Positions 1 to 64,000 of a stretch of 64,000 nucleotides of DNA are shown one piece after another. The translations under genes and the position numbers were made by a program. Source of the stretch: an uncultured virus (IMG/VR IMGVR_UViG_3300028903_000203) (taxonomy: Duplodnaviria; Heunggongvirae; Uroviricota; Caudoviricetes); IMG/VR virus record IMGVR_UViG_3300028903_000203, one strand, 5' to 3'. The notes beneath the pieces are model-generated. The model was not told the origin of the DNA. It saw only the letters and a program-made list of their open reading frames with translations, and ran no database searches. Position 1 is the stretch's first letter. Each line of letters opens with the position of its first letter.

Positions 1-537
1 TCAGCGCCAGCTCCCCACGTGGCGCTTTGTGCCCAGGTTGGCTACTTTGCCCCGGCCGCGGCCTTGCCAGTAATACACGCTCGCCCCAAACCGTATGCCC
101 CAGCCATACTTGCTGCCCAGCACCAGATGGCCGACGTTGCCCTTTTGCAGCAGGACGTTTAGCCAATGCCACGAGTTGTTGGGGGAGTCATATTCGGGGC
201 CCTGGAAGAATTGTTCCAGCCCCGGATACATTAGCACGAACATGGGTCGACCGCACTCGCCAAACACCGCCTGGGCATAGGTCACACACTGCCACGCGAA
301 GCGCACCCCCACCTTGTCCGGTTCCTTTTGGGCCGGGGACTTGACCTCACAGCCGAACCATTCCGCGTCGAAGCCTTTTTGCACCAGGTGGGGCCGGGGG
401 AACAGCAGGTAGTCGATCTTGACGGCATAGCCGTCCAGAAGGTGCTGCCCTGCCACCTCGGCGCGCAGCTCGAAGTCGGCCCGCAGCGCAGCCGCTAACT
501 GCTGTTTGAGTTCTGGCTCGGACAGCGCTTGCGGCAT
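1..537 (-). CDS. PD-(D/E)XK-fold nuclease-like protein
   Basis: MPQALSEP start; motifs KIDYLL...GCEVKS...WQCVTY match the PD-(D/E)XK pattern D...ExK...QxxxY. Confidence 0.55.
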   Translation of the reverse strand: MPQALSEPELKQQLAAALRADFELRAEVAGQHLLDGYAVKIDYLLFPRPHLVQKGFDAEWFGCEVKSPAQKEPDKVGVRFAWQCVTYAQAVFGECGRPMFVLMYPGLEQFFQGPEYDSPNNSWHWLNVLLQKGNVGHLVLGSKYGWGIRFGASVYYWQGRGRGKVANLGTKRHVGSWR

Positions 538-1037
538 CAGGCGTCCTCCACCAAGTGCTCCCCGACCGGGCTGACTTGGGTAATGACCCAGTGGTGGGCG
601 CTGAGCTGCTGGCGTAATCGCCCCAGTGTCGGCGTGTCGTAAACCAGCACCTGGTACTGGCCCTCGTTGGGGAACGACACCTCCACTGGCAACGGCGGTT
701 GCACCTGCTGGCACATGGCGGCCAGCAGCGTGGCGGCACGCTCCGGCGGCAGGTCCGCGGGCACCTTTCCTTGCACTTCCCACCCGCCGGGGGCCGGCAT
801 GAACAGGTCCTGCTCAGACACTTCCAGGGCCGTGGCCAGCGCCTGCGCCGTCTGTGGGTAGTAGCCCAGCAAGTGTCCTTCCCTCGTGCGGGAGCGGTGC
901 TCGATGCGGTGGGTCGTTCTGATTGCCAGCCCGGCGCGTTCGGCCAGCCTTCGTTGCGAGAGCCGCCGCTCAACCCGGAGTTGCTGGACGCGGCTGTGGT
1001 AAAGCGGGTTGGTAGCTGGTTTCGGAAAGAGTTTCAT
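537..1037 (-). CDS. XRE-family HTH transcriptional regulator
   Basis: RVQQLRVERRLSQRRLAERAGLAIRTTHRIE...LATALEVSEQDLF; GGAGGA RBS before MKLF. Confidence 0.75.
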   Translation of the reverse strand: MKLFPKPATNPLYHSRVQQLRVERRLSQRRLAERAGLAIRTTHRIEHRSRTREGHLLGYYPQTAQALATALEVSEQDLFMPAPGGWEVQGKVPADLPPERAATLLAAMCQQVQPPLPVEVSFPNEGQYQVLVYDTPTLGRLRQQLSAHHWVITQVSPVGEHLVEDA

Positions 1038-1092
1038 GCTGTCCTCCATACATAGGCCGGTGATGCCTACATGGGTCGCAAGAACGGTGCGC

Positions 1093-2502
1093 TCACAGGG
1101 CCGGCCCTGATGTTTCACCGGAAAGCCGCCAACGCAGCCAGGCTTTGTGGGCGGGGGGCGAGCTGGCGAGCCAAGCGGACGCCGTGTGGCAATCGTCACC
1201 GTCACGCAGAGTAAGCGCGATGCCCCCGACCGAGCCCCATGTCTGGTAGCCTTGTGGTTCCAGACCGGCCAGGGCGGCGGCGAGAACGTCGAGTGGCAGG
1301 TCGTAAGCCCGGCCGGTCCAGATCGTCTGGTCGGCGGTGGGCGGCGCGCCTTCGGGGCCGCTCACCAGGTGGAGCTCGCGGGGCTGGTAGAGTCGGGCCG
1401 ACCACAGGCGAAACAGGTCGCTCGTATAGCGCCATCCCCCGCCGTCATCTTCCAGCAGCTCCTCCGCCGCCAGCGCGGCCAGCGCCGTGTCAGCGGGCTG
1501 TTCATAACCAGCGGTGATTGTCTGGGCCTGGGCCAGAGTAAGCCGGGGGTAGCGCCACAGGGCTTCCAAGAGCGCCTGCTGCGCGGGCTTGTTGGCGGTG
1601 GCCGCATACCACCAGCCAGCGCAGTTGTACCGCAGTAAGTGGTAGAACTCGGGTTGGCGCACCAGCTCCTCTACCGTGGCCAGGGTCACGCAAGGGCGGT
1701 CCCCAGCCGGCGGTGAGGCATCTTCCGCTGCCGCCAGCCTGATTCCCAGCGCCCCGCCCAGCGTCTGCACCAACGCCGGGAGCCCTCCGGACAGTTCGTA
1801 GAGCCGTTCCAGGGCCGCCGGCTCATAATCCCACGGCAGCCCGACCGGCTGGAGCAACTGGTAGACCGCCGCCTCGGCCAAGCGGCCCAGGCGCACGGGC
1901 ACCAAGTCGGTGGTCAAACTCCGCCCGGCGGGAGTGTCCCCGGACGGCGAGCTGGGCCCCGCCACCCGCGCCCACACCTGGATGACCGGCAGGGAGTCCA
2001 GGAGGTTGCGGAAGCGCGCCGGAAAGTCGTCCGGCAAGCGGCCGTCAGCAATCAGGACGTCGAAAGCCTCAGACTCATCAAAGGCCAGCACCAGGCGGCG
2101 GGGCGTGACGCGCCGGCAGAAGGCCCGGAGTGAAGCGGTGAAAGCGGCGTCGCCGGGAATCTCTGCCAGGAAGCGCTTGATTGTCCCCGGCCGGCGGGCC
2201 GGCCACTGGGCCAGGGCGCGGTCCACCTCTGCGACGATAGCGTGGAGCAGCTCGCGGCTATTGCCACAGGTCAACAACCCTTGTAGGTTGACATAGGCCA
2301 CGGCAAGCTGCGCGGGAGCCAGGTCTGCGAGCGACCATAGCAGGGAGCTGCGGCCAATGCGCCGGGGACCGTAGATAAGGACAGAGGCCGCCGGCCCCGT
2401 GTTCAGCCACAGGTCCAGCAGCCGCTCCCGGACCTCCTCCTCCCGGCCCACGAGCTGGGTGCCGGTCACTACGTCAGACATGTGGAACCAAGTGGTTGTC
2501 AC
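1093..2502 (-). CDS. STAND-like P-loop ATPase with C-terminal winged-helix-like region
   Basis: LVGREEE, Walker A-like GPRRIGRSSLL, Walker B LVLAFDE, SGGLP motif. Confidence 0.7.
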   Translation of the reverse strand: MTTTWFHMSDVVTGTQLVGREEEVRERLLDLWLNTGPAASVLIYGPRRIGRSSLLWSLADLAPAQLAVAYVNLQGLLTCGNSRELLHAIVAEVDRALAQWPARRPGTIKRFLAEIPGDAAFTASLRAFCRRVTPRRLVLAFDESEAFDVLIADGRLPDDFPARFRNLLDSLPVIQVWARVAGPSSPSGDTPAGRSLTTDLVPVRLGRLAEAAVYQLLQPVGLPWDYEPAALERLYELSGGLPALVQTLGGALGIRLAAAEDASPPAGDRPCVTLATVEELVRQPEFYHLLRYNCAGWWYAATANKPAQQALLEALWRYPRLTLAQAQTITAGYEQPADTALAALAAEELLEDDGGGWRYTSDLFRLWSARLYQPRELHLVSGPEGAPPTADQTIWTGRAYDLPLDVLAAALAGLEPQGYQTWGSVGGIALTLRDGDDCHTASAWLASSPPAHKAWLRWRLSGETSGPAL

Positions 2503-2768
2503 AGTTCTTCCTCCTGCGCGCCCGACGGGGCAGGCGCGGTATCCTGAGCGGCCACTAATATCTCGCGCCCTACCAGCAAGTGATGGCGGTGGACGTGGCC
2601 GGCCCGGCGCACGACGACGCCATCCTGGTGCTCGATGTAGTCATCGGGATGGACCAGGCAGACGTTGGGGGCCTGCCCGTACTTCTGCCGGTAGCGGGCC
2701 ACCGCCTCGGCGATCTTCTGCTCCATGCTTTTCTTGGAATTGTCATCAAACCAACCCAGGTAAAACAT
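2499..2768 (-). CDS. Small conserved hypothetical protein
   Basis: MFYLGWFDDNSKK...KIAEAVARYRQKYGQAPNVCLVHP; overlaps next gene start; recalled resemblance to Chloroflexota hypotheticals. Confidence 0.65.
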   Translation of the reverse strand: MFYLGWFDDNSKKSMEQKIAEAVARYRQKYGQAPNVCLVHPDDYIEHQDGVVVRRAGHVHRHHLLVGREILVAAQDTAPAPSGAQEEEL

Positions 2769-2790
2769 CACGTTCACCACCTCGCCAACC

Positions 2791-3204
2791 CTACGCTATC
2801 TCCAACGCACTCCGGGGGTGCAGCAGCAGCAGTTCTTCCTGCCCCTCGACCTGCACGGCTCCCGGCGGGAGAAAGGCCAACAGAAGCCCTTCTGGGCTGT
2901 CCCCCGTTACCGGAGCGTAAGCGATGTCCACCAAGACCCAACCGCTCGCTATCTTTTGGAACTGCCGCAAGGTGGCGCTGTCCTCGATGTAGCAAATCCG
3001 GCCACAGTCCGGACACAGTATCGGCCAGCTCCGCCGGTTGTCAAAGATCAATGCCCCGGAGACCCCCCCGCCACCACGCAAGAAGTCCACCACCTGCCGG
3101 CCCCCCACCAACTCGTCGGCATACTCCTGCGGGCATACCAGGTCGCCTGACGCCAAGGGCAGCAACGCACAGCCGTGGGTGTGACACACGGGCCCTTCAC
3201 TCAT
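2791..3204 (-). CDS. Cys-rich hypothetical protein (Zn-binding motifs)
   Basis: CHTHGC...CPQE and CPDCG; overlaps upstream gene. Confidence 0.6.
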   Translation of the reverse strand: MSEGPVCHTHGCALLPLASGDLVCPQEYADELVGGRQVVDFLRGGGGVSGALIFDNRRSWPILCPDCGRICYIEDSATLRQFQKIASGWVLVDIAYAPVTGDSPEGLLLAFLPPGAVQVEGQEELLLLHPRSALEIA

Positions 3205-3694
3205 CAGTCTCTCCCCGAGTTGTCTCGTCTGGACTTGGCAGACGCGGGACCGGCTCCATCACCGCCACGTCCCGCGGGCTGTCCGTTGGCGGAGTCGGCT
3301 CAGTCCAATCCTGCGGGTTGCCCGCTGCCGCGCGCAAATCCGCCAGCATGTGCATCAGGTTCTCCTGCACCCGCGCTACAGCCTCCGGGCCCTGCCGCTG
3401 GGCATCTTCCATGACGATACCCAGCCCCATCCTAAAGCCCTGCTTAATCGTAGGGCGTAACCACAGCATCAGGAGGGCCACAAACAAGAAGCCCGGCCAG
3501 GCTCCTATGATTGCCCATCGTTCCTCTAATCCTAGCGCCCAGATGGTGCGCCGGAACCCCATGCGCGGTTTCGGCGCAAGCAGGTATACCCAGAGGACCA
3601 GGGTTGCTCCTGCCCCGAGAGCCCACACGAGCCCGCCTATCACGGTAATCCACAGCAGAACTGTAGCTATGCTAGTGCCAATGGGTCCCAGCAT
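3197..3694 (-). CDS. Membrane protein
   Basis: Two to three hydrophobic segments; AAAGGTGAG RBS. Confidence 0.6.
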   Translation of the reverse strand: MLGPIGTSIATVLLWITVIGGLVWALGAGATLVLWVYLLAPKPRMGFRRTIWALGLEERWAIIGAWPGFLFVALLMLWLRPTIKQGFRMGLGIVMEDAQRQGPEAVARVQENLMHMLADLRAAAGNPQDWTEPTPPTDSPRDVAVMEPVPRLPSPDETTRGETDE

Positions 3695-3924
3695 GGTTAC
3701 TCACCTTTCTGGCAAAGCCGCGCAAGTGCGGCTGGGCCACTCAGCTCTCCCATTTCTCTGTCGGACTGGGAGGTAGAAGCTTGGGTCTGTCCAAGCAGAA
3801 TCTCGGGCCACGCTGCTATCACCCCCTCGCGCATCCAGTCGGCCGTGGGCGAGAGCCCCCCGGAGAGCCGCCGACCGCAGGCAATTCGATGAAGCCCCAG
3901 AGGGCATGAAAACCTGCATAACTT

Positions 3925-5019
3925 TCACTCCTCCCACCGTTGGGCTTCCTCACGGCTTGCCGGGAGCGGGCTCCACGCCCAGGTCAGCTCGTAGGCTTGG
4001 ATGGTGTCCTCCGGTAAAGGCTCCGTAGTCACGGCCCAAGAGTGTACTCGGAGTGTGGCATGGTCCTCGGCGTCGGGCGGCACGATGTAGGCCCCCGGCA
4101 GCTTGGCCCAGGAGCCCAGAGGCCGCAGCGTCGAGGCATACACATGGGCGTAGCGGGAGTCGAGCTTGCCCGCCGCGGTGCGGGGCCAGAGGCGGTCGCC
4201 CATGCGCCCCCACACCAGGTGGCGGCCGGCCCCCCGGAACGCGACCAACTGCTCCGCCCCGACCTGCGCGGCCCAAGCGTAGAGGGTGTCCTCGTCCATG
4301 AACTCCGCGGGCTGCATTGGGGTGTAAGGGTGAGCCGCCGACAGGTCGAGGACAAAGGGCTCATAGGTGTCGGCGTCGATGGCCACGGTCAGGTGGTCGC
4401 CGATAGACCAGCCGCGCTCGTTGAGCCGCCGTATCCCGCGCTCGATAGTCAGCACGTGATCCAGGCGGGCCTCGGGGTAGTCCTCCGAAGGCAGCGGGTA
4501 CGCCTGCGCCCGTACCAGCCAGCGCCGGGTGTAGGTCTGGCCCCGCACGACCACCGGGGTTTCTTCCACCCGCCAGTTGCGGGGAAAGCCCGGCTCGCCA
4601 GCCATCAGCTCCAAGACCACATCCTCCCGCGTGGGGATGTGGTAGTAGGCATTGGGCGCGGGCCGGCCGTCGAGCGGCTTCCAGTACTCCCCCGTGGGGC
4701 TGATCCAGACCCCGCCGGTATGCGTGCCTTCGCGGGCCCCCGACGGCGCGGTGGCTACCGCAGCCGGGCGCGTGAAACCAGGGCCGGGGGGCATGTCGCG
4801 CACCTGGATAGGCAGGTACTGGCCCTCCGGCGGCCAGCGCAAGGGGGGGTAGTACTCAATGGCCTGGTCGCACTGGTCGGGACACGAGCCATCAGCCAAG
4901 AGCGGCAACTGGCAGCCCGGATTGCGGCACAGCGCCGCCGCATTGGCCTGGCCCGGCGCGATGCGGGTCGGTGTTGCCAAAGTTTCCGCCTGGTTGTCGG
5001 CCTCGTCTTTGCAGCTCAT
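3925..5019 (-). CDS. Protein-kinase-like domain protein with putative DarA_C-like C-terminus
   Basis: EGTHTGGVW..YWK, TREDVVL, LNERGWSIGD, FVLDLS resemble kinase subdomains; tail YASTLRPLG...VHSW..TEPL...IQAYEL. Confidence 0.45.
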   Translation of the reverse strand: MSCKDEADNQAETLATPTRIAPGQANAAALCRNPGCQLPLLADGSCPDQCDQAIEYYPPLRWPPEGQYLPIQVRDMPPGPGFTRPAAVATAPSGAREGTHTGGVWISPTGEYWKPLDGRPAPNAYYHIPTREDVVLELMAGEPGFPRNWRVEETPVVVRGQTYTRRWLVRAQAYPLPSEDYPEARLDHVLTIERGIRRLNERGWSIGDHLTVAIDADTYEPFVLDLSAAHPYTPMQPAEFMDEDTLYAWAAQVGAEQLVAFRGAGRHLVWGRMGDRLWPRTAAGKLDSRYAHVYASTLRPLGSWAKLPGAYIVPPDAEDHATLRVHSWAVTTEPLPEDTIQAYELTWAWSPLPASREEAQRWEE

Positions 5020-5402
5020 CGGCAATGTTCTCCTCGGCTGGGTTGCTCTTGTTCTCGCAGCCGCCGCAACAGGGCCTGCACCCGGTCATGTTCCTGGCTG
5101 TTGCGCTGGGCCGTCCAGATTTGTACGGCAGGGCGGCCCTCCGGCCAGTCCAGTATACAGTCATCGTGGGCGGTCATGACGACGCCAGCCAGTAGTTCCA
5201 GCTCGTCCAGCGTGTACCATTGGCGGCGCTCATGGAGCAGTGCCCATATCTGTCGGGCGTCCGCGCCATCAGCTTCACCGGGACCACCCCAAAACCGCGC
5301 CCGCATGTGGGCCAGCAGGGTCTGTTTGTATAAGCCACAATCACGGAGCAGGTGATACCGGCGTGGCGAGGGGGCGTTTAGGCGATCCGATGGTGTCGGC
5401 AT
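5016..5402 (-). CDS. Hypothetical protein
   Basis: ORF in operon, ATGA-type overlap with next gene. Confidence 0.55.
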   Translation of the reverse strand: MPTPSDRLNAPSPRRYHLLRDCGLYKQTLLAHMRARFWGGPGEADGADARQIWALLHERRQWYTLDELELLAGVVMTAHDDCILDWPEGRPAVQIWTAQRNSQEHDRVQALLRRLREQEQPSRGEHCR

Positions 5403-5411
5403 GGTCTGCTT

Positions 5412-5933
5412 CTACTCCCCGGCTGGCCGGATGAAGGCTAACGCCGCCGCTTCCCGCATGGCGGCACGCGTCTCCTCCGTGCGCCGCAGGTTGCCGACCA
5501 GCACCTCACCGGAGAGGATGCTGGCGGCCTCGCACAACGACTGGCGCACATTGTCTGTGGCGGGGTCCAGCCCCAATGTCTGAGCTTGGGCCAAGCCGTT
5601 GAAGTAGGCGATGGCCGAGGTCAACGCCGCCACGACCCGCTCGTGGGCGGCGGCGGGCATGTAGGCGGCGAGGGCTCGGCCGGCCCCGCGATCAATGGCC
5701 TGGCCGAGCCAGCACCACGCCTCCGTCAGAGCGGGGCAGTCATCCTTGCCGTACTTGCAGCGGCCGGCGTGCTCGCCCATGTTGCAGTGGCTGAGGTGCG
5801 TGGCAAAGTCGCGGAAACGCTGCTCGGCGGCCAGCTCGGCGTCACGCTGCGCGGTGAATACATCGTCGAGCAGGGCGCGGGCCGCCTCGTGTAGATTGTC
5901 CAGGTGCGCTTGGGCTAGTTCTATGTTGTTCAT
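5412..5933 (-). CDS. Hypothetical protein
   Basis: AAGGAG RBS before MNNIELAQ; helical, with HC..H..C...C cluster. Confidence 0.6.
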   Translation of the reverse strand: MNNIELAQAHLDNLHEAARALLDDVFTAQRDAELAAEQRFRDFATHLSHCNMGEHAGRCKYGKDDCPALTEAWCWLGQAIDRGAGRALAAYMPAAAHERVVAALTSAIAYFNGLAQAQTLGLDPATDNVRQSLCEAASILSGEVLVGNLRRTEETRAAMREAAALAFIRPAGE

Positions 5934-5973
5934 GGGTTCTCCTTGCAATGACTTCTTAGCCGCAGCGTGGGCC

Positions 5974-6750
5974 TCAGCGCCGCACCCGCCGCGCCAGCAA
6001 CCATACGACCAGAACCAACCCGGCGGTAATGACCACATCCACGCCGATGTTGACGAGCCCCCGGCCGAGGGACAGGGCCCCCGTCAGGATGCGATAGACG
6101 TTCCAGCCGGCCATGGTCAGCATACCCAAGATGATGCCAATGGTGAGGGCCAGCTTGCGGGTGTCGCGCCATCCCGAGCGCGTTGCCGGAGGGAACAGCG
6201 CCGGCAAGGGCAGCAGTCCGCCGGGTAATTGCAGCGCGGCCATGAGCTTCTGGAGCGGTAGGGGCTTGGTGCCGGCCGTGGTCAGGTCTACTGCTCCCGC
6301 CGCGCCTTCGGCCGTGGTCCAGTACACGGCCCAAAGCCACGTCCAGTCCCTTGACATAGGACCGGAGCAGTCTTCGACTTGGCGGGTAGCCAGGGAGGTG
6401 AACTGGCCTCCCCGCAGGTGGAGGGCCAAATCACCGACCATGGGTGATGGGACCCAGCGGGGTGTGCGGGCGAGGAGATCGGTGAAGCGGGTGCAGGTCT
6501 GCACCACACTTCCTGGCACAGTGGCCGGTTCACCCACATAGAGCAGGGCCGCACACCGCTGCTGGGACCGCGGCGTCAATTCTGCTATCGCCGTACCAAT
6601 GCCTCCCCGTCTCTCGACGGACCGGACAATGGGTTTGCCGGGGGGAGTGGCGTCTGCGACCAACACCAGGTGGTCACGGACATGCTGCGGGCGGGGGTCC
6701 TGGGCGTTAGACGGTGCTCCTGGCGCTGCGGCGGTACGCTGCTCGTCCAT
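5974..6750 (-). CDS. Hypothetical protein with two C-terminal transmembrane helices
   Basis: GGAGG RBS before MDEQRT; hydrophobic C-terminus. Confidence 0.6.
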   Translation of the reverse strand: MDEQRTAAAPGAPSNAQDPRPQHVRDHLVLVADATPPGKPIVRSVERRGGIGTAIAELTPRSQQRCAALLYVGEPATVPGSVVQTCTRFTDLLARTPRWVPSPMVGDLALHLRGGQFTSLATRQVEDCSGPMSRDWTWLWAVYWTTAEGAAGAVDLTTAGTKPLPLQKLMAALQLPGGLLPLPALFPPATRSGWRDTRKLALTIGIILGMLTMAGWNVYRILTGALSLGRGLVNIGVDVVITAGLVLVVWLLARRVRR

Positions 6751-6784
6751 AAGCGAAACCTCCAGAATGGTCCCGGGCAGCCTC

Positions 6785-7543
6785 CTACCGGGATAGAGTC
6801 GCCACGGCCACAGGCACAGGTCGCATTGTCGGAACCACAACCAACGTATCCGGGGTGCGGTTCACGGTACGCGGGCGGTCGTGGGGCCGAGCCAATTGGT
6901 GCAAGGTCTGGGTAGCAGCGGCCCCGTCGCTCAGGTCGGCGACCACCTGCACATCCCAGTCTGAGGCGGTGGGATGGGACACCACCAGATACTCGTTGGC
7001 ATCCAGGAATAGGAGGTATGGTTCGTCGTCCGCCAGGTCCAGGCTGAACGTGCCGGTGGAGGCGATGGCGGCCACGGTCTCCACCTGCCACCAGCCGGCG
7101 CGGCAGGCGTAGCGCAACTCGCGGCTCGGGCCGTCGAGATAGGCCAGGTGGACCTGGCCGCGGTCGTCCAGCGCCAGGCCGGTAGCGCCAGCCACGCGCA
7201 CCTGGGCGTCCACCTGCTCGACCCGCCAGCCGGCCTCGTCCCGGCAGGCGTAGAGTAGCTCCCACCGCTGGCTGGTCGGGGTTTCCTGGTCATTGTTCCA
7301 GCGGTGGAAGGCGACGTGGGGCCGGCCCTCCTGATCCACGGCGCAGACCAGGTGCCCCACCAGGCCGCAGTGGGCCAGGACGGTTTCCGGGGCCGGCGGG
7401 GGCTGACCGGGGGTGAGCCGCCGGTACACGAGGCGGCAGCCCTCGTTCTCCAAGTCGGCGTCGTTCATGTCATAGAAAAAGGTGTGGAGATGGCCGCGCC
7501 GGTCGGCGACGAGGCCAATCTGCTGGCAGGTCTGCTCACTCAC
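6785..7543 (-). CDS. Beta-propeller/BNR-like repeat protein
   Basis: Repeats such as LALDDRGQVHLAY...ELRYA...WQVETV; AAGGAGG RBS with GTG start. Confidence 0.6.
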   Translation of the reverse strand: MSEQTCQQIGLVADRRGHLHTFFYDMNDADLENEGCRLVYRRLTPGQPPPAPETVLAHCGLVGHLVCAVDQEGRPHVAFHRWNNDQETPTSQRWELLYACRDEAGWRVEQVDAQVRVAGATGLALDDRGQVHLAYLDGPSRELRYACRAGWWQVETVAAIASTGTFSLDLADDEPYLLFLDANEYLVVSHPTASDWDVQVVADLSDGAAATQTLHQLARPHDRPRTVNRTPDTLVVVPTMRPVPVAVATLSR

Positions 7544-8012
7544 CGCGTTCCTCCTTGGCCACCTCGATGAGCGCTCCCACCGGGGCAACCTCCCGCAGCA
7601 GCGTCTCGACCCACTCGCGGCTGACGCTCTGCCAGTCGGGATTGCTGGCCCGCCAGCCTTCCTGCGTCTGTTCCCAGTCAAAGGTCACTAAGTCAAAAGT
7701 TTCCTCGTCGCGGATTTCCGGCACCGGCGGGTAGTACTCAACGCAGACCAAGCGGCCCGGATTGCCGACCCGCCCCTGGACCAGGGCGCTGGCGATGTAC
7801 TCGGCGTCGTTAGTCACACTGGCCTCATGGGGCAGCTCGGTAACGATGGCTACGCTGGTACGCTGGTTCGTGACGCCGGTGACCTTCAGCCACACCTGGC
7901 AGCGCTGGTGGACCTGGCCGGCGAAGTGTGCCACCGGGGTTGGGGAAGCCCCATCCTCGGCAAAGACGAACACGTTGTTGGTGCGCGTGTACTCCAAGAT
8001 CAGGTGTTCCAT
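7536..8012 (-). CDS. Conserved hypothetical protein
   Basis: AGGAGG RBS; SVTNDAEYIA...VEYYP...FDLVTF...PDW. Confidence 0.65.
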   Translation of the reverse strand: MEHLILEYTRTNNVFVFAEDGASPTPVAHFAGQVHQRCQVWLKVTGVTNQRTSVAIVTELPHEASVTNDAEYIASALVQGRVGNPGRLVCVEYYPPVPEIRDEETFDLVTFDWEQTQEGWRASNPDWQSVSREWVETLLREVAPVGALIEVAKEERGE

Positions 8013-8035
8013 CGTGACCTCCTGGCAACTGCTCC

Positions 8036-8063
8036 AGTATACCCGTTGGCGGTGCCGTTACAA
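8036..8063 (-). promoter_or_regulatory. Sigma70-like promoter (TTGTAA-16-TATACT)
   Basis: Read directly on - strand, just upstream of the 7536..8012 RBS. Confidence 0.5.
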
Positions 8064-8065
8064 GA

Positions 8066-8083
8066 GGGGGCGCGTCGGCCCCC
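8066..8083. other. GC-rich hairpin between 28-bp site 1 and promoter
   Basis: GGGGG-CGCGTCGG-CCCCC; similar to the palindrome at 54636-54661. Confidence 0.5.
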
Positions 8084-8087
8084 GAAA

Positions 8088-8115
8088 TGCTTTATCAGGA
8101 AATCGCAGTAAAGCA
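8088..8115. repeat. 28-bp quasi-palindromic site, copy 1 (TGCTTTATCAG GAAATC GCAGTAAAGCA)
   Basis: One of five related copies; 5 nt from the stop of 8121..8498. Confidence 0.85.
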
Positions 8116-8120
8116 TTACA

Positions 8121-8498
8121 TCACATCCTCGAGCGCGGCCCCAGCGGTCCCAACATCTCCTGGACCTCGACCGTGCGCAGCATCCGTTGGTAGTCGCCCT
8201 CCCAAACGTAGGCCCAGTGCTGGAGGCAGGGGGCCAGCTCGGGGTGGCCCATGCGCACTTGCTGGCACTCGGGGACGCAGCTTTGGTAGATAAACCTGCG
8301 CCACCCTCTTTCATCGACCAGTTCTGTAGCGATGTAGCCAGCAGCGACCGAGCCTAGATACCATACCTCTTGGACCCGCTGGACGCGCACCCTGCGCTCT
8401 CGGAAAGGACGCTCACGAGCGGGCGACAGCATTGCTCCTACAATGTCGGGTAGCTGCACTTTGACAACTGCGTAGCGCTGCCGCTGCTGCGAGAGCAT
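8121..8498 (-). CDS. Hypothetical protein
   Basis: GGAGG RBS; TAATG overlap with upstream gene. Confidence 0.55.
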   Translation of the reverse strand: MLSQQRQRYAVVKVQLPDIVGAMLSPARERPFRERRVRVQRVQEVWYLGSVAAGYIATELVDERGWRRFIYQSCVPECQQVRMGHPELAPCLQHWAYVWEGDYQRMLRTVEVQEMLGPLGPRSRM

Positions 8499-8941
8499 TA
8501 CCTGACCTCCAACTGCTGCTGTACCAGGGGGCTGTTGGTCCACCGGACGGCAGCATAGAGTTGCAGCTCCTGGGCTACCACCTGCTTCTGCGCGGGCGTC
8601 AGCCGGGTCGCATCATTGTCGCCAAAGCCCGGAGGGCCGTCAATCCAGGCTGCACCATTCACCGCGATGTGGTGCCGGCCGGCCGACACCGCTTCATACT
8701 GTGGAGGCTCCTGCGGTGGAGCGTCCTGGGTCAAGAGTACGGCAACGATAGTGTAAACGGTCTGTTCGCCCCGGCCCCGCCGCTCAAACTCGGTCTGGGT
8801 CATGTAGTGGATCATGCTCGGGTGGTGGCGGCTGTACACCCAGTCGAGGTCACGGGACTGCAACGTAGGATCGTCACCCATAAAGACCAGGGACAACACG
8901 AGATAGCTGTGGCCTTGCCAGGGACTAGGCGCTGTGCTCAT
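8498..8941 (-). CDS. Hypothetical protein
   Basis: GAGGA RBS before MSTAPSPW. Confidence 0.55.
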   Translation of the reverse strand: MSTAPSPWQGHSYLVLSLVFMGDDPTLQSRDLDWVYSRHHPSMIHYMTQTEFERRGRGEQTVYTIVAVLLTQDAPPQEPPQYEAVSAGRHHIAVNGAAWIDGPPGFGDNDATRLTPAQKQVVAQELQLYAAVRWTNSPLVQQQLEVR

Positions 8942-9509
8942 GGGTATCCTCGTCAATGGGAGTGGGTGGCAACAGGCGTACCGCGCCGGTCGGCTCCAGG
9001 TAGCTGTAAGGCCAAAGGTGCAACACGTCACCGTAGCCGGTGCCCTCCTGAGTTTCGCCAGGGTCATAGCGGACCACGCATTCGACCTCCCCCACATGTT
9101 CCGCGCAGTTTGTGAGCCAGTCCGGCGGGTCTGTCTGCAAATCGCGCTCGATGGCCGCCATCTCGTCCACGGTGATCGGGCCAACTACCTCGCAGATGAA
9201 CGCGGCGGCCGGGTCCACCACGAACACCCAACACCGGGTGGAACGCTGGGCCCGGGTGCTGGCGTCCGGGTCAGCCGGGTCGTCCAGTCTCCGGGGGGCG
9301 GCAGGTGCGGCGGTATCCTGGCAGGAGGGGCAGGCCAATGTGGAGCGCACCAACGGTACGCCGTAGAGCGTGCCCGCAGGTTGAGGCGACCCCTGCCGCA
9401 TCCACTGGGGCGGCAGCAGGCAGCGGCTTTGGCCGTCGCGGTGCGCCCGCACGGTCAACCCGCAGGTATCGCAGACGGCCACTAGACCGCCAGCACCAAT
9501 GGTGAACAT
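8925..9509 (-). CDS. Zn-finger hypothetical protein
   Basis: CDTC...CPSC; AGGAGG RBS. Confidence 0.55.
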   Translation of the reverse strand: MFTIGAGGLVAVCDTCGLTVRAHRDGQSRCLLPPQWMRQGSPQPAGTLYGVPLVRSTLACPSCQDTAAPAAPRRLDDPADPDASTRAQRSTRCWVFVVDPAAAFICEVVGPITVDEMAAIERDLQTDPPDWLTNCAEHVGEVECVVRYDPGETQEGTGYGDVLHLWPYSYLEPTGAVRLLPPTPIDEDTHEHSA

Positions 9510-9518
9510 CGCGCCTCC

Positions 9519-9767
9519 TCAGTCCTCTGGCTCTTGGGCCGGCCGGCACTGGTCGCAGCCCACCACATTGTCGTTGGCGTCGATCAGTTCGCTGCTTTCC
9601 ATCCACCACCCGCACCCCGGACAAAGCTCCAAGTTCAAGTCTACGAGCTGGTCCTCGACCTCGGTGGGGTCGGCCGCCAGGCCGAGCTGCTCCAGTACGG
9701 ACTCCACCGAGCGGCATGTGCCTTCGAGTTCGTCGGAAACCTGCTGCAATTCTTCACGGCTCAACAT
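9519..9767 (-). CDS. Small acidic Zn-ribbon protein
   Basis: CPGCGWW...CDQC; GGAG RBS. Confidence 0.6.
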   Translation of the reverse strand: MLSREELQQVSDELEGTCRSVESVLEQLGLAADPTEVEDQLVDLNLELCPGCGWWMESSELIDANDNVVGCDQCRPAQEPED

Positions 9768-9787
9768 GGCGGTGTCTCCAATCTGGC

Positions 9788-10669
9788 CTACGTCGCGGCC
9801 TTCCGCCCCACAAAGGCCCCGGCGGAAAAGAGCCGCGCCAGTTCAGTCGGGTCCTGCACTGTGACCAACGTGCGTTCCGTCGGGACGAAGTTGACGGTGA
9901 TGCTGCCGGCCGCGCCGAGGCGCGAGAAGAAGAGCCCAATCGTCTCCCCCTGGAGAATGGTCACCGTCTGGCCGTCCCATTGGCACGGCACCCGGTCATT
10001 GAGAAAATGCAGTACGCAGGGGGTATGAGGGGTCACCGCCGTAACGGCCACCGGGGTATGCTTGTACTGCTCCAGCGTCGGCTGCCGGTGAGCGAGGGCT
10101 GGGGCCAAGGCGACGGCCTGGGCGTAAAGTTCCGGCAGCAGGTGGGCCAGGTCGTGGAGAAACTGCGGCACGGACTTTCGTTGGTAGTCCGTGATCTCAC
10201 CCCCCATGAGTGCCTGGGGCCGGAAGGTCGCCAACCGGACGACCACCTCCGGGGTAAAGTCCTCCCGGCGCAGAAAGGGCTGCCCGAAGCGGAACACGCC
10301 ACTATGCGCCAGAAACGGCAGGTGGCTGTCTTCGTGGTCCATGAACGGATAGGGCAGCCACACGTACTCGCCGACGAGAGCCAACCGCGGCGCTGGTGAC
10401 GACGGATACCGCGGCCCCTGGGCGCAGGTGTCCCGAGCCTGCTGGAGCCAGGTGCGATACTGCTTGCTGCGGCGGGTGAACCCCTTTTCCGCCGTATACC
10501 CGCCGTATACGCAGAGGGGGGACAACGACTGGCACGAGATGCACTCCCCGCGCTGGTACACCGGGCACGCCTCGGGCGACGGCTCCAGGGTGCAGAACAA
10601 GCGCCGCAGGAAGGGCGGCTCTGACTTCTTCGTTGGTTCGACCAGCATGACCCCGATAAGCTGCTGCAT
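9788..10669 (-). CDS. Conserved phage-like hypothetical protein
   Basis: AGGAG RBS before MQQLIG; N-terminal Cys cluster; FRPQALMGGEITDYQ. Confidence 0.65.
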   Translation of the reverse strand: MQQLIGVMLVEPTKKSEPPFLRRLFCTLEPSPEACPVYQRGECISCQSLSPLCVYGGYTAEKGFTRRSKQYRTWLQQARDTCAQGPRYPSSPAPRLALVGEYVWLPYPFMDHEDSHLPFLAHSGVFRFGQPFLRREDFTPEVVVRLATFRPQALMGGEITDYQRKSVPQFLHDLAHLLPELYAQAVALAPALAHRQPTLEQYKHTPVAVTAVTPHTPCVLHFLNDRVPCQWDGQTVTILQGETIGLFFSRLGAAGSITVNFVPTERTLVTVQDPTELARLFSAGAFVGRKAAT

Positions 10670-10682
10670 CGTATGCTCCTGG

Positions 10683-11209
10683 CTAGGACGCCTGCGGTGA
10701 ATCGTTGATGGCCTCAAAGTCTACGGCCAGCCCCACCAGCGTAATGGACCGCGCCGAGAAAGGAAACAGCACCTCGATGGTGGTGCCTTGGTAGCCCTGG
10801 ACTGTCCCCCACCAACCCCACGATGTCCACTTCGATCTGAAAGGGGCAGCGGCCCCCCCTCGGTGTGGGGGCGGTGGGGTAAGGTCTTGTCCCGCAGGGA
10901 GCGCTTATCCATCAGTATACCGTGCGCGTTGCGGGTGCTACGCCCCAGAAACCGCACCTGCTGCCCCAGATGGAAGGCCACGGCGACGGGATACCACCGC
11001 TCGATCTGCTCCGGCGTGATAACCAACGTCGTGCCCACTTGGGGGCCGACCGGCCGGGTGAGGCGCACCGTGAGCGGCTCTTGCGCGCAGATGGTGCCCT
11101 CGAACAACTCGTCGGTAGCGGTGCGGAACAGTACCACATCGTCAAGCCCAAGATTCGCAGGGTCGATGTTGTAGGATTTCATAGTTCGTAAAACTGCCCT
11201 ATTGCTCAT
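10683..11209 (-). pseudogene. Probably frameshifted hypothetical gene (G7 tract at 10853-10859)
   Basis: Frame-0 tail looks non-coding; the -1 frame gives FRSKWTSWGWWGTVQGYQGTTIEVLF...* ending at 10683, right before the next RBS. Confidence 0.4.
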
Positions 11210-11242
11210 GGTCGGCCACTCCAAACATGCTGCCTACGACCA

Positions 11243-11271
11243 AGTATACCATACTTGGCCGTACTTGTCAA
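11243..11271 (-). promoter_or_regulatory. Sigma70 promoter TTGACA-17-TATACT with overlapping palindrome CCAAGTAT-ACC-ATACTTGG
   Basis: Read directly; heads the leftward gene block. Confidence 0.8.
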
Positions 11272-11304
11272 GTCGTAGTGCTGTATCCGGGTGCCTGCGG
11301 GCAC

Positions 11305-11333
11305 TTGACAACAGCACCCGGCTGTGGTATACT
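11305..11333 (+). promoter_or_regulatory. Sigma70 promoter TTGACA-17-TATACT (TG-extended)
   Basis: Read directly; heads the rightward gene block. Confidence 0.8.
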
Positions 11334-11375
11334 TGATGGTGTACCACGAATGTAGTACAGAACCCGGAGGTACTG

Positions 11376-11792
11376 ATGGGCCTGACAGCACAAACCACAA
11401 CGCAAGTCGAGGTGCGCTACACCTGCGAGCGCTGCGGCTATCGCTCCGGCGCGTATGGGTCGGAGCAGATGCCGCGCTACTACGGTGAGCGGCACGAGGC
11501 CCTGTGCTGCGCCGCCGCCGCGGCTGGCCTGCGCCCTATCCTAGAGTCTTGGGTCGCGGGAGGGGGCACGGATGTTGTGGGCTGGGAGCGGGTAAGCGAT
11601 GGGGCCCAGATGATTGTCTGCGACAGCACCCGTTACGAACCGACGGGGCGAGTGGTCCAGTTCTATGCGGACCTGGCGGCTTTTGCCCGCAGCGAGCCAC
11701 TGGAAACCTATGTGGTCCCGGCGGACTGGAGCCTGTTGACCCATCCCGCGCCGTGGCTTGCCCGCACGCCGGGGGCTTCGGAGGACTGCTGA
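11376..11792 (+). CDS. Hypothetical protein with N-terminal Zn motif
   Basis: GGAGG RBS; CERCG...H...C. Confidence 0.65.
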   Translation: MGLTAQTTTQVEVRYTCERCGYRSGAYGSEQMPRYYGERHEALCCAAAAAGLRPILESWVAGGGTDVVGWERVSDGAQMIVCDSTRYEPTGRVVQFYADLAAFARSEPLETYVVPADWSLLTHPAPWLARTPGASEDC

Positions 11793-12046
11793 TGGCACCA
11801 CGTAGTGGGGTCTATCACCTGGTCAAGGACGAGCGCGATCCTACCTGGGATTCCTGGGACGAGTACAACGAGGCCGGCAACTGCACGGGTAATTACGACT
11901 CGCTGCGCCAGGCGCGGTGTATTAGCGAGGTTCCCCAGCTACATCGAGGGTTGCACCCCGACCCGACCCGCCGCACAGGCGTAGTGTTTGTGCCGGAGGA
12001 TTGTATCTATCCCGGCTTCTACCGGGTGTACTGGTACGAGCTGTAA
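11792..12046 (+). CDS. Hypothetical protein
   Basis: GGAGG RBS, TGATG coupling; MAPRSGVYHL. Confidence 0.55.
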   Translation: MAPRSGVYHLVKDERDPTWDSWDEYNEAGNCTGNYDSLRQARCISEVPQLHRGLHPDPTRRTGVVFVPEDCIYPGFYRVYWYEL

Positions 12047-12192
12047 TGGCAACCTATGAGCGCATCGACGGACCTTCTTGGTAGTCATGGCCTTGGTGAC
12101 CGGGATAGCGGCGGTGTTCCACTAAAGAGGACGTAGGCGCAACTCGGTAGATTGGCGGTAGCGGGGGGCAGAGGAACATCGGAGGCGGGCTA

Positions 12193-12486
12193 ATGTGCTA
12201 TACTGGCCGCTGTCAATACGAGCTCCTCAACGGTGAATGTTCTCTGGATACACTGAGGTGGGCCGTGCAATGCCCGGCCCACCGGGTGGTGACGTTTTGT
12301 GCGGAGTTGGAGTGTCCTGGCGACTTGTGCCCATGCATAGTGCTGGCCACGCACATAGCGTCCGTGGAGGTTGCGGGGGCCAGCACGCCCGCAGCGCCGG
12401 TCTCCGCCGACCCGGTGGATGAACTTCCCTTCTGCCCGCCTCCCGGAAATCTGACCCTACCTACAGTAACCCTACTGAGGCATTAG
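12193..12486 (+). CDS. Cys-rich hypothetical protein
   Basis: GGAGG RBS; MCYTGRCQYE...C. Confidence 0.5.
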   Translation: MCYTGRCQYELLNGECSLDTLRWAVQCPAHRVVTFCAELECPGDLCPCIVLATHIASVEVAGASTPAAPVSADPVDELPFCPPPGNLTLPTVTLLRH

Positions 12487-12488
12487 CA

Positions 12489-14363
12489 ATGTCCGACCAC
12501 GCGCTATCTTTGAGCAAGCAAGAGCAAATCTCTCGTGCCCTAGCCGCCGTGGGGTTGGATGTCCACGTCGGCGAGTACTTCATCGACCACGACGGTCGCC
12601 ACCTGCGGATCGAAAGCATCACCAGCAAAGAAAATGGTGAAGTGGCAATCGTCGTGGCATCCAAGTGGGACGGCTCGTGGCACCATGCCCATACCTACAC
12701 GGCGGCCGAGTTTGCCGAAGCTCGCCAGAAGCACCGGCTCTTACCGCTGGGGCACACCCTGGAGGATGTGGCCGCGCTCGAGGAGGAAGCACTCCGCGCC
12801 CTGGCCAACCCCGCCGCGCTTGACCCCTGGGCTGGCTCCACGCCGAGCACGTCCACGGCGCTGGCTTCGGTGGGGAGCAAAGAGCGGGCCCTCCAGCTTG
12901 AAGCCGCACTCACCGCCCAAATGGAAAAGGTCGAGACCATGCGGCGCATCATCAAGGCCCGAACGGAGGCACTCCGCGATATGGTCAGCGGGATGGAGGC
13001 TCGCCTCACCTTGCTTCACAAAATCCTGGGCATTTTTGAACTGTACTTGGGCACGCGGGAGCAAATCACCCAGATCGCCGATGGCGCGCCTGCCCCGGCC
13101 GAGGAAAAGCTCTATCTATTCCAGGAAGTGTTGTGCATGGACGAGGAGTGCGGTGACCCGCGCTATCGGCCCGAGACCGGGCAACCCGGCATCGACTTCG
13201 GCTCCGTCGAAGCCTTTGACGCCTGGCTGCTGGCTGACCCAGCGCATTTGGAGCAGGTCCTGCCGGTGAAAAAGGGTATCCGGGCCCTCCGGCCCAGCCG
13301 CCAGGAGCGCACCTACGTCGAGAACCCCATCGCCAACGCCTGGATCAACGCCAACAACGGCAAGACCTACCTGCTCTGCCGTAATGGGGACAAGCTCTAC
13401 CGGGTGTGGACGGACATCGTAATCGGGGACCGCCTCTTTCCCAGCCAGGCCGAGGCTGATGGGACCTTTGACTTGTCCCGGCACGACTTTGAAGCGGCCC
13501 GCAGCCAGCAGATGTACTACCAACGGCACGGAGCCATCGTCCAGGGGTTGCTCGACCGCACGCCGATCTTCCAGCCGCTACCCCATCCGCTCAACGTCTT
13601 TGACGCCGCGACCTATGGGGAGGTGCTGGCCTTGGTGTACGACACCGACCCGGCGCTCTACACCGGGCAGGAATACTATCCGGCTTGGCGGGAACGGCTC
13701 AACGCCGGAATCCGGGTGGGCAGCCGCATTGTCGTCGCGGTGCCGCGTGCGGAAGCGAGCCACACCCGGTTCTACGCCCCGCAGTATTACCGTGACTCGG
13801 CCAATGTGCCCCCGCCGCCACCCCCGGGCATCTACACAGTCGAGGACATCTTGCCGCCGCGCAAGGGCCAGTTTTATGCTACCGAGGAGCGGCTGCTGAT
13901 CCGCTATAACCCGCACGACGAGGTGTGGAGAGTGGGCTGGGAGTGGGACCCGCACCCGCGCAAGAATCGCGTGACCTACATTGTTTATCGCCGGGACTAC
14001 TTTGTGCTCCACTACGACATGCTCGAACTCGCGGCCGTGGAGCACTATATCGCGTCCCGGCTAGAGCGGCGCAAGTACCTGGAAATCATTCCGCTGTTAT
14101 GGACGGTGCGGGACGCGCTGCGGGCCGAGCGGGAGTGGGAGGAACAATTTGTCCATCTCGTCGTCAGCCGCGTCGGCTGTGCGTCCGAGGTGGTGCGGGC
14201 GGCGGTGGCGTGGTGGAAAAGCAAGGTGCGCGCCACCCGGCCCCTCACCCTGGCCTGGCAGCGGAACAAGGAGGTCGTCAAACAGACTGACCCCGACCTG
14301 GAAGCCAAGGCGCTGCGGATGGTCGAAGCGCGGGTGCGGAGGCAAATGGCGCTAGTCGAGTAA
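12489..14363 (+). CDS. Large conserved phage/plasmid-type hypothetical protein with coiled coil
   Basis: 624 aa; ELYLG...QEVLCMDEE...FDAWL...TYLLCRNGDKLYR. Confidence 0.7.
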   Translation: MSDHALSLSKQEQISRALAAVGLDVHVGEYFIDHDGRHLRIESITSKENGEVAIVVASKWDGSWHHAHTYTAAEFAEARQKHRLLPLGHTLEDVAALEEEALRALANPAALDPWAGSTPSTSTALASVGSKERALQLEAALTAQMEKVETMRRIIKARTEALRDMVSGMEARLTLLHKILGIFELYLGTREQITQIADGAPAPAEEKLYLFQEVLCMDEECGDPRYRPETGQPGIDFGSVEAFDAWLLADPAHLEQVLPVKKGIRALRPSRQERTYVENPIANAWINANNGKTYLLCRNGDKLYRVWTDIVIGDRLFPSQAEADGTFDLSRHDFEAARSQQMYYQRHGAIVQGLLDRTPIFQPLPHPLNVFDAATYGEVLALVYDTDPALYTGQEYYPAWRERLNAGIRVGSRIVVAVPRAEASHTRFYAPQYYRDSANVPPPPPPGIYTVEDILPPRKGQFYATEERLLIRYNPHDEVWRVGWEWDPHPRKNRVTYIVYRRDYFVLHYDMLELAAVEHYIASRLERRKYLEIIPLLWTVRDALRAEREWEEQFVHLVVSRVGCASEVVRAAVAWWKSKVRATRPLTLAWQRNKEVVKQTDPDLEAKALRMVEARVRRQMALVE

Positions 14364-14410
14364 TCCCGGCTTCTACCGGGTGCGCTGTCCGAGGTCTGAA
14401 GGAGGCCGCT

Positions 14411-14824
14411 ATGTCAGGGCTACAGGATTTACCAGCAGAGCTATTATTCAGCGTTCCATTGAGCAATGTCTTTACCGATGCGCAGGGCAACGTAGTACAC
14501 CGGGGGTTTGTGCCCACGGGCTACCATTACAGTGCGAGCCGGGGCGACCAGGATGTATACGTCCGCGACACCCCGCTGCGGACGGCCCCGGTAACGGATG
14601 CCGCCACGCTGGAGCAGCAAATCCAGGTGCTGGCCGAGCGCATCGCCGTGAAAACGGGGGCCGCCGTTGCCGACGTGCTTATCCTCGCTGACTACTTGGT
14701 GCGCACCGATGACGCGCTGCCCCGCGAGCAACGGATCAACCCCACCACCGCGCTGATCCACCGCGCGTTGGTAGCCAAGGCCAAGTTCCTGGGCGTGCCG
14801 GTGGATTCCGGCGAGTCCGGGTAG
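14411..14824 (+). CDS. Hypothetical protein
   Basis: AAGGAGG RBS. Confidence 0.65.
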   Translation: MSGLQDLPAELLFSVPLSNVFTDAQGNVVHRGFVPTGYHYSASRGDQDVYVRDTPLRTAPVTDAATLEQQIQVLAERIAVKTGAAVADVLILADYLVRTDDALPREQRINPTTALIHRALVAKAKFLGVPVDSGESG

Positions 14825-14877
14825 ACTGGGCAAGGTAAGCGGAGTGACCGTGGAACCAGACGAGCAGGAGGCATCCC

Positions 14878-15315
14878 ATGACCAAGCAGCAAGTTGAGCG
14901 TACCTTCATCATCACCGCCGAATCCTACTACTTTCATGGACACCCGGGCACCGTGGTGGACGAACTGACCATCCAGGTCAGGCCGGTTGACCCCTACCTG
15001 CCCACCGACTCACCTACGGGCAGCTTCGATCTCCAGTGGGAGGACTTGGGCAGCCGGCCGCCTGCCCCCCTCTTGCGGGCCTTTTCGGATGCCTGGGCCG
15101 CGATCTGGACCCACTGCCAGGACCTCGGGGCCGCGCTGGCTACGCTGGCCCAAGAGGACGAGCATCCGTCGCGCCAGGACGTGGTGGCGATCTTGCTCGA
15201 ACTGGGGTATAAGGATGTCACGATGCGGGAGGACCCGGCTACGCGCGGCCAACCCCGCCTGCGGTGTCGGTGCTGCGGCCAGGAATTGGTGGCCCCCGGA
15301 AGCACAAGGAGCTAG
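14878..15315 (+). CDS. Hypothetical protein with C-terminal Cys motif
   Basis: AGGAGG RBS; LRAFSDAW; CRCCG. Confidence 0.65.
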   Translation: MTKQQVERTFIITAESYYFHGHPGTVVDELTIQVRPVDPYLPTDSPTGSFDLQWEDLGSRPPAPLLRAFSDAWAAIWTHCQDLGAALATLAQEDEHPSRQDVVAILLELGYKDVTMREDPATRGQPRLRCRCCGQELVAPGSTRS

Positions 15316-15317
15316 CT

Positions 15318-15641
15318 ATGCCGCGATCAGGATGGTTGCAGGCGCGGTGGAGCGATGAGGACAAAGCGGCCCTTCAGGTCGTCGCCCAGAACTTGTTCCC
15401 CGACATCAAGCCCGGTGAAAAGGGCTGGGCGGGGGAAGCGGTGCGGCGCTTGGTGCACTGGACGCACCATTTGTTGCAGGAGTACGGGCCCGCAGTGGAG
15501 CTGGCCCGGTTGGGGCTGCGGCCGGCCTTGTCGTGTCCCGACCATGGGGTGCCGCTGCAAGCAACGGCACCTGGCACATGGGGTTGCCCAGAATGTGCCC
15601 AAGTGGCGACGGTCAACAGCAAGGAGAGCAACGGAGGTTAG
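15318..15641 (+). CDS. Putative ribbon-helix-helix plus Zn-ribbon protein
   Basis: WLQARWSDEDKAALQVVA...GEAVRRLV; CPDH...CPEC. Confidence 0.5.
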   Translation: MPRSGWLQARWSDEDKAALQVVAQNLFPDIKPGEKGWAGEAVRRLVHWTHHLLQEYGPAVELARLGLRPALSCPDHGVPLQATAPGTWGCPECAQVATVNSKESNGG

Positions 15642-15643
15642 CG

Positions 15644-16021
15644 ATGCAGCTCAATACGTACATTGGCGAGGATTTCGACGGGTTGGTGCTCATGCCGGCA
15701 GTAGGCGTGCCCATCCCTATTATCACGGTGCGGCCACGCGGCGTGACCTACTGGATCGAGTTTCGTTGGTCCGACGACACATGGGGTCCAGTGCATGCCC
15801 ACGATATGACCAGCGGTGACGGAGCTTCCTATCTCTGGGCCGAGCAGGTGGACAGCGAGGACGCCCATCCGCTGGACTTTACTTTCCCTTACACGACCGC
15901 TGAGGATCAGGCCGTGGTGCATTTCCTGGTGGTGGCCGGGCTGCTGGAGGAACTGCCTCCTGGCCCGCACCTGGACCGGGTGATTTGCCGCTACTGCGGT
16001 CCGCAGCCGGAGGAGAGCTAG
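15644..16021 (+). CDS. Hypothetical protein
   Basis: GGAGG RBS before MQLNTYIG. Confidence 0.6.
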   Translation: MQLNTYIGEDFDGLVLMPAVGVPIPIITVRPRGVTYWIEFRWSDDTWGPVHAHDMTSGDGASYLWAEQVDSEDAHPLDFTFPYTTAEDQAVVHFLVVAGLLEELPPGPHLDRVICRYCGPQPEES

Positions 16022-16055
16022 GCTCAGGCTAATAATGTGAAAGGGGGACTGCACT

Positions 16056-16379
16056 ATGCACCCTGCCACGAAAAAGTTTGTAACCCGCGTACTGGTCCTG
16101 ATGGCGCTCGACTTGCTGGTACTCGGCAGCCTCTATACTTTCTGGCTCGGGCCAACAGTAGGCTGGCCTGCGGCGCTGGCGCTACTGGGCCTGGTCTGTA
16201 TCCTGTTTGTTCTAGCCGTGTTGCCCTGGATTAAGCTGCGCTGCGTAACTACCGGCCGGCAAGACCTGGTGGAGCACTGGCGCGCACTAGGCGCGAGCTT
16301 GGCGTTGCTGGGTTTACCGACATTGGTCGGTGGAGTGATATGGCTTGTAGTCACCTGGATCGCGGGCGCGGGGTCGTGA
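16056..16379 (+). CDS. Small membrane protein (about 3 TM)
   Basis: Three hydrophobic segments. Confidence 0.6.
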   Translation: MHPATKKFVTRVLVLMALDLLVLGSLYTFWLGPTVGWPAALALLGLVCILFVLAVLPWIKLRCVTTGRQDLVEHWRALGASLALLGLPTLVGGVIWLVVTWIAGAGS

Positions 16380-16487
16380 GTGTCGGCTAGCGGATTATCC
16401 ATGACTACGCCCCCGCTCAGACTTGCGGCAAGCTAATGTGGCTGACCACGAGCTGAACGAGGCTGCATAGGCCAGTGAAGGACAACA

Positions 16488-16952
16488 ATGGTAGCAAGTC
16501 TGAGGTGCGTCATATTCTTGGATATTGACGGCGTGTTGGTCAACTTGGCCGCGCTCAAAGAGGGCCATGGGCGAACCTTTGCCGCCGACTGTGTGGCTCG
16601 CCTGAACCGCTTGACCCAAGAGAGCGGGGCCCGGCTCGTGGTGTCCAGTGTGTGGCGCAAGCAGGGCCTGCAAGCCTTACGCCTGGTGTTCGACCAGCAG
16701 GGCGTGGTCGCCCGCATCAGCGGATTGACGCCCACGCTAGACCGCGTTCCGCGGGGGCGCGAGATCAGGGCTTGGCTGGATGAGCATCCCGAAGTCGAGT
16801 CCTTTGTGATTCTCGACGACGATGCCGACATGGAAGACCTGCGGCCCTGGTTAGTGCAGACTGATCCCCTTCTCGGCTTGGTGGATGCAGACGTCGAGCG
16901 GGCGCTGGCTGTGTTGTCCCAGTCGCGCGGCGGCCCCGACTGGAGCGCGTGA
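16488..16952 (+). CDS. HAD-superfamily phosphatase (Swiss-Army-knife RNA-repair-like HAD domain)
   Basis: IFLDIDGVL, VVSSVWR, RGREIRAWL, FVILDDDADM. Confidence 0.85.
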   Translation: MVASLRCVIFLDIDGVLVNLAALKEGHGRTFAADCVARLNRLTQESGARLVVSSVWRKQGLQALRLVFDQQGVVARISGLTPTLDRVPRGREIRAWLDEHPEVESFVILDDDADMEDLRPWLVQTDPLLGLVDADVERALAVLSQSRGGPDWSA

Positions 16953-17060
16953 GGCCCCGGCGCAAGGGACCAGCCGCAATAAGGGCCGTCGGTGGGCAGA
17001 ATAGCGCTCTGCCGGGCATTGTGGCCCGGAAGCCAGAACTACCAACAAAGAGGAACCCTG

Positions 17061-18368
17061 ATGGCCCAGTCCGAAATCATGACCAATCTCAAGAATACGC
17101 TCACTACTAGCAACCGCCTGCTGTTACCGCAGTCCCGCTGGGCCACGTTCGTCCTGGACGCTGCCGACCGGCCCCATATCGCCTGTCAGGACCAGAATCG
17201 GCTGGTGTACGCGCACTTTGCCGACGATGCCTGGCAAGTCGAGGTTGTGGCTGAGTTTCCCAACGCGGCCTACATCTACCCGTTGCTCGAATTGGACCAG
17301 ACCGGCCCGTACATGGCCTACCGTAATCCCCACACCAAGTTGGTCCAGGTTGCGCATCGGCAACCTGGCGGCTGGCGGGTGACCGACGTAGCCGCGTTGC
17401 CTGCCTGGTGCGATCTTGGCCGCGAGCAGTTGTATCTAGTCGAGCAGGCGGAAGCGGCTGCGCCGCTCCTGCTATTCCGCGACTGTGACGATGACCCCTC
17501 CACCCCGCTGCAACTGGCCGCGCCGCACGGCGACGCCTGGTTTGTGCGCTCGGTCCTGCCTTTGACCGGCCTGACCAGTATACTAGGCGCGACAGCAGAT
17601 GCGGCGGGCCACCTGACCATGATACTGCACTGTGGCCGGGAAGGACGCCGGGAACTTTACCCGCAGCGAGACTATGAGCGCAAACGTCCGCACTGGAACT
17701 CTCTCACCCTTGTGCAAGGAAGCCAGCGGGTGCAGGACAACTGGACCTTGCGCCCCCTGGACTTGGGGCTAGAGCGGAGCGACTGGCGACCGTGCTATTC
17801 CTTTCCCCCCTATGCGCCCTACGAAGCGGCCTCTCCCTTGACGGAGTTCGCCTGGCAGCCGCTGACCGCCCGCCTCGACCCCACCGGCATGGTTCACATG
17901 GTCTGGCACGTCCGGGCCCACTATACCGCCCAAGACCTGGTCTATACCTGCGGGCGACCCGGACAGTCCGCCCCCTGGCCGTTGGTCACGGTGGATGCGC
18001 GGGCCGAGATAACCCGGCCGGTGTCGTTGGCCCTGGACCCCGCCGGCCGGCCCCACATGGCCTACTTTGAGCGCATGCGCCACGCGCTCAAGTATGCCTG
18101 GTTCGACGGCGGGGACTGGCGACAGGAAGTGGTGGACACCGCGCAGTTGGGGCCCGACATGGGTATGGCCCGCTGGCCCGAAGGTCGGGTATCGCTCTGC
18201 CTGGACCGGACTAACCGGCCCCACTTGCTCTACTGCACCACCGAAGACCAGCCGGCGCGGAACACTTACCTGGTGCTGGCAACGCCGTTGCCCGGTCCGC
18301 AGGGCTGGTGGATAGAGCCGGTTACGGCAGAGATAACGCCGTCGGCCATGTCTTGGCTAAATCCGTAG
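17061..18368 (+). CDS. Beta-propeller/BNR-like repeat protein (related to 6785..7543)
   Basis: SLALDPAGRPHMAY...LKYA...WRQEVVD type repeats. Confidence 0.6.
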   Translation: MAQSEIMTNLKNTLTTSNRLLLPQSRWATFVLDAADRPHIACQDQNRLVYAHFADDAWQVEVVAEFPNAAYIYPLLELDQTGPYMAYRNPHTKLVQVAHRQPGGWRVTDVAALPAWCDLGREQLYLVEQAEAAAPLLLFRDCDDDPSTPLQLAAPHGDAWFVRSVLPLTGLTSILGATADAAGHLTMILHCGREGRRELYPQRDYERKRPHWNSLTLVQGSQRVQDNWTLRPLDLGLERSDWRPCYSFPPYAPYEAASPLTEFAWQPLTARLDPTGMVHMVWHVRAHYTAQDLVYTCGRPGQSAPWPLVTVDARAEITRPVSLALDPAGRPHMAYFERMRHALKYAWFDGGDWRQEVVDTAQLGPDMGMARWPEGRVSLCLDRTNRPHLLYCTTEDQPARNTYLVLATPLPGPQGWWIEPVTAEITPSAMSWLNP

Positions 18369-18429
18369 CACCCGTAGCCCGAACGGGTTGGCGCTGTTAT
18401 AGGTGTGCGGGCATGAACAACAATGACCA

Positions 18430-18473
18430 GCAACAGCGGCGGCAGACCCGCCACTCTCTGTTGCCGCTGTTGC
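18430..18473 (+). other. 17-bp intergenic stem-loop
   Basis: GCAACAGCGGCGGCAGA-10nt-TCTGTTGCCGCTGTTGC; no U-tail. Confidence 0.5.
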
Positions 18474-18507
18474 GCCGGGCAACCCCAGTGGTTAAGGAGG
18501 ACCTTTG

Positions 18508-18858
18508 ATGCCGCAGTATCTCGTTCTCTACCAGCAAACATTCCACACCAATCCCACCATATTGACCGGGGAGGACCCCCGGCCGTATGACACAGGCAAG
18601 CTCCTCTGGACCGGGGAGCCCGCCCAAGTACCTTGTGCTCTCGTGGAACGCATCATCGCCAAGTTCCGACGGCATTGGGGCAAGGAGTGGAATTGGGTTC
18701 ACCAGCAGCCCCAAGCAGCTTGGAAGGAATTGCGTAGCGGGGCCGCTGTCCCAGTGGCGCAGCATGATATAGTCCCAGGTATCTCCTGGGTCACAGTAAC
18801 TCTCGCCTGGACGAACCAGCCGCTACCACAGGCACGCCCCTGGTGGAAGTTTTGGTAG
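18508..18858 (+). CDS. Hypothetical protein
   Basis: TAAGGAGG RBS; ends RPWWKFW. Confidence 0.6.
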   Translation: MPQYLVLYQQTFHTNPTILTGEDPRPYDTGKLLWTGEPAQVPCALVERIIAKFRRHWGKEWNWVHQQPQAAWKELRSGAAVPVAQHDIVPGISWVTVTLAWTNQPLPQARPWWKFW

Positions 18859-18917
18859 CAGCGCGGGTGGCGCACCGGCAGCACGGTGTCCGACGTACCC
18901 GGTACAGGAGAACACTC

Positions 18918-19646
18918 ATGCGCGTAACGAGCCACCCCCAATACCAACTCCACCTCCAGCGGCTGGCCCGCTATGAGCGGCTCCGCCAAGCGGTGACGCG
19001 CTGGCGGGCCACGGGCACTCCGCTGGTTGTGGACCGAGCGGAGCCGGACGGGCCACTGGTCTGGTCTGGGCCGGATGCCGTGCGCCTGGCCCAAGCCGTG
19101 GGACAAGCGCTCATCGAGCACAATCGCATCATCTGGCAGGACTTTCCCTTCTGCCGCCGGTGCGGCGGACTGTGCTGCGCCGACCGCAGCGCCTATTATG
19201 ATGATGATGTATTCGGCGACGAGATAAGTCTCCTGCTCCTAACCTTGTTGGACTTGCCGGCGGTGACGCTGCCGGACGAGATTCCAGTCGCGCCGGCGGA
19301 CTGCATCTATCGGGCCCCACAAGGTTGTATGTGGTCGCCAGTCGGCCGGCCATGGCCGTGTGCTTTGTTCTACTGCGATGGGGCCGAGGGCGGGGGCCGC
19401 CAGGACACCCCGGAGGCGCAGGAAGAGTATGAGCGGCTGGTGGACACCCTTGAAGCGGCCCTGATTGTCCGGCTGCGGCACACTGCCGTGGGGGAAGTGT
19501 TTTGCCGGCTGGAGCCCGACGCTACGGAAGACGACGCCGGCAGCCTGTTTTGGGACCCGGAAGACGTGGCCGGGGACCTGCAATCGGCCATCGAGCAGGT
19601 GTTCCTGGCCGCGTTCCGGGCCAGGTTTCTCGCCGGAGGCGGATAA
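18918..19646 (+). CDS. YkgJ-like CxxCxxCC Fe/Zn cysteine-cluster protein
   Basis: CRRCGGLCC...CIY...GC...RPWPCALFYC. Confidence 0.65.
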   Translation: MRVTSHPQYQLHLQRLARYERLRQAVTRWRATGTPLVVDRAEPDGPLVWSGPDAVRLAQAVGQALIEHNRIIWQDFPFCRRCGGLCCADRSAYYDDDVFGDEISLLLLTLLDLPAVTLPDEIPVAPADCIYRAPQGCMWSPVGRPWPCALFYCDGAEGGGRQDTPEAQEEYERLVDTLEAALIVRLRHTAVGEVFCRLEPDATEDDAGSLFWDPEDVAGDLQSAIEQVFLAAFRARFLAGGG

Positions 19647-20020
19647 TGTCGCGCAACCAGCGGCAAAGCGACGCCGTGCCCGCGGCCATCCAGCAGGCCC
19701 TGGATCGCGGGTTGGCCCACCAGTTTGCGGCCTACATCCGCCGGCACCAGGAGCGGTATCGGTTCCCCGAGATTGGCGGCGCGGTCACCCTGGCCGGCCT
19801 CTGCCGCCGCTTCCGCGTCTCCCAGGCCGTTGCCCGGCGGGCCATCGCCAGCGTGCCTTTCCTAGCTGTTTCCGAGTATGCCTATCGGCCTACGAGCAGG
19901 CGGGACAGCGTGCCATTGGACTCACCAGAGGCCGGCGAAATACTCGTGGCCTCATTCCTGCCACAGCACTGGCCGGAGGCCCCCTGGGGGCGACGGATCG
20001 TGGTTCTCCTGGAGGAGTAA
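19646..20020 (+). CDS. Hypothetical protein
   Basis: GGAGG RBS, TAATG coupling. Confidence 0.55.
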   Translation: MSRNQRQSDAVPAAIQQALDRGLAHQFAAYIRRHQERYRFPEIGGAVTLAGLCRRFRVSQAVARRAIASVPFLAVSEYAYRPTSRRDSVPLDSPEAGEILVASFLPQHWPEAPWGRRIVVLLEE

Positions 20021-20048
20021 CCCCCTGCCCGGTCGGCTGGTACTGTAA

Positions 20049-20076
20049 TGGTATAGTGCGAAATCGCAGTAAAGCA
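20049..20076. repeat. 28-bp quasi-palindromic site, copy 2 (TGGTATAGTGC GAAATC GCAGTAAAGCA)
   Basis: Core and right arm identical to copy 1; at a convergent +/- junction. Confidence 0.85.
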
Positions 20077-20079
20077 CAG

Positions 20080-20125
20080 ACTAACGGCGGTTAGACTAAG
20101 CATCCCTAGTCTAACCGCTGTTAGT
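20080..20125. repeat. 19-bp inverted repeat containing two CTAAC-N4-GTTAG boxes
   Basis: ACTAACGGCGGTTAGACTA-8nt-TAGTCTAACCGCTGTTAGT. Confidence 0.7.
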
Positions 20126-20336
20126 TGCGCCGGGAGAGTCTGTTAGAGAGCGGCAACTGGCGGTAGCCGGCCCACCAGACCGTGGCCGAGCTCTGCGGTC
20201 TGGTCAAGGAATGGCGGAGCGGGTGCCGCGGGCACAGCCTATGCCGGCCGCTTGAACAGCAGGAGGGGGGTTTTCCAGTAGTAGTCGGGGACAACCCCAA
20301 CCAACTCCCACCCCCTCGGCCCCCAGCTTGTTCAAC

Positions 20337-20675
20337 TTAGGCAACGCCCATCAACAGGGCAAAAATGCCGGGGAATGCGACGACCGCAACGGGAACCACC
20401 ACCGCCCGTGCCCGTCGCCAGAACGACACTTGGGGACAGAGGGCCCCCAAAAACCAGGCCAGGAGATAGGCGGTTACGGAGGTCACTACCGATGCCCCCG
20501 AAATCGCTGCTAGCCACCACCCCCAGGTTGCCGCAGACCACCCGGTTGTTGTCCCGGTGATTTGTTGTGCGACAGTTGCCAGCCCGGCCAGTAGCATCGT
20601 TGCGAGCAGTGTCACACCGACTGCCAGCCAGAAAGCTCTGTGGTCTGAGTTGCGATCCTTGTCTTGGGCTTCCAT
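20337..20675 (-). CDS. Small membrane protein
   Basis: GGAGGAG RBS before MEAQDK; hydrophobic segments. Confidence 0.6.
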   Translation of the reverse strand: MEAQDKDRNSDHRAFWLAVGVTLLATMLLAGLATVAQQITGTTTGWSAATWGWWLAAISGASVVTSVTAYLLAWFLGALCPQVSFWRRARAVVVPVAVVAFPGIFALLMGVA

Positions 20676-20802
20676 TGTGTTCTCCTCCACACAAGCGCAC
20701 CTATTCCAATATCTACGTTGTCTCGCTCTGGAAGGTTTCCCATCCCTGCGCCTGGCCTTGGCAGTTGATGCTAAGCGGGCTACCGCGCAGTGGGTTGACT
20801 GG

Positions 20803-21579
20803 TCATGCAGCCAGAAACGTCCTCCGCCATTCCGCCATGCGGTCAACGTGGTCGGCAGCAGGCAGGTTCTCGACTGGCAGTGCCGTCAAAGCTTGGGTCA
20901 CCCGCTGAATAGCGTGATCGAGCCCAAAGTGCAAAGCGGTGTACAGGGCCATCTGCTCGCCGGGAAAGGATGCTGGCCCGAGCAGGACGCGGGCGGCAAT
21001 TAGCGCCTTCTCTGCGGCGCAGAGGTCGGCCCACACCCGCCCCGCCACGCCGGACCCATCCAGCTCTGCGGCGCAGAGGTTGGCCCGCACCCGCCCGGCT
21101 TCGCCTGACCAGTCTACAACCGCCGCCAGCCGGTTGGTGGCCACACACAAGTGGGGCGTCACCGCCGCCAGGGGAGCAAACACGGTCAGTGCTGGGAGGT
21201 GGAGAGAGGCCAGGTGCCGCAGGCCAGGGTCGAGCACCGCCGTGCCTACAAAGTAGCTAACCCCGGCGAAGGCCGGGTGTTCCACCGCCCGCACGGCCAT
21301 GCTGCGGGCCGCAAAACAGTGCAGCCCCTGGGCGGCACAAGTCACCGCCAACTGACCTGCGACGCCCTCCAGGGTAGGCTTAGCCGGGGAAGCCACCAGG
21401 GTAATGACCGCCAGCCAAAATGGCTGCGGGGAGCGCTCTACGTGTCGCAGGCGTACATGGCGCACCCAGCCATCGGCATCACGCAGTAGAGCACGCAGCA
21501 CCGCCTGCCAACTGGCGGCCATCCAGCCCGTGGTGTATCCAACGACGAAACGAGTCGCTCGTGGTGTGGACCAAGACAT
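20803..21579 (-). CDS. Hypothetical protein with internal 18-aa duplication
   Basis: AAGGAG RBS before MSWSTP; AGRV.A.LCAAE occurs twice. Confidence 0.55.
   Translation of the reverse strand: MSWSTPRATRFVVGYTTGWMAASWQAVLRALLRDADGWVRHVRLRHVERSPQPFWLAVITLVASPAKPTLEGVAGQLAVTCAAQGLHCFAARSMAVRAVEHPAFAGVSYFVGTAVLDPGLRHLASLHLPALTVFAPLAAVTPHLCVATNRLAAVVDWSGEAGRVRANLCAAELDGSGVAGRVWADLCAAEKALIAARVLLGPASFPGEQMALYTALHFGLDHAIQRVTQALTALPVENLPAADHVDRMAEWRRTFLAA
21010..21110. repeat. 54-bp-period tandem duplication inside CDS
   Basis: CTCTGCGGCGCAGAGGT starts at 21010 and 21064. Confidence 0.7.
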
Positions 21580-21592
21580 ATCCGTTTCTCCT

Positions 21593-22246
21593 TTAGCAGC
21601 TCGCGGGCGCGGTAGCCACGGCCAGCTCTGCGCCGACCTGTCCGCGCAGCTCCGCCCCCAGCACGCCGCTCGCGGTCTGCTCGCACAGGTACAGAAACAA
21701 CTGGCGGCAGGCGTCCGCGTCGGCCAGGGCCCGGTGCGCCTCACTGGTGAAGGTCAGGCCGCACTGCTTGACCGCGAGCGCTAGCTTCTGCCAGCGGTAC
21801 GAGTCGTGGATGGGATTCCACTCCCCCCACCAGGCGGCGTACATGCGCATCAGGTCCTGCCACCTGGCGACCATCGGCGCTGGAAGCCGGTGTAAGGCGC
21901 AGCTCCGCGCTACGGCCTGCTCGTCGAAGGGAGCGTTGTAGGCGATGATGGTGCGGCCGAATAGGAGTTGCTGCACCTTGGCATGGTGGTGGTCCCATGC
22001 CGGCAGATGCGCCACCATGGGCGGGGTGATGTGGTGGACAGCCTGCGCGCCGGCACTGATCGGGCCCACTGGCTTGACCAGGGTGTGCAGCAGGACCGCG
22101 CCGGCCAGGTCCACAATGGCGATGTCCAATACTTCGCCGTTTTCCTGCGCGGTCGTTTCGGTATCGAGAAACAGGGGATCGGCCTGTCGCAGCAGGGCCA
22201 GCCGCTCGGCCAGTTTCTGTAGGATGTAGGCTCGTTTCTTGTCCAT
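21593..22246 (-). CDS. DEDDh 3'-5' exonuclease (DnaQ/epsilon-like)
   Basis: LDTETT, AVHHIT, AYNAPFD, AHRALADA. Confidence 0.9.
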   Translation of the reverse strand: MDKKRAYILQKLAERLALLRQADPLFLDTETTAQENGEVLDIAIVDLAGAVLLHTLVKPVGPISAGAQAVHHITPPMVAHLPAWDHHHAKVQQLLFGRTIIAYNAPFDEQAVARSCALHRLPAPMVARWQDLMRMYAAWWGEWNPIHDSYRWQKLALAVKQCGLTFTSEAHRALADADACRQLFLYLCEQTASGVLGAELRGQVGAELAVATAPASC

Positions 22247-22379
22247 GTTCTCCTGGCGGCGAATCCGCCAGCCTCCTTTGTATGCGGGCTACAGGGTCAC
22301 TGGCCACGCGCCCCCAGCGCTGTCGGTGACGGCTATGGCGACATTGGCGTTTCTGTCGTTATCCATAGTAGGCTCCTTG

Positions 22380-23570
22380 TTAGCTCTCAGCGGGAGCATC
22401 TTCCGCCGCTGGAGGCACGCCTTCCCGCTCCCCCGCGGGGTCTGGGGGTGGGGCTTCGTGGCTATCGTTCCGCCGCCTGCGGCCCATAGGGAGGGGGCGG
22501 GGTGGCAGGACATAGAGGCCACCCCTGTGCAGATCGGCCCCAGGCGATGCGAGCCAGTGCGGCTCGTCCGGCCCTGTCTCTGATGCGGCATCCGGAGCGG
22601 CGGCCGGGCCAGCGGCGGGCCGGCTTAGCTGCCCGTTGGCGTCCAGCAGGTGCGCCGTTGGTTGGGGCGGCGGAATAAGGCTCCCTCCGCCAGGGAGATT
22701 GGGAACGGGCCGCGCCATGTTCCCGGGGTATTGCCACAGCAGGCCGCCACCCCAGTCGGGCTTCTCGACACGCACCTTGCTCCCCCCTTCTCGCCAGCGC
22801 TGCCCGTCGTCCTCGCGGCCCGGCTGAGCCAACTGCTCGCGTAGGAGCTTGCGGGCCTCGGCCTTGGTGAAGGCAAAGACCGCCCCCAGCTTGGTCGTGT
22901 CATCGGCCGCAATGGCCAAGTAGTAGCGCGGCTGGTGGGGCCGTCCGGCCTTGGGCCGCTGCTGCACCTGGGGCAGCTCCAGGTCACTAGCCTGGGCCAC
23001 CCACACCCCCCCGCGCTTGCGGGCGGAAGGGAGGAGGCCGGCGGCGCAAAGATACTGCGCTTGGCGGGCGCTGATCCCCAGCCGGGCCGCGATCTCGGCG
23101 GTGGTCACCACGGCCGGCAGCTCCAGGGCCACCCGCAAGATTTCCCCCGCCGTCTGCATGTCCCGCACCTCGCGCTCCAGGAACGCGCTGGGCGTTTCAC
23201 CGACGTCGAGCGCGGGCCAGTCCCAGTAGCGTTCGGGCCGGGAGTCCAGGTAGCCTGGGCCAAAGGTCTGCGCCAGTGCGGCTACGTAGTCGTCCATCGT
23301 CAGCCCCGCCGGCACCGGGGCCGGGTTGCGCCGCACCAGCTCCTCGTGGGTCCAATGGGAGCGGATAGCCACCATGCCGGTGTCACCGAAAGTCATGGCA
23401 ATGCCGCTGGCTATGCGGCGCGCCAGGGGCGAAAGGCGCGCCAGGTCCACCTCGTAGGGCAGTATAAGCTGATCGGGGGGCAACTCCGTCCCCTTCGTTT
23501 CTTCTTGGTAGCGGGCCGGGGTCACCACAAACAGGAGTACCCGCGTGGCCGCTTCGTTTTGCGCAGTCAT
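22380..23570 (-). CDS. Protein with central excisionase-like HTH DNA-binding domain
   Basis: VTTAEIAARLGISARQAQYLCAAGLLPSARKRGGVW...RPKAGRP. Confidence 0.6.
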   Translation of the reverse strand: MTAQNEAATRVLLFVVTPARYQEETKGTELPPDQLILPYEVDLARLSPLARRIASGIAMTFGDTGMVAIRSHWTHEELVRRNPAPVPAGLTMDDYVAALAQTFGPGYLDSRPERYWDWPALDVGETPSAFLEREVRDMQTAGEILRVALELPAVVTTAEIAARLGISARQAQYLCAAGLLPSARKRGGVWVAQASDLELPQVQQRPKAGRPHQPRYYLAIAADDTTKLGAVFAFTKAEARKLLREQLAQPGREDDGQRWREGGSKVRVEKPDWGGGLLWQYPGNMARPVPNLPGGGSLIPPPQPTAHLLDANGQLSRPAAGPAAAPDAASETGPDEPHWLASPGADLHRGGLYVLPPRPLPMGRRRRNDSHEAPPPDPAGEREGVPPAAEDAPAES

Positions 23571-23572
23571 GT

Positions 23573-23941
23573 TTATCGCTCCTTCGTGTCCGGCGGGAGC
23601 CGCTCCGACAGCATGCGTTCCAGCCGCGCCATCCACTGCTGCTGCCGCTCCTGCTCTGCCTTCTGCTCATCCTTGGCCAGCCGTACCGCGCTGCCAACGC
23701 GCGCCACGACCAGGATGACCACTACCTTGCAGGCCGTGCCATACGCGATGGTGGGCAGCCCAATGTCCGGGGCAACCCAGGCCCAGAGCATCTGAATGAC
23801 CCAGGCTAAGCCCAAGAAGGCTCCCCCGAACAGGATGACGATACCGAGCACGATCAGGACTAACCTGACCCAACCCGGCCCGCCCCAGGAATCCATCCAG
23901 GTCCGGAATCGGCTGATAAGTTTGTCCGTGATATGGTCCAT
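23573..23941 (-). CDS. Membrane protein
   Basis: Two hydrophobic segments plus charged tail; AGGAG RBS. Confidence 0.55.
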   Translation of the reverse strand: MDHITDKLISRFRTWMDSWGGPGWVRLVLIVLGIVILFGGAFLGLAWVIQMLWAWVAPDIGLPTIAYGTACKVVVILVVARVGSAVRLAKDEQKAEQERQQQWMARLERMLSERLPPDTKER

Positions 23942-24048
23942 CGCTCGCGCACTCCTCGCTGCTTACGGGCAGCAATGTCAAACCGCGGGGCCGGCGCGGC
24001 GGGTCCTCAGTGTTACCCGCCAGATGCACTGTGGTCGGCCCAACGCTA

Positions 24049-24465
24049 CTAGGGACACGGTATACCCCCGTGCTCGGGTCCGGGCGGAATCAGCCCCCGC
24101 ACGTGTTTGTCAAACCAGATGCGCCACGCTGCGCGGGGCGTAATGACCACCGGAAAGTAGAGCTGGCCCGTGTAGTTCAGGTTGGCGCTACCGATGGCGT
24201 AGTACACTTCCGGGCGCGAGCGGCACGGGTTATCCCGGAGCACGATGTCGCCCTGGTCGTTGACATAAGCCGCCCGCCACGGCGAAACACCCAAGACTCG
24301 CGCCCAGAGCAAACTACATCCGGCCCAGAGCTTGGTGCGCCAGGTGATCCGGGGCGCGGCCCGACGGGCCAATTCGCAAGGGGGCAGGGGAGCGCGTCCT
24401 CCGGTGTCCTGGCCTCTGTCACCTGGCTGGGGCTGACACTCTACGGTTGCTCTTCGGGATAGCAT
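24049..24465 (-). CDS. Hypothetical protein
   Basis: AGGAGG RBS before MLSRRA; overlaps the TGT-like gene end. Confidence 0.45.
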   Translation of the reverse strand: MLSRRATVECQPQPGDRGQDTGGRAPLPPCELARRAAPRITWRTKLWAGCSLLWARVLGVSPWRAAYVNDQGDIVLRDNPCRSRPEVYYAIGSANLNYTGQLYFPVVITPRAAWRIWFDKHVRGLIPPGPEHGGIPCP

Positions 24466-25727
24466 GTGTCCTCCTGCACGGCAAGCAATGCTGCCGTCAC
24501 CTGGCCGGCTGCGCTTGCCGGACGCGGGTGCGCCGGCCCAAACAGCTCCAGTTGCGTCGTCTGGAGGTGCTGTTGCAGCTCCTGAACGGCCTCGGGGTCG
24601 CGCAAGTTCGGGAGCAGCGGCATCGGGGGAAACTGCCACAGGCCGGCATAGGCCCCCAGGATGCAGCGCAGGTTAGCCGCCATCAGCTCCTCGATGGTGA
24701 ACAAGGACTGGGCCCAGCCCTCCAGCGACAGCATGACGATCTGCCCGTCCTTGACCACCCCGAAGCGGTCGCATGCCGCATCGAGCAGCCACCAGGTGCC
24801 GTCCAGGGAAATGCGGTCGAGCAGGCCCAGGCTGCCCAATCCGTTGACCACCTTGTAGTTGGCTTGTCCCAAAGCCCAGAAATGGTGGTCGGGGAACAAG
24901 CGTGCCAACTCCGCGATGTACCAGTGGCGGACGTCGCGGGGGATCGGTCCTCGGACCATGCCCCCCAACCCGATGAGGGAGGAACGCGCGGCATAGTAGC
25001 GCAGCACGGGGTCGCGGGCCGCGAGCCGAGCGTTCGCCACCGCGCAGCGGGCCTCGTCCGGCACGGCCCGCCAGTTCACGCCGGCCATCGTGGCGTGGTG
25101 GTCATAGCTCTCGCGCACCTGCCACACGGGGAAGCACCCCCGCTCTGGCCCATAGCCGGCCGCGCACATCCAATCAAAGTTGGTCTGGGTCACAGCCTGG
25201 TCTCCAATCACGTCGAAGGCGGCGAACCCTTCCGGCCCGAGGAGGTCAATGGCTGCGAGATACGTCTCGCGGCTAACCCAGCGGGGCGCGTGCCCGGTAT
25301 AGAGCCGGTATGCGCCGGCGTCCAGATAAAGGGGCATGACTCGCCGACCAGGGCCAAAGACTTCGGCCCGTCCGCTGCGCCAGCGCAGGTGCGGCTCGGT
25401 CCCGTTCCCCGTGCCGGTGGTGCAGGCCAGGTACGAGAAGTCCACAAAGTAGACCCCGTGCGCATAGGCTATCTCGGCGGCCCGGTCCCCCAGCCCGCTG
25501 CGCTGCGTGTCACCACGAGGAGTGAGCATCCGGGGGAGGCGTTGACGGACCTTGCTGGACAGATAGCCAGCAACGCCCGCATGGGCGGCCCGGGTAACGC
25601 TCTGGTCGTTGAGCCCAGCGATGCCCACAGCGGCCCGGACTTTACCCAGGTGGTCCAGCCCGCCAATGCCCAAACCACTGGCGGAGCGAGGATCGGCAAT
25701 CGTGGTGACACGGTGTTCGCTGCACAT
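24441..25727 (-). CDS. TGT/DpdA-like TIM-barrel (tRNA-guanine transglycosylase-like) protein
   Basis: LYLDAGAY, AAFDVIGD...N, FPVWQ, IGLGGMV, FWALG, ISLDGTWW in TGT motif order. Confidence 0.65.
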   Translation of the reverse strand: MCSEHRVTTIADPRSASGLGIGGLDHLGKVRAAVGIAGLNDQSVTRAAHAGVAGYLSSKVRQRLPRMLTPRGDTQRSGLGDRAAEIAYAHGVYFVDFSYLACTTGTGNGTEPHLRWRSGRAEVFGPGRRVMPLYLDAGAYRLYTGHAPRWVSRETYLAAIDLLGPEGFAAFDVIGDQAVTQTNFDWMCAAGYGPERGCFPVWQVRESYDHHATMAGVNWRAVPDEARCAVANARLAARDPVLRYYAARSSLIGLGGMVRGPIPRDVRHWYIAELARLFPDHHFWALGQANYKVVNGLGSLGLLDRISLDGTWWLLDAACDRFGVVKDGQIVMLSLEGWAQSLFTIEELMAANLRCILGAYAGLWQFPPMPLLPNLRDPEAVQELQQHLQTTQLELFGPAHPRPASAAGQVTAALLAVQEDTCYPEEQP

Positions 25728-26230
25728 CAAGTTTCCTCATTCCATCCGGTAGCAGCGGTGAGCCAGGCTTTGAGCAAGTGGCCGCGCACACCAATCGGTC
25801 CCTGCCCGTACCGCACCGTGGAGGCGTGGAGCAGTAAGGCTAGCCCGGCCGCAGGCGGCAGCGCCGGCAGATAGTCATGGCCCACTTCCACGTAGACCTC
25901 TGTGACCGGGCCATAGGATGCTAGCCGCTGCCGCACCGTAGGCGCAAGCTCTAGGGCCCGGGTGGAGGTCATCCGCAGTTCATACGGCTCCAGTACTTGC
26001 TCCGCTGGCACCAGCCCGTACTTGGCGGAAAGAGCTAGCACCCGCACTGGCGCGGCCCCTTCGCGCTGTGCTCGTCGGAGCACTCGCCAGAGAACCCCAT
26101 CGTACAGTTCAAGTGCTGGCCCTGGCACGGGCCGCTTACGGCCCGAGCAGGCCAGGATCAGCAGGCGGGACCGGGCCTGGCGGTGCGCTGGTCCCCGTGC
26201 CGGAATGGCGAGATGGGTCTGGACTTGCAT
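25727..26230 (-). CDS. DUF6884/YaaA-like protein
   Basis: ILACSGRK...ALELYDG.LW...LSAKYGLV...LEPYELRM. Confidence 0.75.
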   Translation of the reverse strand: MQVQTHLAIPARGPAHRQARSRLLILACSGRKRPVPGPALELYDGVLWRVLRRAQREGAAPVRVLALSAKYGLVPAEQVLEPYELRMTSTRALELAPTVRQRLASYGPVTEVYVEVGHDYLPALPPAAGLALLLHASTVRYGQGPIGVRGHLLKAWLTAATGWNEET

Positions 26231-26239
26231 CTCGTCCTC

Positions 26240-26665
26240 CTATGACGCCGTGGTTTCCGGACCGCCCGCCGCAGCCGCGCGCAGTTTAGCCCGGACGTCG
26301 GCGGGCAGGCCGGCCAACAGCGCCTCGATCTGGTCCAGCAGCTCCCGCTGCCGCGTCAGCTCCGCCGGTGCATCATAGGTGCAGCGCGGGTGGCGGCCCA
26401 GGCGTTGCCGCCAAGCATCCAGCTCCGCCTCTTCCTCCGGCGTCAGCGGCTCCCCGTAGCCCAGGCGGCGGTCAATCAAGCTGCGCATGTGCTGTGCTTC
26501 TGGCGTATCGGGGTACTCGACCAGTACGGCGTCGCCGGGGGCGATCCCTGCCGCACGCAGCACCGCGTGGTCAGCGGCCGTTAGTTCCTCCCCCCGGAGG
26601 TATTTCAGCATCACGGGGTGAGTGGGCTCTTGGGCATCGGCTAAATGGAAGCGGGGAGTGGTCAT
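26240..26665 (-). CDS. Hypothetical protein
   Basis: GAGGAG RBS, ATGA overlap. Confidence 0.55.
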   Translation of the reverse strand: MTTPRFHLADAQEPTHPVMLKYLRGEELTAADHAVLRAAGIAPGDAVLVEYPDTPEAQHMRSLIDRRLGYGEPLTPEEEAELDAWRQRLGRHPRCTYDAPAELTRQRELLDQIEALLAGLPADVRAKLRAAAAGGPETTAS

Positions 26666-27228
26666 CGGCTCTCCTCGAGCGGGGCACTGACCGGCGCAGC
26701 TCGCACGATGGGCAGAATCCCGCCCGACTTTTGGGACCAGTCACTGCTGTAGAACTGTGCGAGGTACTGCTTCGCCTCCAGGGGCGGCTCGCGCCCCTGG
26801 AAAGAGACGGCGCGCTGCGTGTGCTCGCCCGAGTACATCCACACTTCCAGGTACTGCGCTCGGCCACAAAGGCCGCTGGGGGCTTCGGGCGGCGTAAGCC
26901 AGGCCAGCTCTACGGGCGCGACCCGCCTGACCTGGAGGGTGACAGCCGCATCGACCTTGACTTGGTTCAGCACCTGGAGCAGCGCCGCCACGGCTTGTTC
27001 CTGGGTCGGGCCGAGGGCCACCCCCTGCAAGGAGTAGCTTTCGCTCGTCGTGCTGCCGATGCTTACCACCCAGCCTTTTTCCGTGGGTGGATCGGCGGGA
27101 GCCACTCGGTAGCCCGCCGCGCGCAGCGTCGCAGCGAGCAGCTCCAAGAGCGCCGGCCGGTGTTCTGGATTGGTCAGCAGACTGGAAACCTGTCTTTGCA
27201 GCTCAGAGAGTGCGGTAGAATCGCTCAT
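26662..27228 (-). CDS. Hypothetical protein
   Basis: AAGGAGG RBS. Confidence 0.6.
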   Translation of the reverse strand: MSDSTALSELQRQVSSLLTNPEHRPALLELLAATLRAAGYRVAPADPPTEKGWVVSIGSTTSESYSLQGVALGPTQEQAVAALLQVLNQVKVDAAVTLQVRRVAPVELAWLTPPEAPSGLCGRAQYLEVWMYSGEHTQRAVSFQGREPPLEAKQYLAQFYSSDWSQKSGGILPIVRAAPVSAPLEESR

Positions 27229-27314
27229 CAGGTAAATCCTCCTTGCGGCTACGAGTATCTGGCGGCACCAGATGCGCTGTTGCTGCCAGGTTCTGGCCGA
27301 GGCACAGAACTACG

Positions 27315-27662
27315 TTATAAACCACGAGCAACCTCTTGGTCTGCGGCGGTGCTTTCCGGGCTGGCGCGCCGCCGCTGTTCGGCCGCAATCCAGTCGACGA
27401 CCTCCTGGTTGCAGCGGTAGGTTTCCGCCGCGTTATGGGTGTACACGACCCTACCAGTGTCACGCCGCCGGACGATCAGCTTGTTGCCTTCGCGCCCCCT
27501 GCCGGGAGAGCGCAACTGCGTGTGGGTGCCCGCCAAGAAGTAGTGGCGGTCGGTGCTGAAGCTCACGCGCTTCAGCTCAGTCACCAGGTCAGGGAACGTG
27601 TCCTCGATCAACCGCGCCAGCGCCTTTAGGCGGGGAACCATAGTCCGCTTCTGGGGGGCCAT
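27315..27662 (-). CDS. Basic hypothetical protein
   Basis: GGAGG RBS, TAATG coupling; HNAAETYRCN. Confidence 0.55.
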   Translation of the reverse strand: MAPQKRTMVPRLKALARLIEDTFPDLVTELKRVSFSTDRHYFLAGTHTQLRSPGRGREGNKLIVRRRDTGRVVYTHNAAETYRCNQEVVDWIAAEQRRRASPESTAADQEVARGL

Positions 27663-27910
27663 TATGCTATTCCTCCGGCTAGGGCGGGCCTGGTTGCGTG
27701 GCCGGGGCGGGGCCCTGGACAACGAGTAAGATAACCCTGGTCCAACGCAGTTTGGTCCCGGGCGGCATGGAGAGCGACCAGCGGCCCGCTATGCCCGCTG
27801 GGCCGGCGGCAGCGCTGCCCTGGCGGTGCCCCACAGACCGGGCAGGCTACTTCCAGGGCGGGATCGCGCGGCCATTCCTGACCACAGACTGAACAACGGA
27901 CGGTCATCAT
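27662..27910 (-). CDS. Phage-type zinc-finger protein
   Basis: CSVC...ALEVACPVCGAPPGQRC...H..R. Confidence 0.65.
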   Translation of the reverse strand: MMTVRCSVCGQEWPRDPALEVACPVCGAPPGQRCRRPSGHSGPLVALHAARDQTALDQGYLTRCPGPRPGHATRPALAGGIA

Positions 27911-28428
27911 TGCCACTCCAGGTCAGCGTCAATGCGGAACACGGCTTGCCAGGTTGCTTGCTTGGCGGCCAGCTCCACGAGCGCCGCATGCTCGACGATG
28001 GCCCGCGCCGTCTTGTGATGGCCGACGCGCCGGTAGAACCACTCGGCGAGCAGCTTGCGGGCCGTCTTCCGGGCCCGCCCTTCATCTGTGGCCGGAGCCG
28101 CGGTGAAGGGCACTGTGATTTCTTTGGTGCCGTGGTAGGAGGCGGCTACCCCCCGCGCAGCGACGCGCTCCGGGGGGACGACCTGGGCCCCAAACCGCAC
28201 TTCCTGCCCAACGGCGCGGTCGAAGCGGGCGGTGGCGTCCTCTTGCGACTCTAAGGGGAAGATGTGCGTGTCGTGGTCCTGCCGGCCCGCCCACGACGTG
28301 ACTACCTGGAACTGCCGGCGGTACTGCTGCGGTCCTGCCACGCGCAGCTCTACCTGGACGGCACTGTTGTCCCGCATGAGCACGACCTTTTGGACTACGC
28401 GGCCCGCTACGGTTGTATTCTGCGCCAT
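27907..28428 (-). CDS. Hypothetical protein
   Basis: AGGAG RBS. Confidence 0.6.
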   Translation of the reverse strand: MAQNTTVAGRVVQKVVLMRDNSAVQVELRVAGPQQYRRQFQVVTSWAGRQDHDTHIFPLESQEDATARFDRAVGQEVRFGAQVVPPERVAARGVAASYHGTKEITVPFTAAPATDEGRARKTARKLLAEWFYRRVGHHKTARAIVEHAALVELAAKQATWQAVFRIDADLEWQ

Positions 28429-28446
28429 AGCCTGCTCCTGGGCTCC

Positions 28447-28938
28447 TCAGAGCCAGTCCTCGCGGCACCGTGCACATTCCGCCATGTGGTCCGCGAAACA
28501 GGGCGCGCAGTACAGCGCCCCAGTCGCCGTACACCCGTAGCTATGCGGTCCCGCGGGAGCGTGGCAACCTGCACATTCAGGGGCCGCAGCCGGTTCGGGT
28601 GCAGTGGCGGCGACAGCCTGCCGCAAACGGTTGATGGCCGCCCACGTAACAAAGGGGGCGGGGTCGTTCCGGTGCACGGAATCGTCCACGTCATCGAGAA
28701 CCATCTGCGCTGCTGCTTGCAGGGGGGGCTCGGACTGGGCGCGCAGTTGCTGCACCAGCGCGGCGAGCTGCCGCGCGGCGCGGGCGATGGTGTCCGAGTT
28801 CGCGGCATAGGCATCAGCGTAGCCGGCTGGTTGCTCGCGCACCAACTCGGTGGCGGCGAGAACCTGCCGCACGGCATGGTCCACCGCCGTCGCTAGCGGG
28901 AGGTGCTGGAGGTCCTGGACGTGTACTTGCGTCGTCAT
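28447..28938 (-). CDS. Hypothetical protein with C-terminal Cys-rich Zn domain
   Basis: TAAGGAG RBS; CAGC..C..CAPC..H..CARC. Confidence 0.65.
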   Translation of the reverse strand: MTTQVHVQDLQHLPLATAVDHAVRQVLAATELVREQPAGYADAYAANSDTIARAARQLAALVQQLRAQSEPPLQAAAQMVLDDVDDSVHRNDPAPFVTWAAINRLRQAVAATAPEPAAAPECAGCHAPAGPHSYGCTATGALYCAPCFADHMAECARCREDWL

Positions 28939-28992
28939 GGCCTTGCTCCTTACGCCGTAAATCCCGCGCCATTCGGAACTATTTCCACTACA

Positions 28993-29021
28993 AGTATACT
29001 ACAATGTAGTTGATTTGTCAA
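28993..29021 (-). promoter_or_regulatory. Sigma70 promoter TTGACA-17-TATACT with palindrome ACTACAATGTAGT (28998-29010)
   Basis: Read directly; shares 21 identical bp with 33970-33990. Confidence 0.85.
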
Positions 29022-31611
29022 CTGGCGGAGCGGACGCATCTTCTTCCCAGAACAGCGCGGCGTAGAGCGTAAGCAGGCCGCGGGCGCGTACCACGCGGGG
29101 CTCACGCCGTACCTGGCCCGCCGGGGGAGGCGGATTGACAATGGTATAGCCTGCGACGGGCGGGGGAAGATTGCACTCTACCGCGCGGGCCAGGGCCTCC
29201 TCCCGCTGGCGCTCCAGTTGGGACAGGGCGGCGGCAAGGACCTCCTCCACACCTTCGTCCTCAGCCTCGGCCAGCGCCTGCCGGCCGCGCTGCCACCAGG
29301 TGTGCGCGTCCTCGTGGCGGTCGGCAGTAGCGGGGTGTATGTCTTGGGCCTGGGCCAGGACCGTATCCACCACCTGGCAGCGCTCCGGGAGCGCCAGCGC
29401 CGGCTCTTTCTCGAGCGCCTGAAGCACCGTTTGGGCCGCTCGCAGCATTACCTCCCACCAGACGGCTTCCTCCCGGTCGCGCACCAGTCCCCATTTCTGG
29501 TGGCGGAGCAGAGCTTGCTGTCGCCGCATCGCCCACTCGGTCAGCCGTTGGCGGGCCAGCGCCGGGCCCGCAGGGGCTAGTTTTGCCAAGTCGGGCCAGG
29601 CCGCCAGCAAGGCCACAGCCCGACACTCGGCGGCATACAGCACCACGCGGCGATGGGGGGTGCTGGCATGGGCCTGCCGCTGGGCAATGGCATGGTCCGC
29701 ACGATGTCCCCACTGGCGGCGTTGGCCCCGCAGGTTCCACGCTTGGGCCGGCCCACGAGCGCGGGGCAGATCGAGGCGGGGAGTGGTCTGGGTGCGTGTC
29801 CGGGGATGTGGCGTAGCCCGCGGCGCAGGGGCCGGCTTTTCTTCGGGAAAGGCCGGCGGCCCCTCGACCCGCAGATCGCGCCACAGTGAAGCGCACCACG
29901 CTTCCAGAGCGTCCTTGGTCCAATGGGGCACCCACACGCAGTGCTGCTGCAAAAAGTCGAACTCGGGCTCCCACCAGAAGATTTGCGTGACTCGGCCGCC
30001 TTCTACTGTTAGGGCCACCCACAACCCAGCCGGCTCGGCCCAGACCCGGATTTCGCGTAGTCCCCAGGCCCACAGCAAGGTCCGGGGGCGCACCGGCAAG
30101 CGCAGCGGGCCGGTGGGGGCATAAATCGCTTGGTCCCGGGCCTCCTCCAGCATGGTCCAGGTGAGCCCCCGCACCCAGGCCGGGTCGCTCGGCTCCGGTA
30201 CAGGCACTTCGCCCACGACCACGGCCGCTCCCTCCTCGATGATTGCGTCGCCCGGAGGCTCCGCCAAGCGGCCGGGTAACAGGTGGTCCACTATCTCTGC
30301 GGTAGGGCGGTGCTGGGGAGACTGCTGAAGCGAGGCCCACATGTGCCACAGTGCGATGGCGCTGTTAGTGGTCGCATCAGCGGTACGCACGGAGCCGCTG
30401 CCCGGCAAGGCCACTTTCCACGGTCCGCGCTGGCGAGCACAGTAGGCCGCGGCCATGCTGGCAGTTAAGACAGTTGTGGGCACCGTGGGGGGCGTTTCCC
30501 AAGCCAGGCGGCCCAAAGTCCAGCAGAAACGTGAACGGTCATAGGGGTTCCCGGGGAATCCGCTCTCGGTGGCGCGCCAAGTGCGGACCATGCGCTCCAC
30601 CTCTTTTCCCGCCAGCAGGGGGGAAATCTCTGGGGCTAACTCCAGCAAGTAGGTGGGGCCGATAAAGGGCACGACCACCCGCCCCCATTCGTCGGGCGGT
30701 AACTGCGCATGCAGGCACTGGGCGGCGGCGTAGAAGGCGGCGACGAGATTCCAAGGCACAACCCGGTCGTGTTGCTGCTCTACCGCCACAACTTGTCGTA
30801 GGCCCGTGAGTGGGTCACCGTCCTTGGGCCACACATACCGGAAAAGCTTGCCTGGCGGAACCAGGGCCAGTATCCCGCGCCATGCCTTCTTGGTCATGGT
30901 CCGGAGAGTCGCCAGTAGGTCTGGGGGGCAGACGGACCAGCGGGCATAGGCGATCTCACTGGGGTCAGGCAGGTCGGCTATACCGCCGCTCAACGAGCCC
31001 ATGTCAATCTGCGGGCCGTTAGGGATGTCGCCCCAGCTAATACCCAGCGGGCTGGAATAGCTGGCCTGGAGCGGGGCGCGGGTGGGCGGGACATCGAAGG
31101 CGCGCTTGAGAACATCGAGGGGCGGCAAGGTCCGGTGTTCCTGTACAATGGCCGCCTGGACCGCAGCAAAGGACCCCGGCGGGCGGGGCCGCAGCCGTTG
31201 CGCCGCCGCCAGTTGCGCCGGAATCTTGCGGCCTTCTGCGGTCGGCCAATTCAGGCGCAGCTCCAACACGGGGGAGTCGTATTGGCCCAGCATGAAGAAG
31301 TACACCGGCAGCGTTGTCTGGTGTTCCAGCGCCGCCCACCGATCCCGGGCCGCGGAGTCGGCCGGGTCGAGTAAGGCCAGCGCCAGGGCGGCCGGCCGGA
31401 CCTGGAAATCCACCGCCAGGCAGAAAGCCGCGCCCTCCTCCCGCACGTCGAGCTGGGTCTGGAGGGCGGCTTCCCGCCTGCCGCGCAAAGCCGCAACTTG
31501 GGCCGGGGTATCAACCAGGATGACCAGGCTAGTTTGCCCCGCGATGCTCGTGAGGCAGCTCCAGCCGGGGCCGTGGTCCAGCAGTTCGTCGCGTGTTCTC
31601 TGGTCCAGCAT
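28999..31611 (-). CDS. Large hypothetical protein (870 aa)
   Basis: Long ORF in operon; stop lies inside the downstream promoter. Confidence 0.7.
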   Translation of the reverse strand: MLDQRTRDELLDHGPGWSCLTSIAGQTSLVILVDTPAQVAALRGRREAALQTQLDVREEGAAFCLAVDFQVRPAALALALLDPADSAARDRWAALEHQTTLPVYFFMLGQYDSPVLELRLNWPTAEGRKIPAQLAAAQRLRPRPPGSFAAVQAAIVQEHRTLPPLDVLKRAFDVPPTRAPLQASYSSPLGISWGDIPNGPQIDMGSLSGGIADLPDPSEIAYARWSVCPPDLLATLRTMTKKAWRGILALVPPGKLFRYVWPKDGDPLTGLRQVVAVEQQHDRVVPWNLVAAFYAAAQCLHAQLPPDEWGRVVVPFIGPTYLLELAPEISPLLAGKEVERMVRTWRATESGFPGNPYDRSRFCWTLGRLAWETPPTVPTTVLTASMAAAYCARQRGPWKVALPGSGSVRTADATTNSAIALWHMWASLQQSPQHRPTAEIVDHLLPGRLAEPPGDAIIEEGAAVVVGEVPVPEPSDPAWVRGLTWTMLEEARDQAIYAPTGPLRLPVRPRTLLWAWGLREIRVWAEPAGLWVALTVEGGRVTQIFWWEPEFDFLQQHCVWVPHWTKDALEAWCASLWRDLRVEGPPAFPEEKPAPAPRATPHPRTRTQTTPRLDLPRARGPAQAWNLRGQRRQWGHRADHAIAQRQAHASTPHRRVVLYAAECRAVALLAAWPDLAKLAPAGPALARQRLTEWAMRRQQALLRHQKWGLVRDREEAVWWEVMLRAAQTVLQALEKEPALALPERCQVVDTVLAQAQDIHPATADRHEDAHTWWQRGRQALAEAEDEGVEEVLAAALSQLERQREEALARAVECNLPPPVAGYTIVNPPPPAGQVRREPRVVRARGLLTLYAALFWEEDASAPPVDKSTTL

Positions 31612-31614
31612 CTT

Positions 31615-32820
31615 TCACCAGCGCGGCAGGGCGTAGAGTTCCTCGATGGCCATCCACAAAGCATCTTCGGCGTCGTCGGACCACTCGGGAGTCAAGGGGG
31701 TATAGTCGTCGGCGTCCACGGCCACGTCTGCCAGCGGCAGCTCCGGCTGATAGTCGCCGTCGTCATAGTGGTCATCAATGTGCCGTGCCAAGTCCGCGAA
31801 TCCTTCGTGTCGGAGCACGTCCGCCGCTGCGGAAGGTAGGTCGCAGGCGGTGACCGTAGCCAGCAGGTCGGCCAGGAGATGGTCAAAGGCCCAGACTGCT
31901 CCACCGACTGGTCCCAGGTGGGCCTGCACGTCCTGCCACAACGCCAACATGTCGGGCATGGTCTGCTCGGCGTTCAACGGTGCGCCCCAGATGTCCAGGA
32001 GGGCGTAGGTGTAGGTGTCGCGGGGCGCGGTCTTGATCCATTCCCGGAAGTCGGCGCGGACGACCTCCACTTCAGGTGGTAGGTAGGGTTGCACCATCTG
32101 GACGACCTCGGGCGAGAGCTCGACGACGGTGACTCCGGTGACTCCCGGGTGGCGGGCGGACAGCGTGGCCAGCAAGCCCAGGCCCAATCCGGCGATGAGC
32201 ACGCGGCCGGGTCGGATGACGCGCTCTACCATGCGCTCCATGTCGACGCGCTCACTGGGGCTGTCGGACATCCAGAGCAGGTTGTCCTGGTAGAGCACCG
32301 TCAGGGTGATGTCGCCGTCGTACCGAACATAGCCGCCATCGCCGAACACTTCCATGGGCGTGCCGGCCGGGATGACTTTGTGGGTGAGCCGGTACGGCCC
32401 CACCTGCATCTCTGGCAGGGGCACGATGCTTTCCCAGCGCCGCGCGTCCCAAAGCCGGTCAAAGGTATCGGGGAAGATATGCGCCAGGATGTCGTTGTCT
32501 ACGTCGGCCAGGGGCAAGGGGGGGAGATGTTCATCCCAAGCGGCCAGTCGCTCACGCGCCAGGCTCTTGTCTGCGGCGGTGCTGTCCTCGGCTCCTAGCA
32601 CTAGCCGAATCCATTGGAGTTCGGTCAGGGGGCCTGGCGGGAGATCGGTTTCCACGACTAGCCAGTAGTCAGCCGGCACCAGCTCCGGCCAGTCTGCTCC
32701 GCGGGGTTGCTGTACCGTCCGCATGTTGGTGCCCAGGCAGGGGTGCGTGCCTTTGGTGGCTTGGAGCAACTGCGGCGTGGTCAGGATTGGGCTGGTGGGG
32801 CGAGGAATGTACTTAGGCAT
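31615..32820 (-). CDS. Class I SAM-dependent methyltransferase (spermidine-synthase-like fold)
   Basis: WMSDSPSE, RVLIAGLGLG, VTVVELSPEVV, RADF, LLDIW. Confidence 0.8.
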   Translation of the reverse strand: MPKYIPRPTSPILTTPQLLQATKGTHPCLGTNMRTVQQPRGADWPELVPADYWLVVETDLPPGPLTELQWIRLVLGAEDSTAADKSLARERLAAWDEHLPPLPLADVDNDILAHIFPDTFDRLWDARRWESIVPLPEMQVGPYRLTHKVIPAGTPMEVFGDGGYVRYDGDITLTVLYQDNLLWMSDSPSERVDMERMVERVIRPGRVLIAGLGLGLLATLSARHPGVTGVTVVELSPEVVQMVQPYLPPEVEVVRADFREWIKTAPRDTYTYALLDIWGAPLNAEQTMPDMLALWQDVQAHLGPVGGAVWAFDHLLADLLATVTACDLPSAAADVLRHEGFADLARHIDDHYDDGDYQPELPLADVAVDADDYTPLTPEWSDDAEDALWMAIEELYALPRW

Positions 32821-33685
32821 GCGCACAGGCTCCTCGGTTATCGGGGAGGATGATCTCCCACGCCTCGTCAAGCAGGTCCAGTTGCGCGCCGGCTGGGTAC
32901 AAGGCTCCGTCGATGTTCCAGCCATAATGCTGCGGTGAGGCTCTCCCAAGATCAAAGCGCCGGCCTTCGCGCACGAGATAGTAGTGGCCGGCGACAAACC
33001 GCTCATCGCGGCAGTCATACCCATGCCCAATCTGTCCCCTGCCGGTCGGGGGGATGTAGTGCAGCCCCAGCACTGTGCCTCTCTGTTCCGTTGCACTGGC
33101 GGGCAGAAGCGCGGTCACGTCTTGCAGGCTCGCTTGCAGCGCGGACAAGGGACAGTCAGCGGTATGCGGCGGGATGCCCATGTCGTGGTCGATAGCGCCA
33201 CAGAAGATACAGTAGTTGGCCAGGTCGTCCCCACTATAGCCGGGCGGCATATAGCCCTCGCACGGCGTCAGCAGCCGCTGGGCCGCCTGGACCAGACGGA
33301 GCAGCGCCTGCCCGGACTCACCGGCCAGGGCGGCCTCGTAGAAGGCATCCTGGGAGTCGTCCCCCATCTCTTGCTGGTCGTGCAGTTGCCGCACGCAGCG
33401 GCGCAGGGCCAGGTGTAAGACCGCGGCTTGGCTGAGTGCGGAGAGAGGATCGGCGGCGGCCAGCGCCACGGGCAGCTCACGTTCCAGTTTGCGCTCACAT
33501 AGTGAGCGGCCCCGCAGGCGCTCGCGCAGGTCAGCGGCCTTACTCTGGAGCTGGTCGACGGTCGCCAACAGCCGACAGACCTCGCCCGTGTCGAAAGCGT
33601 CGGGGTGCGTGGCCCGCGCCGCGCGGGCGCGGAACTCGGCCAACTGCGCATCATTCAACGGCTGCACTGTCCTGCTCTTACCCAT
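32813..33685 (-). CDS. Hypothetical protein with CxxC...H..C motif
   Basis: AAGGAG RBS before MGKSRT; CIFCG...HTADC. Confidence 0.6.
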   Translation of the reverse strand: MGKSRTVQPLNDAQLAEFRARAARATHPDAFDTGEVCRLLATVDQLQSKAADLRERLRGRSLCERKLERELPVALAAADPLSALSQAAVLHLALRRCVRQLHDQQEMGDDSQDAFYEAALAGESGQALLRLVQAAQRLLTPCEGYMPPGYSGDDLANYCIFCGAIDHDMGIPPHTADCPLSALQASLQDVTALLPASATEQRGTVLGLHYIPPTGRGQIGHGYDCRDERFVAGHYYLVREGRRFDLGRASPQHYGWNIDGALYPAGAQLDLLDEAWEIILPDNRGACAHA

Positions 33686-33917
33686 CGGGCGCTCTCCTTG
33701 CGGGGGCCTTGGCCGGCGGGAACTCGACGTTCCAACGCTGGCAGAAACGCTTGGCCCCGGACTCATCGGCGATCCGGCGGTAGGTGGTGGGAAACCGCAG
33801 CCGGCTGCCCGCGTAATAGCGGTCTACCGTCCACCTGATCTCCCACGACCCCCCGGCGATGTAGGAGCAGTCATGGTTGTAGCTATGTTGTGCCTTATAG
33901 CGTCCGCCGGAGCCCAT
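33678..33917 (-). CDS. Small hypothetical protein
   Basis: GGAGG RBS; first gene after the promoter at 33973. Confidence 0.6.
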   Translation of the reverse strand: MGSGGRYKAQHSYNHDCSYIAGGSWEIRWTVDRYYAGSRLRFPTTYRRIADESGAKRFCQRWNVEFPPAKAPARRAPDG

Positions 33918-33972
33918 CGGTTACCTCCGCTGTTGCTGTAAATCATTCCGTAAACGGAAGGATTACAAGACA

Positions 33973-34001
33973 AGTATACTACAATGTAGTGAGGCTGTCA
34001 A
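33973..34001 (-). promoter_or_regulatory. Sigma70 promoter TTGACA-17-TATACT with palindrome ACTACAATGTAGT (33978-33990)
   Basis: Read directly. Confidence 0.85.
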
Positions 34002-34008
34002 GTCGTGA

Positions 34009-34036
34009 TGCTATGCTGCGATTTCCAACTGAAGCA
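34009..34036. repeat. 28-bp quasi-palindromic site, copy 3 (rc TGCTTCAGTTG GAAATC GCAGCATAGCA)
   Basis: 1 nt from the stop of 34038..34373 and 7 nt from the -35 box. Confidence 0.8.
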
Positions 34037-34037
34037 T

Positions 34038-34373
34038 CTACACGCTAGGACTGGACGCGGCTGGGGGAGGATCGGGGCGCGTCCAGGCTAGCAGGACGTC
34101 GGCGAAGCGGGTGGAGGCGACCCGCACGGGGGTCAACCGGCCCTTCCGCAACGCGGCCACAGGTCGGGCCACGGTGCGAACAACGAAGGCCCGGCGCAGG
34201 GACAGCACGAAGTTATCAAGCACTGCTTCGGGTAGCTCGGCGGGATCGCCTACCCAGAGGGGAGCGGGAAAGAGGCGCTGGATCACCTCCAGCGCGAGCC
34301 CTTGCTCCGGCCGGCCGACTGGGGCGTTGGCGCGGGGTCGGCACTCTACGCGCAGAGCCTGTTGTAGGGTCAT
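34038..34373 (-). CDS. Hypothetical protein
   Basis: AGAGG RBS, ATGA overlap. Confidence 0.5.
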   Translation of the reverse strand: MTLQQALRVECRPRANAPVGRPEQGLALEVIQRLFPAPLWVGDPAELPEAVLDNFVLSLRRAFVVRTVARPVAALRKGRLTPVRVASTRFADVLLAWTRPDPPPAASSPSV

Positions 34374-34708
34374 CGCCTCTTTCTCCGGGCCGAGCGCGGA
34401 CCTGGGCGCTTATTCCGGCGGTGGCGCTTGATCTTGGGGAAGAAGGGCCGGAGCCGGATGGCTGTTCGTCGGACTACGATGTACAGGCCGGCCGCTCCAG
34501 CGGCGCAGGCCAACACCAGAAAAAGCCGCAGCCAGGCAAAGCGGCCCGCGATGGCCTCTAACACCAGGTCAAAAAGCAGCATTGCGGCCAGAAATAGGCA
34601 GGCGACAAAGGCCGCGCCTACGGCCACGACCTGGAGCCGGGCCCAGCGGCGGGGCCACCGTGATTTGGCGGGCGGCTCTGGCGGCGCTGCGGCGGGTGTT
34701 TTGGTCAT
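34370..34708 (-). CDS. Small membrane protein (2 TM, basic tail)
   Basis: Hydropathy pattern; GGAG RBS. Confidence 0.55.
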   Translation of the reverse strand: MTKTPAAAPPEPPAKSRWPRRWARLQVVAVGAAFVACLFLAAMLLFDLVLEAIAGRFAWLRLFLVLACAAGAAGLYIVVRRTAIRLRPFFPKIKRHRRNKRPGPRSARRKRR

Positions 34709-34720
34709 GACGTACTCCGG

Positions 34721-35530
34721 CTAGCGAGACTCAAAGAAAGAACTGAGTATCTTGGTCATGCCGATAGCCGCGATGGTGATAACGGTAAGCGGTATTTTGA
34801 TCTGCTCGATGACTTGCATTAGCACCACAGCCATCTCACCGGAAGGCGACGTGTCGGCGACAGGCATGTTCCCAAGGACCAGGGGGAAAAACCATGCTGC
34901 TGCACACAGGAGCAGTCCCCCCATAACGAATCTGCGTAGGAATGAGGACCATTCTTGCTGGGGAAACCAGGTGGTTTGGTCCTCTTGTTCCGACACAGCC
35001 GGAGCTGTCTCCATCTTCCGCCGTTGTGGATAGAACCTATCGGCCGCTGCGGCCCCAGTGGGATCGCTGGGCGGAGAACTGCCGGGCTCGCGGCGGGCCG
35101 CGCGCTGTCGCCACCGCGCCTGGCCCAGCCGCCACACAATGACCGGCCCGTAGATGACAAAACCCACCGCCAGCGCCAGCGGCGTAATGGTGGTTGCTGG
35201 TGGAGGAGCGGCGGGCGACAAGTCCTTGACCATACGGGGAGCGGGCTCATCCTCCTCGCCCAACGCTGCTATCGCCCGGACGGTTTCGTTGACCGGCCGA
35301 GGTGGTGGTGGGGATTCTTGGCGCGCGGGTGCAGGCGCGCGGGGGGGCTGGCGCAGCAAGCGAATAGCCTGCCCCATCCCCCGCACCTGCTGCACGATGA
35401 GCGGCTGACCGGGGCCGGCGCGGCTGACATGCAGCCAGACTCCACAGGCGAGACATAGTGTCAGGCCCGGCTGTGATTCATCTACGACCCCACCACAAGC
35501 GGGGCATGTGGTGTTGAGTGTCCCGTTCAT
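34721..35530 (-). CDS. Zn-ribbon membrane protein
   Basis: CPAC...CLAC N-terminus; about 3 TM. Confidence 0.55.
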   Translation of the reverse strand: MNGTLNTTCPACGGVVDESQPGLTLCLACGVWLHVSRAGPGQPLIVQQVRGMGQAIRLLRQPPRAPAPARQESPPPPRPVNETVRAIAALGEEDEPAPRMVKDLSPAAPPPATTITPLALAVGFVIYGPVIVWRLGQARWRQRAARREPGSSPPSDPTGAAAADRFYPQRRKMETAPAVSEQEDQTTWFPQQEWSSFLRRFVMGGLLLCAAAWFFPLVLGNMPVADTSPSGEMAVVLMQVIEQIKIPLTVITIAAIGMTKILSSFFESR

Positions 35531-35865
35531 CAGTTGCCTCCGGCGTGCTGCTGGCGTGGTGGCACAGTCTGGACGGTGGGACCCAGGGCGGACTCATCCG
35601 GCACTACTTCGATCTGCAAAGGCACCCAGGCCCATGCCGACGTGCCCACCCCGTCCAAATAGCCTGGGTCATCGCCCGCAGCGCGGGGTTGAGTGTGGAT
35701 AAACAGGCCCAGTCTGCCATGAAAAGACGTGCCCGCGTCTATGGTAATGGCGGCACGATCATAGCTGCCCGCGGTCTGCACCTCCCGACCCTGGCCCAGA
35801 CCCACGGCCAGAAAGCGGCCCTCGTGGGCGAGATCGGATACGTCGAGTGAGATGCGTACTCTCAT
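35530..35865 (-). CDS. Hypothetical protein
   Basis: GAGGT RBS; TGATG coupling. Confidence 0.5.
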   Translation of the reverse strand: MRVRISLDVSDLAHEGRFLAVGLGQGREVQTAGSYDRAAITIDAGTSFHGRLGLFIHTQPRAAGDDPGYLDGVGTSAWAWVPLQIEVVPDESALGPTVQTVPPRQQHAGGN

Positions 35866-35924
35866 CGCTTACCTCGTGGTCCGCACAATACCACAGCGCC
35901 ACGTGCCGGCAGAGCCGCTACGGA

Positions 35925-36254
35925 TCACAATCGCGGCTGCCGCTTCTTGCCCCGCGCGAAGAGGCGGTACTGCTCCTCCTGGTGGGTTTGCACCCGCTTG
36001 GCTGTAGCGAGTGCACGGGCGGCCTGTTCCGCCGTCGGCTTGTCACCACTCTCGGCGGCTAACTCGCGCACCGTTGTCAACATGAACCCCAGGTGGGCCA
36101 ACTCGAGGCCCGTGCTTAATTGGTCCAAATCCCCCCAGGATGTGGGGGCGGGGCCGGTTTCCTCACGCTGGCCCAACGCGGCCTCCAGCGTGAGGAGCTT
36201 CTGTTCGGTCCACTGAATCAGATCGCCGATGGCAAGTACATTGTGCGCAGTCAT
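35925..36254 (-). CDS. Hypothetical protein
   Basis: Directly follows ligA. Confidence 0.55.
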   Translation of the reverse strand: MTAHNVLAIGDLIQWTEQKLLTLEAALGQREETGPAPTSWGDLDQLSTGLELAHLGFMLTTVRELAAESGDKPTAEQAARALATAKRVQTHQEEQYRLFARGKKRQPRL

Positions 36255-36265
36255 AGACTAGTCTT

Positions 36266-38476
36266 CTATAGTAGCTGTAAGTGGGCGGCCGGCATACCCT
36301 TCTCTGGGACGGCTGCCGGCTGTTCCTCACCAGCCATCCGGCGCAGCTCGACCTCGGCGATCACCGGCACCCCCAGCTTCTGTGCCTTGTCACGCTTGCC
36401 GCCTCCACCGACCCCGGCCACCAGGTAGTCGGTCTTGGCCGAAACGTCGTCGCTGACCCGGCCTCCGTGGGCCAGGATGTAGGCTTTGGCCTCTTCCCGG
36501 CTCATCGTGGGCAACGTGCCCGTGATGACGAAGGTGCGCCCCGCCAGGGCCTGGGGAATGTCTGCGGACGCTTCCGGGGTGAGAGCCACCACTTGCACGC
36601 CGGCAATCTCCAAGTCCCGCAGCATCTGCCTGTTGCCCTGGTTAGTAAACCACACCACGACGGCCTGTGCGGTCTGGGGCCCGATGCCTGGGATGGTCTG
36701 CAACTCCTCCACGGTAGCTGCGCCCAGCGCCGCCAGCCGGGGAAAGTGCCCCAGCAGTAGTTCCGCTACTGCGGGGCCAACGCCTGGAATACCCAACGCC
36801 GTCAGCACCCGGTGGGTTGGTTGGTCTTTGGACCTGGCGATGGCGGCAAGAAGGTTGTCAGCGGACTTGGCGGCGAAACCGTCCAGTTTCAGCAAGTCAT
36901 CCCGGCCCAGGTAGTACAAATCCGCCACACTCGTAACCAGCCCTTGTGCTGTGAGCTGCTCGGCGATGGCTGGGCCCAGACCAGGGATGTCCATGCAGCC
37001 ACGGGAAGCCCAGTACCCCACCTTGCGGGCTTGCTGGGGCAGACAGAAGGACGTTCCTGCGCAGTAGAGGGCCACGCCACCTTCTTCCTGGGTCAATGCG
37101 CCCCCGCAAGCGGGGCAGCGGGTGGGTGGCTGGTAGACCTGCTCCGTGCCCTCGCGGGCCGCAACCACCGGCCCGACCACGTAAGGGATCACGTCCCCCG
37201 AGCGTTGCAGCGTGATGCGGTCGCCCACGCGGATGTCCATGGTCTGGATGTAGTCGAAATTGTGCAGGGTCGCGCGGCTGATCGTTGCGCCCCCTAGCGC
37301 CACCGGCTCCAAGATCGCCACAGGCGTGAGCGCCCCGGTTCGGCCAACGGTGACCTCAATTCCCAGGAGCTTGGTGGTGGTCTCGCGGGCGGTGAACTTG
37401 AAGGCCACCGCGCCGCGCGGGTCTTTGCCCACCACGCCCAGTTGCTCCTGGAGCCGGAGGTCGTTGACTTTGACCACCACACCGTCGACCTCAAAGGGCA
37501 GCTCGTCCCGCCGCCGCTCCCAGGCTTGGCAGGTGGCGATAGCCGCATCCAGGTCCTCGACATGCACCCGCGGCCCGACGGGGAACCCCAGCTCCTGAAG
37601 CAGACTCAGTGTGCCCCACTGAGTCTGCGGGATGGCGCGATCCCAGCCTTCGGCAACGATGATGCTGTAGCAGAGGATGCGCAGCGGCCGGCCGGCCGTC
37701 ACCTGGGGGTCCAACTGGCGCAGCGCACCTGCCGCGGCATTACGTGGATTGGCAAAGGGCTTGTCGCCGGCCTCGCGCAATCGCGCGTTCAGCGCCTCGA
37801 AGTCGGCCTTGGCGATATAGGCTTCTGCCCGGACCACTAGCTGGCGGGGGGGAGGAAAGAGAGTGAGCTTGCGGCCCAACAACGGCACCGGGATGCGCGG
37901 CGGCAGATCGCGTACCGTGCGCAGGTTGGCGGTGATGTCCTCGCCGATGAGTCCGTCTCCCCGCGTGGTGCCCCGCACAAATACCCCGTCCTCGTAGTGC
38001 AGCACGACGGTCAGGCCGTCAATCTTGGGTTCCAGCACGTAGAAGAAGGTGCCCGTCGGGGCCAGCGCTTGGTTCCGGCGCTCCCACTCCTGTAGCTCTT
38101 GCTCATCAAAGACGTTGGCCAGGCTGAGAATGGGGGCGGGATGCGCGGCCTTGGTAAAGCCTTCCCGGGCTTCGCCGCCGACGCGCTGCGTTGGTGAGTC
38201 GGGGGTGACAAACTCTGGGTGGGCCGCCTCGAGCGCGACCAGCTCCCGGTACAGCGCGTCGTACTCAGCGTCCGAGAGTACCGGGTCGTCGAGCACGTAG
38301 TAACGGTGGCTGTGGAAGCCGAGATCGCGGCGCAAGTCCTCCAGCCGCTGCAACTCCCGGTGCTCCGCTTCGAGCGCGGCTATGTTCAAGCCGGGGGGCA
38401 TCGTCCCCGGCAGCCAGTGGCGCGTGGTCAGATCACGCAGCTCGGCGAGCCGCTCGGATAACGTCTGGTTAGCCAT
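36266..38476 (-). CDS. ligA: NAD-dependent DNA ligase
   Basis: RYYVLDDP..SDAEYD, EPKIDG, ANPRNAAAG, DGVVVK, GRTG, TLHN, C4 Zn finger, HhH repeats, BRCT (FVITGTL). Confidence 0.97.
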   Translation of the reverse strand: MANQTLSERLAELRDLTTRHWLPGTMPPGLNIAALEAEHRELQRLEDLRRDLGFHSHRYYVLDDPVLSDAEYDALYRELVALEAAHPEFVTPDSPTQRVGGEAREGFTKAAHPAPILSLANVFDEQELQEWERRNQALAPTGTFFYVLEPKIDGLTVVLHYEDGVFVRGTTRGDGLIGEDITANLRTVRDLPPRIPVPLLGRKLTLFPPPRQLVVRAEAYIAKADFEALNARLREAGDKPFANPRNAAAGALRQLDPQVTAGRPLRILCYSIIVAEGWDRAIPQTQWGTLSLLQELGFPVGPRVHVEDLDAAIATCQAWERRRDELPFEVDGVVVKVNDLRLQEQLGVVGKDPRGAVAFKFTARETTTKLLGIEVTVGRTGALTPVAILEPVALGGATISRATLHNFDYIQTMDIRVGDRITLQRSGDVIPYVVGPVVAAREGTEQVYQPPTRCPACGGALTQEEGGVALYCAGTSFCLPQQARKVGYWASRGCMDIPGLGPAIAEQLTAQGLVTSVADLYYLGRDDLLKLDGFAAKSADNLLAAIARSKDQPTHRVLTALGIPGVGPAVAELLLGHFPRLAALGAATVEELQTIPGIGPQTAQAVVVWFTNQGNRQMLRDLEIAGVQVVALTPEASADIPQALAGRTFVITGTLPTMSREEAKAYILAHGGRVSDDVSAKTDYLVAGVGGGGKRDKAQKLGVPVIAEVELRRMAGEEQPAAVPEKGMPAAHLQLL

Positions 38477-38525
38477 ACGCAGGTCCTCCTAGTGTTGAAC
38501 TTCAAAAACTTGGAAGTTGACCCGG

Positions 38526-38720
38526 TTAGAGCGCTGACCCGGCATGCGACGGCGTGCGAATGTCCTCCAGGGAGAGATGCCCCAGCCGTAGATTGGCCAA
38601 CTGGTTTCCATACTCGTCCAGCAGCCGCAGCGCGTGCCGGACGCGGGCCACCGGGTCGGGATTGTCCGTCCAGATGCAAGCCTCGTCAAGCAACTGGTTG
38701 ATCTCTGCCAGCTTGTCCAT
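38526..38720 (-). CDS. Small hypothetical protein
   Basis: AGGAGG RBS before MDKLAE. Confidence 0.45.
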   Translation of the reverse strand: MDKLAEINQLLDEACIWTDNPDPVARVRHALRLLDEYGNQLANLRLGHLSLEDIRTPSHAGSAL

Positions 38721-39006
38721 CAGGGGCCTCCTCAGAGTTGGCGATCTCCAAGAGCACGTCTGCGTGGCACGGTTGGCCGGGGGGACACCAGCAAGCCAGG
38801 TCTTTACCCGCCAGCGCCAGCCTTATATCCGCCACCAAACCCGGCATCGTGCGCAACCACGAGCGATAGGCCCGCACACACTCCGCCGCGTCACCTTGTA
38901 GGCCCACGTGAAAGGGATTGCCCCAGCGGGTCGGCCGGCCGACATAGACGGTGTTGGCGGGCATGCGCCAGCCTCTGATGCGACGGCGTTGCACTCGTTC
39001 AGGCAC
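38686..39006 (-). CDS. DUF4326 family protein
   Basis: YVGRPTRWGNPF...LAGKDLACWC...CHADVLLEIAN; GGAGG RBS with GTG start. Confidence 0.85.
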   Translation of the reverse strand: MPERVQRRRIRGWRMPANTVYVGRPTRWGNPFHVGLQGDAAECVRAYRSWLRTMPGLVADIRLALAGKDLACWCPPGQPCHADVLLEIANSEEAPDGQAGRDQPVA

Positions 39007-39220
39007 GGAACCCTCCGGGTAATTCACGCCGCACCGGCAAGTTCTGCCCTTCGGCAATCCGCCCATCAAAGTAGCAGGGCGTGCCCTCGATGAGTCGGGT
39101 GCCGGCTATCACGTAGATGTCGTTGCTGTCGCATTGGGGGCAGCCTGGCGCGGTAGAGCCGAACCACTGGGTGTCTGAGAACTCTGCGCCACAGCCGTTG
39201 CAGACTACGATGATGTCCAT
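38999..39220 (-). CDS. Small Zn-ribbon protein
   Basis: CNGC...CPQC; AGGAG RBS. Confidence 0.55.
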   Translation of the reverse strand: MDIIVVCNGCGAEFSDTQWFGSTAPGCPQCDSNDIYVIAGTRLIEGTPCYFDGRIAEGQNLPVRRELPGGFRA

Positions 39221-39250
39221 AGCACTCTCCTAGCGCCGCCGCGAGGCTGT

Positions 39251-39463
39251 TTAGCCCTCGTAGATGCGGTACTCGTCAAAGTCCAGGGAAAACCCCTCCT
39301 GGCGCTCCAGCCGAGCCACAACGGTGATGGTCGGCTCGGGGATGCCGGCATCCTCGCGGGCATACTTGAGCACCTTGTCGCTGTCGTAATTGTCCGGCAC
39401 AACCATGAGCACCTGGTCGATGCACCTGTCCCGCAGTTGACTCTCTACTTTCATTAAGAGCAT
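39251..39463 (-). CDS. Small hypothetical protein
   Basis: AAGGAG upstream of MLLMKV. Confidence 0.5.
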   Translation of the reverse strand: MLLMKVESQLRDRCIDQVLMVVPDNYDSDKVLKYAREDAGIPEPTITVVARLERQEGFSLDFDEYRIYEG

Positions 39464-39464
39464 C

Positions 39465-39977
39465 TCACGTCTCCTTTGCTTGGGGTTCATCGAACTTACT
39501 GGGCTGGTTCTCTGCCAGGGCCAGCAGCAGCCGGTTGTTGCCTTGGCCGGCCCATACCCAGCGCCGTCGGCAGGGCAGCCATTGGACCACCTCTGCCAGC
39601 AGTATCTCCTGGCCGGGAGTGAAGAACTCGGCATGCCAGGACCCCCCGGCCTGTACCACGGCTAGCACTACGCGCTCCCCTTCCTCCAAAGCGGTGTTGA
39701 CAAAAGCCAGCCGGGGCCGGATTCTCTGGACGAGGAGCACGAGTTCGTGGGCCTGCTCTCGGTACTGCTCTGGTTGCACTTTGACTAGCGCTACGTATTG
39801 CGGAGAAGTCAGTGTGAGAGAGATGGCCACCAGCACGAGTGCCGCCAGCGTGACATAGCCGACCCCGCGCAACAGCGGATTGGCGCTTTCCACCAGTTGC
39901 ATGGAGAGGAGCGCCCCGGTGGCAAACCCGACAGCAAGCAGGAGGAGCTTTAGTTGCATCTTGCTCAACTTGGGCAT
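39465..39977 (-). CDS. Membrane protein
   Basis: Two N-terminal TM segments; GAGG RBS. Confidence 0.55.
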   Translation of the reverse strand: MPKLSKMQLKLLLLAVGFATGALLSMQLVESANPLLRGVGYVTLAALVLVAISLTLTSPQYVALVKVQPEQYREQAHELVLLVQRIRPRLAFVNTALEEGERVVLAVVQAGGSWHAEFFTPGQEILLAEVVQWLPCRRRWVWAGQGNNRLLLALAENQPSKFDEPQAKET

Positions 39978-39996
39978 ACGTCCTCACATGGCCGGT

Positions 39997-40374
39997 CTAT
40001 GATAAGGCCAGATAGTCGCGCTCCCATTGCCGCTCGGTGGCGGCCTCGCCCTGGGCTTGTATCTCCACCGCCAGACAGAAGGGACAGTCGAGATGGCGGC
40101 GGCTGACCTCCACTGTTGCCGCCTCCGAGGGCAAAACCCGGCCGCATTGGGGACAGCGCACCTCTTCCTCGGCCTGCTCACGCTCGGCTACACACCGGGC
40201 GCACTGGCAATCGGGAGCGTGTTCCCCGCTGCTCTCAGCGATGACCTCGGGCGTGTTGAGTTCGGGGGAGAACTCAAACCCTGAACAGCCGCAGTCAGGA
40301 GCGGTACAGGCCCCGCCGTTCTCGTGCTCTTCGTACCAGTGTCCACAGACACACAAGGTATCGCGTTGGTTCAT
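39997..40374 (-). CDS. Multi-Zn-finger hypothetical protein
   Basis: CVCGH..EH..C..C.C; HAPDCQC..C; CPQC..CPFC. Confidence 0.6.
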   Translation of the reverse strand: MNQRDTLCVCGHWYEEHENGGACTAPDCGCSGFEFSPELNTPEVIAESSGEHAPDCQCARCVAEREQAEEEVRCPQCGRVLPSEAATVEVSRRHLDCPFCLAVEIQAQGEAATERQWERDYLALS

Positions 40375-40577
40375 CGAGCCTCTCCTGTAGCCTGGCGCTC
40401 AAGGTTGGGCGGCGCTGCCGCCGTCAACTCTGCCTGCCGCAGTTGCTCCTGCGCCGCGTGAAACTCGGTCTGCACCTGGTCGTAGATCGCCAGGGGGCAG
40501 GTGGTTAGCCTGGTGCGCAGGGCTTCCACGTGGGCCCGCAGCTCGCGGAGGCGCTTCTCGGACTTCTTCATCGTCAT
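40371..40577 (-). CDS. Small coiled-coil protein
   Basis: GGAGG RBS before MTMKKS. Confidence 0.5.
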   Translation of the reverse strand: MTMKKSEKRLRELRAHVEALRTRLTTCPLAIYDQVQTEFHAAQEQLRQAELTAAAPPNLERQATGEAR

Positions 40578-40579
40578 GG

Positions 40580-41254
40580 CTATGCCTCCGGGACTGGCCT
40601 GTTGGCCAGGAGCACCGCCCGCGCGTAGCAGAGCTGGCAGACGGTGCCGTTCTGCGCGTGCGAGTTGTCGCACTCGCAGTCGGTGTCCAGAAGGCCGGCC
40701 AGCGTTTCCTGCGCCTCGGCGAGCGTCAGGGCCGGGGGTTGTTCAAAGACCTCGGCAAGGTAGTCGTTCATGTCCTGGAGCGTCTGTTCCACGGAGGCCA
40801 GGCCGTCGATGCGCGTTAGGCGGTTGAGGGCGGCGGCCCCGCCGCCCATGAGGAGGCTCGCGCCAGGCACCAGCGCGAGAAGCGCCTGCACTTCGGTGCT
40901 GTCCAGTTCTTCGTTATCGTGGAGAAACTCGCGGAGCGGGCCCCGCCATTCTTCGCTGGCTTCCTCGCCCTGGGGACCCTGCGGCAGAAACTCCATCACG
41001 ACCTGTACCACGGGATCGGGGGTGGCGCGGAGAGCGGGGTGGGGCGGGGTAGTGTCAAGCTTTTCCCCGCTCCAGGGGTTGTAGTCCAACTTGACCCGCA
41101 GCACCTGGCCGGTGTCCGGGGCCACCATGAGGGCGATCCAATCGCCGTCGCTTTTCTGCCAGACCAGTCCTTCCACATCGGCGGCGGTTTCACCTTCGGC
41201 GGCGTCTACCGCCTCCCAAAAGCTCTGAAGTATGGCGTTCTCGACCTGGGCCAT
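40580..41254 (-). CDS. Acidic hypothetical protein
   Basis: GGAGG RBS; C-terminal CECD..H..C..C. Confidence 0.6.
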   Translation of the reverse strand: MAQVENAILQSFWEAVDAAEGETAADVEGLVWQKSDGDWIALMVAPDTGQVLRVKLDYNPWSGEKLDTTPPHPALRATPDPVVQVVMEFLPQGPQGEEASEEWRGPLREFLHDNEELDSTEVQALLALVPGASLLMGGGAAALNRLTRIDGLASVEQTLQDMNDYLAEVFEQPPALTLAEAQETLAGLLDTDCECDNSHAQNGTVCQLCYARAVLLANRPVPEA

Positions 41255-41299
41255 TGCTGTCCTCCAGTATGTCTAACCTTGACGGTCACAGTAGCGAAT

Positions 41300-41492
41300 C
41301 CCGGTGGGCCGGCTTGCTCCGCCCGTCCGCGTCGTCCAGCCAACGGGCGGAACTCTTACGGCATATCTCCCCGGCTTAGGCACCCTCAGACACTGGCCTG
41401 CCGGCCTTTAGGCGGGTCCCGTGGGAGTCCCGCGAGTGAAAGCACGCCCTTGTTCCTGGGAGGGGATGGTGTTGTTAAACCGACTGACCGGG
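41300..41492 (-). ncRNA. Candidate structured 5' leader/ncRNA
   Basis: Long untranslated stretch after the promoter; closing stem plus several internal hairpins; family not recognised. Confidence 0.3.
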
Positions 41493-41532
41493 CCGTAAAT
41501 GTTTCCGTAGACGGAAGCATTTCACTGTGCCC

Positions 41533-41561
41533 ATTGTACTACATTGTAGTGATTTTGTCAA
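41533..41561 (-). promoter_or_regulatory. Sigma70 promoter TTGACA-17-TACAAT with palindrome ACTACATTGTAGT (41538-41550)
   Basis: Read directly. Confidence 0.8.
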
Positions 41562-42621
41562 GCTGGGCCTCCGCTATTCGTGGGGGTGGTTCCCCCACCG
41601 TGTATTGAACCTTGCGCCGCGAGCGGCCCCGGTACAGATTCATGTTGTCATCAGCAGCATTGTACAGACCTTGGGCGGTATCGGCATCCTCCGGAGCTAC
41701 AGCTACTCCCAAGCCGACCCCAAACCATGGCTGCCCTTGTTGGGTCTGCGCAAAGTCGTCGGTTAACCGCTGGGAGGCGTCGGCCACCCGCTGCCGAATA
41801 GTCTCAACTTGCTCTCGGGTCGTTTCGGGAAACACCCCCCCGAACTCGTCACCGCCCAGGCGGAAGGTGGAGTCCGTGGCGCGGAGGCGCATCAGAGCGG
41901 CGAGTTGGCGAATGGCCCCATCTCCGGCGTCATAGCCCCAGCCCTCGTTGATGTCGTGGAGCTGATTGACGTCGGCGAGCAGGAGCCCTGCCGGCTGCTG
42001 CTTGGACACGGCGCGCTGCACGGTTACTTGCAGGCAGTGGTCAAAGTAACCGCGACTATGCACGCCGGTCAGCGGGTCGGTGATGACCTGCTGATGGAGC
42101 AGCCCGTTTTCAATAGCCACGGCGGCTTGCGCGGCCAGGGAGCTAAAGATGTCCAAGTCGCTTTCGTCGAAGGTCCCCAGCGCTGGCCGCTGCGAATCTA
42201 CGTACAGCGCACCCAGCGGGGGGGCCCCGCGCGTGCGCAGCGGGGCGCACAGGATGAAGCGCACCCCGCCCAGCCGCACGCTCGCGGCGCTCGCCAGCTC
42301 CTCGTCGGACAGCGCGCTCACATCGACCCAGGCCGCCGGCTCACCGCTTTCCAGCACGCGGCGAATCGCGGTCGAGGAAATGCGGTCAATTTCGCGCGCA
42401 TCCAGGTTATGGGTGGCCCGCAAGATCATGGACGGGCGAAACTCTCCTGCCGCTGTCACCACGTCGGGCAACAGGATCAGCGCGCCGCGTTCCGCAGCGG
42501 TGATTGCCACCGCCTTCTGCACCACCATATCGAGGAGGAGGTCCAGGTCTTTCTCGTGGGCAAAGGCCAAAGATACTTCCAACACGGTTTTGAGCTGCTG
42601 TACAATTCTGGAATCACCCAT
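41539..42621 (-). CDS. GAF-GGDEF diguanylate cyclase
   Basis: GAF (ILCAPL..LGALYVDS..AAQAAVAIEN), TDPLTG, DVNQLHDINEGWGYDAGD, FRLGGDEF. Confidence 0.9.
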   Translation of the reverse strand: MGDSRIVQQLKTVLEVSLAFAHEKDLDLLLDMVVQKAVAITAAERGALILLPDVVTAAGEFRPSMILRATHNLDAREIDRISSTAIRRVLESGEPAAWVDVSALSDEELASAASVRLGGVRFILCAPLRTRGAPPLGALYVDSQRPALGTFDESDLDIFSSLAAQAAVAIENGLLHQQVITDPLTGVHSRGYFDHCLQVTVQRAVSKQQPAGLLLADVNQLHDINEGWGYDAGDGAIRQLAALMRLRATDSTFRLGGDEFGGVFPETTREQVETIRQRVADASQRLTDDFAQTQQGQPWFGVGLGVAVAPEDADTAQGLYNAADDNMNLYRGRSRRKVQYTVGEPPPRIAEAQLDKITTM

Positions 42622-42638
42622 CTTCCTCAACCTCCTCG

Positions 42639-45239
42639 TTATCCGGACTCCCGACTATCTATCCAAGTGTCGGTGTCCCCGGTTTCTAGCCAGTACTCTA
42701 GTGTCTGCCGAAAGCTCGTCCAGTTCGGGGCATCCTGTACAAGCTGCTCGATGGCGGCGGGGGCAACGCCCCGCTCATCTACCACGCGGCGCATCAAGAT
42801 GATAGCCCGCTTCTCGTCCACGTAGCGGAACCGATGCCGCAGCCCGGCCCGGATCGCGTAAAGCTGGCGCAAGTAAGGTTTGTCCTCTTGCTCTCGCCGG
42901 AGATGGCAGATGCCCCCCACCTTCTTCCAGGCATCCTCTACCGACTCCTTCAGGGGCACTGCTTGTCCGGGTTGGAAGCGCAAGTAGGATCGCGTGGCGA
43001 TGCGCAGCGCCTCAGTGACCTCCTCCGCCCCATACTTCCCAATCAAGCGCCGCAGCTCCGCCTGTCCCCGCTCGTTCAAGTGGTAACCTGCCGCCAGCTC
43101 GGTCCAGAGCTCCGCCACGCTATCCACCGCTTGGGCTTCGAGGTCAATCAAGCCGCGCTTCCACTGGAGCATCATCTCCATCTGCTCTTGCCGGGCCTGG
43201 AGTTCTTCCAGTTGCTGTTGCTGTCTGCGTACTACAGTATCATCGTCCAGCCGGCGGTCACTCTTGCCAGCATTGCACTCTTGGCAAGCGGTGGTCAGAT
43301 TCAGCATATCATTGTCTCCCCCCTCGGCCACGGGAATGATGTGGTCCACCTGGAGGATAACGTCTGGGAACTTGCGCCCACAATACTGGCAAGTGAAGCT
43401 GTCCCTCTTGAACACCTCGAAACGCACCCGCGGTGATATGCTAACGCGATTGCCGCTGACAGCGCATCCTTTCTTTGGGCGCTTTCCCTTTGCGGGAGTG
43501 GGGGTGGAAAGGGAGGAGCGTTTCCGCAAGCTGGGCTTAGTTGTATCTGCCGGAGGCTCCGCCGGCTGCGGTCGCAAATCATCCAGCAGGCCGGCACGAA
43601 CATCAGCCGGCGTGGCATCTCCCAATCGCTCAACCAAGAGCTGCGCGGCTGTGGCGCACTCGTCGTGCAGCACGGGCTCGAAGAGCAAGAGCACGGGTCG
43701 CCAGTAGTCTGTGTAGTAGTGCAGAACCACCGCCTCCACGATGGCTGGGTCCAGACAGACTTGCAGCGCGGCATAAGCCTGGGTGTGGATGGATTGGCGC
43801 TCGTCGTGCGTGAGATCGTCGCCGGGTCCAAGATGGTTGTAGAAGGGAGTGCGCATCTTGGCTGCAAATCCATGCTGCCACATCCACTGCGCATAGGCCA
43901 GCCACGCCGCGCCTGCCGCCGCCCAGCGTTTCTGTCGAGCATAGTGCTCGGCCAGTTCTCCACCCAATACCGGCTCGCCGGCTTGCTCCGCTGCGCCCAG
44001 CGGAAACCCGGGAGCGGGCTGATCCTCCTCGCGGTCCTGCTCGCAGGCGTAGCAGTAGGCGATGAATTGAAGCTGGTGGGGTAGATTCTCCGGTAGCTCT
44101 ACGCTAGGGGATTCTGCCAGCAACAGCCGCGCCAGCTCGGGGACCGCCTGGGTGGCGTCGTATAGTTCGAGCTCATGCTCCACCCAGACGCCTATTCCCG
44201 TGCCGGTAACGGCCCGGCGCTCCTCGGCATACAGTGCAAACCACAGCGAGGACATGGCTTGCGCGTCAGCGACGGCCGCTGACACATTGCCCATTTGGAG
44301 ATGTAACACCCCGCGGCTCGCCAGCCCGACCACTTGCGCACCCGGATCACCTTGCTCCACCTCCTCCGCATAGCAGGCCAGCGCTTCGTCCAGCCGGCCC
44401 ATATCGCGGAGCACGTCGCCCTTCACTTTGCCGGTTGCGCTCAGTTCCAGGCTGTAGCGGGGCACCAGGTCCAGGTAGCTGAGCGCGAGTTCGTGGTCGC
44501 CTTGTCCCAGACAGCTCCGGTAGGCGCACCAAGCGGCCTGGGGGCGAATGTTGGTGACATCGGCGGTAGCGAGCAGCGACACGAGTACTGCCCATGCCTC
44601 GGCCCAGCGCTCGGCCCGCAGCAAGGCATGGGTAAACGCCAGCCGCACTTCGGCATGTTCCGGATTGCGGCGGAGGTCCTGGGCGAATAGCTCGTGCACC
44701 TGGGGGGACAGCGCGTAACGCGCGGCGCGCAGCCATATTCTGCCCAGCCAGAGCACGGCTGCCTCGGGGCATGCGGGCAGAGCGGCGGCTTGCTCCAGGC
44801 GGCAGCAAATCTGCTCCCGTACTGCCGGGAGCCAGTCCTGGTCGTACTGGCTCCCGGCAGCAGCGGCTACTGCCTGGGCGTAGAGAACGTGCGGATCGGG
44901 CCGGGCCGGTTGGCTGGCCGCCGCAAAGCAGACCTGGGCGTGATCCCAGTTCTTGTCCTGCACCCAGGACCACCCGGCCTGGAGCCAATCATTCTGCGCT
45001 TTCTTCTCCACCCCTTGCCAGGTCTGAGCAGCCAGCGCTGCGGCCCCCGCTGCCAGGTGCGCCTGAGCCAGCAGTCGCCGGAGATCGTCGGTGGGGTTAT
45101 GGGCCACCAGGCTCGTTAGAATGGTCGCGGCTGGCGCAGGCCGGCCGGCCGCGAGCAGTCGCTGGGCTTCGGCTAGCCGACTCTCGCGCTGCCGCGCCCG
45201 CTCTTTCCGCTCCTGGCGTTTGGAGGGTTTCTTAGTCAT
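42639..45239 (-). CDS. TPR-repeat protein fused to C-terminal HNH endonuclease
   Basis: TPR-like helices (KGDVLRDMGRLDEALACY); RFEVFKRDSFTCQYCG...VDHIIPVAEGG...NLTTACQECNAGK. Confidence 0.8.
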   Translation of the reverse strand: MTKKPSKRQERKERARQRESRLAEAQRLLAAGRPAPAATILTSLVAHNPTDDLRRLLAQAHLAAGAAALAAQTWQGVEKKAQNDWLQAGWSWVQDKNWDHAQVCFAAASQPARPDPHVLYAQAVAAAAGSQYDQDWLPAVREQICCRLEQAAALPACPEAAVLWLGRIWLRAARYALSPQVHELFAQDLRRNPEHAEVRLAFTHALLRAERWAEAWAVLVSLLATADVTNIRPQAAWCAYRSCLGQGDHELALSYLDLVPRYSLELSATGKVKGDVLRDMGRLDEALACYAEEVEQGDPGAQVVGLASRGVLHLQMGNVSAAVADAQAMSSLWFALYAEERRAVTGTGIGVWVEHELELYDATQAVPELARLLLAESPSVELPENLPHQLQFIAYCYACEQDREEDQPAPGFPLGAAEQAGEPVLGGELAEHYARQKRWAAAGAAWLAYAQWMWQHGFAAKMRTPFYNHLGPGDDLTHDERQSIHTQAYAALQVCLDPAIVEAVVLHYYTDYWRPVLLLFEPVLHDECATAAQLLVERLGDATPADVRAGLLDDLRPQPAEPPADTTKPSLRKRSSLSTPTPAKGKRPKKGCAVSGNRVSISPRVRFEVFKRDSFTCQYCGRKFPDVILQVDHIIPVAEGGDNDMLNLTTACQECNAGKSDRRLDDDTVVRRQQQQLEELQARQEQMEMMLQWKRGLIDLEAQAVDSVAELWTELAAGYHLNERGQAELRRLIGKYGAEEVTEALRIATRSYLRFQPGQAVPLKESVEDAWKKVGGICHLRREQEDKPYLRQLYAIRAGLRHRFRYVDEKRAIILMRRVVDERGVAPAAIEQLVQDAPNWTSFRQTLEYWLETGDTDTWIDSRESG

Positions 45240-46797
45240 GCGCAGACTCCGTGAGCGGCATAGGCGCGCCCCCCGGTTCTAGCAGGCTGCGTGCCAGCGT
45301 CAGCACGGTTTCGGGCATAAAGGGCTTGTGCAGGAAGCCCCGGATGCCCGCCGCCCGCAGTTCTTCGACCATCCCGTTCTCCCCATAGCCAGTGATTACC
45401 ACGACCGGAACTAGGGGATTGATGGCCCGCAGCCGCTGATAGGTCTGCTGGCCACTCCAACCCGGCATACTGAGGTCGAGAAACACCAGGGCAACAGACT
45501 CGGCGTGCTGCTCATAGAGCAGCACCGCTTGCTGCCCAGTGGCGGCTAGCAACACCTGGTAGCCGGCCTCCTCCAGGGCCCGTTGCAGAAACGCGCGTAC
45601 CAGCTCTTCATCGTCGACCACGAGAATCTGTTCTCCCTGGGGCCGCCACAGGGAGGCGAGCGGTGCCGCGGCGCAGACCGTAGGCTCCGGGGTTGCTGGC
45701 GGCGTGACGCAGACGGGCAGATAGACGGTAAAACACGTGCCCCGGTCGGACGTTTCTACCCGGATGTGTCCTTGATGGTTCTGCACGACGGCCGCCACTA
45801 TCGCCAGTCCCAGGCCGCGGCCCTCCGCTTTGGTAGTGGTGAAGGGTCGGAACAGATGCTCCAGGACCTGGGGGGCGAGTCCGGGGCCGGTGTCACTGAT
45901 GCAGAAGCAGACATAGGCGGTAGTAGCCTCCAGGCCGGCAGAGGCCATCTCGGTGGCGCTGCTGAGCCGGCTGGTAATATGCAGGTGGCCGCCCTGAACC
46001 ATAGCATCGCGGGCATTTAGACAGAGGTTCAGCACCGCCTGGTGAAGCTGACTGGCGAGGCCGCGGACCGGCGGCAAGTTGTCACTCAGGGTGGACTCGA
46101 TCTGGATGCGCTTGTCTATCGTGCGCTGCAACAACGACACCACATCTTGGAGTACGGTGTTAAGCGCCACCGGCGCAGGCGCAATAGAGGGCCCTTCGCG
46201 GGCAAAGGCCAGCAACTGGCGGACCAGGTCGGTGGCCTGCTGGGCCGAGCGCATAATCGTCTGGACATCATCGGCTGCTTGGCTATGCGGCGCGATCTCG
46301 CTTAGGAGCAGCGCGGCGTACCCCTGAATGGCGGTGAGCATGTTGTTGAAATCATGGGCTATGCCGCTGGTCATGGTGCCTAGTGTTTGCAGCCGCTGGG
46401 ACTGCTGGAGTCGCAGCAGCTCCTCTTGCTCCTGGGTAATGTCCTCGGTCAACAGTAGCATGCGGTCTGGGAGCCCCGCCTGACGTGTCAAGACGCGCCC
46501 CTGGGCGCGTCTCCAACACAGCGGGTTCTCCCGGACCACGCGGTACTCCAGATCGAAGGGCTTCCCGCTCTCCCGCAGCGTTCTGGCCGCCGCCACCACT
46601 TGGTCGCGGTCGTCGGGATGAACGACGGTCAGGAGTGCCTCGAGCGAGTCTGGCGGTTGATCGCTACAGTCTTGCCACAAGGCTACATGGCGGGGGGTAA
46701 CGTATAAGATGGCCCCGGTTTGCGCGTCGCACACGCAGATGCCTTCGCGTAACAGCGCAGCAATGGTCTCGAAGGTGTCCTGATCAAGAGGGTTCAT
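45232..46797 (-). CDS. PAS-HisKA-HATPase-REC hybrid histidine kinase
   Basis: VHPDD, GIAHDFNN, NLCLNARDA, DTGPG, FTTTK, GLGL, LVVDDE..DLSMP..KPF. Confidence 0.93.
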   Translation of the reverse strand: MNPLDQDTFETIAALLREGICVCDAQTGAILYVTPRHVALWQDCSDQPPDSLEALLTVVHPDDRDQVVAAARTLRESGKPFDLEYRVVRENPLCWRRAQGRVLTRQAGLPDRMLLLTEDITQEQEELLRLQQSQRLQTLGTMTSGIAHDFNNMLTAIQGYAALLLSEIAPHSQAADDVQTIMRSAQQATDLVRQLLAFAREGPSIAPAPVALNTVLQDVVSLLQRTIDKRIQIESTLSDNLPPVRGLASQLHQAVLNLCLNARDAMVQGGHLHITSRLSSATEMASAGLEATTAYVCFCISDTGPGLAPQVLEHLFRPFTTTKAEGRGLGLAIVAAVVQNHQGHIRVETSDRGTCFTVYLPVCVTPPATPEPTVCAAAPLASLWRPQGEQILVVDDEELVRAFLQRALEEAGYQVLLAATGQQAVLLYEQHAESVALVFLDLSMPGWSGQQTYQRLRAINPLVPVVVITGYGENGMVEELRAAGIRGFLHKPFMPETVLTLARSLLEPGGAPMPLTESAHD

Positions 46798-47651
46798 TTG
46801 GATACTCCCCGTGTTCCCAGTGTAGAGGGGGCTCTACGCAGTATGTCGAGAGCCACCGCAAAGTTCACGTCTTGGTGCGGGCGCTGAGCGGCCACAATCT
46901 GGGCCAGGTCCTGACTAGCCCCCCAGAGAACATCCAGGACCGGCAGAGGCGGGAGGGCAGCTTCTCGACCATTCTGGGCCGGCGGTAGCTGGCAGGCGGT
47001 GCGCCACTGCTGCACGGCGACTTGCAGAGGCGGAAGGCGCAGTTCTCTCAGCATGCGCCACACGCGGACGGGGGGCCGCGGAACAAGCCCCGGGGTGGCT
47101 CCCAGTAGCCCCGCCACTTCGGGCCAATGGCGGTATCCCCACGCACAGATGTCTAAGAAAGAGCTCTCGGGCCGGACGGCCAGGACCAGGAGAAACAGAC
47201 CGATCTGGCTGGGAGCGGCGGGTGCGGCGGTAGTCGCCACAGCAGAGGTACTGGCTACCGCTTGGCCAACCAGCCCCAACAAACTGCGGGGATGAACTGG
47301 AGGGCTCGGCGCGGGTGTGGCCCCCGGACTATCCTCGGCCGGCAGGCTGGAGGGCGGACTGGACAACGCTGGGCTCCAGCGGTGTTTAGGAGCAAACAGC
47401 GTGAGCGCGTCGGCCAGGCCAAAGGCCGCGGTGATGCGCCAGGCCGTGTCTTGACGACAAGCGTGCCGGCGTTCCTCGATCTTGGCCAGCGTGGGGCGGG
47501 CTAGGCCGACCACGGCGGCCAGCTCCGCCTGGCTAAGCTGCTCCTGCCAGCGCAGCTCTTGTAGCCTACTTTTTCCTGGCCGCTCCCGCTGATTGGAGGC
47601 TGCGGGGGGACACGCCAGGTATAAACGCCAATGTCGCTTGGTGGTGCACAT
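46794..47651 (-). CDS. XRE-family HTH protein with C-terminal ISAs1-transposase-associated-like domain
   Basis: LQELRWQEQLSQAELAAVVGLARPTLAKIE; LLVLAV..SSFLDICAWG..W..LG...P..VWRML..L...VQQW. Confidence 0.55.
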   Translation of the reverse strand: MCTTKRHWRLYLACPPAASNQRERPGKSRLQELRWQEQLSQAELAAVVGLARPTLAKIEERRHACRQDTAWRITAAFGLADALTLFAPKHRWSPALSSPPSSLPAEDSPGATPAPSPPVHPRSLLGLVGQAVASTSAVATTAAPAAPSQIGLFLLVLAVRPESSFLDICAWGYRHWPEVAGLLGATPGLVPRPPVRVWRMLRELRLPPLQVAVQQWRTACQLPPAQNGREAALPPLPVLDVLWGASQDLAQIVAAQRPHQDVNFAVALDILRRAPSTLGTRGVSK

Positions 47652-47681
47652 GGCATCCCTCACTCTGTCCCTCACCAAGTA

Positions 47682-48134
47682 CTACCGCTCCGCCGGCAGG
47701 TCCTTCGCATCGGCAAGTTTCAGAAAGTGGAAGTGCCCCAGCCGTACCTCGTCGGCCGTAAGCGTGCGCAACAGTTGCAGCAACTTGCCGGCCGGGGAAT
47801 CCGGGGGGGGCGCAGTTTGTTCCAACGACCGGAGGGCCTGCGCATATTGCTGGCTACGGGCATCAGCGGCCGTAGCCCGTTCAAAGAATGTTTCCAGCGG
47901 GGCGTCCAGAGCGGCGGCCAAACGCAAGGCCACATCGAGCCAGCAAGCGCGCACCCGCCCCCGCCGCACATAGCGACCCATGACCTCCCGGGTCGTCGAG
48001 TAATCAACCTGGGCGCGGCGGGCCAACTCCCGGCCCGATAGCCCCCCGCGGGCTCGCGCTTCGTCGAGCGCGGAGTAGAACTGGGGATCGGCACTGGATC
48101 GAGCAACATACAACCGTGTGGGGCGGCGCGGCAT
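47682..48134 (-). CDS. XRE-family HTH regulator
   Basis: ARARGGLSGRELARRAQVDYST...LRLAAALDAPLETFF. Confidence 0.75.
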   Translation of the reverse strand: MPRRPTRLYVARSSADPQFYSALDEARARGGLSGRELARRAQVDYSTTREVMGRYVRRGRVRACWLDVALRLAAALDAPLETFFERATAADARSQQYAQALRSLEQTAPPPDSPAGKLLQLLRTLTADEVRLGHFHFLKLADAKDLPAER

Positions 48135-48258
48135 GCAGTGCGCTCCAGAGAGACTACCGCCAAGCGATAGCCCCATAAGTCGCGGTCAGCTAGGCAGAGA
48201 ACCCGCCTTCTGCCGATCCGCTGATGTAACCAAGTTGCGGAAATAGCGGTACAGTGGT

Positions 48259-48287
48259 ATTATAACGTCTGGGCGCTGTGCTGTCAA
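48259..48287 (-). promoter_or_regulatory. Perfect consensus sigma70 promoter TTGACA-17-TATAAT
   Basis: Read directly; heads the XRE-kinase-HNH-GGDEF operon. Confidence 0.85.
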
Positions 48288-48403
48288 GGCTGGAGCAGTA
48301 ACTCCCAGCCCTACCTGCAAGCATCCGCCTGCGTGCTGGTCACATCCCGAGTCACCCGGATTCGTGTATTATATAGGGCAGAAGCTGTAGTGTGAGGACC
48401 CGC

Positions 48404-49462
48404 ATGTTGAGCTTTCTGGAATCCATAGGGCTAGCGGTAAAGATGGACGAAGTGCCGTTACGGCGCTGCCGTCCGCTGCCGGCAGCACCGACGGCGCGCC
48501 GCTCTCGCCCCACGGCGGCGCTGCTGCAAAGCTTGTTGGCACAATCCGCGCCGCCGGTGCTGCTTCCGGAGGATGCGGGCAGCCGCCTGACCGTCGCTGC
48601 GGGCACTGACGTGTTGGCCGCCGCCCAGGCGGGGCAGATGGAAAGTCTACCCTGTGCCATAGTGCTCCCGCCGCTTTCCGCCGGGGTCCGTCAGCTCATC
48701 CTGGTCGTAGGCCAGATGTTTGACCGGGCCGACCTGCACCCTGTGCTGCGTGGGCAGGCGTTATGGTTGGCCTTCTTCTGGGGCAACGCCCAGGCGCTCT
48801 ATCTGGGCCACTGCGCGGAGGAGCTGGTTCCGGCCATCGCCGCTCCGGCCGTGTTTGTGCAGGCCGCGCAGGATTTGGACGGGCTGTGTGCCAGCATCGA
48901 GCGCTACATGGCGACCTACTTTGTGACCACAGAGGAATATCTCAGCCCGCGTTCCGGCCGAGTCAAAGTACCGTGGGACCGGGTACTCCAGCATCTGCCG
49001 CCGCTGTCGGAAACCAAGCGCAAAGCGCTGCTGCGGTTATTTGGGCGTATTCCGGTGCAGTACCGGCCGGACTTTCTGCGCATCAACTGTCCTGCCAGCC
49101 ACCTCTTAGCGTTGGCCGAACTGCCCCCCGACATGCTGGCCCGGGCGCTAAAGCTCTTACAGTCGGTGCCCCCACACCGTCACCCGGACATGGTGCGCCA
49201 GATCAAGACCTCGGGGCCAGCGCACTTGCTGCCTCCGTCTCGTCCTGGACCGGCTGATGCTTTCCCCGCAGATAGTCCAATGTCTGGGGACCGGCTGCCC
49301 CCGGCGGCGTTTCACAGCATCATCCGAGATTTGAGCCGGATCAACTGGACGTTGCGCCGCTTGGGAGCCGCGCAACTGACCGATGCCCAGCGCCAGGTAT
49401 TGTTCCAGGTGTCGGGCCAGTTTTGGGAGCTATTGGACCCGCTGTTAGAGGAGCATCAGTGA
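48404..49462 (+). CDS. Divergent ParB-like protein (no GxxR motif)
   Basis: VPL..CRP..LLQSL..PPVLL..LTVAAGTDVLAAA..G...LPCAIV..RADLHPV follows the ParB N-domain spacing. Confidence 0.45.
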   Translation: MLSFLESIGLAVKMDEVPLRRCRPLPAAPTARRSRPTAALLQSLLAQSAPPVLLPEDAGSRLTVAAGTDVLAAAQAGQMESLPCAIVLPPLSAGVRQLILVVGQMFDRADLHPVLRGQALWLAFFWGNAQALYLGHCAEELVPAIAAPAVFVQAAQDLDGLCASIERYMATYFVTTEEYLSPRSGRVKVPWDRVLQHLPPLSETKRKALLRLFGRIPVQYRPDFLRINCPASHLLALAELPPDMLARALKLLQSVPPHRHPDMVRQIKTSGPAHLLPPSRPGPADAFPADSPMSGDRLPPAAFHSIIRDLSRINWTLRRLGAAQLTDAQRQVLFQVSGQFWELLDPLLEEHQ

Positions 49463-49483
49463 GAGATCGCACAGGGGGTGCAG

Positions 49484-49825
49484 ATGATGGCGACAAATCG
49501 GACCAGACAGGCCCCAGAGGCGGTGGCCGCAGCGGTAGCCGCCATTCTGTCCGCAGGGGTGCTGGCAATCCGGGCTGCGACCTGGGTCAAGGATGTACCA
49601 GCGGAGGTGGTGGTGCGCTACTGCGGGCTGGAAGCAGACCACCTGCATGCGCTGCCCGCCATTCTGCTGCATTATGATGGCGAACAGGTGCGGGGCTACC
49701 TCCGGGGCTTTGTGTCGGAGTACCGGCACAAGGTGACCGCCGACCCTGCTCTGCGGGCGCTGGCTGCGTCCGCCTTAGTTCAGTACGAGCAGTTGTGGGC
49801 TGTGCTGGCGGCCCACGTGAAGTAG
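49484..49825 (+). CDS. Hypothetical protein
   Basis: Short ORF between the ParB-like gene and the topoisomerase. Confidence 0.55.
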   Translation: MMATNRTRQAPEAVAAAVAAILSAGVLAIRAATWVKDVPAEVVVRYCGLEADHLHALPAILLHYDGEQVRGYLRGFVSEYRHKVTADPALRALAASALVQYEQLWAVLAAHVK

Positions 49826-49875
49826 GCCGGCGCTAGCCGGGTCCACAGCCCAGCGGTAAGAGTGGAGGGCGTGTT

Positions 49876-51996
49876 ATGGCGAAGAAGGCAACTACGCGGT
49901 ACGATGAACGCGACATGGATCATCTCCCCTATCCGATCTGTATCCAACGCCGACCAGGGATGTACGTAGGCGGGCGCGGGGCGACTGCGCTCCATCACCT
50001 GGCCTTTGAGTGCATTGACAACGCCGTGGACGAAGGCATGGCCGGGTTCTGTCACAGTATCGAGGTGACGGTCCATAAGGATGGCAGCCTTACAGTCAAT
50101 GACGACGGACGCGGAGTACCGACCGGCGTACACCAAGAGGATGAAAAGAAGCGGTCCTGGCTGGAGCTTTCGTTCTCCGAGCTGCACTCGGGCGGCAAGT
50201 TTCGGGAGGGCAGCTACTCGGCTTCCGGTGGGACGCACGGCGTGGGGGTCAAGGCCGCTAATGCGCTCAGCCGCACGCTCGAGGTCGAGGTGCGGCGCGA
50301 CGGGGTGCGCTACCGGCAGCGCTATGAGGAAGGGCTGCCGGTGACTGCGGTGCTGGTGTACGCGGCGCATGCCGCAGACAATGCGAAACCCATCGGGGAA
50401 GTGGGCAAGCGGGGGCTGGACACGGCCATCCGGGCCGCCCGCGACAAGGGCATTGGCACCGGCACCACGGTGACCTTCCAGCCGAACCCGGCGTACCTGG
50501 AAACGGTGAAGTGGGAGTTTGAGGTGCTGCGCCACCGCCTGCAAGCGGTGGCCTATCTGGTGCCGGGCGTGCGGGTCACGCTGCGCGATGAGCGGGGCAA
50601 GGGCAAGAAACCACTGGAGCGCACTTACTGCTACGATGGGGGCATCGCCGAGTACGTGCGGCACCTCAACCATGGGCGCAAGGTGCTGCACACGGAAGCC
50701 ATCCTCATCCACGGTGTGGTCAACGGGCTGACCGTAGAAGCGGCGTTGCAGTGGCACGACGGGGATTTTGAGGAGATCATGTCCTTCGTGAATACGATAC
50801 CGACGCCGGACGGGGGGACACACCTTTCGGGGCTACGGGCCGCCGTCACCAAAGCGGTGAACCAGTTCGCCGCCGAGGGCCGGGGGCGGACGAAGGAAGG
50901 GGACCAGATCACCGGCACAGACGCGACGATGGGCTTGACGTGTGTGCTCCACGTCAAGCTGAATGAGCCCGAGTACGATAGCCAAACCAAGACTATGCTG
51001 CGGTCGCCGATCCAGGGCCAGGTAATGAGCGTCGTCTACGATGCCCTGCTGGCCTTTTTCCGCAAGAAAGCAGCGCTGGGCCGGACGGTGATCGCCTGCT
51101 GTTTGCGCGCCGCGCGGGCGCGGCAGGAAGCGGCCAAGGCCCGCGAGCTGGTCGTCAAGGGCTCGACCTTGGAGAACGCCTCTAAGACGGGCCTGCCGGA
51201 GAAGCTGGCCGATGTTTCGCGGGGCACGCCCCGCGAGCAGACCACGCTGTACATCGTCGAAGGCAACAGCGCCGGAGGAAGCTGCAAGCAAGGCCGCGAC
51301 CGGCGGTATCACGCGATCCTGCCCTTGCGGGGCAAGGTGCTCAACGTGGAGAAGGACCGCCAACCGGCGAAGGTGCTGGGCAACGCCGAGATTCGGGCCA
51401 TCATCGCCGCGATAGGCGGTGGGGCCGGCCGAGAGTTTACTGTCGAGACCCTGCGCTATGGGCAGGTGGCGATCTTGGCTGACTCGGACGTGGATGGGGC
51501 CCATATCCAGACCTTGCTCTTGACGTTGTTCCTGCGGCAGATGCGCCCGCTCATCGAGGCCGGGAGGCTTTATCTCGCCCGCGCGCCTTTCTACCAACTG
51601 CGGCGGAAGCGGAAGGGGGGAGATGAAACGCGCTATGCCTACACCGACGAGGAGCGGGAAGCGGTCCTGGCTGAATGGGGCCCGGCTGGCGTAACCACTC
51701 AGCGGTACAAGGGCTTGGGTGAACTGAATCCCCGCCAGCTTAGTGAAACGGTGTTTGCGCTGGGCGTAAGCAATCCGGGGATCGGCGCGCACATGGTGCG
51801 AGTTACGCTCGACGATGTGCACGCGGCCAACGAGGTAGTGGCATTATGGATGGGTAGCGGCAACGCGCCGCTGCGCCGCCGCCAGTTACTGCGGCTGTGG
51901 CAAGGGGCTGAGGAGGACAATGGGGAGGAGGGCAATGGCGAGCTAGAGCTGGAAGAAGGTGGGGGCGGAGAAGAAACCGAGGAGGTGGAAGAATGA
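49876..51996 (+). CDS. gyrB: Type IIA topoisomerase subunit B (GyrB/ParE)
   Basis: RRPGMYVG, ECIDNAVDE, DDGRGVP, LHSGGKF, EGNSAGG, PLRGKVLNV, DSDVDG, QRYKGLGE; could be parE-type. Confidence 0.93.
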   Translation: MAKKATTRYDERDMDHLPYPICIQRRPGMYVGGRGATALHHLAFECIDNAVDEGMAGFCHSIEVTVHKDGSLTVNDDGRGVPTGVHQEDEKKRSWLELSFSELHSGGKFREGSYSASGGTHGVGVKAANALSRTLEVEVRRDGVRYRQRYEEGLPVTAVLVYAAHAADNAKPIGEVGKRGLDTAIRAARDKGIGTGTTVTFQPNPAYLETVKWEFEVLRHRLQAVAYLVPGVRVTLRDERGKGKKPLERTYCYDGGIAEYVRHLNHGRKVLHTEAILIHGVVNGLTVEAALQWHDGDFEEIMSFVNTIPTPDGGTHLSGLRAAVTKAVNQFAAEGRGRTKEGDQITGTDATMGLTCVLHVKLNEPEYDSQTKTMLRSPIQGQVMSVVYDALLAFFRKKAALGRTVIACCLRAARARQEAAKARELVVKGSTLENASKTGLPEKLADVSRGTPREQTTLYIVEGNSAGGSCKQGRDRRYHAILPLRGKVLNVEKDRQPAKVLGNAEIRAIIAAIGGGAGREFTVETLRYGQVAILADSDVDGAHIQTLLLTLFLRQMRPLIEAGRLYLARAPFYQLRRKRKGGDETRYAYTDEEREAVLAEWGPAGVTTQRYKGLGELNPRQLSETVFALGVSNPGIGAHMVRVTLDDVHAANEVVALWMGSGNAPLRRRQLLRLWQGAEEDNGEEGNGELELEEGGGGEETEEVEE

Positions 51997-54587
51997 GGCG
52001 CTCACGGAAAAGCGTGCCGGATGTACCGCCGGAGGAGCTTCCGGCCACGGACGTGCTGGTGGCTGATGCACCGCCCTCCTTGGTGGAGACTTCTCAGGTG
52101 GAATATGCCCCCTATTTCCGCGACGCTTACAAATCCTATGCTGTGGAAGTCATCTCGGGCCGAGCTGTGCCGGACGTGCGCGACGGACTCAAGCCCGTCC
52201 AGCGGCGCATCCTGTACGCCATGGGTGACCTGGGGGTAGACCACACCGCCCCGCACAAAAAGAGTGCGCGTATCGTGGGCGACACTATGGGGAAGTACCA
52301 CCCGCATGGTGACACGGCCATCTATGACGCGCTGGTGCGCTTGACCCAGCCCTTTGTGATGCGTCTGCCACTTATCGAAGGGCAGGGCAACTTCGGCGAT
52401 GGAGATGACGAAGCGGGGGCGCAGCGCTATACCGAGGCCCGCCTAACCGCTGCTGCGGAGTCGTTGCTGCAAGACCTCGGGCGCGACACCGTAGACTTTC
52501 GACCGAACTATGACGGTTCGCTGCGCGAGCCCGCGGTACTGCCGGCCATGTTGCCCAATATGCTCGTCAATGGCTCCACCGGCGCGGCCGTGGGCATCCG
52601 GACCAACATGCCCCCGCATAACCTGGGGGAGGTGTGCGCGGCGGTTGTCTTTGTCTGCCAGCACTGGGCACGCCGCGAGAAGATTACCGTTGACCAGCTC
52701 ATGGAACACATCCCTGGTCCCGACTTTCCCACGGGGGGGATCGTCTACCGCTACCGCACTCTGCGGGACGGCACCACCGAAGATGCGCTGCGGCAAGCCT
52801 ATCTGACTGGGCAGGGCGCGGTGGTGGTGCAAGCCCATGTGGACATCGAGGAAATCGGCGGCGGCAAGAGCCAGGTCGTGGTGTCGCAACTGCCCTATGG
52901 CGTCAAGAAAGGGTCGGTGCTGAAATCCCTGGCTGATACCGTGGAAACGGGGCGCAAACAAAAAACAGGGCCAACCGCGGGTCGGCTGGCGGGGGTAGCC
53001 GACGTGCGCGACGAAAGCGACCGCTCCGGGATGCGCATCGTCATCGAGACCGCGCGCGGGGCGGACCCGCGCGCGGTGCTGCAAGAGGCGCTGCGGTACA
53101 GCGACCTACGCAACACTTTCGGCATCGCCAACTGGGCCCTGGTGCCCTACCCGGACTGTCCCGAGGGTCTGATGCCAGTGCTCCATCCCTTGCGCGACCT
53201 GCTTATTTGGTTCATCCAGCATCGGCTGGAGGTCATCCTGCGGCGCAGCCGCTATGAGCTGGCGCGGTGTCGTGCCCGCCTGCACATTGTGGAAGGCTTG
53301 CTCAAAGCCCTCGACATGCTGGACCAGGTAATCGCGGCGATCCGCGGCTCCAAGACGACGGACGAGGCACGCAAGAAGCTCACCGGCCCCAAGTTCGAGT
53401 TTAGTGATGCGCAGACGCAGGCCATCCTGGATATGCAACTGCGCGGTCTGGTGGCCCTGGAACGCAACAAGCTGGTGGCCGAGCGCAAGGAACTACTGAC
53501 CCGCATCAAGTACCTGGAAGGGCTGATCCGGAGCGAGGCCAAGCGGCTGGAGGTGGTCGTCGAGGAGACCACGGCGATGCGCGAGAAGTTCGGCACCCCG
53601 CGCCAGACCATTATCGTCGACCGGGAAGATGTTACGGCGACAGCGATGGTCACCGCCAGCGACTTGGCAACGCCAGAAGCCCCCCAGGTGCTGGTTCTGA
53701 CCGCAGATGGGGGATTCCTCCGAGTGGATGCCGATGTTGCTCTCTCGCAACCATCCCGCAAGAAGAAGCTGAGCCTCCAGGAAATCCCGCCGGCCGACCG
53801 CCATCTGTGCCGGAGAACAGTGTCGGCCACGGCAGAGGTACTCTTGTTGACCAGTCAGGGCCGGGCCTGGCGGGGGCCGGTGGGGGCGACACCCCGTGTC
53901 GGCACCCGCGAGTTGGGGCTGGCGCGTGACGAGGTTCTGGTTGGAGTGGCTGAAACGCGCCCGGATACCTTTCTGGTCTTGGGTACGGCGCACGGGCAGG
54001 TCAAGCGCACAAAGGTGGCGGACCTGCTGAGCATACCAGAGCGCCAAATGGGTGTGGTGATGGGCTTGGCCGAGGGCGACCGGCTACTGTTTGGGGGCGT
54101 GGCGGGGGCAGGCGCTCATATCTTGCTCTGGACCGCCCAGGGGCAGGTGTTGCGGGTGGACGGGGACATTATTCGCCCGCAGCAGACAGCCTCGGCCCGC
54201 GGCATGGCCGGCATCGCCATCCAGGATGGCGACCGGCTGGCCGGCGGGGCGGTGGTGCCGGCAGAAGCGCAGGGCAAGGAGCCGTGGCAAGTGGTTGTGT
54301 TCACGACCAAGGGCTACGCCCACCGGTTCCCAGTGACGGAGGTTCCGGTCAAGGGGCGGGGCACTGGCGGAGTGCGCTGCCTGCGGCCAGCGAGTCGCGG
54401 GGGCGAACTGGCTGGCATAGCCGTGGGACCGGGCGCGGTGGTCGAGGTCTACGTGGACAACGGCCGGCGCTTCTGGCTGCCCGTGAAGGACATTCCCGCT
54501 ACGGCGCGGGACGCCTTGGGGGAGAGGGTGCTGGAAATCAGCCGTGAGATCGTGCAGGTGGTCGTCCTGCCGGAGTTGGCGGCGTAG
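51993..54587 (+). CDS. gyrA: Type IIA topoisomerase subunit A (GyrA/ParC)
   Basis: RAVPDVRDGLKPVQRRILY, KKSARIVG, YHPHGD, QRYTEARL, beta-pinwheel CTD; no canonical GyrA-box, so may be parC-type. Confidence 0.93.
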   Translation: MRRSRKSVPDVPPEELPATDVLVADAPPSLVETSQVEYAPYFRDAYKSYAVEVISGRAVPDVRDGLKPVQRRILYAMGDLGVDHTAPHKKSARIVGDTMGKYHPHGDTAIYDALVRLTQPFVMRLPLIEGQGNFGDGDDEAGAQRYTEARLTAAAESLLQDLGRDTVDFRPNYDGSLREPAVLPAMLPNMLVNGSTGAAVGIRTNMPPHNLGEVCAAVVFVCQHWARREKITVDQLMEHIPGPDFPTGGIVYRYRTLRDGTTEDALRQAYLTGQGAVVVQAHVDIEEIGGGKSQVVVSQLPYGVKKGSVLKSLADTVETGRKQKTGPTAGRLAGVADVRDESDRSGMRIVIETARGADPRAVLQEALRYSDLRNTFGIANWALVPYPDCPEGLMPVLHPLRDLLIWFIQHRLEVILRRSRYELARCRARLHIVEGLLKALDMLDQVIAAIRGSKTTDEARKKLTGPKFEFSDAQTQAILDMQLRGLVALERNKLVAERKELLTRIKYLEGLIRSEAKRLEVVVEETTAMREKFGTPRQTIIVDREDVTATAMVTASDLATPEAPQVLVLTADGGFLRVDADVALSQPSRKKKLSLQEIPPADRHLCRRTVSATAEVLLLTSQGRAWRGPVGATPRVGTRELGLARDEVLVGVAETRPDTFLVLGTAHGQVKRTKVADLLSIPERQMGVVMGLAEGDRLLFGGVAGAGAHILLWTAQGQVLRVDGDIIRPQQTASARGMAGIAIQDGDRLAGGAVVPAEAQGKEPWQVVVFTTKGYAHRFPVTEVPVKGRGTGGVRCLRPASRGGELAGIAVGPGAVVEVYVDNGRRFWLPVKDIPATARDALGERVLEISREIVQVVVLPELAA

Positions 54588-54594
54588 TGAGTGA

Positions 54595-54622
54595 TGGTAT
54601 AGTGCGGAAACGCACTGAAGCA
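54595..54622. repeat. 28-bp quasi-palindromic site, copy 4 (TGGTATAGTGC GGAAAC GCACTGAAGCA)
   Basis: Left arm identical to copy 2; 7 nt after the topoisomerase A stop. Confidence 0.8.
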
Positions 54623-54635
54623 ACGAGCGAGAAGG

Positions 54636-54661
54636 AGAGGGGGGCCGGCCGGCCCCCCTCT
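54636..54661. other. Perfect 26-bp GC palindrome
   Basis: AGAGGGGGGCCGGCCGGCCCCCCTCT. Confidence 0.75.
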
Positions 54662-54689
54662 GGACACGGCGGCGGGCCTGGATTACAAT
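54661..54689 (+). promoter_or_regulatory. Sigma70-like promoter TGGACA-17-TACAAT
   Basis: Read directly upstream of 54767..55888. Confidence 0.6.
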
Positions 54690-54766
54690 GGCAGAGCGGG
54701 GCGGTCCCTACGACCGCCCGCGGCTTACTGACAACGACATCATCGCCATCCATCTAGGAGTGAAGC

Positions 54767-55888
54767 GTGGCTCAGAGAAAAAGACCGCCAGCAAGTCAAT
54801 CGCCAGGAGAAGCGCAAAGCGAAGGGGCCTGCGTCTATCGCGCCGTTGGGCAACAATTGGCCCCGGCCACCCGCGTGCCGCCGTCGGCCTCGGCGGTGGG
54901 GCGCAGCCGGACCCTGACCGCAGGGCAGCCCCGCCCGGATGTACTGCGCCGGGTTAGCGAACAAACTGAAACACCGGGCGAGGCGCTGCTACACTTGTGG
55001 ACCAGTGCTACGACCTATACGCCGTCAGGGGACTATGACCCCTATCTACGCTGGTGGACGCATCGGTGCGCCGTGCAGCATCTTAACCGGCTGTTACACC
55101 CCCGGCCGCCGCTGGATGGTGAAGAGATGTCCTTCCGCGAGCTGTCCGGGTATGCGGCGTTATTGTGGCCGGTGGTGCAACAACTGCTGGCGAAGGTGCA
55201 CCCGCTGACGAAGAACCTGCTGGCCCGGCCGGAGGAGCCTTCACACCTGACGTGGGCGCTGGAGGGTGTTTACGTCGATACCTGCATTACCCTGTATCCC
55301 AGCGACCAGGGCCGCTGGCTCGTGGCCTTACGCGCCCCCTTGGAACCGCCGAATTGGGTTACAGTCGAGAAGGTCACGGCTACGGTGCTCGATGATGCAG
55401 CTTGGACCATACAACGATTATACGTGGCCGCGCTGGATGAAGTGGATGTGCCGGCCTACGCTGATCCGGCACAACAACCGTCGTTGTGTCCTCAGTGTCG
55501 CTGGTGGTGCGGCTGGGATGACCGCTGTGGGGCCTGCTATCCGGGGCAGATAGAGGACGCCACCCCGGCCTGGCGCAAGTTGGCAGAGGCGGTTCCGCAA
55601 CTGCCCACTCCGGGGGGCGAGAATGGGGAGAGCGGGATAGAGCCCTATCTGGGCCAGCCGGCCACGCATGCTGCATTGGTGGCACTCAAAGCACGCTGGG
55701 GCCAAGCGCCGCTCCAGGACGCGCTTTGCCTCGCCCGCAACGCGGCAGAAAGCGGCAGCCTGACCATCCCCGATCTCCTCCGGCTGGCCGGGTTCTCTTT
55801 GAGTGAAGCGCAGATGGCGCTGCCCGGGATTCAGGAGGAGCAGCCGTTGGCGCGGGTCCTGCGTCGGGTGTTGGGGCGGAGGGGTTGA
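54767..55888 (+). CDS. Hypothetical protein with Zn finger
   Basis: AGGAG RBS with GTG start; CPQC..C..CGAC. Confidence 0.6.
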   Translation: MAQRKRPPASQSPGEAQSEGACVYRAVGQQLAPATRVPPSASAVGRSRTLTAGQPRPDVLRRVSEQTETPGEALLHLWTSATTYTPSGDYDPYLRWWTHRCAVQHLNRLLHPRPPLDGEEMSFRELSGYAALLWPVVQQLLAKVHPLTKNLLARPEEPSHLTWALEGVYVDTCITLYPSDQGRWLVALRAPLEPPNWVTVEKVTATVLDDAAWTIQRLYVAALDEVDVPAYADPAQQPSLCPQCRWWCGWDDRCGACYPGQIEDATPAWRKLAEAVPQLPTPGGENGESGIEPYLGQPATHAALVALKARWGQAPLQDALCLARNAAESGSLTIPDLLRLAGFSLSEAQMALPGIQEEQPLARVLRRVLGRRG

Positions 55889-58833
55889 TGCCTGAGAGCT
55901 TGGCGCTGGCGCGCACGTTGCAGGCCGAATTGAGCCGCAAGTACGCGGTTCCGGCGGCGGTGTTGGCCGATGCCTGGGTCGACACCATCACCCAACCGGC
56001 CGGCCTGCTTCCCGGTGCGGCAGTGCGTGATGACCTTGCTTATATCTGGGAATACGAAGCTGACCTCCTCGCCGCCGTGCCGCTGCCAGCGGAGAATACT
56101 CCGCCGGAGCTGTTGTTGGGCCTGGTGGCCATGTATTGGACGGCCCGCTTCATGGCGCTACTCACGGTGCCCTGCGCCCTGTCCACCGCAGTATGCCAAA
56201 GCACGATGGCTTTCTTTATCAAGGCGGCGGCAGACTACGTGCCGGCGGGAACAACCGCAGTGCGGGCCACGGGCTTGCGCACCTTCATCAATCGCCAGCG
56301 AGTGCCCGCCGTAGGGGCGCTGATCCTGGCCGTGGGAACAGAATACTTGGCGGTCTACGGACCAGAGATTACGGCGGCTCCCCGCCCCCGCGGCAGCGCC
56401 CCCATGATGTTCGTGCGGCGCTGTACATCGCAGACCGCCGCTGTCGTACTGGCTATGCGGCATATCAACGGCGAGCTGCTGAAGTACCCCACCCTGGCCG
56501 CTGGCGGCGTTATCGGGGGAGCGGAGTTCTTGCCGGCCGGCTGGAGTGCCACCGACCGCTGCCCCCGCTGCCAGGAGCTGGTGGGAAGCAGTGGCCTCTG
56601 CTATAGCTGTGAGCAGATTACGCCCCCCATCATTGTTGACCCCTTGCTGCTGCAACAGCAGCGCCACGGCACGCGCAGTAAGATTCTGGCGGCCCTCCAG
56701 CGCCAAGGCGTAGACGCGGATACCGCGCAGCGCATCTGGCAGGCGGAGCGGCGGAAGGGTGCGGCGGGCAACGTAGGTGCCCGTGATGAGGAAGGGGCCA
56801 GCGCGCTGCTCCAACAATTGGGACTGGCGGCGGGCCGCCGTGATTTGGAGCCCGCTGACATCCGGGCTTGCGCCCGGCTCCAGTTTCTGCTCGGCGGAGG
56901 AGAGCGGGACCGGCTGCGTCTCGAGCGTGGCTGTTATCAAAGCCTGGTCCTAAACAACGCTGCGGAGGCCCGCGTGTTGGCCCAGCACCATGACCAGATG
57001 GCGGACGCGCTGGCCTACGTCGGACGCCTGGAGCCCCTGGTCGAGCAAGTGACGTCAGCAGCCCCTATCTCGCGGCCCCTGGTGCACCTAATCACCGCCC
57101 GGAGCGCCACTCCTGCTGGGGCGACCGAGGTACTGGGTGCTTACCTGGCGCGTGAAGATGTCCCCAGTAGCGTGTCGGCGGTAAAGGCGCTGCAATGGTT
57201 GGCCTCGGCTAGCCCGCTGGCGCTCCGGCCCTTAACCGCAGCCTTGCGCCATCAGGCCAGCTTGGTGCGCCAGGCGGCAGCCCAAGGTCTCGCCTGGGCC
57301 GCGCTAGGACCCAACGCGCCTCCGGCCGCGGTGTTACTCGCCACCGCGCAATCTGACTGGAACCCCTTTGCCCGCCAATCCGCGGCCCAGGCACTGGCCT
57401 TGGCTAACGTTCCTCCTTGTCCCGTCTGTGGCGAGTTCTCCGCCGCGAGTGGCAGTGTGGCCCGCTGTTTGGCCGACGACCAGGTGGTGCGGCGGGATTT
57501 GGCGGAGGAGTATGGGCGCTACCGGATAGGGGTGGGGTACAATGCGGTGGCGCAGGGCGTGGTCCGGCAGGTTATCCTGAGCCCCGCGGTGGGCGATCTC
57601 GCCCGTGACCCGGAAAACATTGCTCGCATGTTGCAGGACAACACTACGTCTCCGACGGCCTATATCCAAGCGCTGGCCGCGCTGGCCCAAGTGCAGGCGG
57701 AAGAGCCGGAGGCCGCGGCCACCTTGCTCACGTTGGTGCGTTCCCCGGACTTGGCCGTGGCGGTGACTGCGATCCAACGATTGGTCACGGGGGGTGTGTA
57801 TCTCACGGCCCACCCGGATTTGCTCGCCGGGCTCTTGGCCTGTGCGGTGACGCTGCTGGCGCAGGGCCAGGTGGCCGCGGCAGCGGCCTTATTCCCCGTG
57901 TATCCCGAGGCCCCCTGGGCGGAGCAATATGGTGAGTTGCGCGACCTGTTCCATGCCGCCGCGCTCTTGGGACTCCCGGCTAGTACCAACCCCACCGCCG
58001 TGCGGCTGGCCGCGTTGGCAGAGCAGGAATGGCTCCTGACGGAAGCGCGTTTCGCGGGACACCCCTGGGCGGCCCTGGTCTTGGTAAGGCAGTACAACAC
58101 GCAGGCGCAAGCGCTGGGCGTACCGCCACACCCCTTGGCCCCCGTGCTGCCACCAGCGGCGGCAGCTCCTTGGAGCCAACGACTGGTGCAGCTCTACAAG
58201 GGGCTGCCGGCTGCGGAGCGGGCCACGGCGCTGGCCGCGCTGGCGGAGGCCGCGGCTCCGCTGGGAACTCTCACCCTGGGGCTAGCGCTGGCTGCGCCAG
58301 AGGCTGAGTCTTGGGCTAACGAAGTACTGCCGCTGCTGGCCGCGCTGGGCTTCGCGTACTGCCCCCTGTGCGCCCGCTTCTTCCCAACCGCGTGGGGCCA
58401 CAAGTGCAAACCGCCGGCCCGCGAGTTGACGGAGCGCGACATCCCTGCCAGTTGGGGCATGATGACCCCGGAGCTGGATGAGGCGCTGGGGGTGCTGCGG
58501 GACAAGCCGGTGGGGCAGCTCTTTGCCTATGTGCTACCTCAAGACCCGGCGCTGACTGGCGCGGTCGAGTACAGTCGGCTGCACGCCCTGTCACCGGACG
58601 ATTCGGTGGTGGTCCCTCCTGCCGCTATGCTGGCCCAGGCCGGGGACACGTGGTTGGCAATTATGGGACCAGCCGATGATCAGGTGGTCGTCGAGGAAAA
58701 GACTACGCGGCTTGCGGCGTGGCTAGCGGCCCAGGCATTTCTGCGCCAGGCGGCCAAACTGTTGGTGCGAAAGGTGCCGCCGACTCCTGAAGCGGCTCCT
58801 CCCGAGACGGAGTCCTCCCATCCTGATAGTTAG
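55888..58833 (+). CDS. Large HEAT-repeat-like protein with three Zn-finger motifs
   Basis: LVRQAAAQGLA / FARQSAAQALA; CPRC..CYSC, CPVC..C, CPLC..HKC. Confidence 0.65.
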   Translation: MPESLALARTLQAELSRKYAVPAAVLADAWVDTITQPAGLLPGAAVRDDLAYIWEYEADLLAAVPLPAENTPPELLLGLVAMYWTARFMALLTVPCALSTAVCQSTMAFFIKAAADYVPAGTTAVRATGLRTFINRQRVPAVGALILAVGTEYLAVYGPEITAAPRPRGSAPMMFVRRCTSQTAAVVLAMRHINGELLKYPTLAAGGVIGGAEFLPAGWSATDRCPRCQELVGSSGLCYSCEQITPPIIVDPLLLQQQRHGTRSKILAALQRQGVDADTAQRIWQAERRKGAAGNVGARDEEGASALLQQLGLAAGRRDLEPADIRACARLQFLLGGGERDRLRLERGCYQSLVLNNAAEARVLAQHHDQMADALAYVGRLEPLVEQVTSAAPISRPLVHLITARSATPAGATEVLGAYLAREDVPSSVSAVKALQWLASASPLALRPLTAALRHQASLVRQAAAQGLAWAALGPNAPPAAVLLATAQSDWNPFARQSAAQALALANVPPCPVCGEFSAASGSVARCLADDQVVRRDLAEEYGRYRIGVGYNAVAQGVVRQVILSPAVGDLARDPENIARMLQDNTTSPTAYIQALAALAQVQAEEPEAAATLLTLVRSPDLAVAVTAIQRLVTGGVYLTAHPDLLAGLLACAVTLLAQGQVAAAAALFPVYPEAPWAEQYGELRDLFHAAALLGLPASTNPTAVRLAALAEQEWLLTEARFAGHPWAALVLVRQYNTQAQALGVPPHPLAPVLPPAAAAPWSQRLVQLYKGLPAAERATALAALAEAAAPLGTLTLGLALAAPEAESWANEVLPLLAALGFAYCPLCARFFPTAWGHKCKPPARELTERDIPASWGMMTPELDEALGVLRDKPVGQLFAYVLPQDPALTGAVEYSRLHALSPDDSVVVPPAAMLAQAGDTWLAIMGPADDQVVVEEKTTRLAAWLAAQAFLRQAAKLLVRKVPPTPEAAPPETESSHPDS

Positions 58834-58848
58834 CCACGGTACTAACGC

Positions 58849-58884
58849 AGCACAGGCCCCGCAGATCGCTGCGGGGCCTGTGCT
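58849..58884 (+). terminator. 16-bp stem-loop terminator-like element
   Basis: AGCACAGGCCCCGCAG-ATCG-CTGCGGGGCCTGTGCT right after the stop; weak U-tail. Confidence 0.65.
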
Positions 58885-58948
58885 TGTGATGAAGAAAGTA
58901 GGCGGCTGGTCAGCATCACAAGGTGTGATAGAACACAGGAAAGCGGTG

Positions 58949-58977
58949 TTGACAAACACAGGCCGATGTGATATACT
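58949..58977 (+). promoter_or_regulatory. Sigma70 promoter TTGACA-17-TATACT
   Basis: Read directly upstream of 59096. Confidence 0.8.
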
Positions 58978-59095
58978 GGGTAAGACAAGTAGAGATGTTT
59001 GGGATTTCACAGTTCGTTACACTGGAACCACGGTTTGTAAAACTGGCTGAGCGCATAACCAAGGCTCGTGAAACCAAACAGAGGAACCGGCACCG

Positions 59096-59830
59096 ATGCA
59101 CATCTTGGCAATCCCGCAGCTCCAGAAGTGTCGAGCCTACCGCCCATTTGGCCGGCGCAGAGGCCGGCCTCTGCGCTGGAGCTTTGTGAAGCGGACCGGC
59201 CCTCGTTTCGACTATCGCTGTCCCCAGTGTGGGCACAGGTGGAATGACTGGGACGAGCCGGGGTCGGGACCCCTGACCTGCACCCGCTGCGGGACCGTCT
59301 ACCCGTTGGAAGTGCCGGGGCTGCCGGTGCCGCGCGAGCAGGCTGGCAAAAAGGTCGGGCACTACTCCTACTGTCCCAGGTGCGAGCAGGTCACGCTCAA
59401 CGTGCCGGGTACGACCTACTGTGACCGGCCTTTGGATGACCCCGCCAACGCGCACCTGGGGAAAGCAGAGCGTCTCTACCACCCCGACTATGCACGGCTC
59501 TATCAAGAATACCAGGAGGTCCACGCGCCGGCCGGCAACACCGCCTTCTACGATCAGCAGATTCAGTCGTTGCCCCCGGTTGCGCCGACCCAGGACCAAC
59601 TGGCGGCGCGCTTCTTTGCCTGCGCTACGTGCGGGGCCGAGAAGTTCTGGGCCTGGGACTATTGCTGCCCGGTCTGTGACTGTGACCGGCATGCCGTCAT
59701 TCGGACGACCCCGCCGGTGTACAACGACTACAAGGCTATGGAGTTCGGGGGCCACCCCGTGGACTGGGATGAGCGGTGGAAGTGCTGCTTGTGCGGCGAG
59801 GAATACTGGATCAGGAACTCGAACTGCTAG
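59096..59830 (+). CDS. Multi-CxxC Zn-ribbon protein
   Basis: CPQC, CTRC, CPRC, CATC, CPVC, CCLC. Confidence 0.65.
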   Translation: MHILAIPQLQKCRAYRPFGRRRGRPLRWSFVKRTGPRFDYRCPQCGHRWNDWDEPGSGPLTCTRCGTVYPLEVPGLPVPREQAGKKVGHYSYCPRCEQVTLNVPGTTYCDRPLDDPANAHLGKAERLYHPDYARLYQEYQEVHAPAGNTAFYDQQIQSLPPVAPTQDQLAARFFACATCGAEKFWAWDYCCPVCDCDRHAVIRTTPPVYNDYKAMEFGGHPVDWDERWKCCLCGEEYWIRNSNC

Positions 59831-59840
59831 GAGGTCGCTG

Positions 59841-60530
59841 ATGCGCCAAACCATTGTCCTCGGCTGGTTTCACCGGATCAGTTTGCCCGGCCCGGTCCAG
59901 GAAGCGTTCAACACGCTGCTCGACCTGGCCGCTGGGCAGGGGAAGCCCGTCAATGTGACCGTTGAAAACGGCCTCTGTTTTGCCTCCCTGTCCTGGCCGG
60001 CCGGCACCGCGGTCCCGCAGATTCCAGGTCAGTCCCAGTTTGCTTTCGTGCAGGAAACATCCATCGCGCTGGCGCGGGAGGCGCTGGAGGGACGGGAGTT
60101 GATTATGCGGGAGCAGGCCACGCTCCTGCGGCGACAGGTGGGTGACAGCCCCACGCTGCTACAACTGCTGGAGCTGTCCTTGGCCTCGCAAGTCGATGCT
60201 TTTGCCGGCACGTTGTTTGTCCCCATCTTCCAGCATCTCCACGAGGCGCAGGAGTCCATTACCCGCCATGACTGGGCCCACATGTTGGCGCACCCTCTGC
60301 TGGCGCAGGCGGAATTGCAGGCGCTAGTTGACATTACGCGCACCCACGATCTTACTCGGGTACTCGTCGAAACGGGCGAGGCCCTTTTTGCGGCCCTCGC
60401 GGATTGGAACGCGATGGCCGGCTACCTCTTTCCGCAGCGGGGTGCTGTATCCGCACGGGGAAGCGACATCATGCGCGAGGATTGGCGGCCGTATGCCGGC
60501 GTGCCTCCGTATGGCCCCGGAGGACGATAG
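59841..60530 (+). CDS. Hypothetical protein
   Basis: AGGAGG RBS before MRQTIV. Confidence 0.6.
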   Translation: MRQTIVLGWFHRISLPGPVQEAFNTLLDLAAGQGKPVNVTVENGLCFASLSWPAGTAVPQIPGQSQFAFVQETSIALAREALEGRELIMREQATLLRRQVGDSPTLLQLLELSLASQVDAFAGTLFVPIFQHLHEAQESITRHDWAHMLAHPLLAQAELQALVDITRTHDLTRVLVETGEALFAALADWNAMAGYLFPQRGAVSARGSDIMREDWRPYAGVPPYGPGGR

Positions 60531-60533
60531 CCG

Positions 60534-61076
60534 ATGTCGAGCTTCTTTGATTATTGGGGGCAACTGGCGGTCTGGTGCGCAGAGCAGCGGGTTGCGCCGG
60601 GGCTGGCGTGTCAGATGCACCGCCAGCGGCTGGCCCAGGCCCAAGCCTACTTTGCGTGGGTGACCCAGCGGCGGGATGCGAAGACGCTTATCCCCGCGGC
60701 CGATCCGGCCCTGTACAAAGATGTCCCCTTGCTCCGCTTGTACTGGCAGTACGCCGCCCACCTGGAGCAGATGATTGGGGCGTTGCCCCGCGACCAGGGG
60801 CTTTTCGGCTGGGCCGGGGCCGCTCTCGACCGCTTGGCGGCCCTGACACCGGACCAGCTTTACGGACCGGAAGGCACTGATCCACGGGCCGATTTCACGC
60901 CCTGGAGCCTGTGGGCCAGTTTTGTTATTGAGGCTCTGCATACCTTCGGGCACTTTGTGGGGCAGCAGACGGCCCGCCGCTACGGGGACAATCCCTATGC
61001 CTATCACCGCCGCATCCCTAACTGGGTGGATGCCGATAAGTGGGGGGAGGACAACGGCTTCCCGCGCCCCCGGTAG
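60534..61076 (+). CDS. Hypothetical protein
   Basis: GGAGG RBS. Confidence 0.6.
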   Translation: MSSFFDYWGQLAVWCAEQRVAPGLACQMHRQRLAQAQAYFAWVTQRRDAKTLIPAADPALYKDVPLLRLYWQYAAHLEQMIGALPRDQGLFGWAGAALDRLAALTPDQLYGPEGTDPRADFTPWSLWASFVIEALHTFGHFVGQQTARRYGDNPYAYHRRIPNWVDADKWGEDNGFPRPR

Positions 61077-61210
61077 TAAGGAGTGACCTTCATGCTCTCC
61101 TGTGCTTTGCCGACTTGCTCCGGGCCGCGGAATGTAGCCACCGCCCCCAAGCCCTCCGGGGAGGGCAAGGAAACCCGCCGCCGGAACAGAGGTAGTTAAG
61201 GAGCAAGACT

Positions 61211-61576
61211 ATGTTCGACCCCGAAACTGCACTGGCTAACCTGCGGGCGCTGATGGTAGGCATCCAACGCGCCCGCAGCATCGAGCGGGAAACCAGTGGG
61301 CTGGACGAGGCGACATTGGCGCAGTGGTTTCCCGCGCTCTTTGGGGAAAAGAACCCGCTACCGCTGATCGTCCGTGCTATTGAGGACCATGAAGCAGGCC
61401 GGCAGGCCCTCTCAGCGCATAACTACGCTAACCTCATCTATGCTACCTATCTGGTCTACACTGCTTGTCCGACGCCGCTCCTGGCGGCACGCCGTGACCG
61501 CCGGGAGCTGCCGACCTTGGATAATTACGCCGCCCACTGTCTGGATGTGCTGGGGGCAACCGCTTGTACCGTGTGA
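61211..61576 (+). CDS. Hypothetical protein
   Basis: TAAGGAG RBS. Confidence 0.6.
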   Translation: MFDPETALANLRALMVGIQRARSIERETSGLDEATLAQWFPALFGEKNPLPLIVRAIEDHEAGRQALSAHNYANLIYATYLVYTACPTPLLAARRDRRELPTLDNYAAHCLDVLGATACTV

Positions 61577-61588
61577 ACGGAGGCGCTG

Positions 61589-61921
61589 ATGAAAGTACTG
61601 CTTGTGGAGATGCCTGACGGCACGTGGCAGATTCCGGTGGCGGTGATCGCCCGGCACCGCGCGGCCTATTACGCCACGGACTTTGATGGAGATGTAGCCC
61701 GCAGCCTCGCCGAAGATACGGAACCCCTCTTTGCGGCCGACAGCTATGAGGTCGAGGACTGGGCGACCAACAACATGGATTGGGTCGACGTGGCCCCCCA
61801 TGCGCGGCGGGTAGCGACTACGGTGGATCACCAGGCGGCCTGGAGTAACGCGGCAAAGTCAGTGTGTGAGGTGCCCGAGCAACTGGCTGCGCCGGATGCG
61901 CAGGTCGCCGGCCTAGATTGA
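61589..61921 (+). CDS. Phage-type conserved hypothetical protein
   Basis: GGAGG RBS; IPVAVIA.HRAAYYA...DWATNNMDWVDV. Confidence 0.65.
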   Translation: MKVLLVEMPDGTWQIPVAVIARHRAAYYATDFDGDVARSLAEDTEPLFAADSYEVEDWATNNMDWVDVAPHARRVATTVDHQAAWSNAAKSVCEVPEQLAAPDAQVAGLD

Positions 61922-61956
61922 CCCGTCTGCTTTCCGGCAGACAAGGAGCAAGTAGC

Positions 61957-63471
61957 ATGACAGGAGAGCTGTTCGTTCCCGAGCAGTTGTATGAAACGCC
62001 CCCCGACTGGTTTGTGTGGTGGGCGGCCCATCCCCGTCCGTCCACGGTCCTTCGTCAGCGCCGCCACGGTGCGGATGGTGTTATTCTCGGACTTGATCTT
62101 CCCGCTGCGGAAGCGCTGGAGCGAACTCCCGCCACCGAGCTGTTAGCGCAAATGGATGGGCCGGCCGCTGCGCAGTACGAGGCGCTCTGCCGGGCCCTGG
62201 CGACTGAACTGGACACGCCCCCGGCGCGGGCCGTGCGCGAGGCGCTGCGGCAAGGCCAGCCCCTCTACATCTGGGTCGAGGAGCCGGCCCGCTATCCGGC
62301 ATCGGTGTTGGCCCCCTACTTGCAACGGCTGGGCGAGGGGCAGTACCAAGTAGGAACGCTGGAACAAGCGCAGCAATTCACTGCTGCTTCTGACGAGGAG
62401 GCTTTCCGGCACGCCTATGGCCTGGTAATCGACGCCTGCCAGAACTACATTTATCAACGGCTCCTGCCGGCGGTCAGTTTCGAGTTCGCCTACCCCATTC
62501 ATCCGCTCCACCTCGCGGTGCTGGAGCAGCTCCTGGCGGTCAATGGCGAGCTGTGTTCGCGGGAAGGCACGGTCATCCTCCGGCACCGGGGGGGGCTGTA
62601 CTATACCTGGAGAGGCGGGGTGTTCAATCTCCCGTGGGTGCCGCTCTCCGCCCGGCTGACAGTGTGGGCCTACTTGTACGCTGTAGCAGAGCTAAACGAG
62701 ACACCGGACCTGCCCGATCCGGCCACCTGTCTGCAATTGGTCGCGCTACCAGGGTGGCATCAGACCGCCACGGGCTATGCCTGGCAGGAAGGGAAGGTCG
62801 AGAATGGGGAAGTACACTATGCCGGCCGACGTATCCCGGTAGTCTTTGGTGACCGCTGCGGGGTGCGCTTTGGGGATTCGTTGCCGTGGTTCTATCCCTC
62901 TCCTGCACCGGATGGCCGGTGGGAGGAGCAGACCGATCTGCCCCCATTGGCCTACTATCTCACCGGAAGCGCCCCCTATCGGCAGCGGGGCGCGGGGGCT
63001 CATTTCGGCGACAACGAGCGGCCCCCAACCGAGATCGAACTGGCGTGGGCGGCGCGCCGTGTCGTCGCGCTCCACGCCGAGCGCCTGCGAACGCAACAGG
63101 GGCCGGAGGGCGGAGCCGAGGGCTTTCCTACCCCGGTGCGCTATGACGTGTGGCTGCCTCCGGAGCACGCTGCCGAGTTGGTCCGCGCCGCGCGCCGGCT
63201 GGGACAAGGGCGGGCCACTTTCCTGCGGGCGCTGTTGATTGCGCGGCTGGACCGCCAACAGCAGGAGCCTTTGCCGCGTGCGCCTACGGCATTAATCAAA
63301 GTCCCGCTGGAGATTCCGCCGGACGGCGCGGGGGCTCTGCGCGCCGCGCGGAGCGAACACCATTGGCCTTCGGTGTCGGAGCTGGTGCGGGCGCTGGTGG
63401 CGGAGTGGTACGCGAATCTTGGGGCGGTGACCGAGGAGAAACTACAACAGGACGACCCACAGAATGGTTAG
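61957..63471 (+). CDS. Hypothetical protein with C-terminal tandem RHH-like motifs
   Basis: VRYDVWLP..L..AARRLG..RATFLRALL and VPLEIP..L..A...SVSELVRALV. Confidence 0.55.
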   Translation: MTGELFVPEQLYETPPDWFVWWAAHPRPSTVLRQRRHGADGVILGLDLPAAEALERTPATELLAQMDGPAAAQYEALCRALATELDTPPARAVREALRQGQPLYIWVEEPARYPASVLAPYLQRLGEGQYQVGTLEQAQQFTAASDEEAFRHAYGLVIDACQNYIYQRLLPAVSFEFAYPIHPLHLAVLEQLLAVNGELCSREGTVILRHRGGLYYTWRGGVFNLPWVPLSARLTVWAYLYAVAELNETPDLPDPATCLQLVALPGWHQTATGYAWQEGKVENGEVHYAGRRIPVVFGDRCGVRFGDSLPWFYPSPAPDGRWEEQTDLPPLAYYLTGSAPYRQRGAGAHFGDNERPPTEIELAWAARRVVALHAERLRTQQGPEGGAEGFPTPVRYDVWLPPEHAAELVRAARRLGQGRATFLRALLIARLDRQQQEPLPRAPTALIKVPLEIPPDGAGALRAARSEHHWPSVSELVRALVAEWYANLGAVTEEKLQQDDPQNG

Positions 63472-63537
63472 CGGGGGGCAGTCTCCGCCACACCGGGTCG
63501 CCCTGTTGTGCACAGGAAGAGGGTTCTTCCACTAGCC

Positions 63538-63566
63538 ATTATAGTGGATAGGGCCGGAAGTGTCAA
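63538..63566 (-). promoter_or_regulatory. Perfect consensus sigma70 promoter TTGACA-17-TATAAT pointing into a convergent gene
   Basis: Read directly. Confidence 0.75.
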
Positions 63567-63568
63567 GA

Positions 63569-63596
63569 TGGTTTAGTTGGATTTCGCAGTAAAGCA
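63569..63596. repeat. 28-bp quasi-palindromic site, copy 5 (TGGTTTAGTTG GATTTC GCAGTAAAGCA)
   Basis: Right arm identical to copies 1 and 2, core inverted; 2 nt from the -35 box. Confidence 0.85.
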
Positions 63597-63854
63597 TTCA
63601 TTCTGGTACACATCGCAGCATCATCGGGACAACCACGAGGCGGAACAAGGGCTACCAGTACGAGGTGGACAATGGCTACAAACGCATATAATAGAGGACA
63701 ACAGGCCGCACCGGGCGAGCGGTGGAACCTGTGGACGACCTACCAGCTTGCGGCCGAGGTGGGAGGAGCGGGGCGGGCTCCCGAAGAAGCATTCGCCGCC
63801 GCCGTGCGGGTCGTTGTCGAGTGGTTGGACAGTAAGTTTCCCCGGCATTTGCCC

Positions 63855-64000
63855 TCATGCGCCTACAACCTGGCGGGTTTTGAGCTGGACCACCTCGGTC
63901 TTCAGCACGTCCTGGGTGTGTCGCTGCCCTCGCACGGGGTATGGAGCGTGAGGTTGGTCCACCCGGACGCTCCATTCCAGGGCCACCCCGCCGTCGCGGG
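63855..64000 (-). CDS. 3' end of a gene entering from outside the window
   Basis: Open frame RDGGVALEWSVRVDQ...VVQLKTRQVVGA*. Confidence 0.4.
   Translation of the reverse strand, partial: RDGGVALEWSVRVDQPHAPYPVRGQRHTQDVLKTEVVQLKTRQVVGA

Follow-up and report, generated by a model that had tools for sequence, protein, structure and literature searches.

The window analysed here, a stretch of 64,000 nucleotides (64 kb), belongs to a probably extrachromosomal element from activated sludge that measures 449,756 nt or more; about 386 kb of the element lie outside the window. No relatives of the element were found, and a comparison with 5.8 billion proteins left at least one of its large genes without a relative. 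Five 28-bp quasi-palindromes (s1 to s5) are dispersed through the window at intervals of 9-21 kb, about one per 13 kb (Table 1). As an earlier note on this DNA had it, four of them lie 1-28 nt from a stop codon (5, 28, 1 and 7 nt for s1 to s4); s5 is 97 nt from one. The note had also placed two sites at strand switches, which holds clearly for s2 alone, at a convergent junction; at s5 both flanking genes are on the plus strand and the sole element in the opposite direction is a minus-strand promoter. Hairpins occur within 3-13 nt of s1, s2 and s4, and s3 and s5 have no neighbouring hairpin or significant structure (z 0.18 and -0.13). An RNA contig from run X6 (20107-20677) spans the convergent gene 20337-20678(-) as far as the s2 hairpin, and an RNA contig at 33595-33948 lies directly downstream of the s3 promoter.

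Table 1. The five 28-bp sites and the features beside them, in coordinates of the 64-kb window.
Feature	Position	Strand	Remarks
s1, 28-bp quasi-palindrome	8088..8115	.	5 nt after stop of 8121-8543(-); 24 bp upstream of -35 at 8063
Short GC hairpin between s1 and promoter	8066..8083	-	6-bp GC stem; whole-region z only -1.01
Sigma70-like promoter, 9/12, ahead of gene 7536-8012(-)	8036..8063	-	
Gene for a 124-aa product	19646..20020	+	stop 28 nt ahead of s2
s2, convergent gene junction	20049..20076	.	28 nt after stop of 19646-20020(+)
Hairpin, 19-bp stem, between s2 and convergent membrane-protein gene 20337-20678(-)	20080..20125	.	z -6.41 (+ strand), -6.78 (- strand)
s3	34009..34036	.	1 nt after stop of 34038-34373(-); 7 bp upstream of -35
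Sigma70-like promoter, 11/12, at s3	33973..34001	-	separate 13-bp palindrome (family D2) in spacer
s4	54595..54622	.	7 nt after stop of GyrA-like gene 51993-54587(+); 38 bp upstream of -35
GC hairpin, 11-bp, between s4 and promoter	54636..54661	+	z -4.04
Sigma70-like promoter, 10/12, ahead of gene 54767-55888(+)	54661..54689	+	
s5	63569..63596	.	2 bp from -35 of - strand promoter; 75 nt upstream of start of 63672-(+)
Promoter, perfect consensus 12/12, facing away from s5	63538..63566	-	into 3' end of gene 61918-63471(+)

The five sites are confirmed as a genuine family, far above chance and strictly intergenic. All five 28-nt strings were verified at the starts given in Table 1, that of s3 on the reverse strand, and a degenerate pattern derived from them, searched with as many as 3 mismatches, matched these five places alone in the window (8 strand hits, against 0.01 expected; 0 of 100 shuffles reached 8). 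An independent repeat search recovered the same five as family D1. With a position weight matrix the sites score 40.4-48.3 bits, and the runner-up, at 2726 inside the coding frame 2499-2780(-), reaches 16.6 bits. The claim that every site is intergenic was likewise upheld: under a crude gene call, 0 of the 28 positions of each are covered by a gene. Since 12.9% of 28-mer placements are intergenic, five out of five would arise with a probability of 0.129^5 = 3.6e-5.

Each site consists of two degenerate 12-nt half-sites flanking a 4-nt A/T-rich centre, and all ten half-sites conform to a single degenerate consensus, TGSTWYASTGCG. The flanks of the five sites are unrelated, and common sequence is limited to the 28-mer. 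G12 and C17, which border the centre, are invariant; because of this, 12-4-12 is a better fit than the 11-6-11 division proposed earlier, and the invariance is what would be expected of one continuous, putative 12-4-12 contact surface. The central hexamer is GAAATC or its complement in four sites and GGAAAC in the fifth, positions 14-15, the central dinucleotide, hold AA or TT in all five, and 9 of the 22 arm positions vary, the hexamer being about as conserved as the arms. The strings bear out what was first noticed: copies 1, 2 and 5 share one right arm, copies 2 and 4 share one left arm, and copy 5 has its core flipped. What had been read as reassortment of arms has the look of ten draws from one degenerate half-site consensus. 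One arm is more conserved than the other in the earlier note's orientation, and the orientation of the sites is ambiguous, with no rule to be found: the best assignment reaches a summed pairwise identity of 210, all-plus gives 200 and the others score 190-204.

Changes in the arms are uncompensated, with 70.0% of cells paired against 71.0 ± 2.2 in shuffles, 444 of 500 of which do as well. Folds of the five sites as DNA are weak (-2.4 to -7.3 kcal/mol) and pair differently between copies; no fold was found for s3 (z -0.24), no hairpin common to the five forms, and none of the sites matches Rfam. The lack of compensation, together with such weak and copy-specific folds, argues that it is the duplex sequence that is recognized. 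Ambiguous orientation, uncompensated arms and the absence of a shared hairpin all fit a symmetric protein on double-stranded DNA.

The sites are associated with promoters. An outward promoter-like site (at least 9/12) accompanies four of the five, as the earlier note had claimed (s1, s3, s4 and s5), with its -35 starting 2, 7, 24 or 38 bp away; no promoter was found near s2. The same arrangement occurs in 4.0% of 8,244 intergenic placements, giving a binomial P(at least 4 of 5) of 1.2e-5. From site centre to -35 the distances are 16, 21, 38 and 52 bp, without helical phase, which argues against an activator that depends on the face of the helix. The two promoters closest to sites are near-consensus (12/12 and 11/12), and near-consensus promoters in general require no activator. 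Judged from predicted start sites, a silencing or insulating role is most likely, in preference to activation. Six other strong promoters in the window (11271, 11305, 29021, 41561, 48287 and 58949) have no site, so the 28-mer is not a general promoter part.

We propose, with a probability of about one in two, that the sites are double-stranded DNA operators for one symmetric (dimeric or tetrameric), sequence-specific protein that the element itself encodes. Docking of a regulatory protein is most likely their function, and not recombination; the evidence thus favours what the earlier note offered as its alternative, in which a dimeric partition or regulatory protein binds the sites (possibly as 12-4-12). 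The sites mark the upstream side of intergenic regions, between the stop codon of one unit and the promoter of the next, and at least two further copies on other contigs also come just after a stop triplet, in keeping with this reading. From such a position the bound protein would silence or insulate the downstream promoter independently of helical phase. It might do so by occlusion beside the -35, by spreading or sliding, or as a roadblock to read-through.

The best reading, by analogy, is an operator/silencer network that is KorB-like in layout. In the account of plasmid RK2 in PMC11790492, OB is one palindromic site repeated round a large mobile replicon, promoter-proximal or distal, lying 4-10 bp or 45 to more than 1,000 bp upstream of promoters. 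The sites here likewise lie a few or some tens of base pairs from a -35 (2 to 38 bp, with none at s2), at strong promoters and without helical phasing; repression would be carried over from KorB by analogy. At PkorA, according to the same account, OB immediately precedes the -35 and OA covers the -10. The s3 promoter is arranged alike, with the site 7 bp upstream of the -35 and an unrelated 13-bp palindrome, in the place of a second operator, across the spacer up to the -10. The likeness does not extend to sequence: the sites are 28 bp against 16 bp and, compared with the OB and OA oligonucleotides given there, show no likeness to OB, OA or parS. Nor was a ParB-family gene found in the 64-kb window, and a likeness to the KorB CTP clamp would be hypothetical here.

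The stoperators of Cluster A mycobacteriophages, as described in PMC6550527 and PMC9283540, are also many copies of one repressor site over a phage-sized genome, mostly outside promoters and between genes, where bound protein could stop elongation. Stoperators are 13 bp long and asymmetric, bind a monomer, number 20-30 per genome and point in one direction relative to transcription, whereas the sites here are symmetric 28-mers, about one per 13 kb, with neither the asymmetry nor the orientation of stoperators.

No ParB or KorB family member, or other regulator convincingly tied to the sites, was found in the 64 kb. The 124-aa product of 19646-20020(+) is possibly a winged-helix DNA-binding protein and so a candidate binder, as a lead only; all its Atlas matches fell under the reporting bar and it has no Pfam match even at E<=5. 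The lack of a promoter near s2 counts against the operator reading. The hairpin that stands between site and promoter at s1 and s4 is odd for a simple operator and suits an end-of-unit element at least equally. That the window has only five copies and the element no relatives also counts against it.

An unlikely alternative, which overlaps with the operators because KorB itself combines partition and regulation, is that the sites are centromere-like or chromosome-organizing (ParB/parS-type or N15-like), serving to segregate or compact an element this large (at least 450 kb) without a primary role in transcription. The centromeres of the prophage-plasmid N15 are dispersed inverted repeats, and the sites here are palindromes too, spread 9-21 kb apart over a very large element that is probably extrachromosomal; s2, without a promoter, would also suit. 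Chromosomal parS sites are dispersed around an origin, according to PMC5016525. Pure centromeres would not be expected to keep so strictly to intergenic DNA (P about 4e-5) or to lie upstream of promoters (P about 1e-5). In addition, the window holds no ParB or ParA family, and 28 bp is longer than the 16-bp inverted repeats in the published material compared.

The earlier note had favoured sites at which a tyrosine recombinase shuffles promoter-bearing modules, and this found no support. In its wider form, with s1 to s5 as crossover sites at which a tyrosine (11-6-11) or serine (12-4-12, central AA/TT in all five) recombinase, encoded by the host or outside the window, inverts or excises promoter-to-terminator modules, we consider it very unlikely. 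A 28-bp geometry, the constant central dinucleotide and the one arm that is better conserved in that note's orientation are in its favour. Inversion would also be tolerated, as the segments between sites appear to be self-contained transcription units. The resemblance to Xer/dif geometry stands insofar as there are two 11-bp arms and a 6-bp centre, although any 28-bp palindrome can be so divided. No recombinase, integrase, resolvase, transposase or ParB family was found among the window's 198 open frames of 130 aa or longer, or in PHROGs (70 ORFs) and NCBIfam (66 ORFs) scans of it, scans that cover 64 kb out of the 450 kb or more of the element.

Comparison with pdif sites of Acinetobacter plasmids points the same way. 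As described in PMC13141974, pdif sites are also 28 bp (11-6-11), several per replicon and between gene modules; their arms are conserved (for example ATTTCGTATAA and TTATGTTAAAT), their spacers differ between sites and must match for recombination, and they occur in alternating orientation around small modules, with minority rearranged forms in reads. None of these latter features was found for s1 to s5: compared by eye, their arms share no sequence with the XerC and XerD arms in the seven pdif sites of Table 1 of that paper, their centre is as conserved as the arms whereas the 6-bp spacers of pdif vary widely, and no intrinsic orientation can be assigned. A 41.7-kb contig of run X1 (depth 72.5, majority assembly) passes unbroken through s2 and s3, the two sites at which junctions were checked, and such contigs show the majority form and not rare ones. 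At least two further copies of the 28-mer lie on other contigs of that run, each 0-2 nt after a stop triplet. For both s2 and s3, other contigs carry twins that are 90% or more alike, and these would be partner sites if a recombinase were at work. Of the partial matches, the one listed in full (record 7) is unlike on both flanks, and is thus another copy and not a junction. A single match in a host chromosome, which had been held to be the sign of dif, did not appear: across one genome each of 185,579 species, a pattern search matched one orthologous coding place in three Nostocales only, in a scan that covered three of the five site variants and a collection that may not include the host. A giant shufflon or dif-module system, run by a serine (12-4-12, central AA) or divergent tyrosine recombinase elsewhere on the element in a Chloroflexi-like host, is a slim prospect; were it true, it would amount to a new system for shuffling gene modules, which the present evidence does not favour.

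It is equally improbable that s1 to s5 function in single-stranded form, as DNA or RNA, at the 3' ends of units, REP-like or as part of a terminator, in termination or mRNA stability. The placement of four sites just after stop codons, the hairpins near s1, s2 and s4, the minus-strand transcript at s2 (a long hairpin, then a U-rich arm of the site) and the two extra copies after stop triplets would suit this. The REP and BIME elements of enterobacteria are likewise extragenic, after stop codons and at operon ends. REPs are stable hairpins kept by compensatory change, whereas the sites here have neither a common fold nor covariation, s3 and s5 lack even a neighbouring hairpin, Rfam gave no match, and the window holds no transposase family of the IS200/IS605 type. 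In T4-type phages, promoter-plus-stem-loop cassettes, thought to recombine by whole-cassette homology, also combine a repeated stem-loop with a strong early-type promoter at module borders; here the flanks are unrelated and nothing beyond the 28-mer is shared.

There is little chance, finally, that RNA polymerase reads the arms as promoter elements of the extended -10 kind (TGnTATAGT-like), which would turn every site into a small bidirectional promoter. In s2 and s4 the left arm, TGGTATAGT, does resemble TGGTATACT of the strong promoters at 11271 and 11305, and a promoter scan scores the s4 arm 9/12 with TG, but the A at -11, which is essential for a -10 element, has an equivalent in only 3 of 10 half-sites and none in the best-conserved arm, a sigma70 extended -10 should also have T at -7 and point towards a gene, whereas both directions at s2 run antisense into converging genes, and s1 and s4 have a hairpin and a separate full promoter downstream.

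Beyond the question of what binds them, the sites offer a way into the regulation of a very large element from activated sludge, in which a single 28-bp motif marks the borders of transcription units. The motif could serve as bait for its cognate regulator, by DNA pull-down or DAP-seq, and to define the regulon. The sites also allow us to ask whether long-range silencing of the KorB kind exists outside proteobacterial plasmids.

A direct check of the window located all five 28-nt strings of the earlier note (s1 to s5; see the table), and the family that they form is confirmed and statistically solid. A degenerate pattern allowing up to three mismatches matched at these sites only, with 8 strand hits in the 64-kb window against 0.01 expected, and 0 of 100 shuffled controls reached 8 strand hits. 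By position weight matrix, s1 to s5 score 40.4-48.3 bits and the next best place in the window, at 2726, scores 16.6 bits; it lies inside a well-formed ORF, 2499-2780 (-), was regarded as chance and was dropped as a sixth site. An independent repeat search of the window recovered the five sites as its largest family, D1, and just outside the left end of the copies stands a common A, mostly with a purine before it. Pairwise identity runs from 16/28 to 24/28, no pair in the window exceeding the latter, and G12 and C17 are invariant. Taken together, the ten half-sites give the degenerate consensus TGSTWYASTGCG around a 4-nt A/T-rich centre. The best assignment of orientations has a summed identity of 210, against 200 with all sites on the plus strand; none stands out, and a fixed plus-strand orientation for all five was rejected as not supported by these sums. 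Because the half-sites fit one consensus and no orientation stands out, the reassorted arms and flipped core described in the earlier note amount to ten draws from one symmetric consensus.

Positions and surroundings of the five 28-bp sites, with the candidate binders and a tandem repeat. Promoter coordinates run from -35 to -10; n/12 counts matches to sigma70-like -35 and -10 elements.
Feature	Position (strand)	Size	Upstream side	Next	Remarks
s1	8088	28 bp	stop of gene 8121-8543 (-), 5 nt away	4 nt, short GC hairpin 8066-8083, promoter-like 8063→8036 (9/12), gene 7536-8012 (-)	
s2	20049	28 bp	stop of gene 19646-20020 (+), 28 nt away	3 nt, 19-bp-stem hairpin 20080-20125 (z -6.4 and -6.8)	promoter not found
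s3	34009 (reverse)	28 bp	stop of gene 34038-34373 (-), 1 nt away	7 bp to -35 of 11/12 promoter 34001→33973	
s4	54595	28 bp	stop of GyrA-like gene, 7 nt away	13 nt, 11-bp GC hairpin 54636-54661, directly 10/12 promoter 54661→54689	
s5	63569	28 bp	stop of gene 61918-63471 (+), 97 nt away	2 bp to -35 of oppositely directed perfect 12/12 promoter 63566→63538 (-)	75 nt upstream of next + strand gene
Candidate binder, lead only	19646-20020 (+)	124 aa			ends 28 nt before s2
Candidate binder, lead only	61918-63471 (+)	517 aa			upstream of s5
Tandem repeat	21010-21117	54 nt, 2 copies			copies 81% alike

All five sites are intergenic, where 12.9% of 28-mer placements are fully so (0.129^5 = 3.6e-5), under a gene call kept crude on purpose, which skips some genes and thus overstates intergenic space. 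An outward-pointing promoter-like site of at least 9/12, beginning no more than 40 bp away, accompanies four of the five, against 4.0% of 8,244 intergenic placements (binomial P 1.2e-5), which ties the sites to the region just upstream of promoters, beyond mere exclusion from genes. No 28-mer accompanies six further strong promoters in the window, so the motif is not a general promoter part. The hairpin next to s2 also ends a converging membrane-protein gene, 20337-20678 (-). The promoter beside s5 is directed into the 3' end of the plus-strand 517-aa gene; no convincing minus-strand ORF was found downstream of it, and its product may be an antisense or small RNA.

The window holds other promoter features. 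A 13-bp palindrome fills the -35/-10 spacer at 28983-29021, 33963-34001 and 41523-41561 (-), in three strong promoters (29021, 34001 and 41561), and this family, D2, is a second, separate operator-like family; downstream of two of these promoters lies a conserved leader hairpin (33930-33961 and 41495-41527). At 11236-11340, between genes 10721-11224 (-) and 11376-11792 (+), lies a mirrored divergent pair of 11/12 promoters, both with an extended -10 (TGGTATACT).

The 28-mers are best read as protein-binding sites, a reading to which we give a probability of about 0.5; more specifically, we propose that they serve as KorB-like silencers or insulators. Binding by a protein was the alternative offered in the earlier note, and the symmetric consensus, the lack of covariation and the promoter-linked placement make it the best reading. 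A structured single strand fares less well. With shuffled partners 71.0 +/- 2.2% of arm cells pair and in the real arms 70.0% do, a double change being found in one arm pair only and no compensation between arms. Single-strand folds are weak (-2.4 to -7.3 kcal/mol) and differ in the pairs they use: outer ones in s1, inner ones in s2 and s4, and none in s3, which is unfolded. Covariation and folding are weak tests with five sequences, and they point one way, to a duplex sequence that would be recognised by something symmetric.

That the 28-mers are sites at which a tyrosine recombinase shuffles cassettes, the main inference of the earlier note, is very improbable and finds no support here. Integrase, resolvase, transposase and ParB families are absent by Pfam from 64 ORFs and from 142 further stop-to-stop frames of the window (those not yet covered among 198 of at least 130 aa), and none appear among 70 ORFs compared with PHROGs or 66 compared with NCBIfam. 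The search for xer-like or tyrosine recombinase genes that the earlier note had called for thus came back empty in the window, which spans 64 kb out of the element's 450 kb or more. The arms are unlike the XerC and XerD arms of the seven pdif sites, the Xer recombination sites of plasmids, in Table 1 of PMC13141974. In the pdif system described there, sites share conserved arms, have 6-bp spacers that vary widely from one to another and show a clear orientation, whereas the 28-mer centre is conserved to the same degree as the arms and orientation is undefined.

Contigs of four public sequencing runs, compared with 17001-37000, bear on s2 and s3 only, and rare rearranged forms are invisible in them. 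Within these bounds, one contig of run X1 (41.7 kb, depth 72.5) is continuous across both sites, and no joint at either is among those listed. Among the matches listed, two partial ones begin at the edges of s2 and s3, and the loose ends that precede them terminate with a stop triplet, at a distance of 0-2 nt from the site. One fully listed partial match, to a record of 48,325 nt at depth 68.3, aligns over 34008-34038 only, with 2 differences; since it sits mid-record with different flanks on both sides, we infer a further copy of the site and not a junction. Both s2 and s3 have twins at least 90% alike on other X1 contigs of similar depth.

Three joints are listed away from the sites. The one in X1 leads from 18059 back to 18024, with a side of 31, inside a 35-nt GC-rich repeat; the two in X4 have sides of 22 and 24 letters, which carry a warning. 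The 35-nt stretch, 18024-18058, matches five other X1 contigs at depths of 12-25 and has an inverted partner at 7309-7342, 10.7 kb away in the window. Depth in X3 rises to 21.7 and 18.8 in the bins 20336-21002 and 35010-35676, against about 2-4 nearby (5-10x); other DNA, more abundant in that sample, shares stretches of at least 90% likeness with both bins.

All results on the sites draw on the 64-kb window, out of 450 kb or more for the element, and on a single contig comparison. The window has a G+C content of 65% and is densely coding, most reading frames matching no family. Recognisable genes encode an NAD-dependent ligase, GyrB-like and GyrA-like subunits, a DEDD exonuclease, a large HNH protein, a hybrid histidine kinase, a GGDEF protein and a few helix-turn-helix proteins. 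The HNH protein (42639-45239 (-), 866 aa) has a TPR-like N-terminal part, and its gene adjoins the hybrid histidine kinase and a GAF-GGDEF gene; among NCBIfam models its HNH domain comes closest to the HNH part of IscB/Cas9d, with a score far below the cut-off. Neither tRNA genes nor Rfam families were found, and the 64 kb contain no hallmark separating huge phage, megaplasmid and other element.

Relatives are scarce. The 870-aa protein of 28999-31611 has none among 5.8 billion proteins, and the only record with its sequence sits on a contig of 449,756 nt, so that the element is at least this size. The GyrA-like protein reaches no more than 57% identity with any member of the protein collection, and its best hits that carry a name are Chloroflexi/Anaerolineae MAGs. 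DNA of the window occurs in activated-sludge and digester metagenomes and is absent from phage, plasmid, IMG/VR, JGI-metagenome and species-representative genome collections; by megablast, 28000-48000 matched nothing among plasmids and phages. Among IMG/VR viral contigs the 493-aa, 982-aa and 624-aa proteins have no relatives and the GyrA-like protein has 32 loci only, at 26-42% identity, none with the motif; against phages, tblastn found nothing for the 870-aa protein and only hits below 60% identity, all on unannotated records, for the GyrA-like one. A DNA pattern scan gave 0 matches in viral contigs. Its 3 loci in genome contigs are one coding place in Nostocales, the sole chromosomal match among species-representative genomes for the host check of the earlier note, and its 2 matches in metagenome contigs lie inside a reading frame, on contigs that are short and low in GC; we regard all as chance. 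Searching the literature for the half-site strings returned primers only, in 7 unrelated papers.

For the protein-binding reading, the nearest described layout (PMC11790492) is that of the RK2 plasmid regulators. There, the distance from a KorB operator (OB) to the promoter downstream of it is 4-10 bp or 45 to >1,000 bp, and PkorA combines an OB directly upstream of -35 with a KorA operator over -10. Promoter 34001 has a similar two-operator look: a 28-mer lies 7 bp upstream of -35, and the spacer as far as -10 is taken up by a 13-bp palindrome of unrelated sequence. The likeness is one of layout only: the site sequences are unrelated and a ParB-family gene was not found in the window. For sites at gene ends, the stoperators of Cluster A mycobacteriophages are the other useful comparison; these are asymmetric 13-mers in fixed orientation (PMC6550527).

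Two genes offer leads to a binder. Protein-atlas feature and structure hits of the 124-aa product all fall in wHTH families (winged-helix regulators), all with scores below the atlas's own bar (best feature 0.81, TM 0.41-0.48), and it has no Pfam match. The C end of the 517-aa protein carries two weak RHH_1 (ribbon-helix-helix) stretches, at E 7.6e-4, below the curated cut-off. Among the RNA contigs listed for run X6, none lies over s2, s3 or the gene upstream of s3, and uncovered parts were not used. The arm resembles the T4 middle-promoter activator box, a candidate dropped for want of a -10 element at the required distance. That s4 comes after the gyrase gene also suggested a strong gyrase site as a candidate.

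An operator network was chosen as the most economical reading. It leaves several things unaccounted for: s2, which lacks a promoter; the hairpins that separate site from promoter at s1 and s4; the s5 promoter, which points into a gene's 3' end; and the X1 twins of s2 and s3. The two promoters nearest a site match at 12/12 and 11/12, and consensus or near-consensus promoters generally need no activator. In the proposed network, the element would encode a symmetric DNA-binding protein that occupies the 28-mers and affects the adjoining promoter or read-through from the upstream unit. Distances from site centre to -35 are 16, 21, 38 and 52 bp, mutually out of helical phase. This speaks against a fixed loop or an activator that depends on the face of the helix, and for occlusion at the proximal sites together with an action independent of phase (spreading, sliding or roadblock) at the rest. 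The 28-mers are a new motif family in an orphan giant element.
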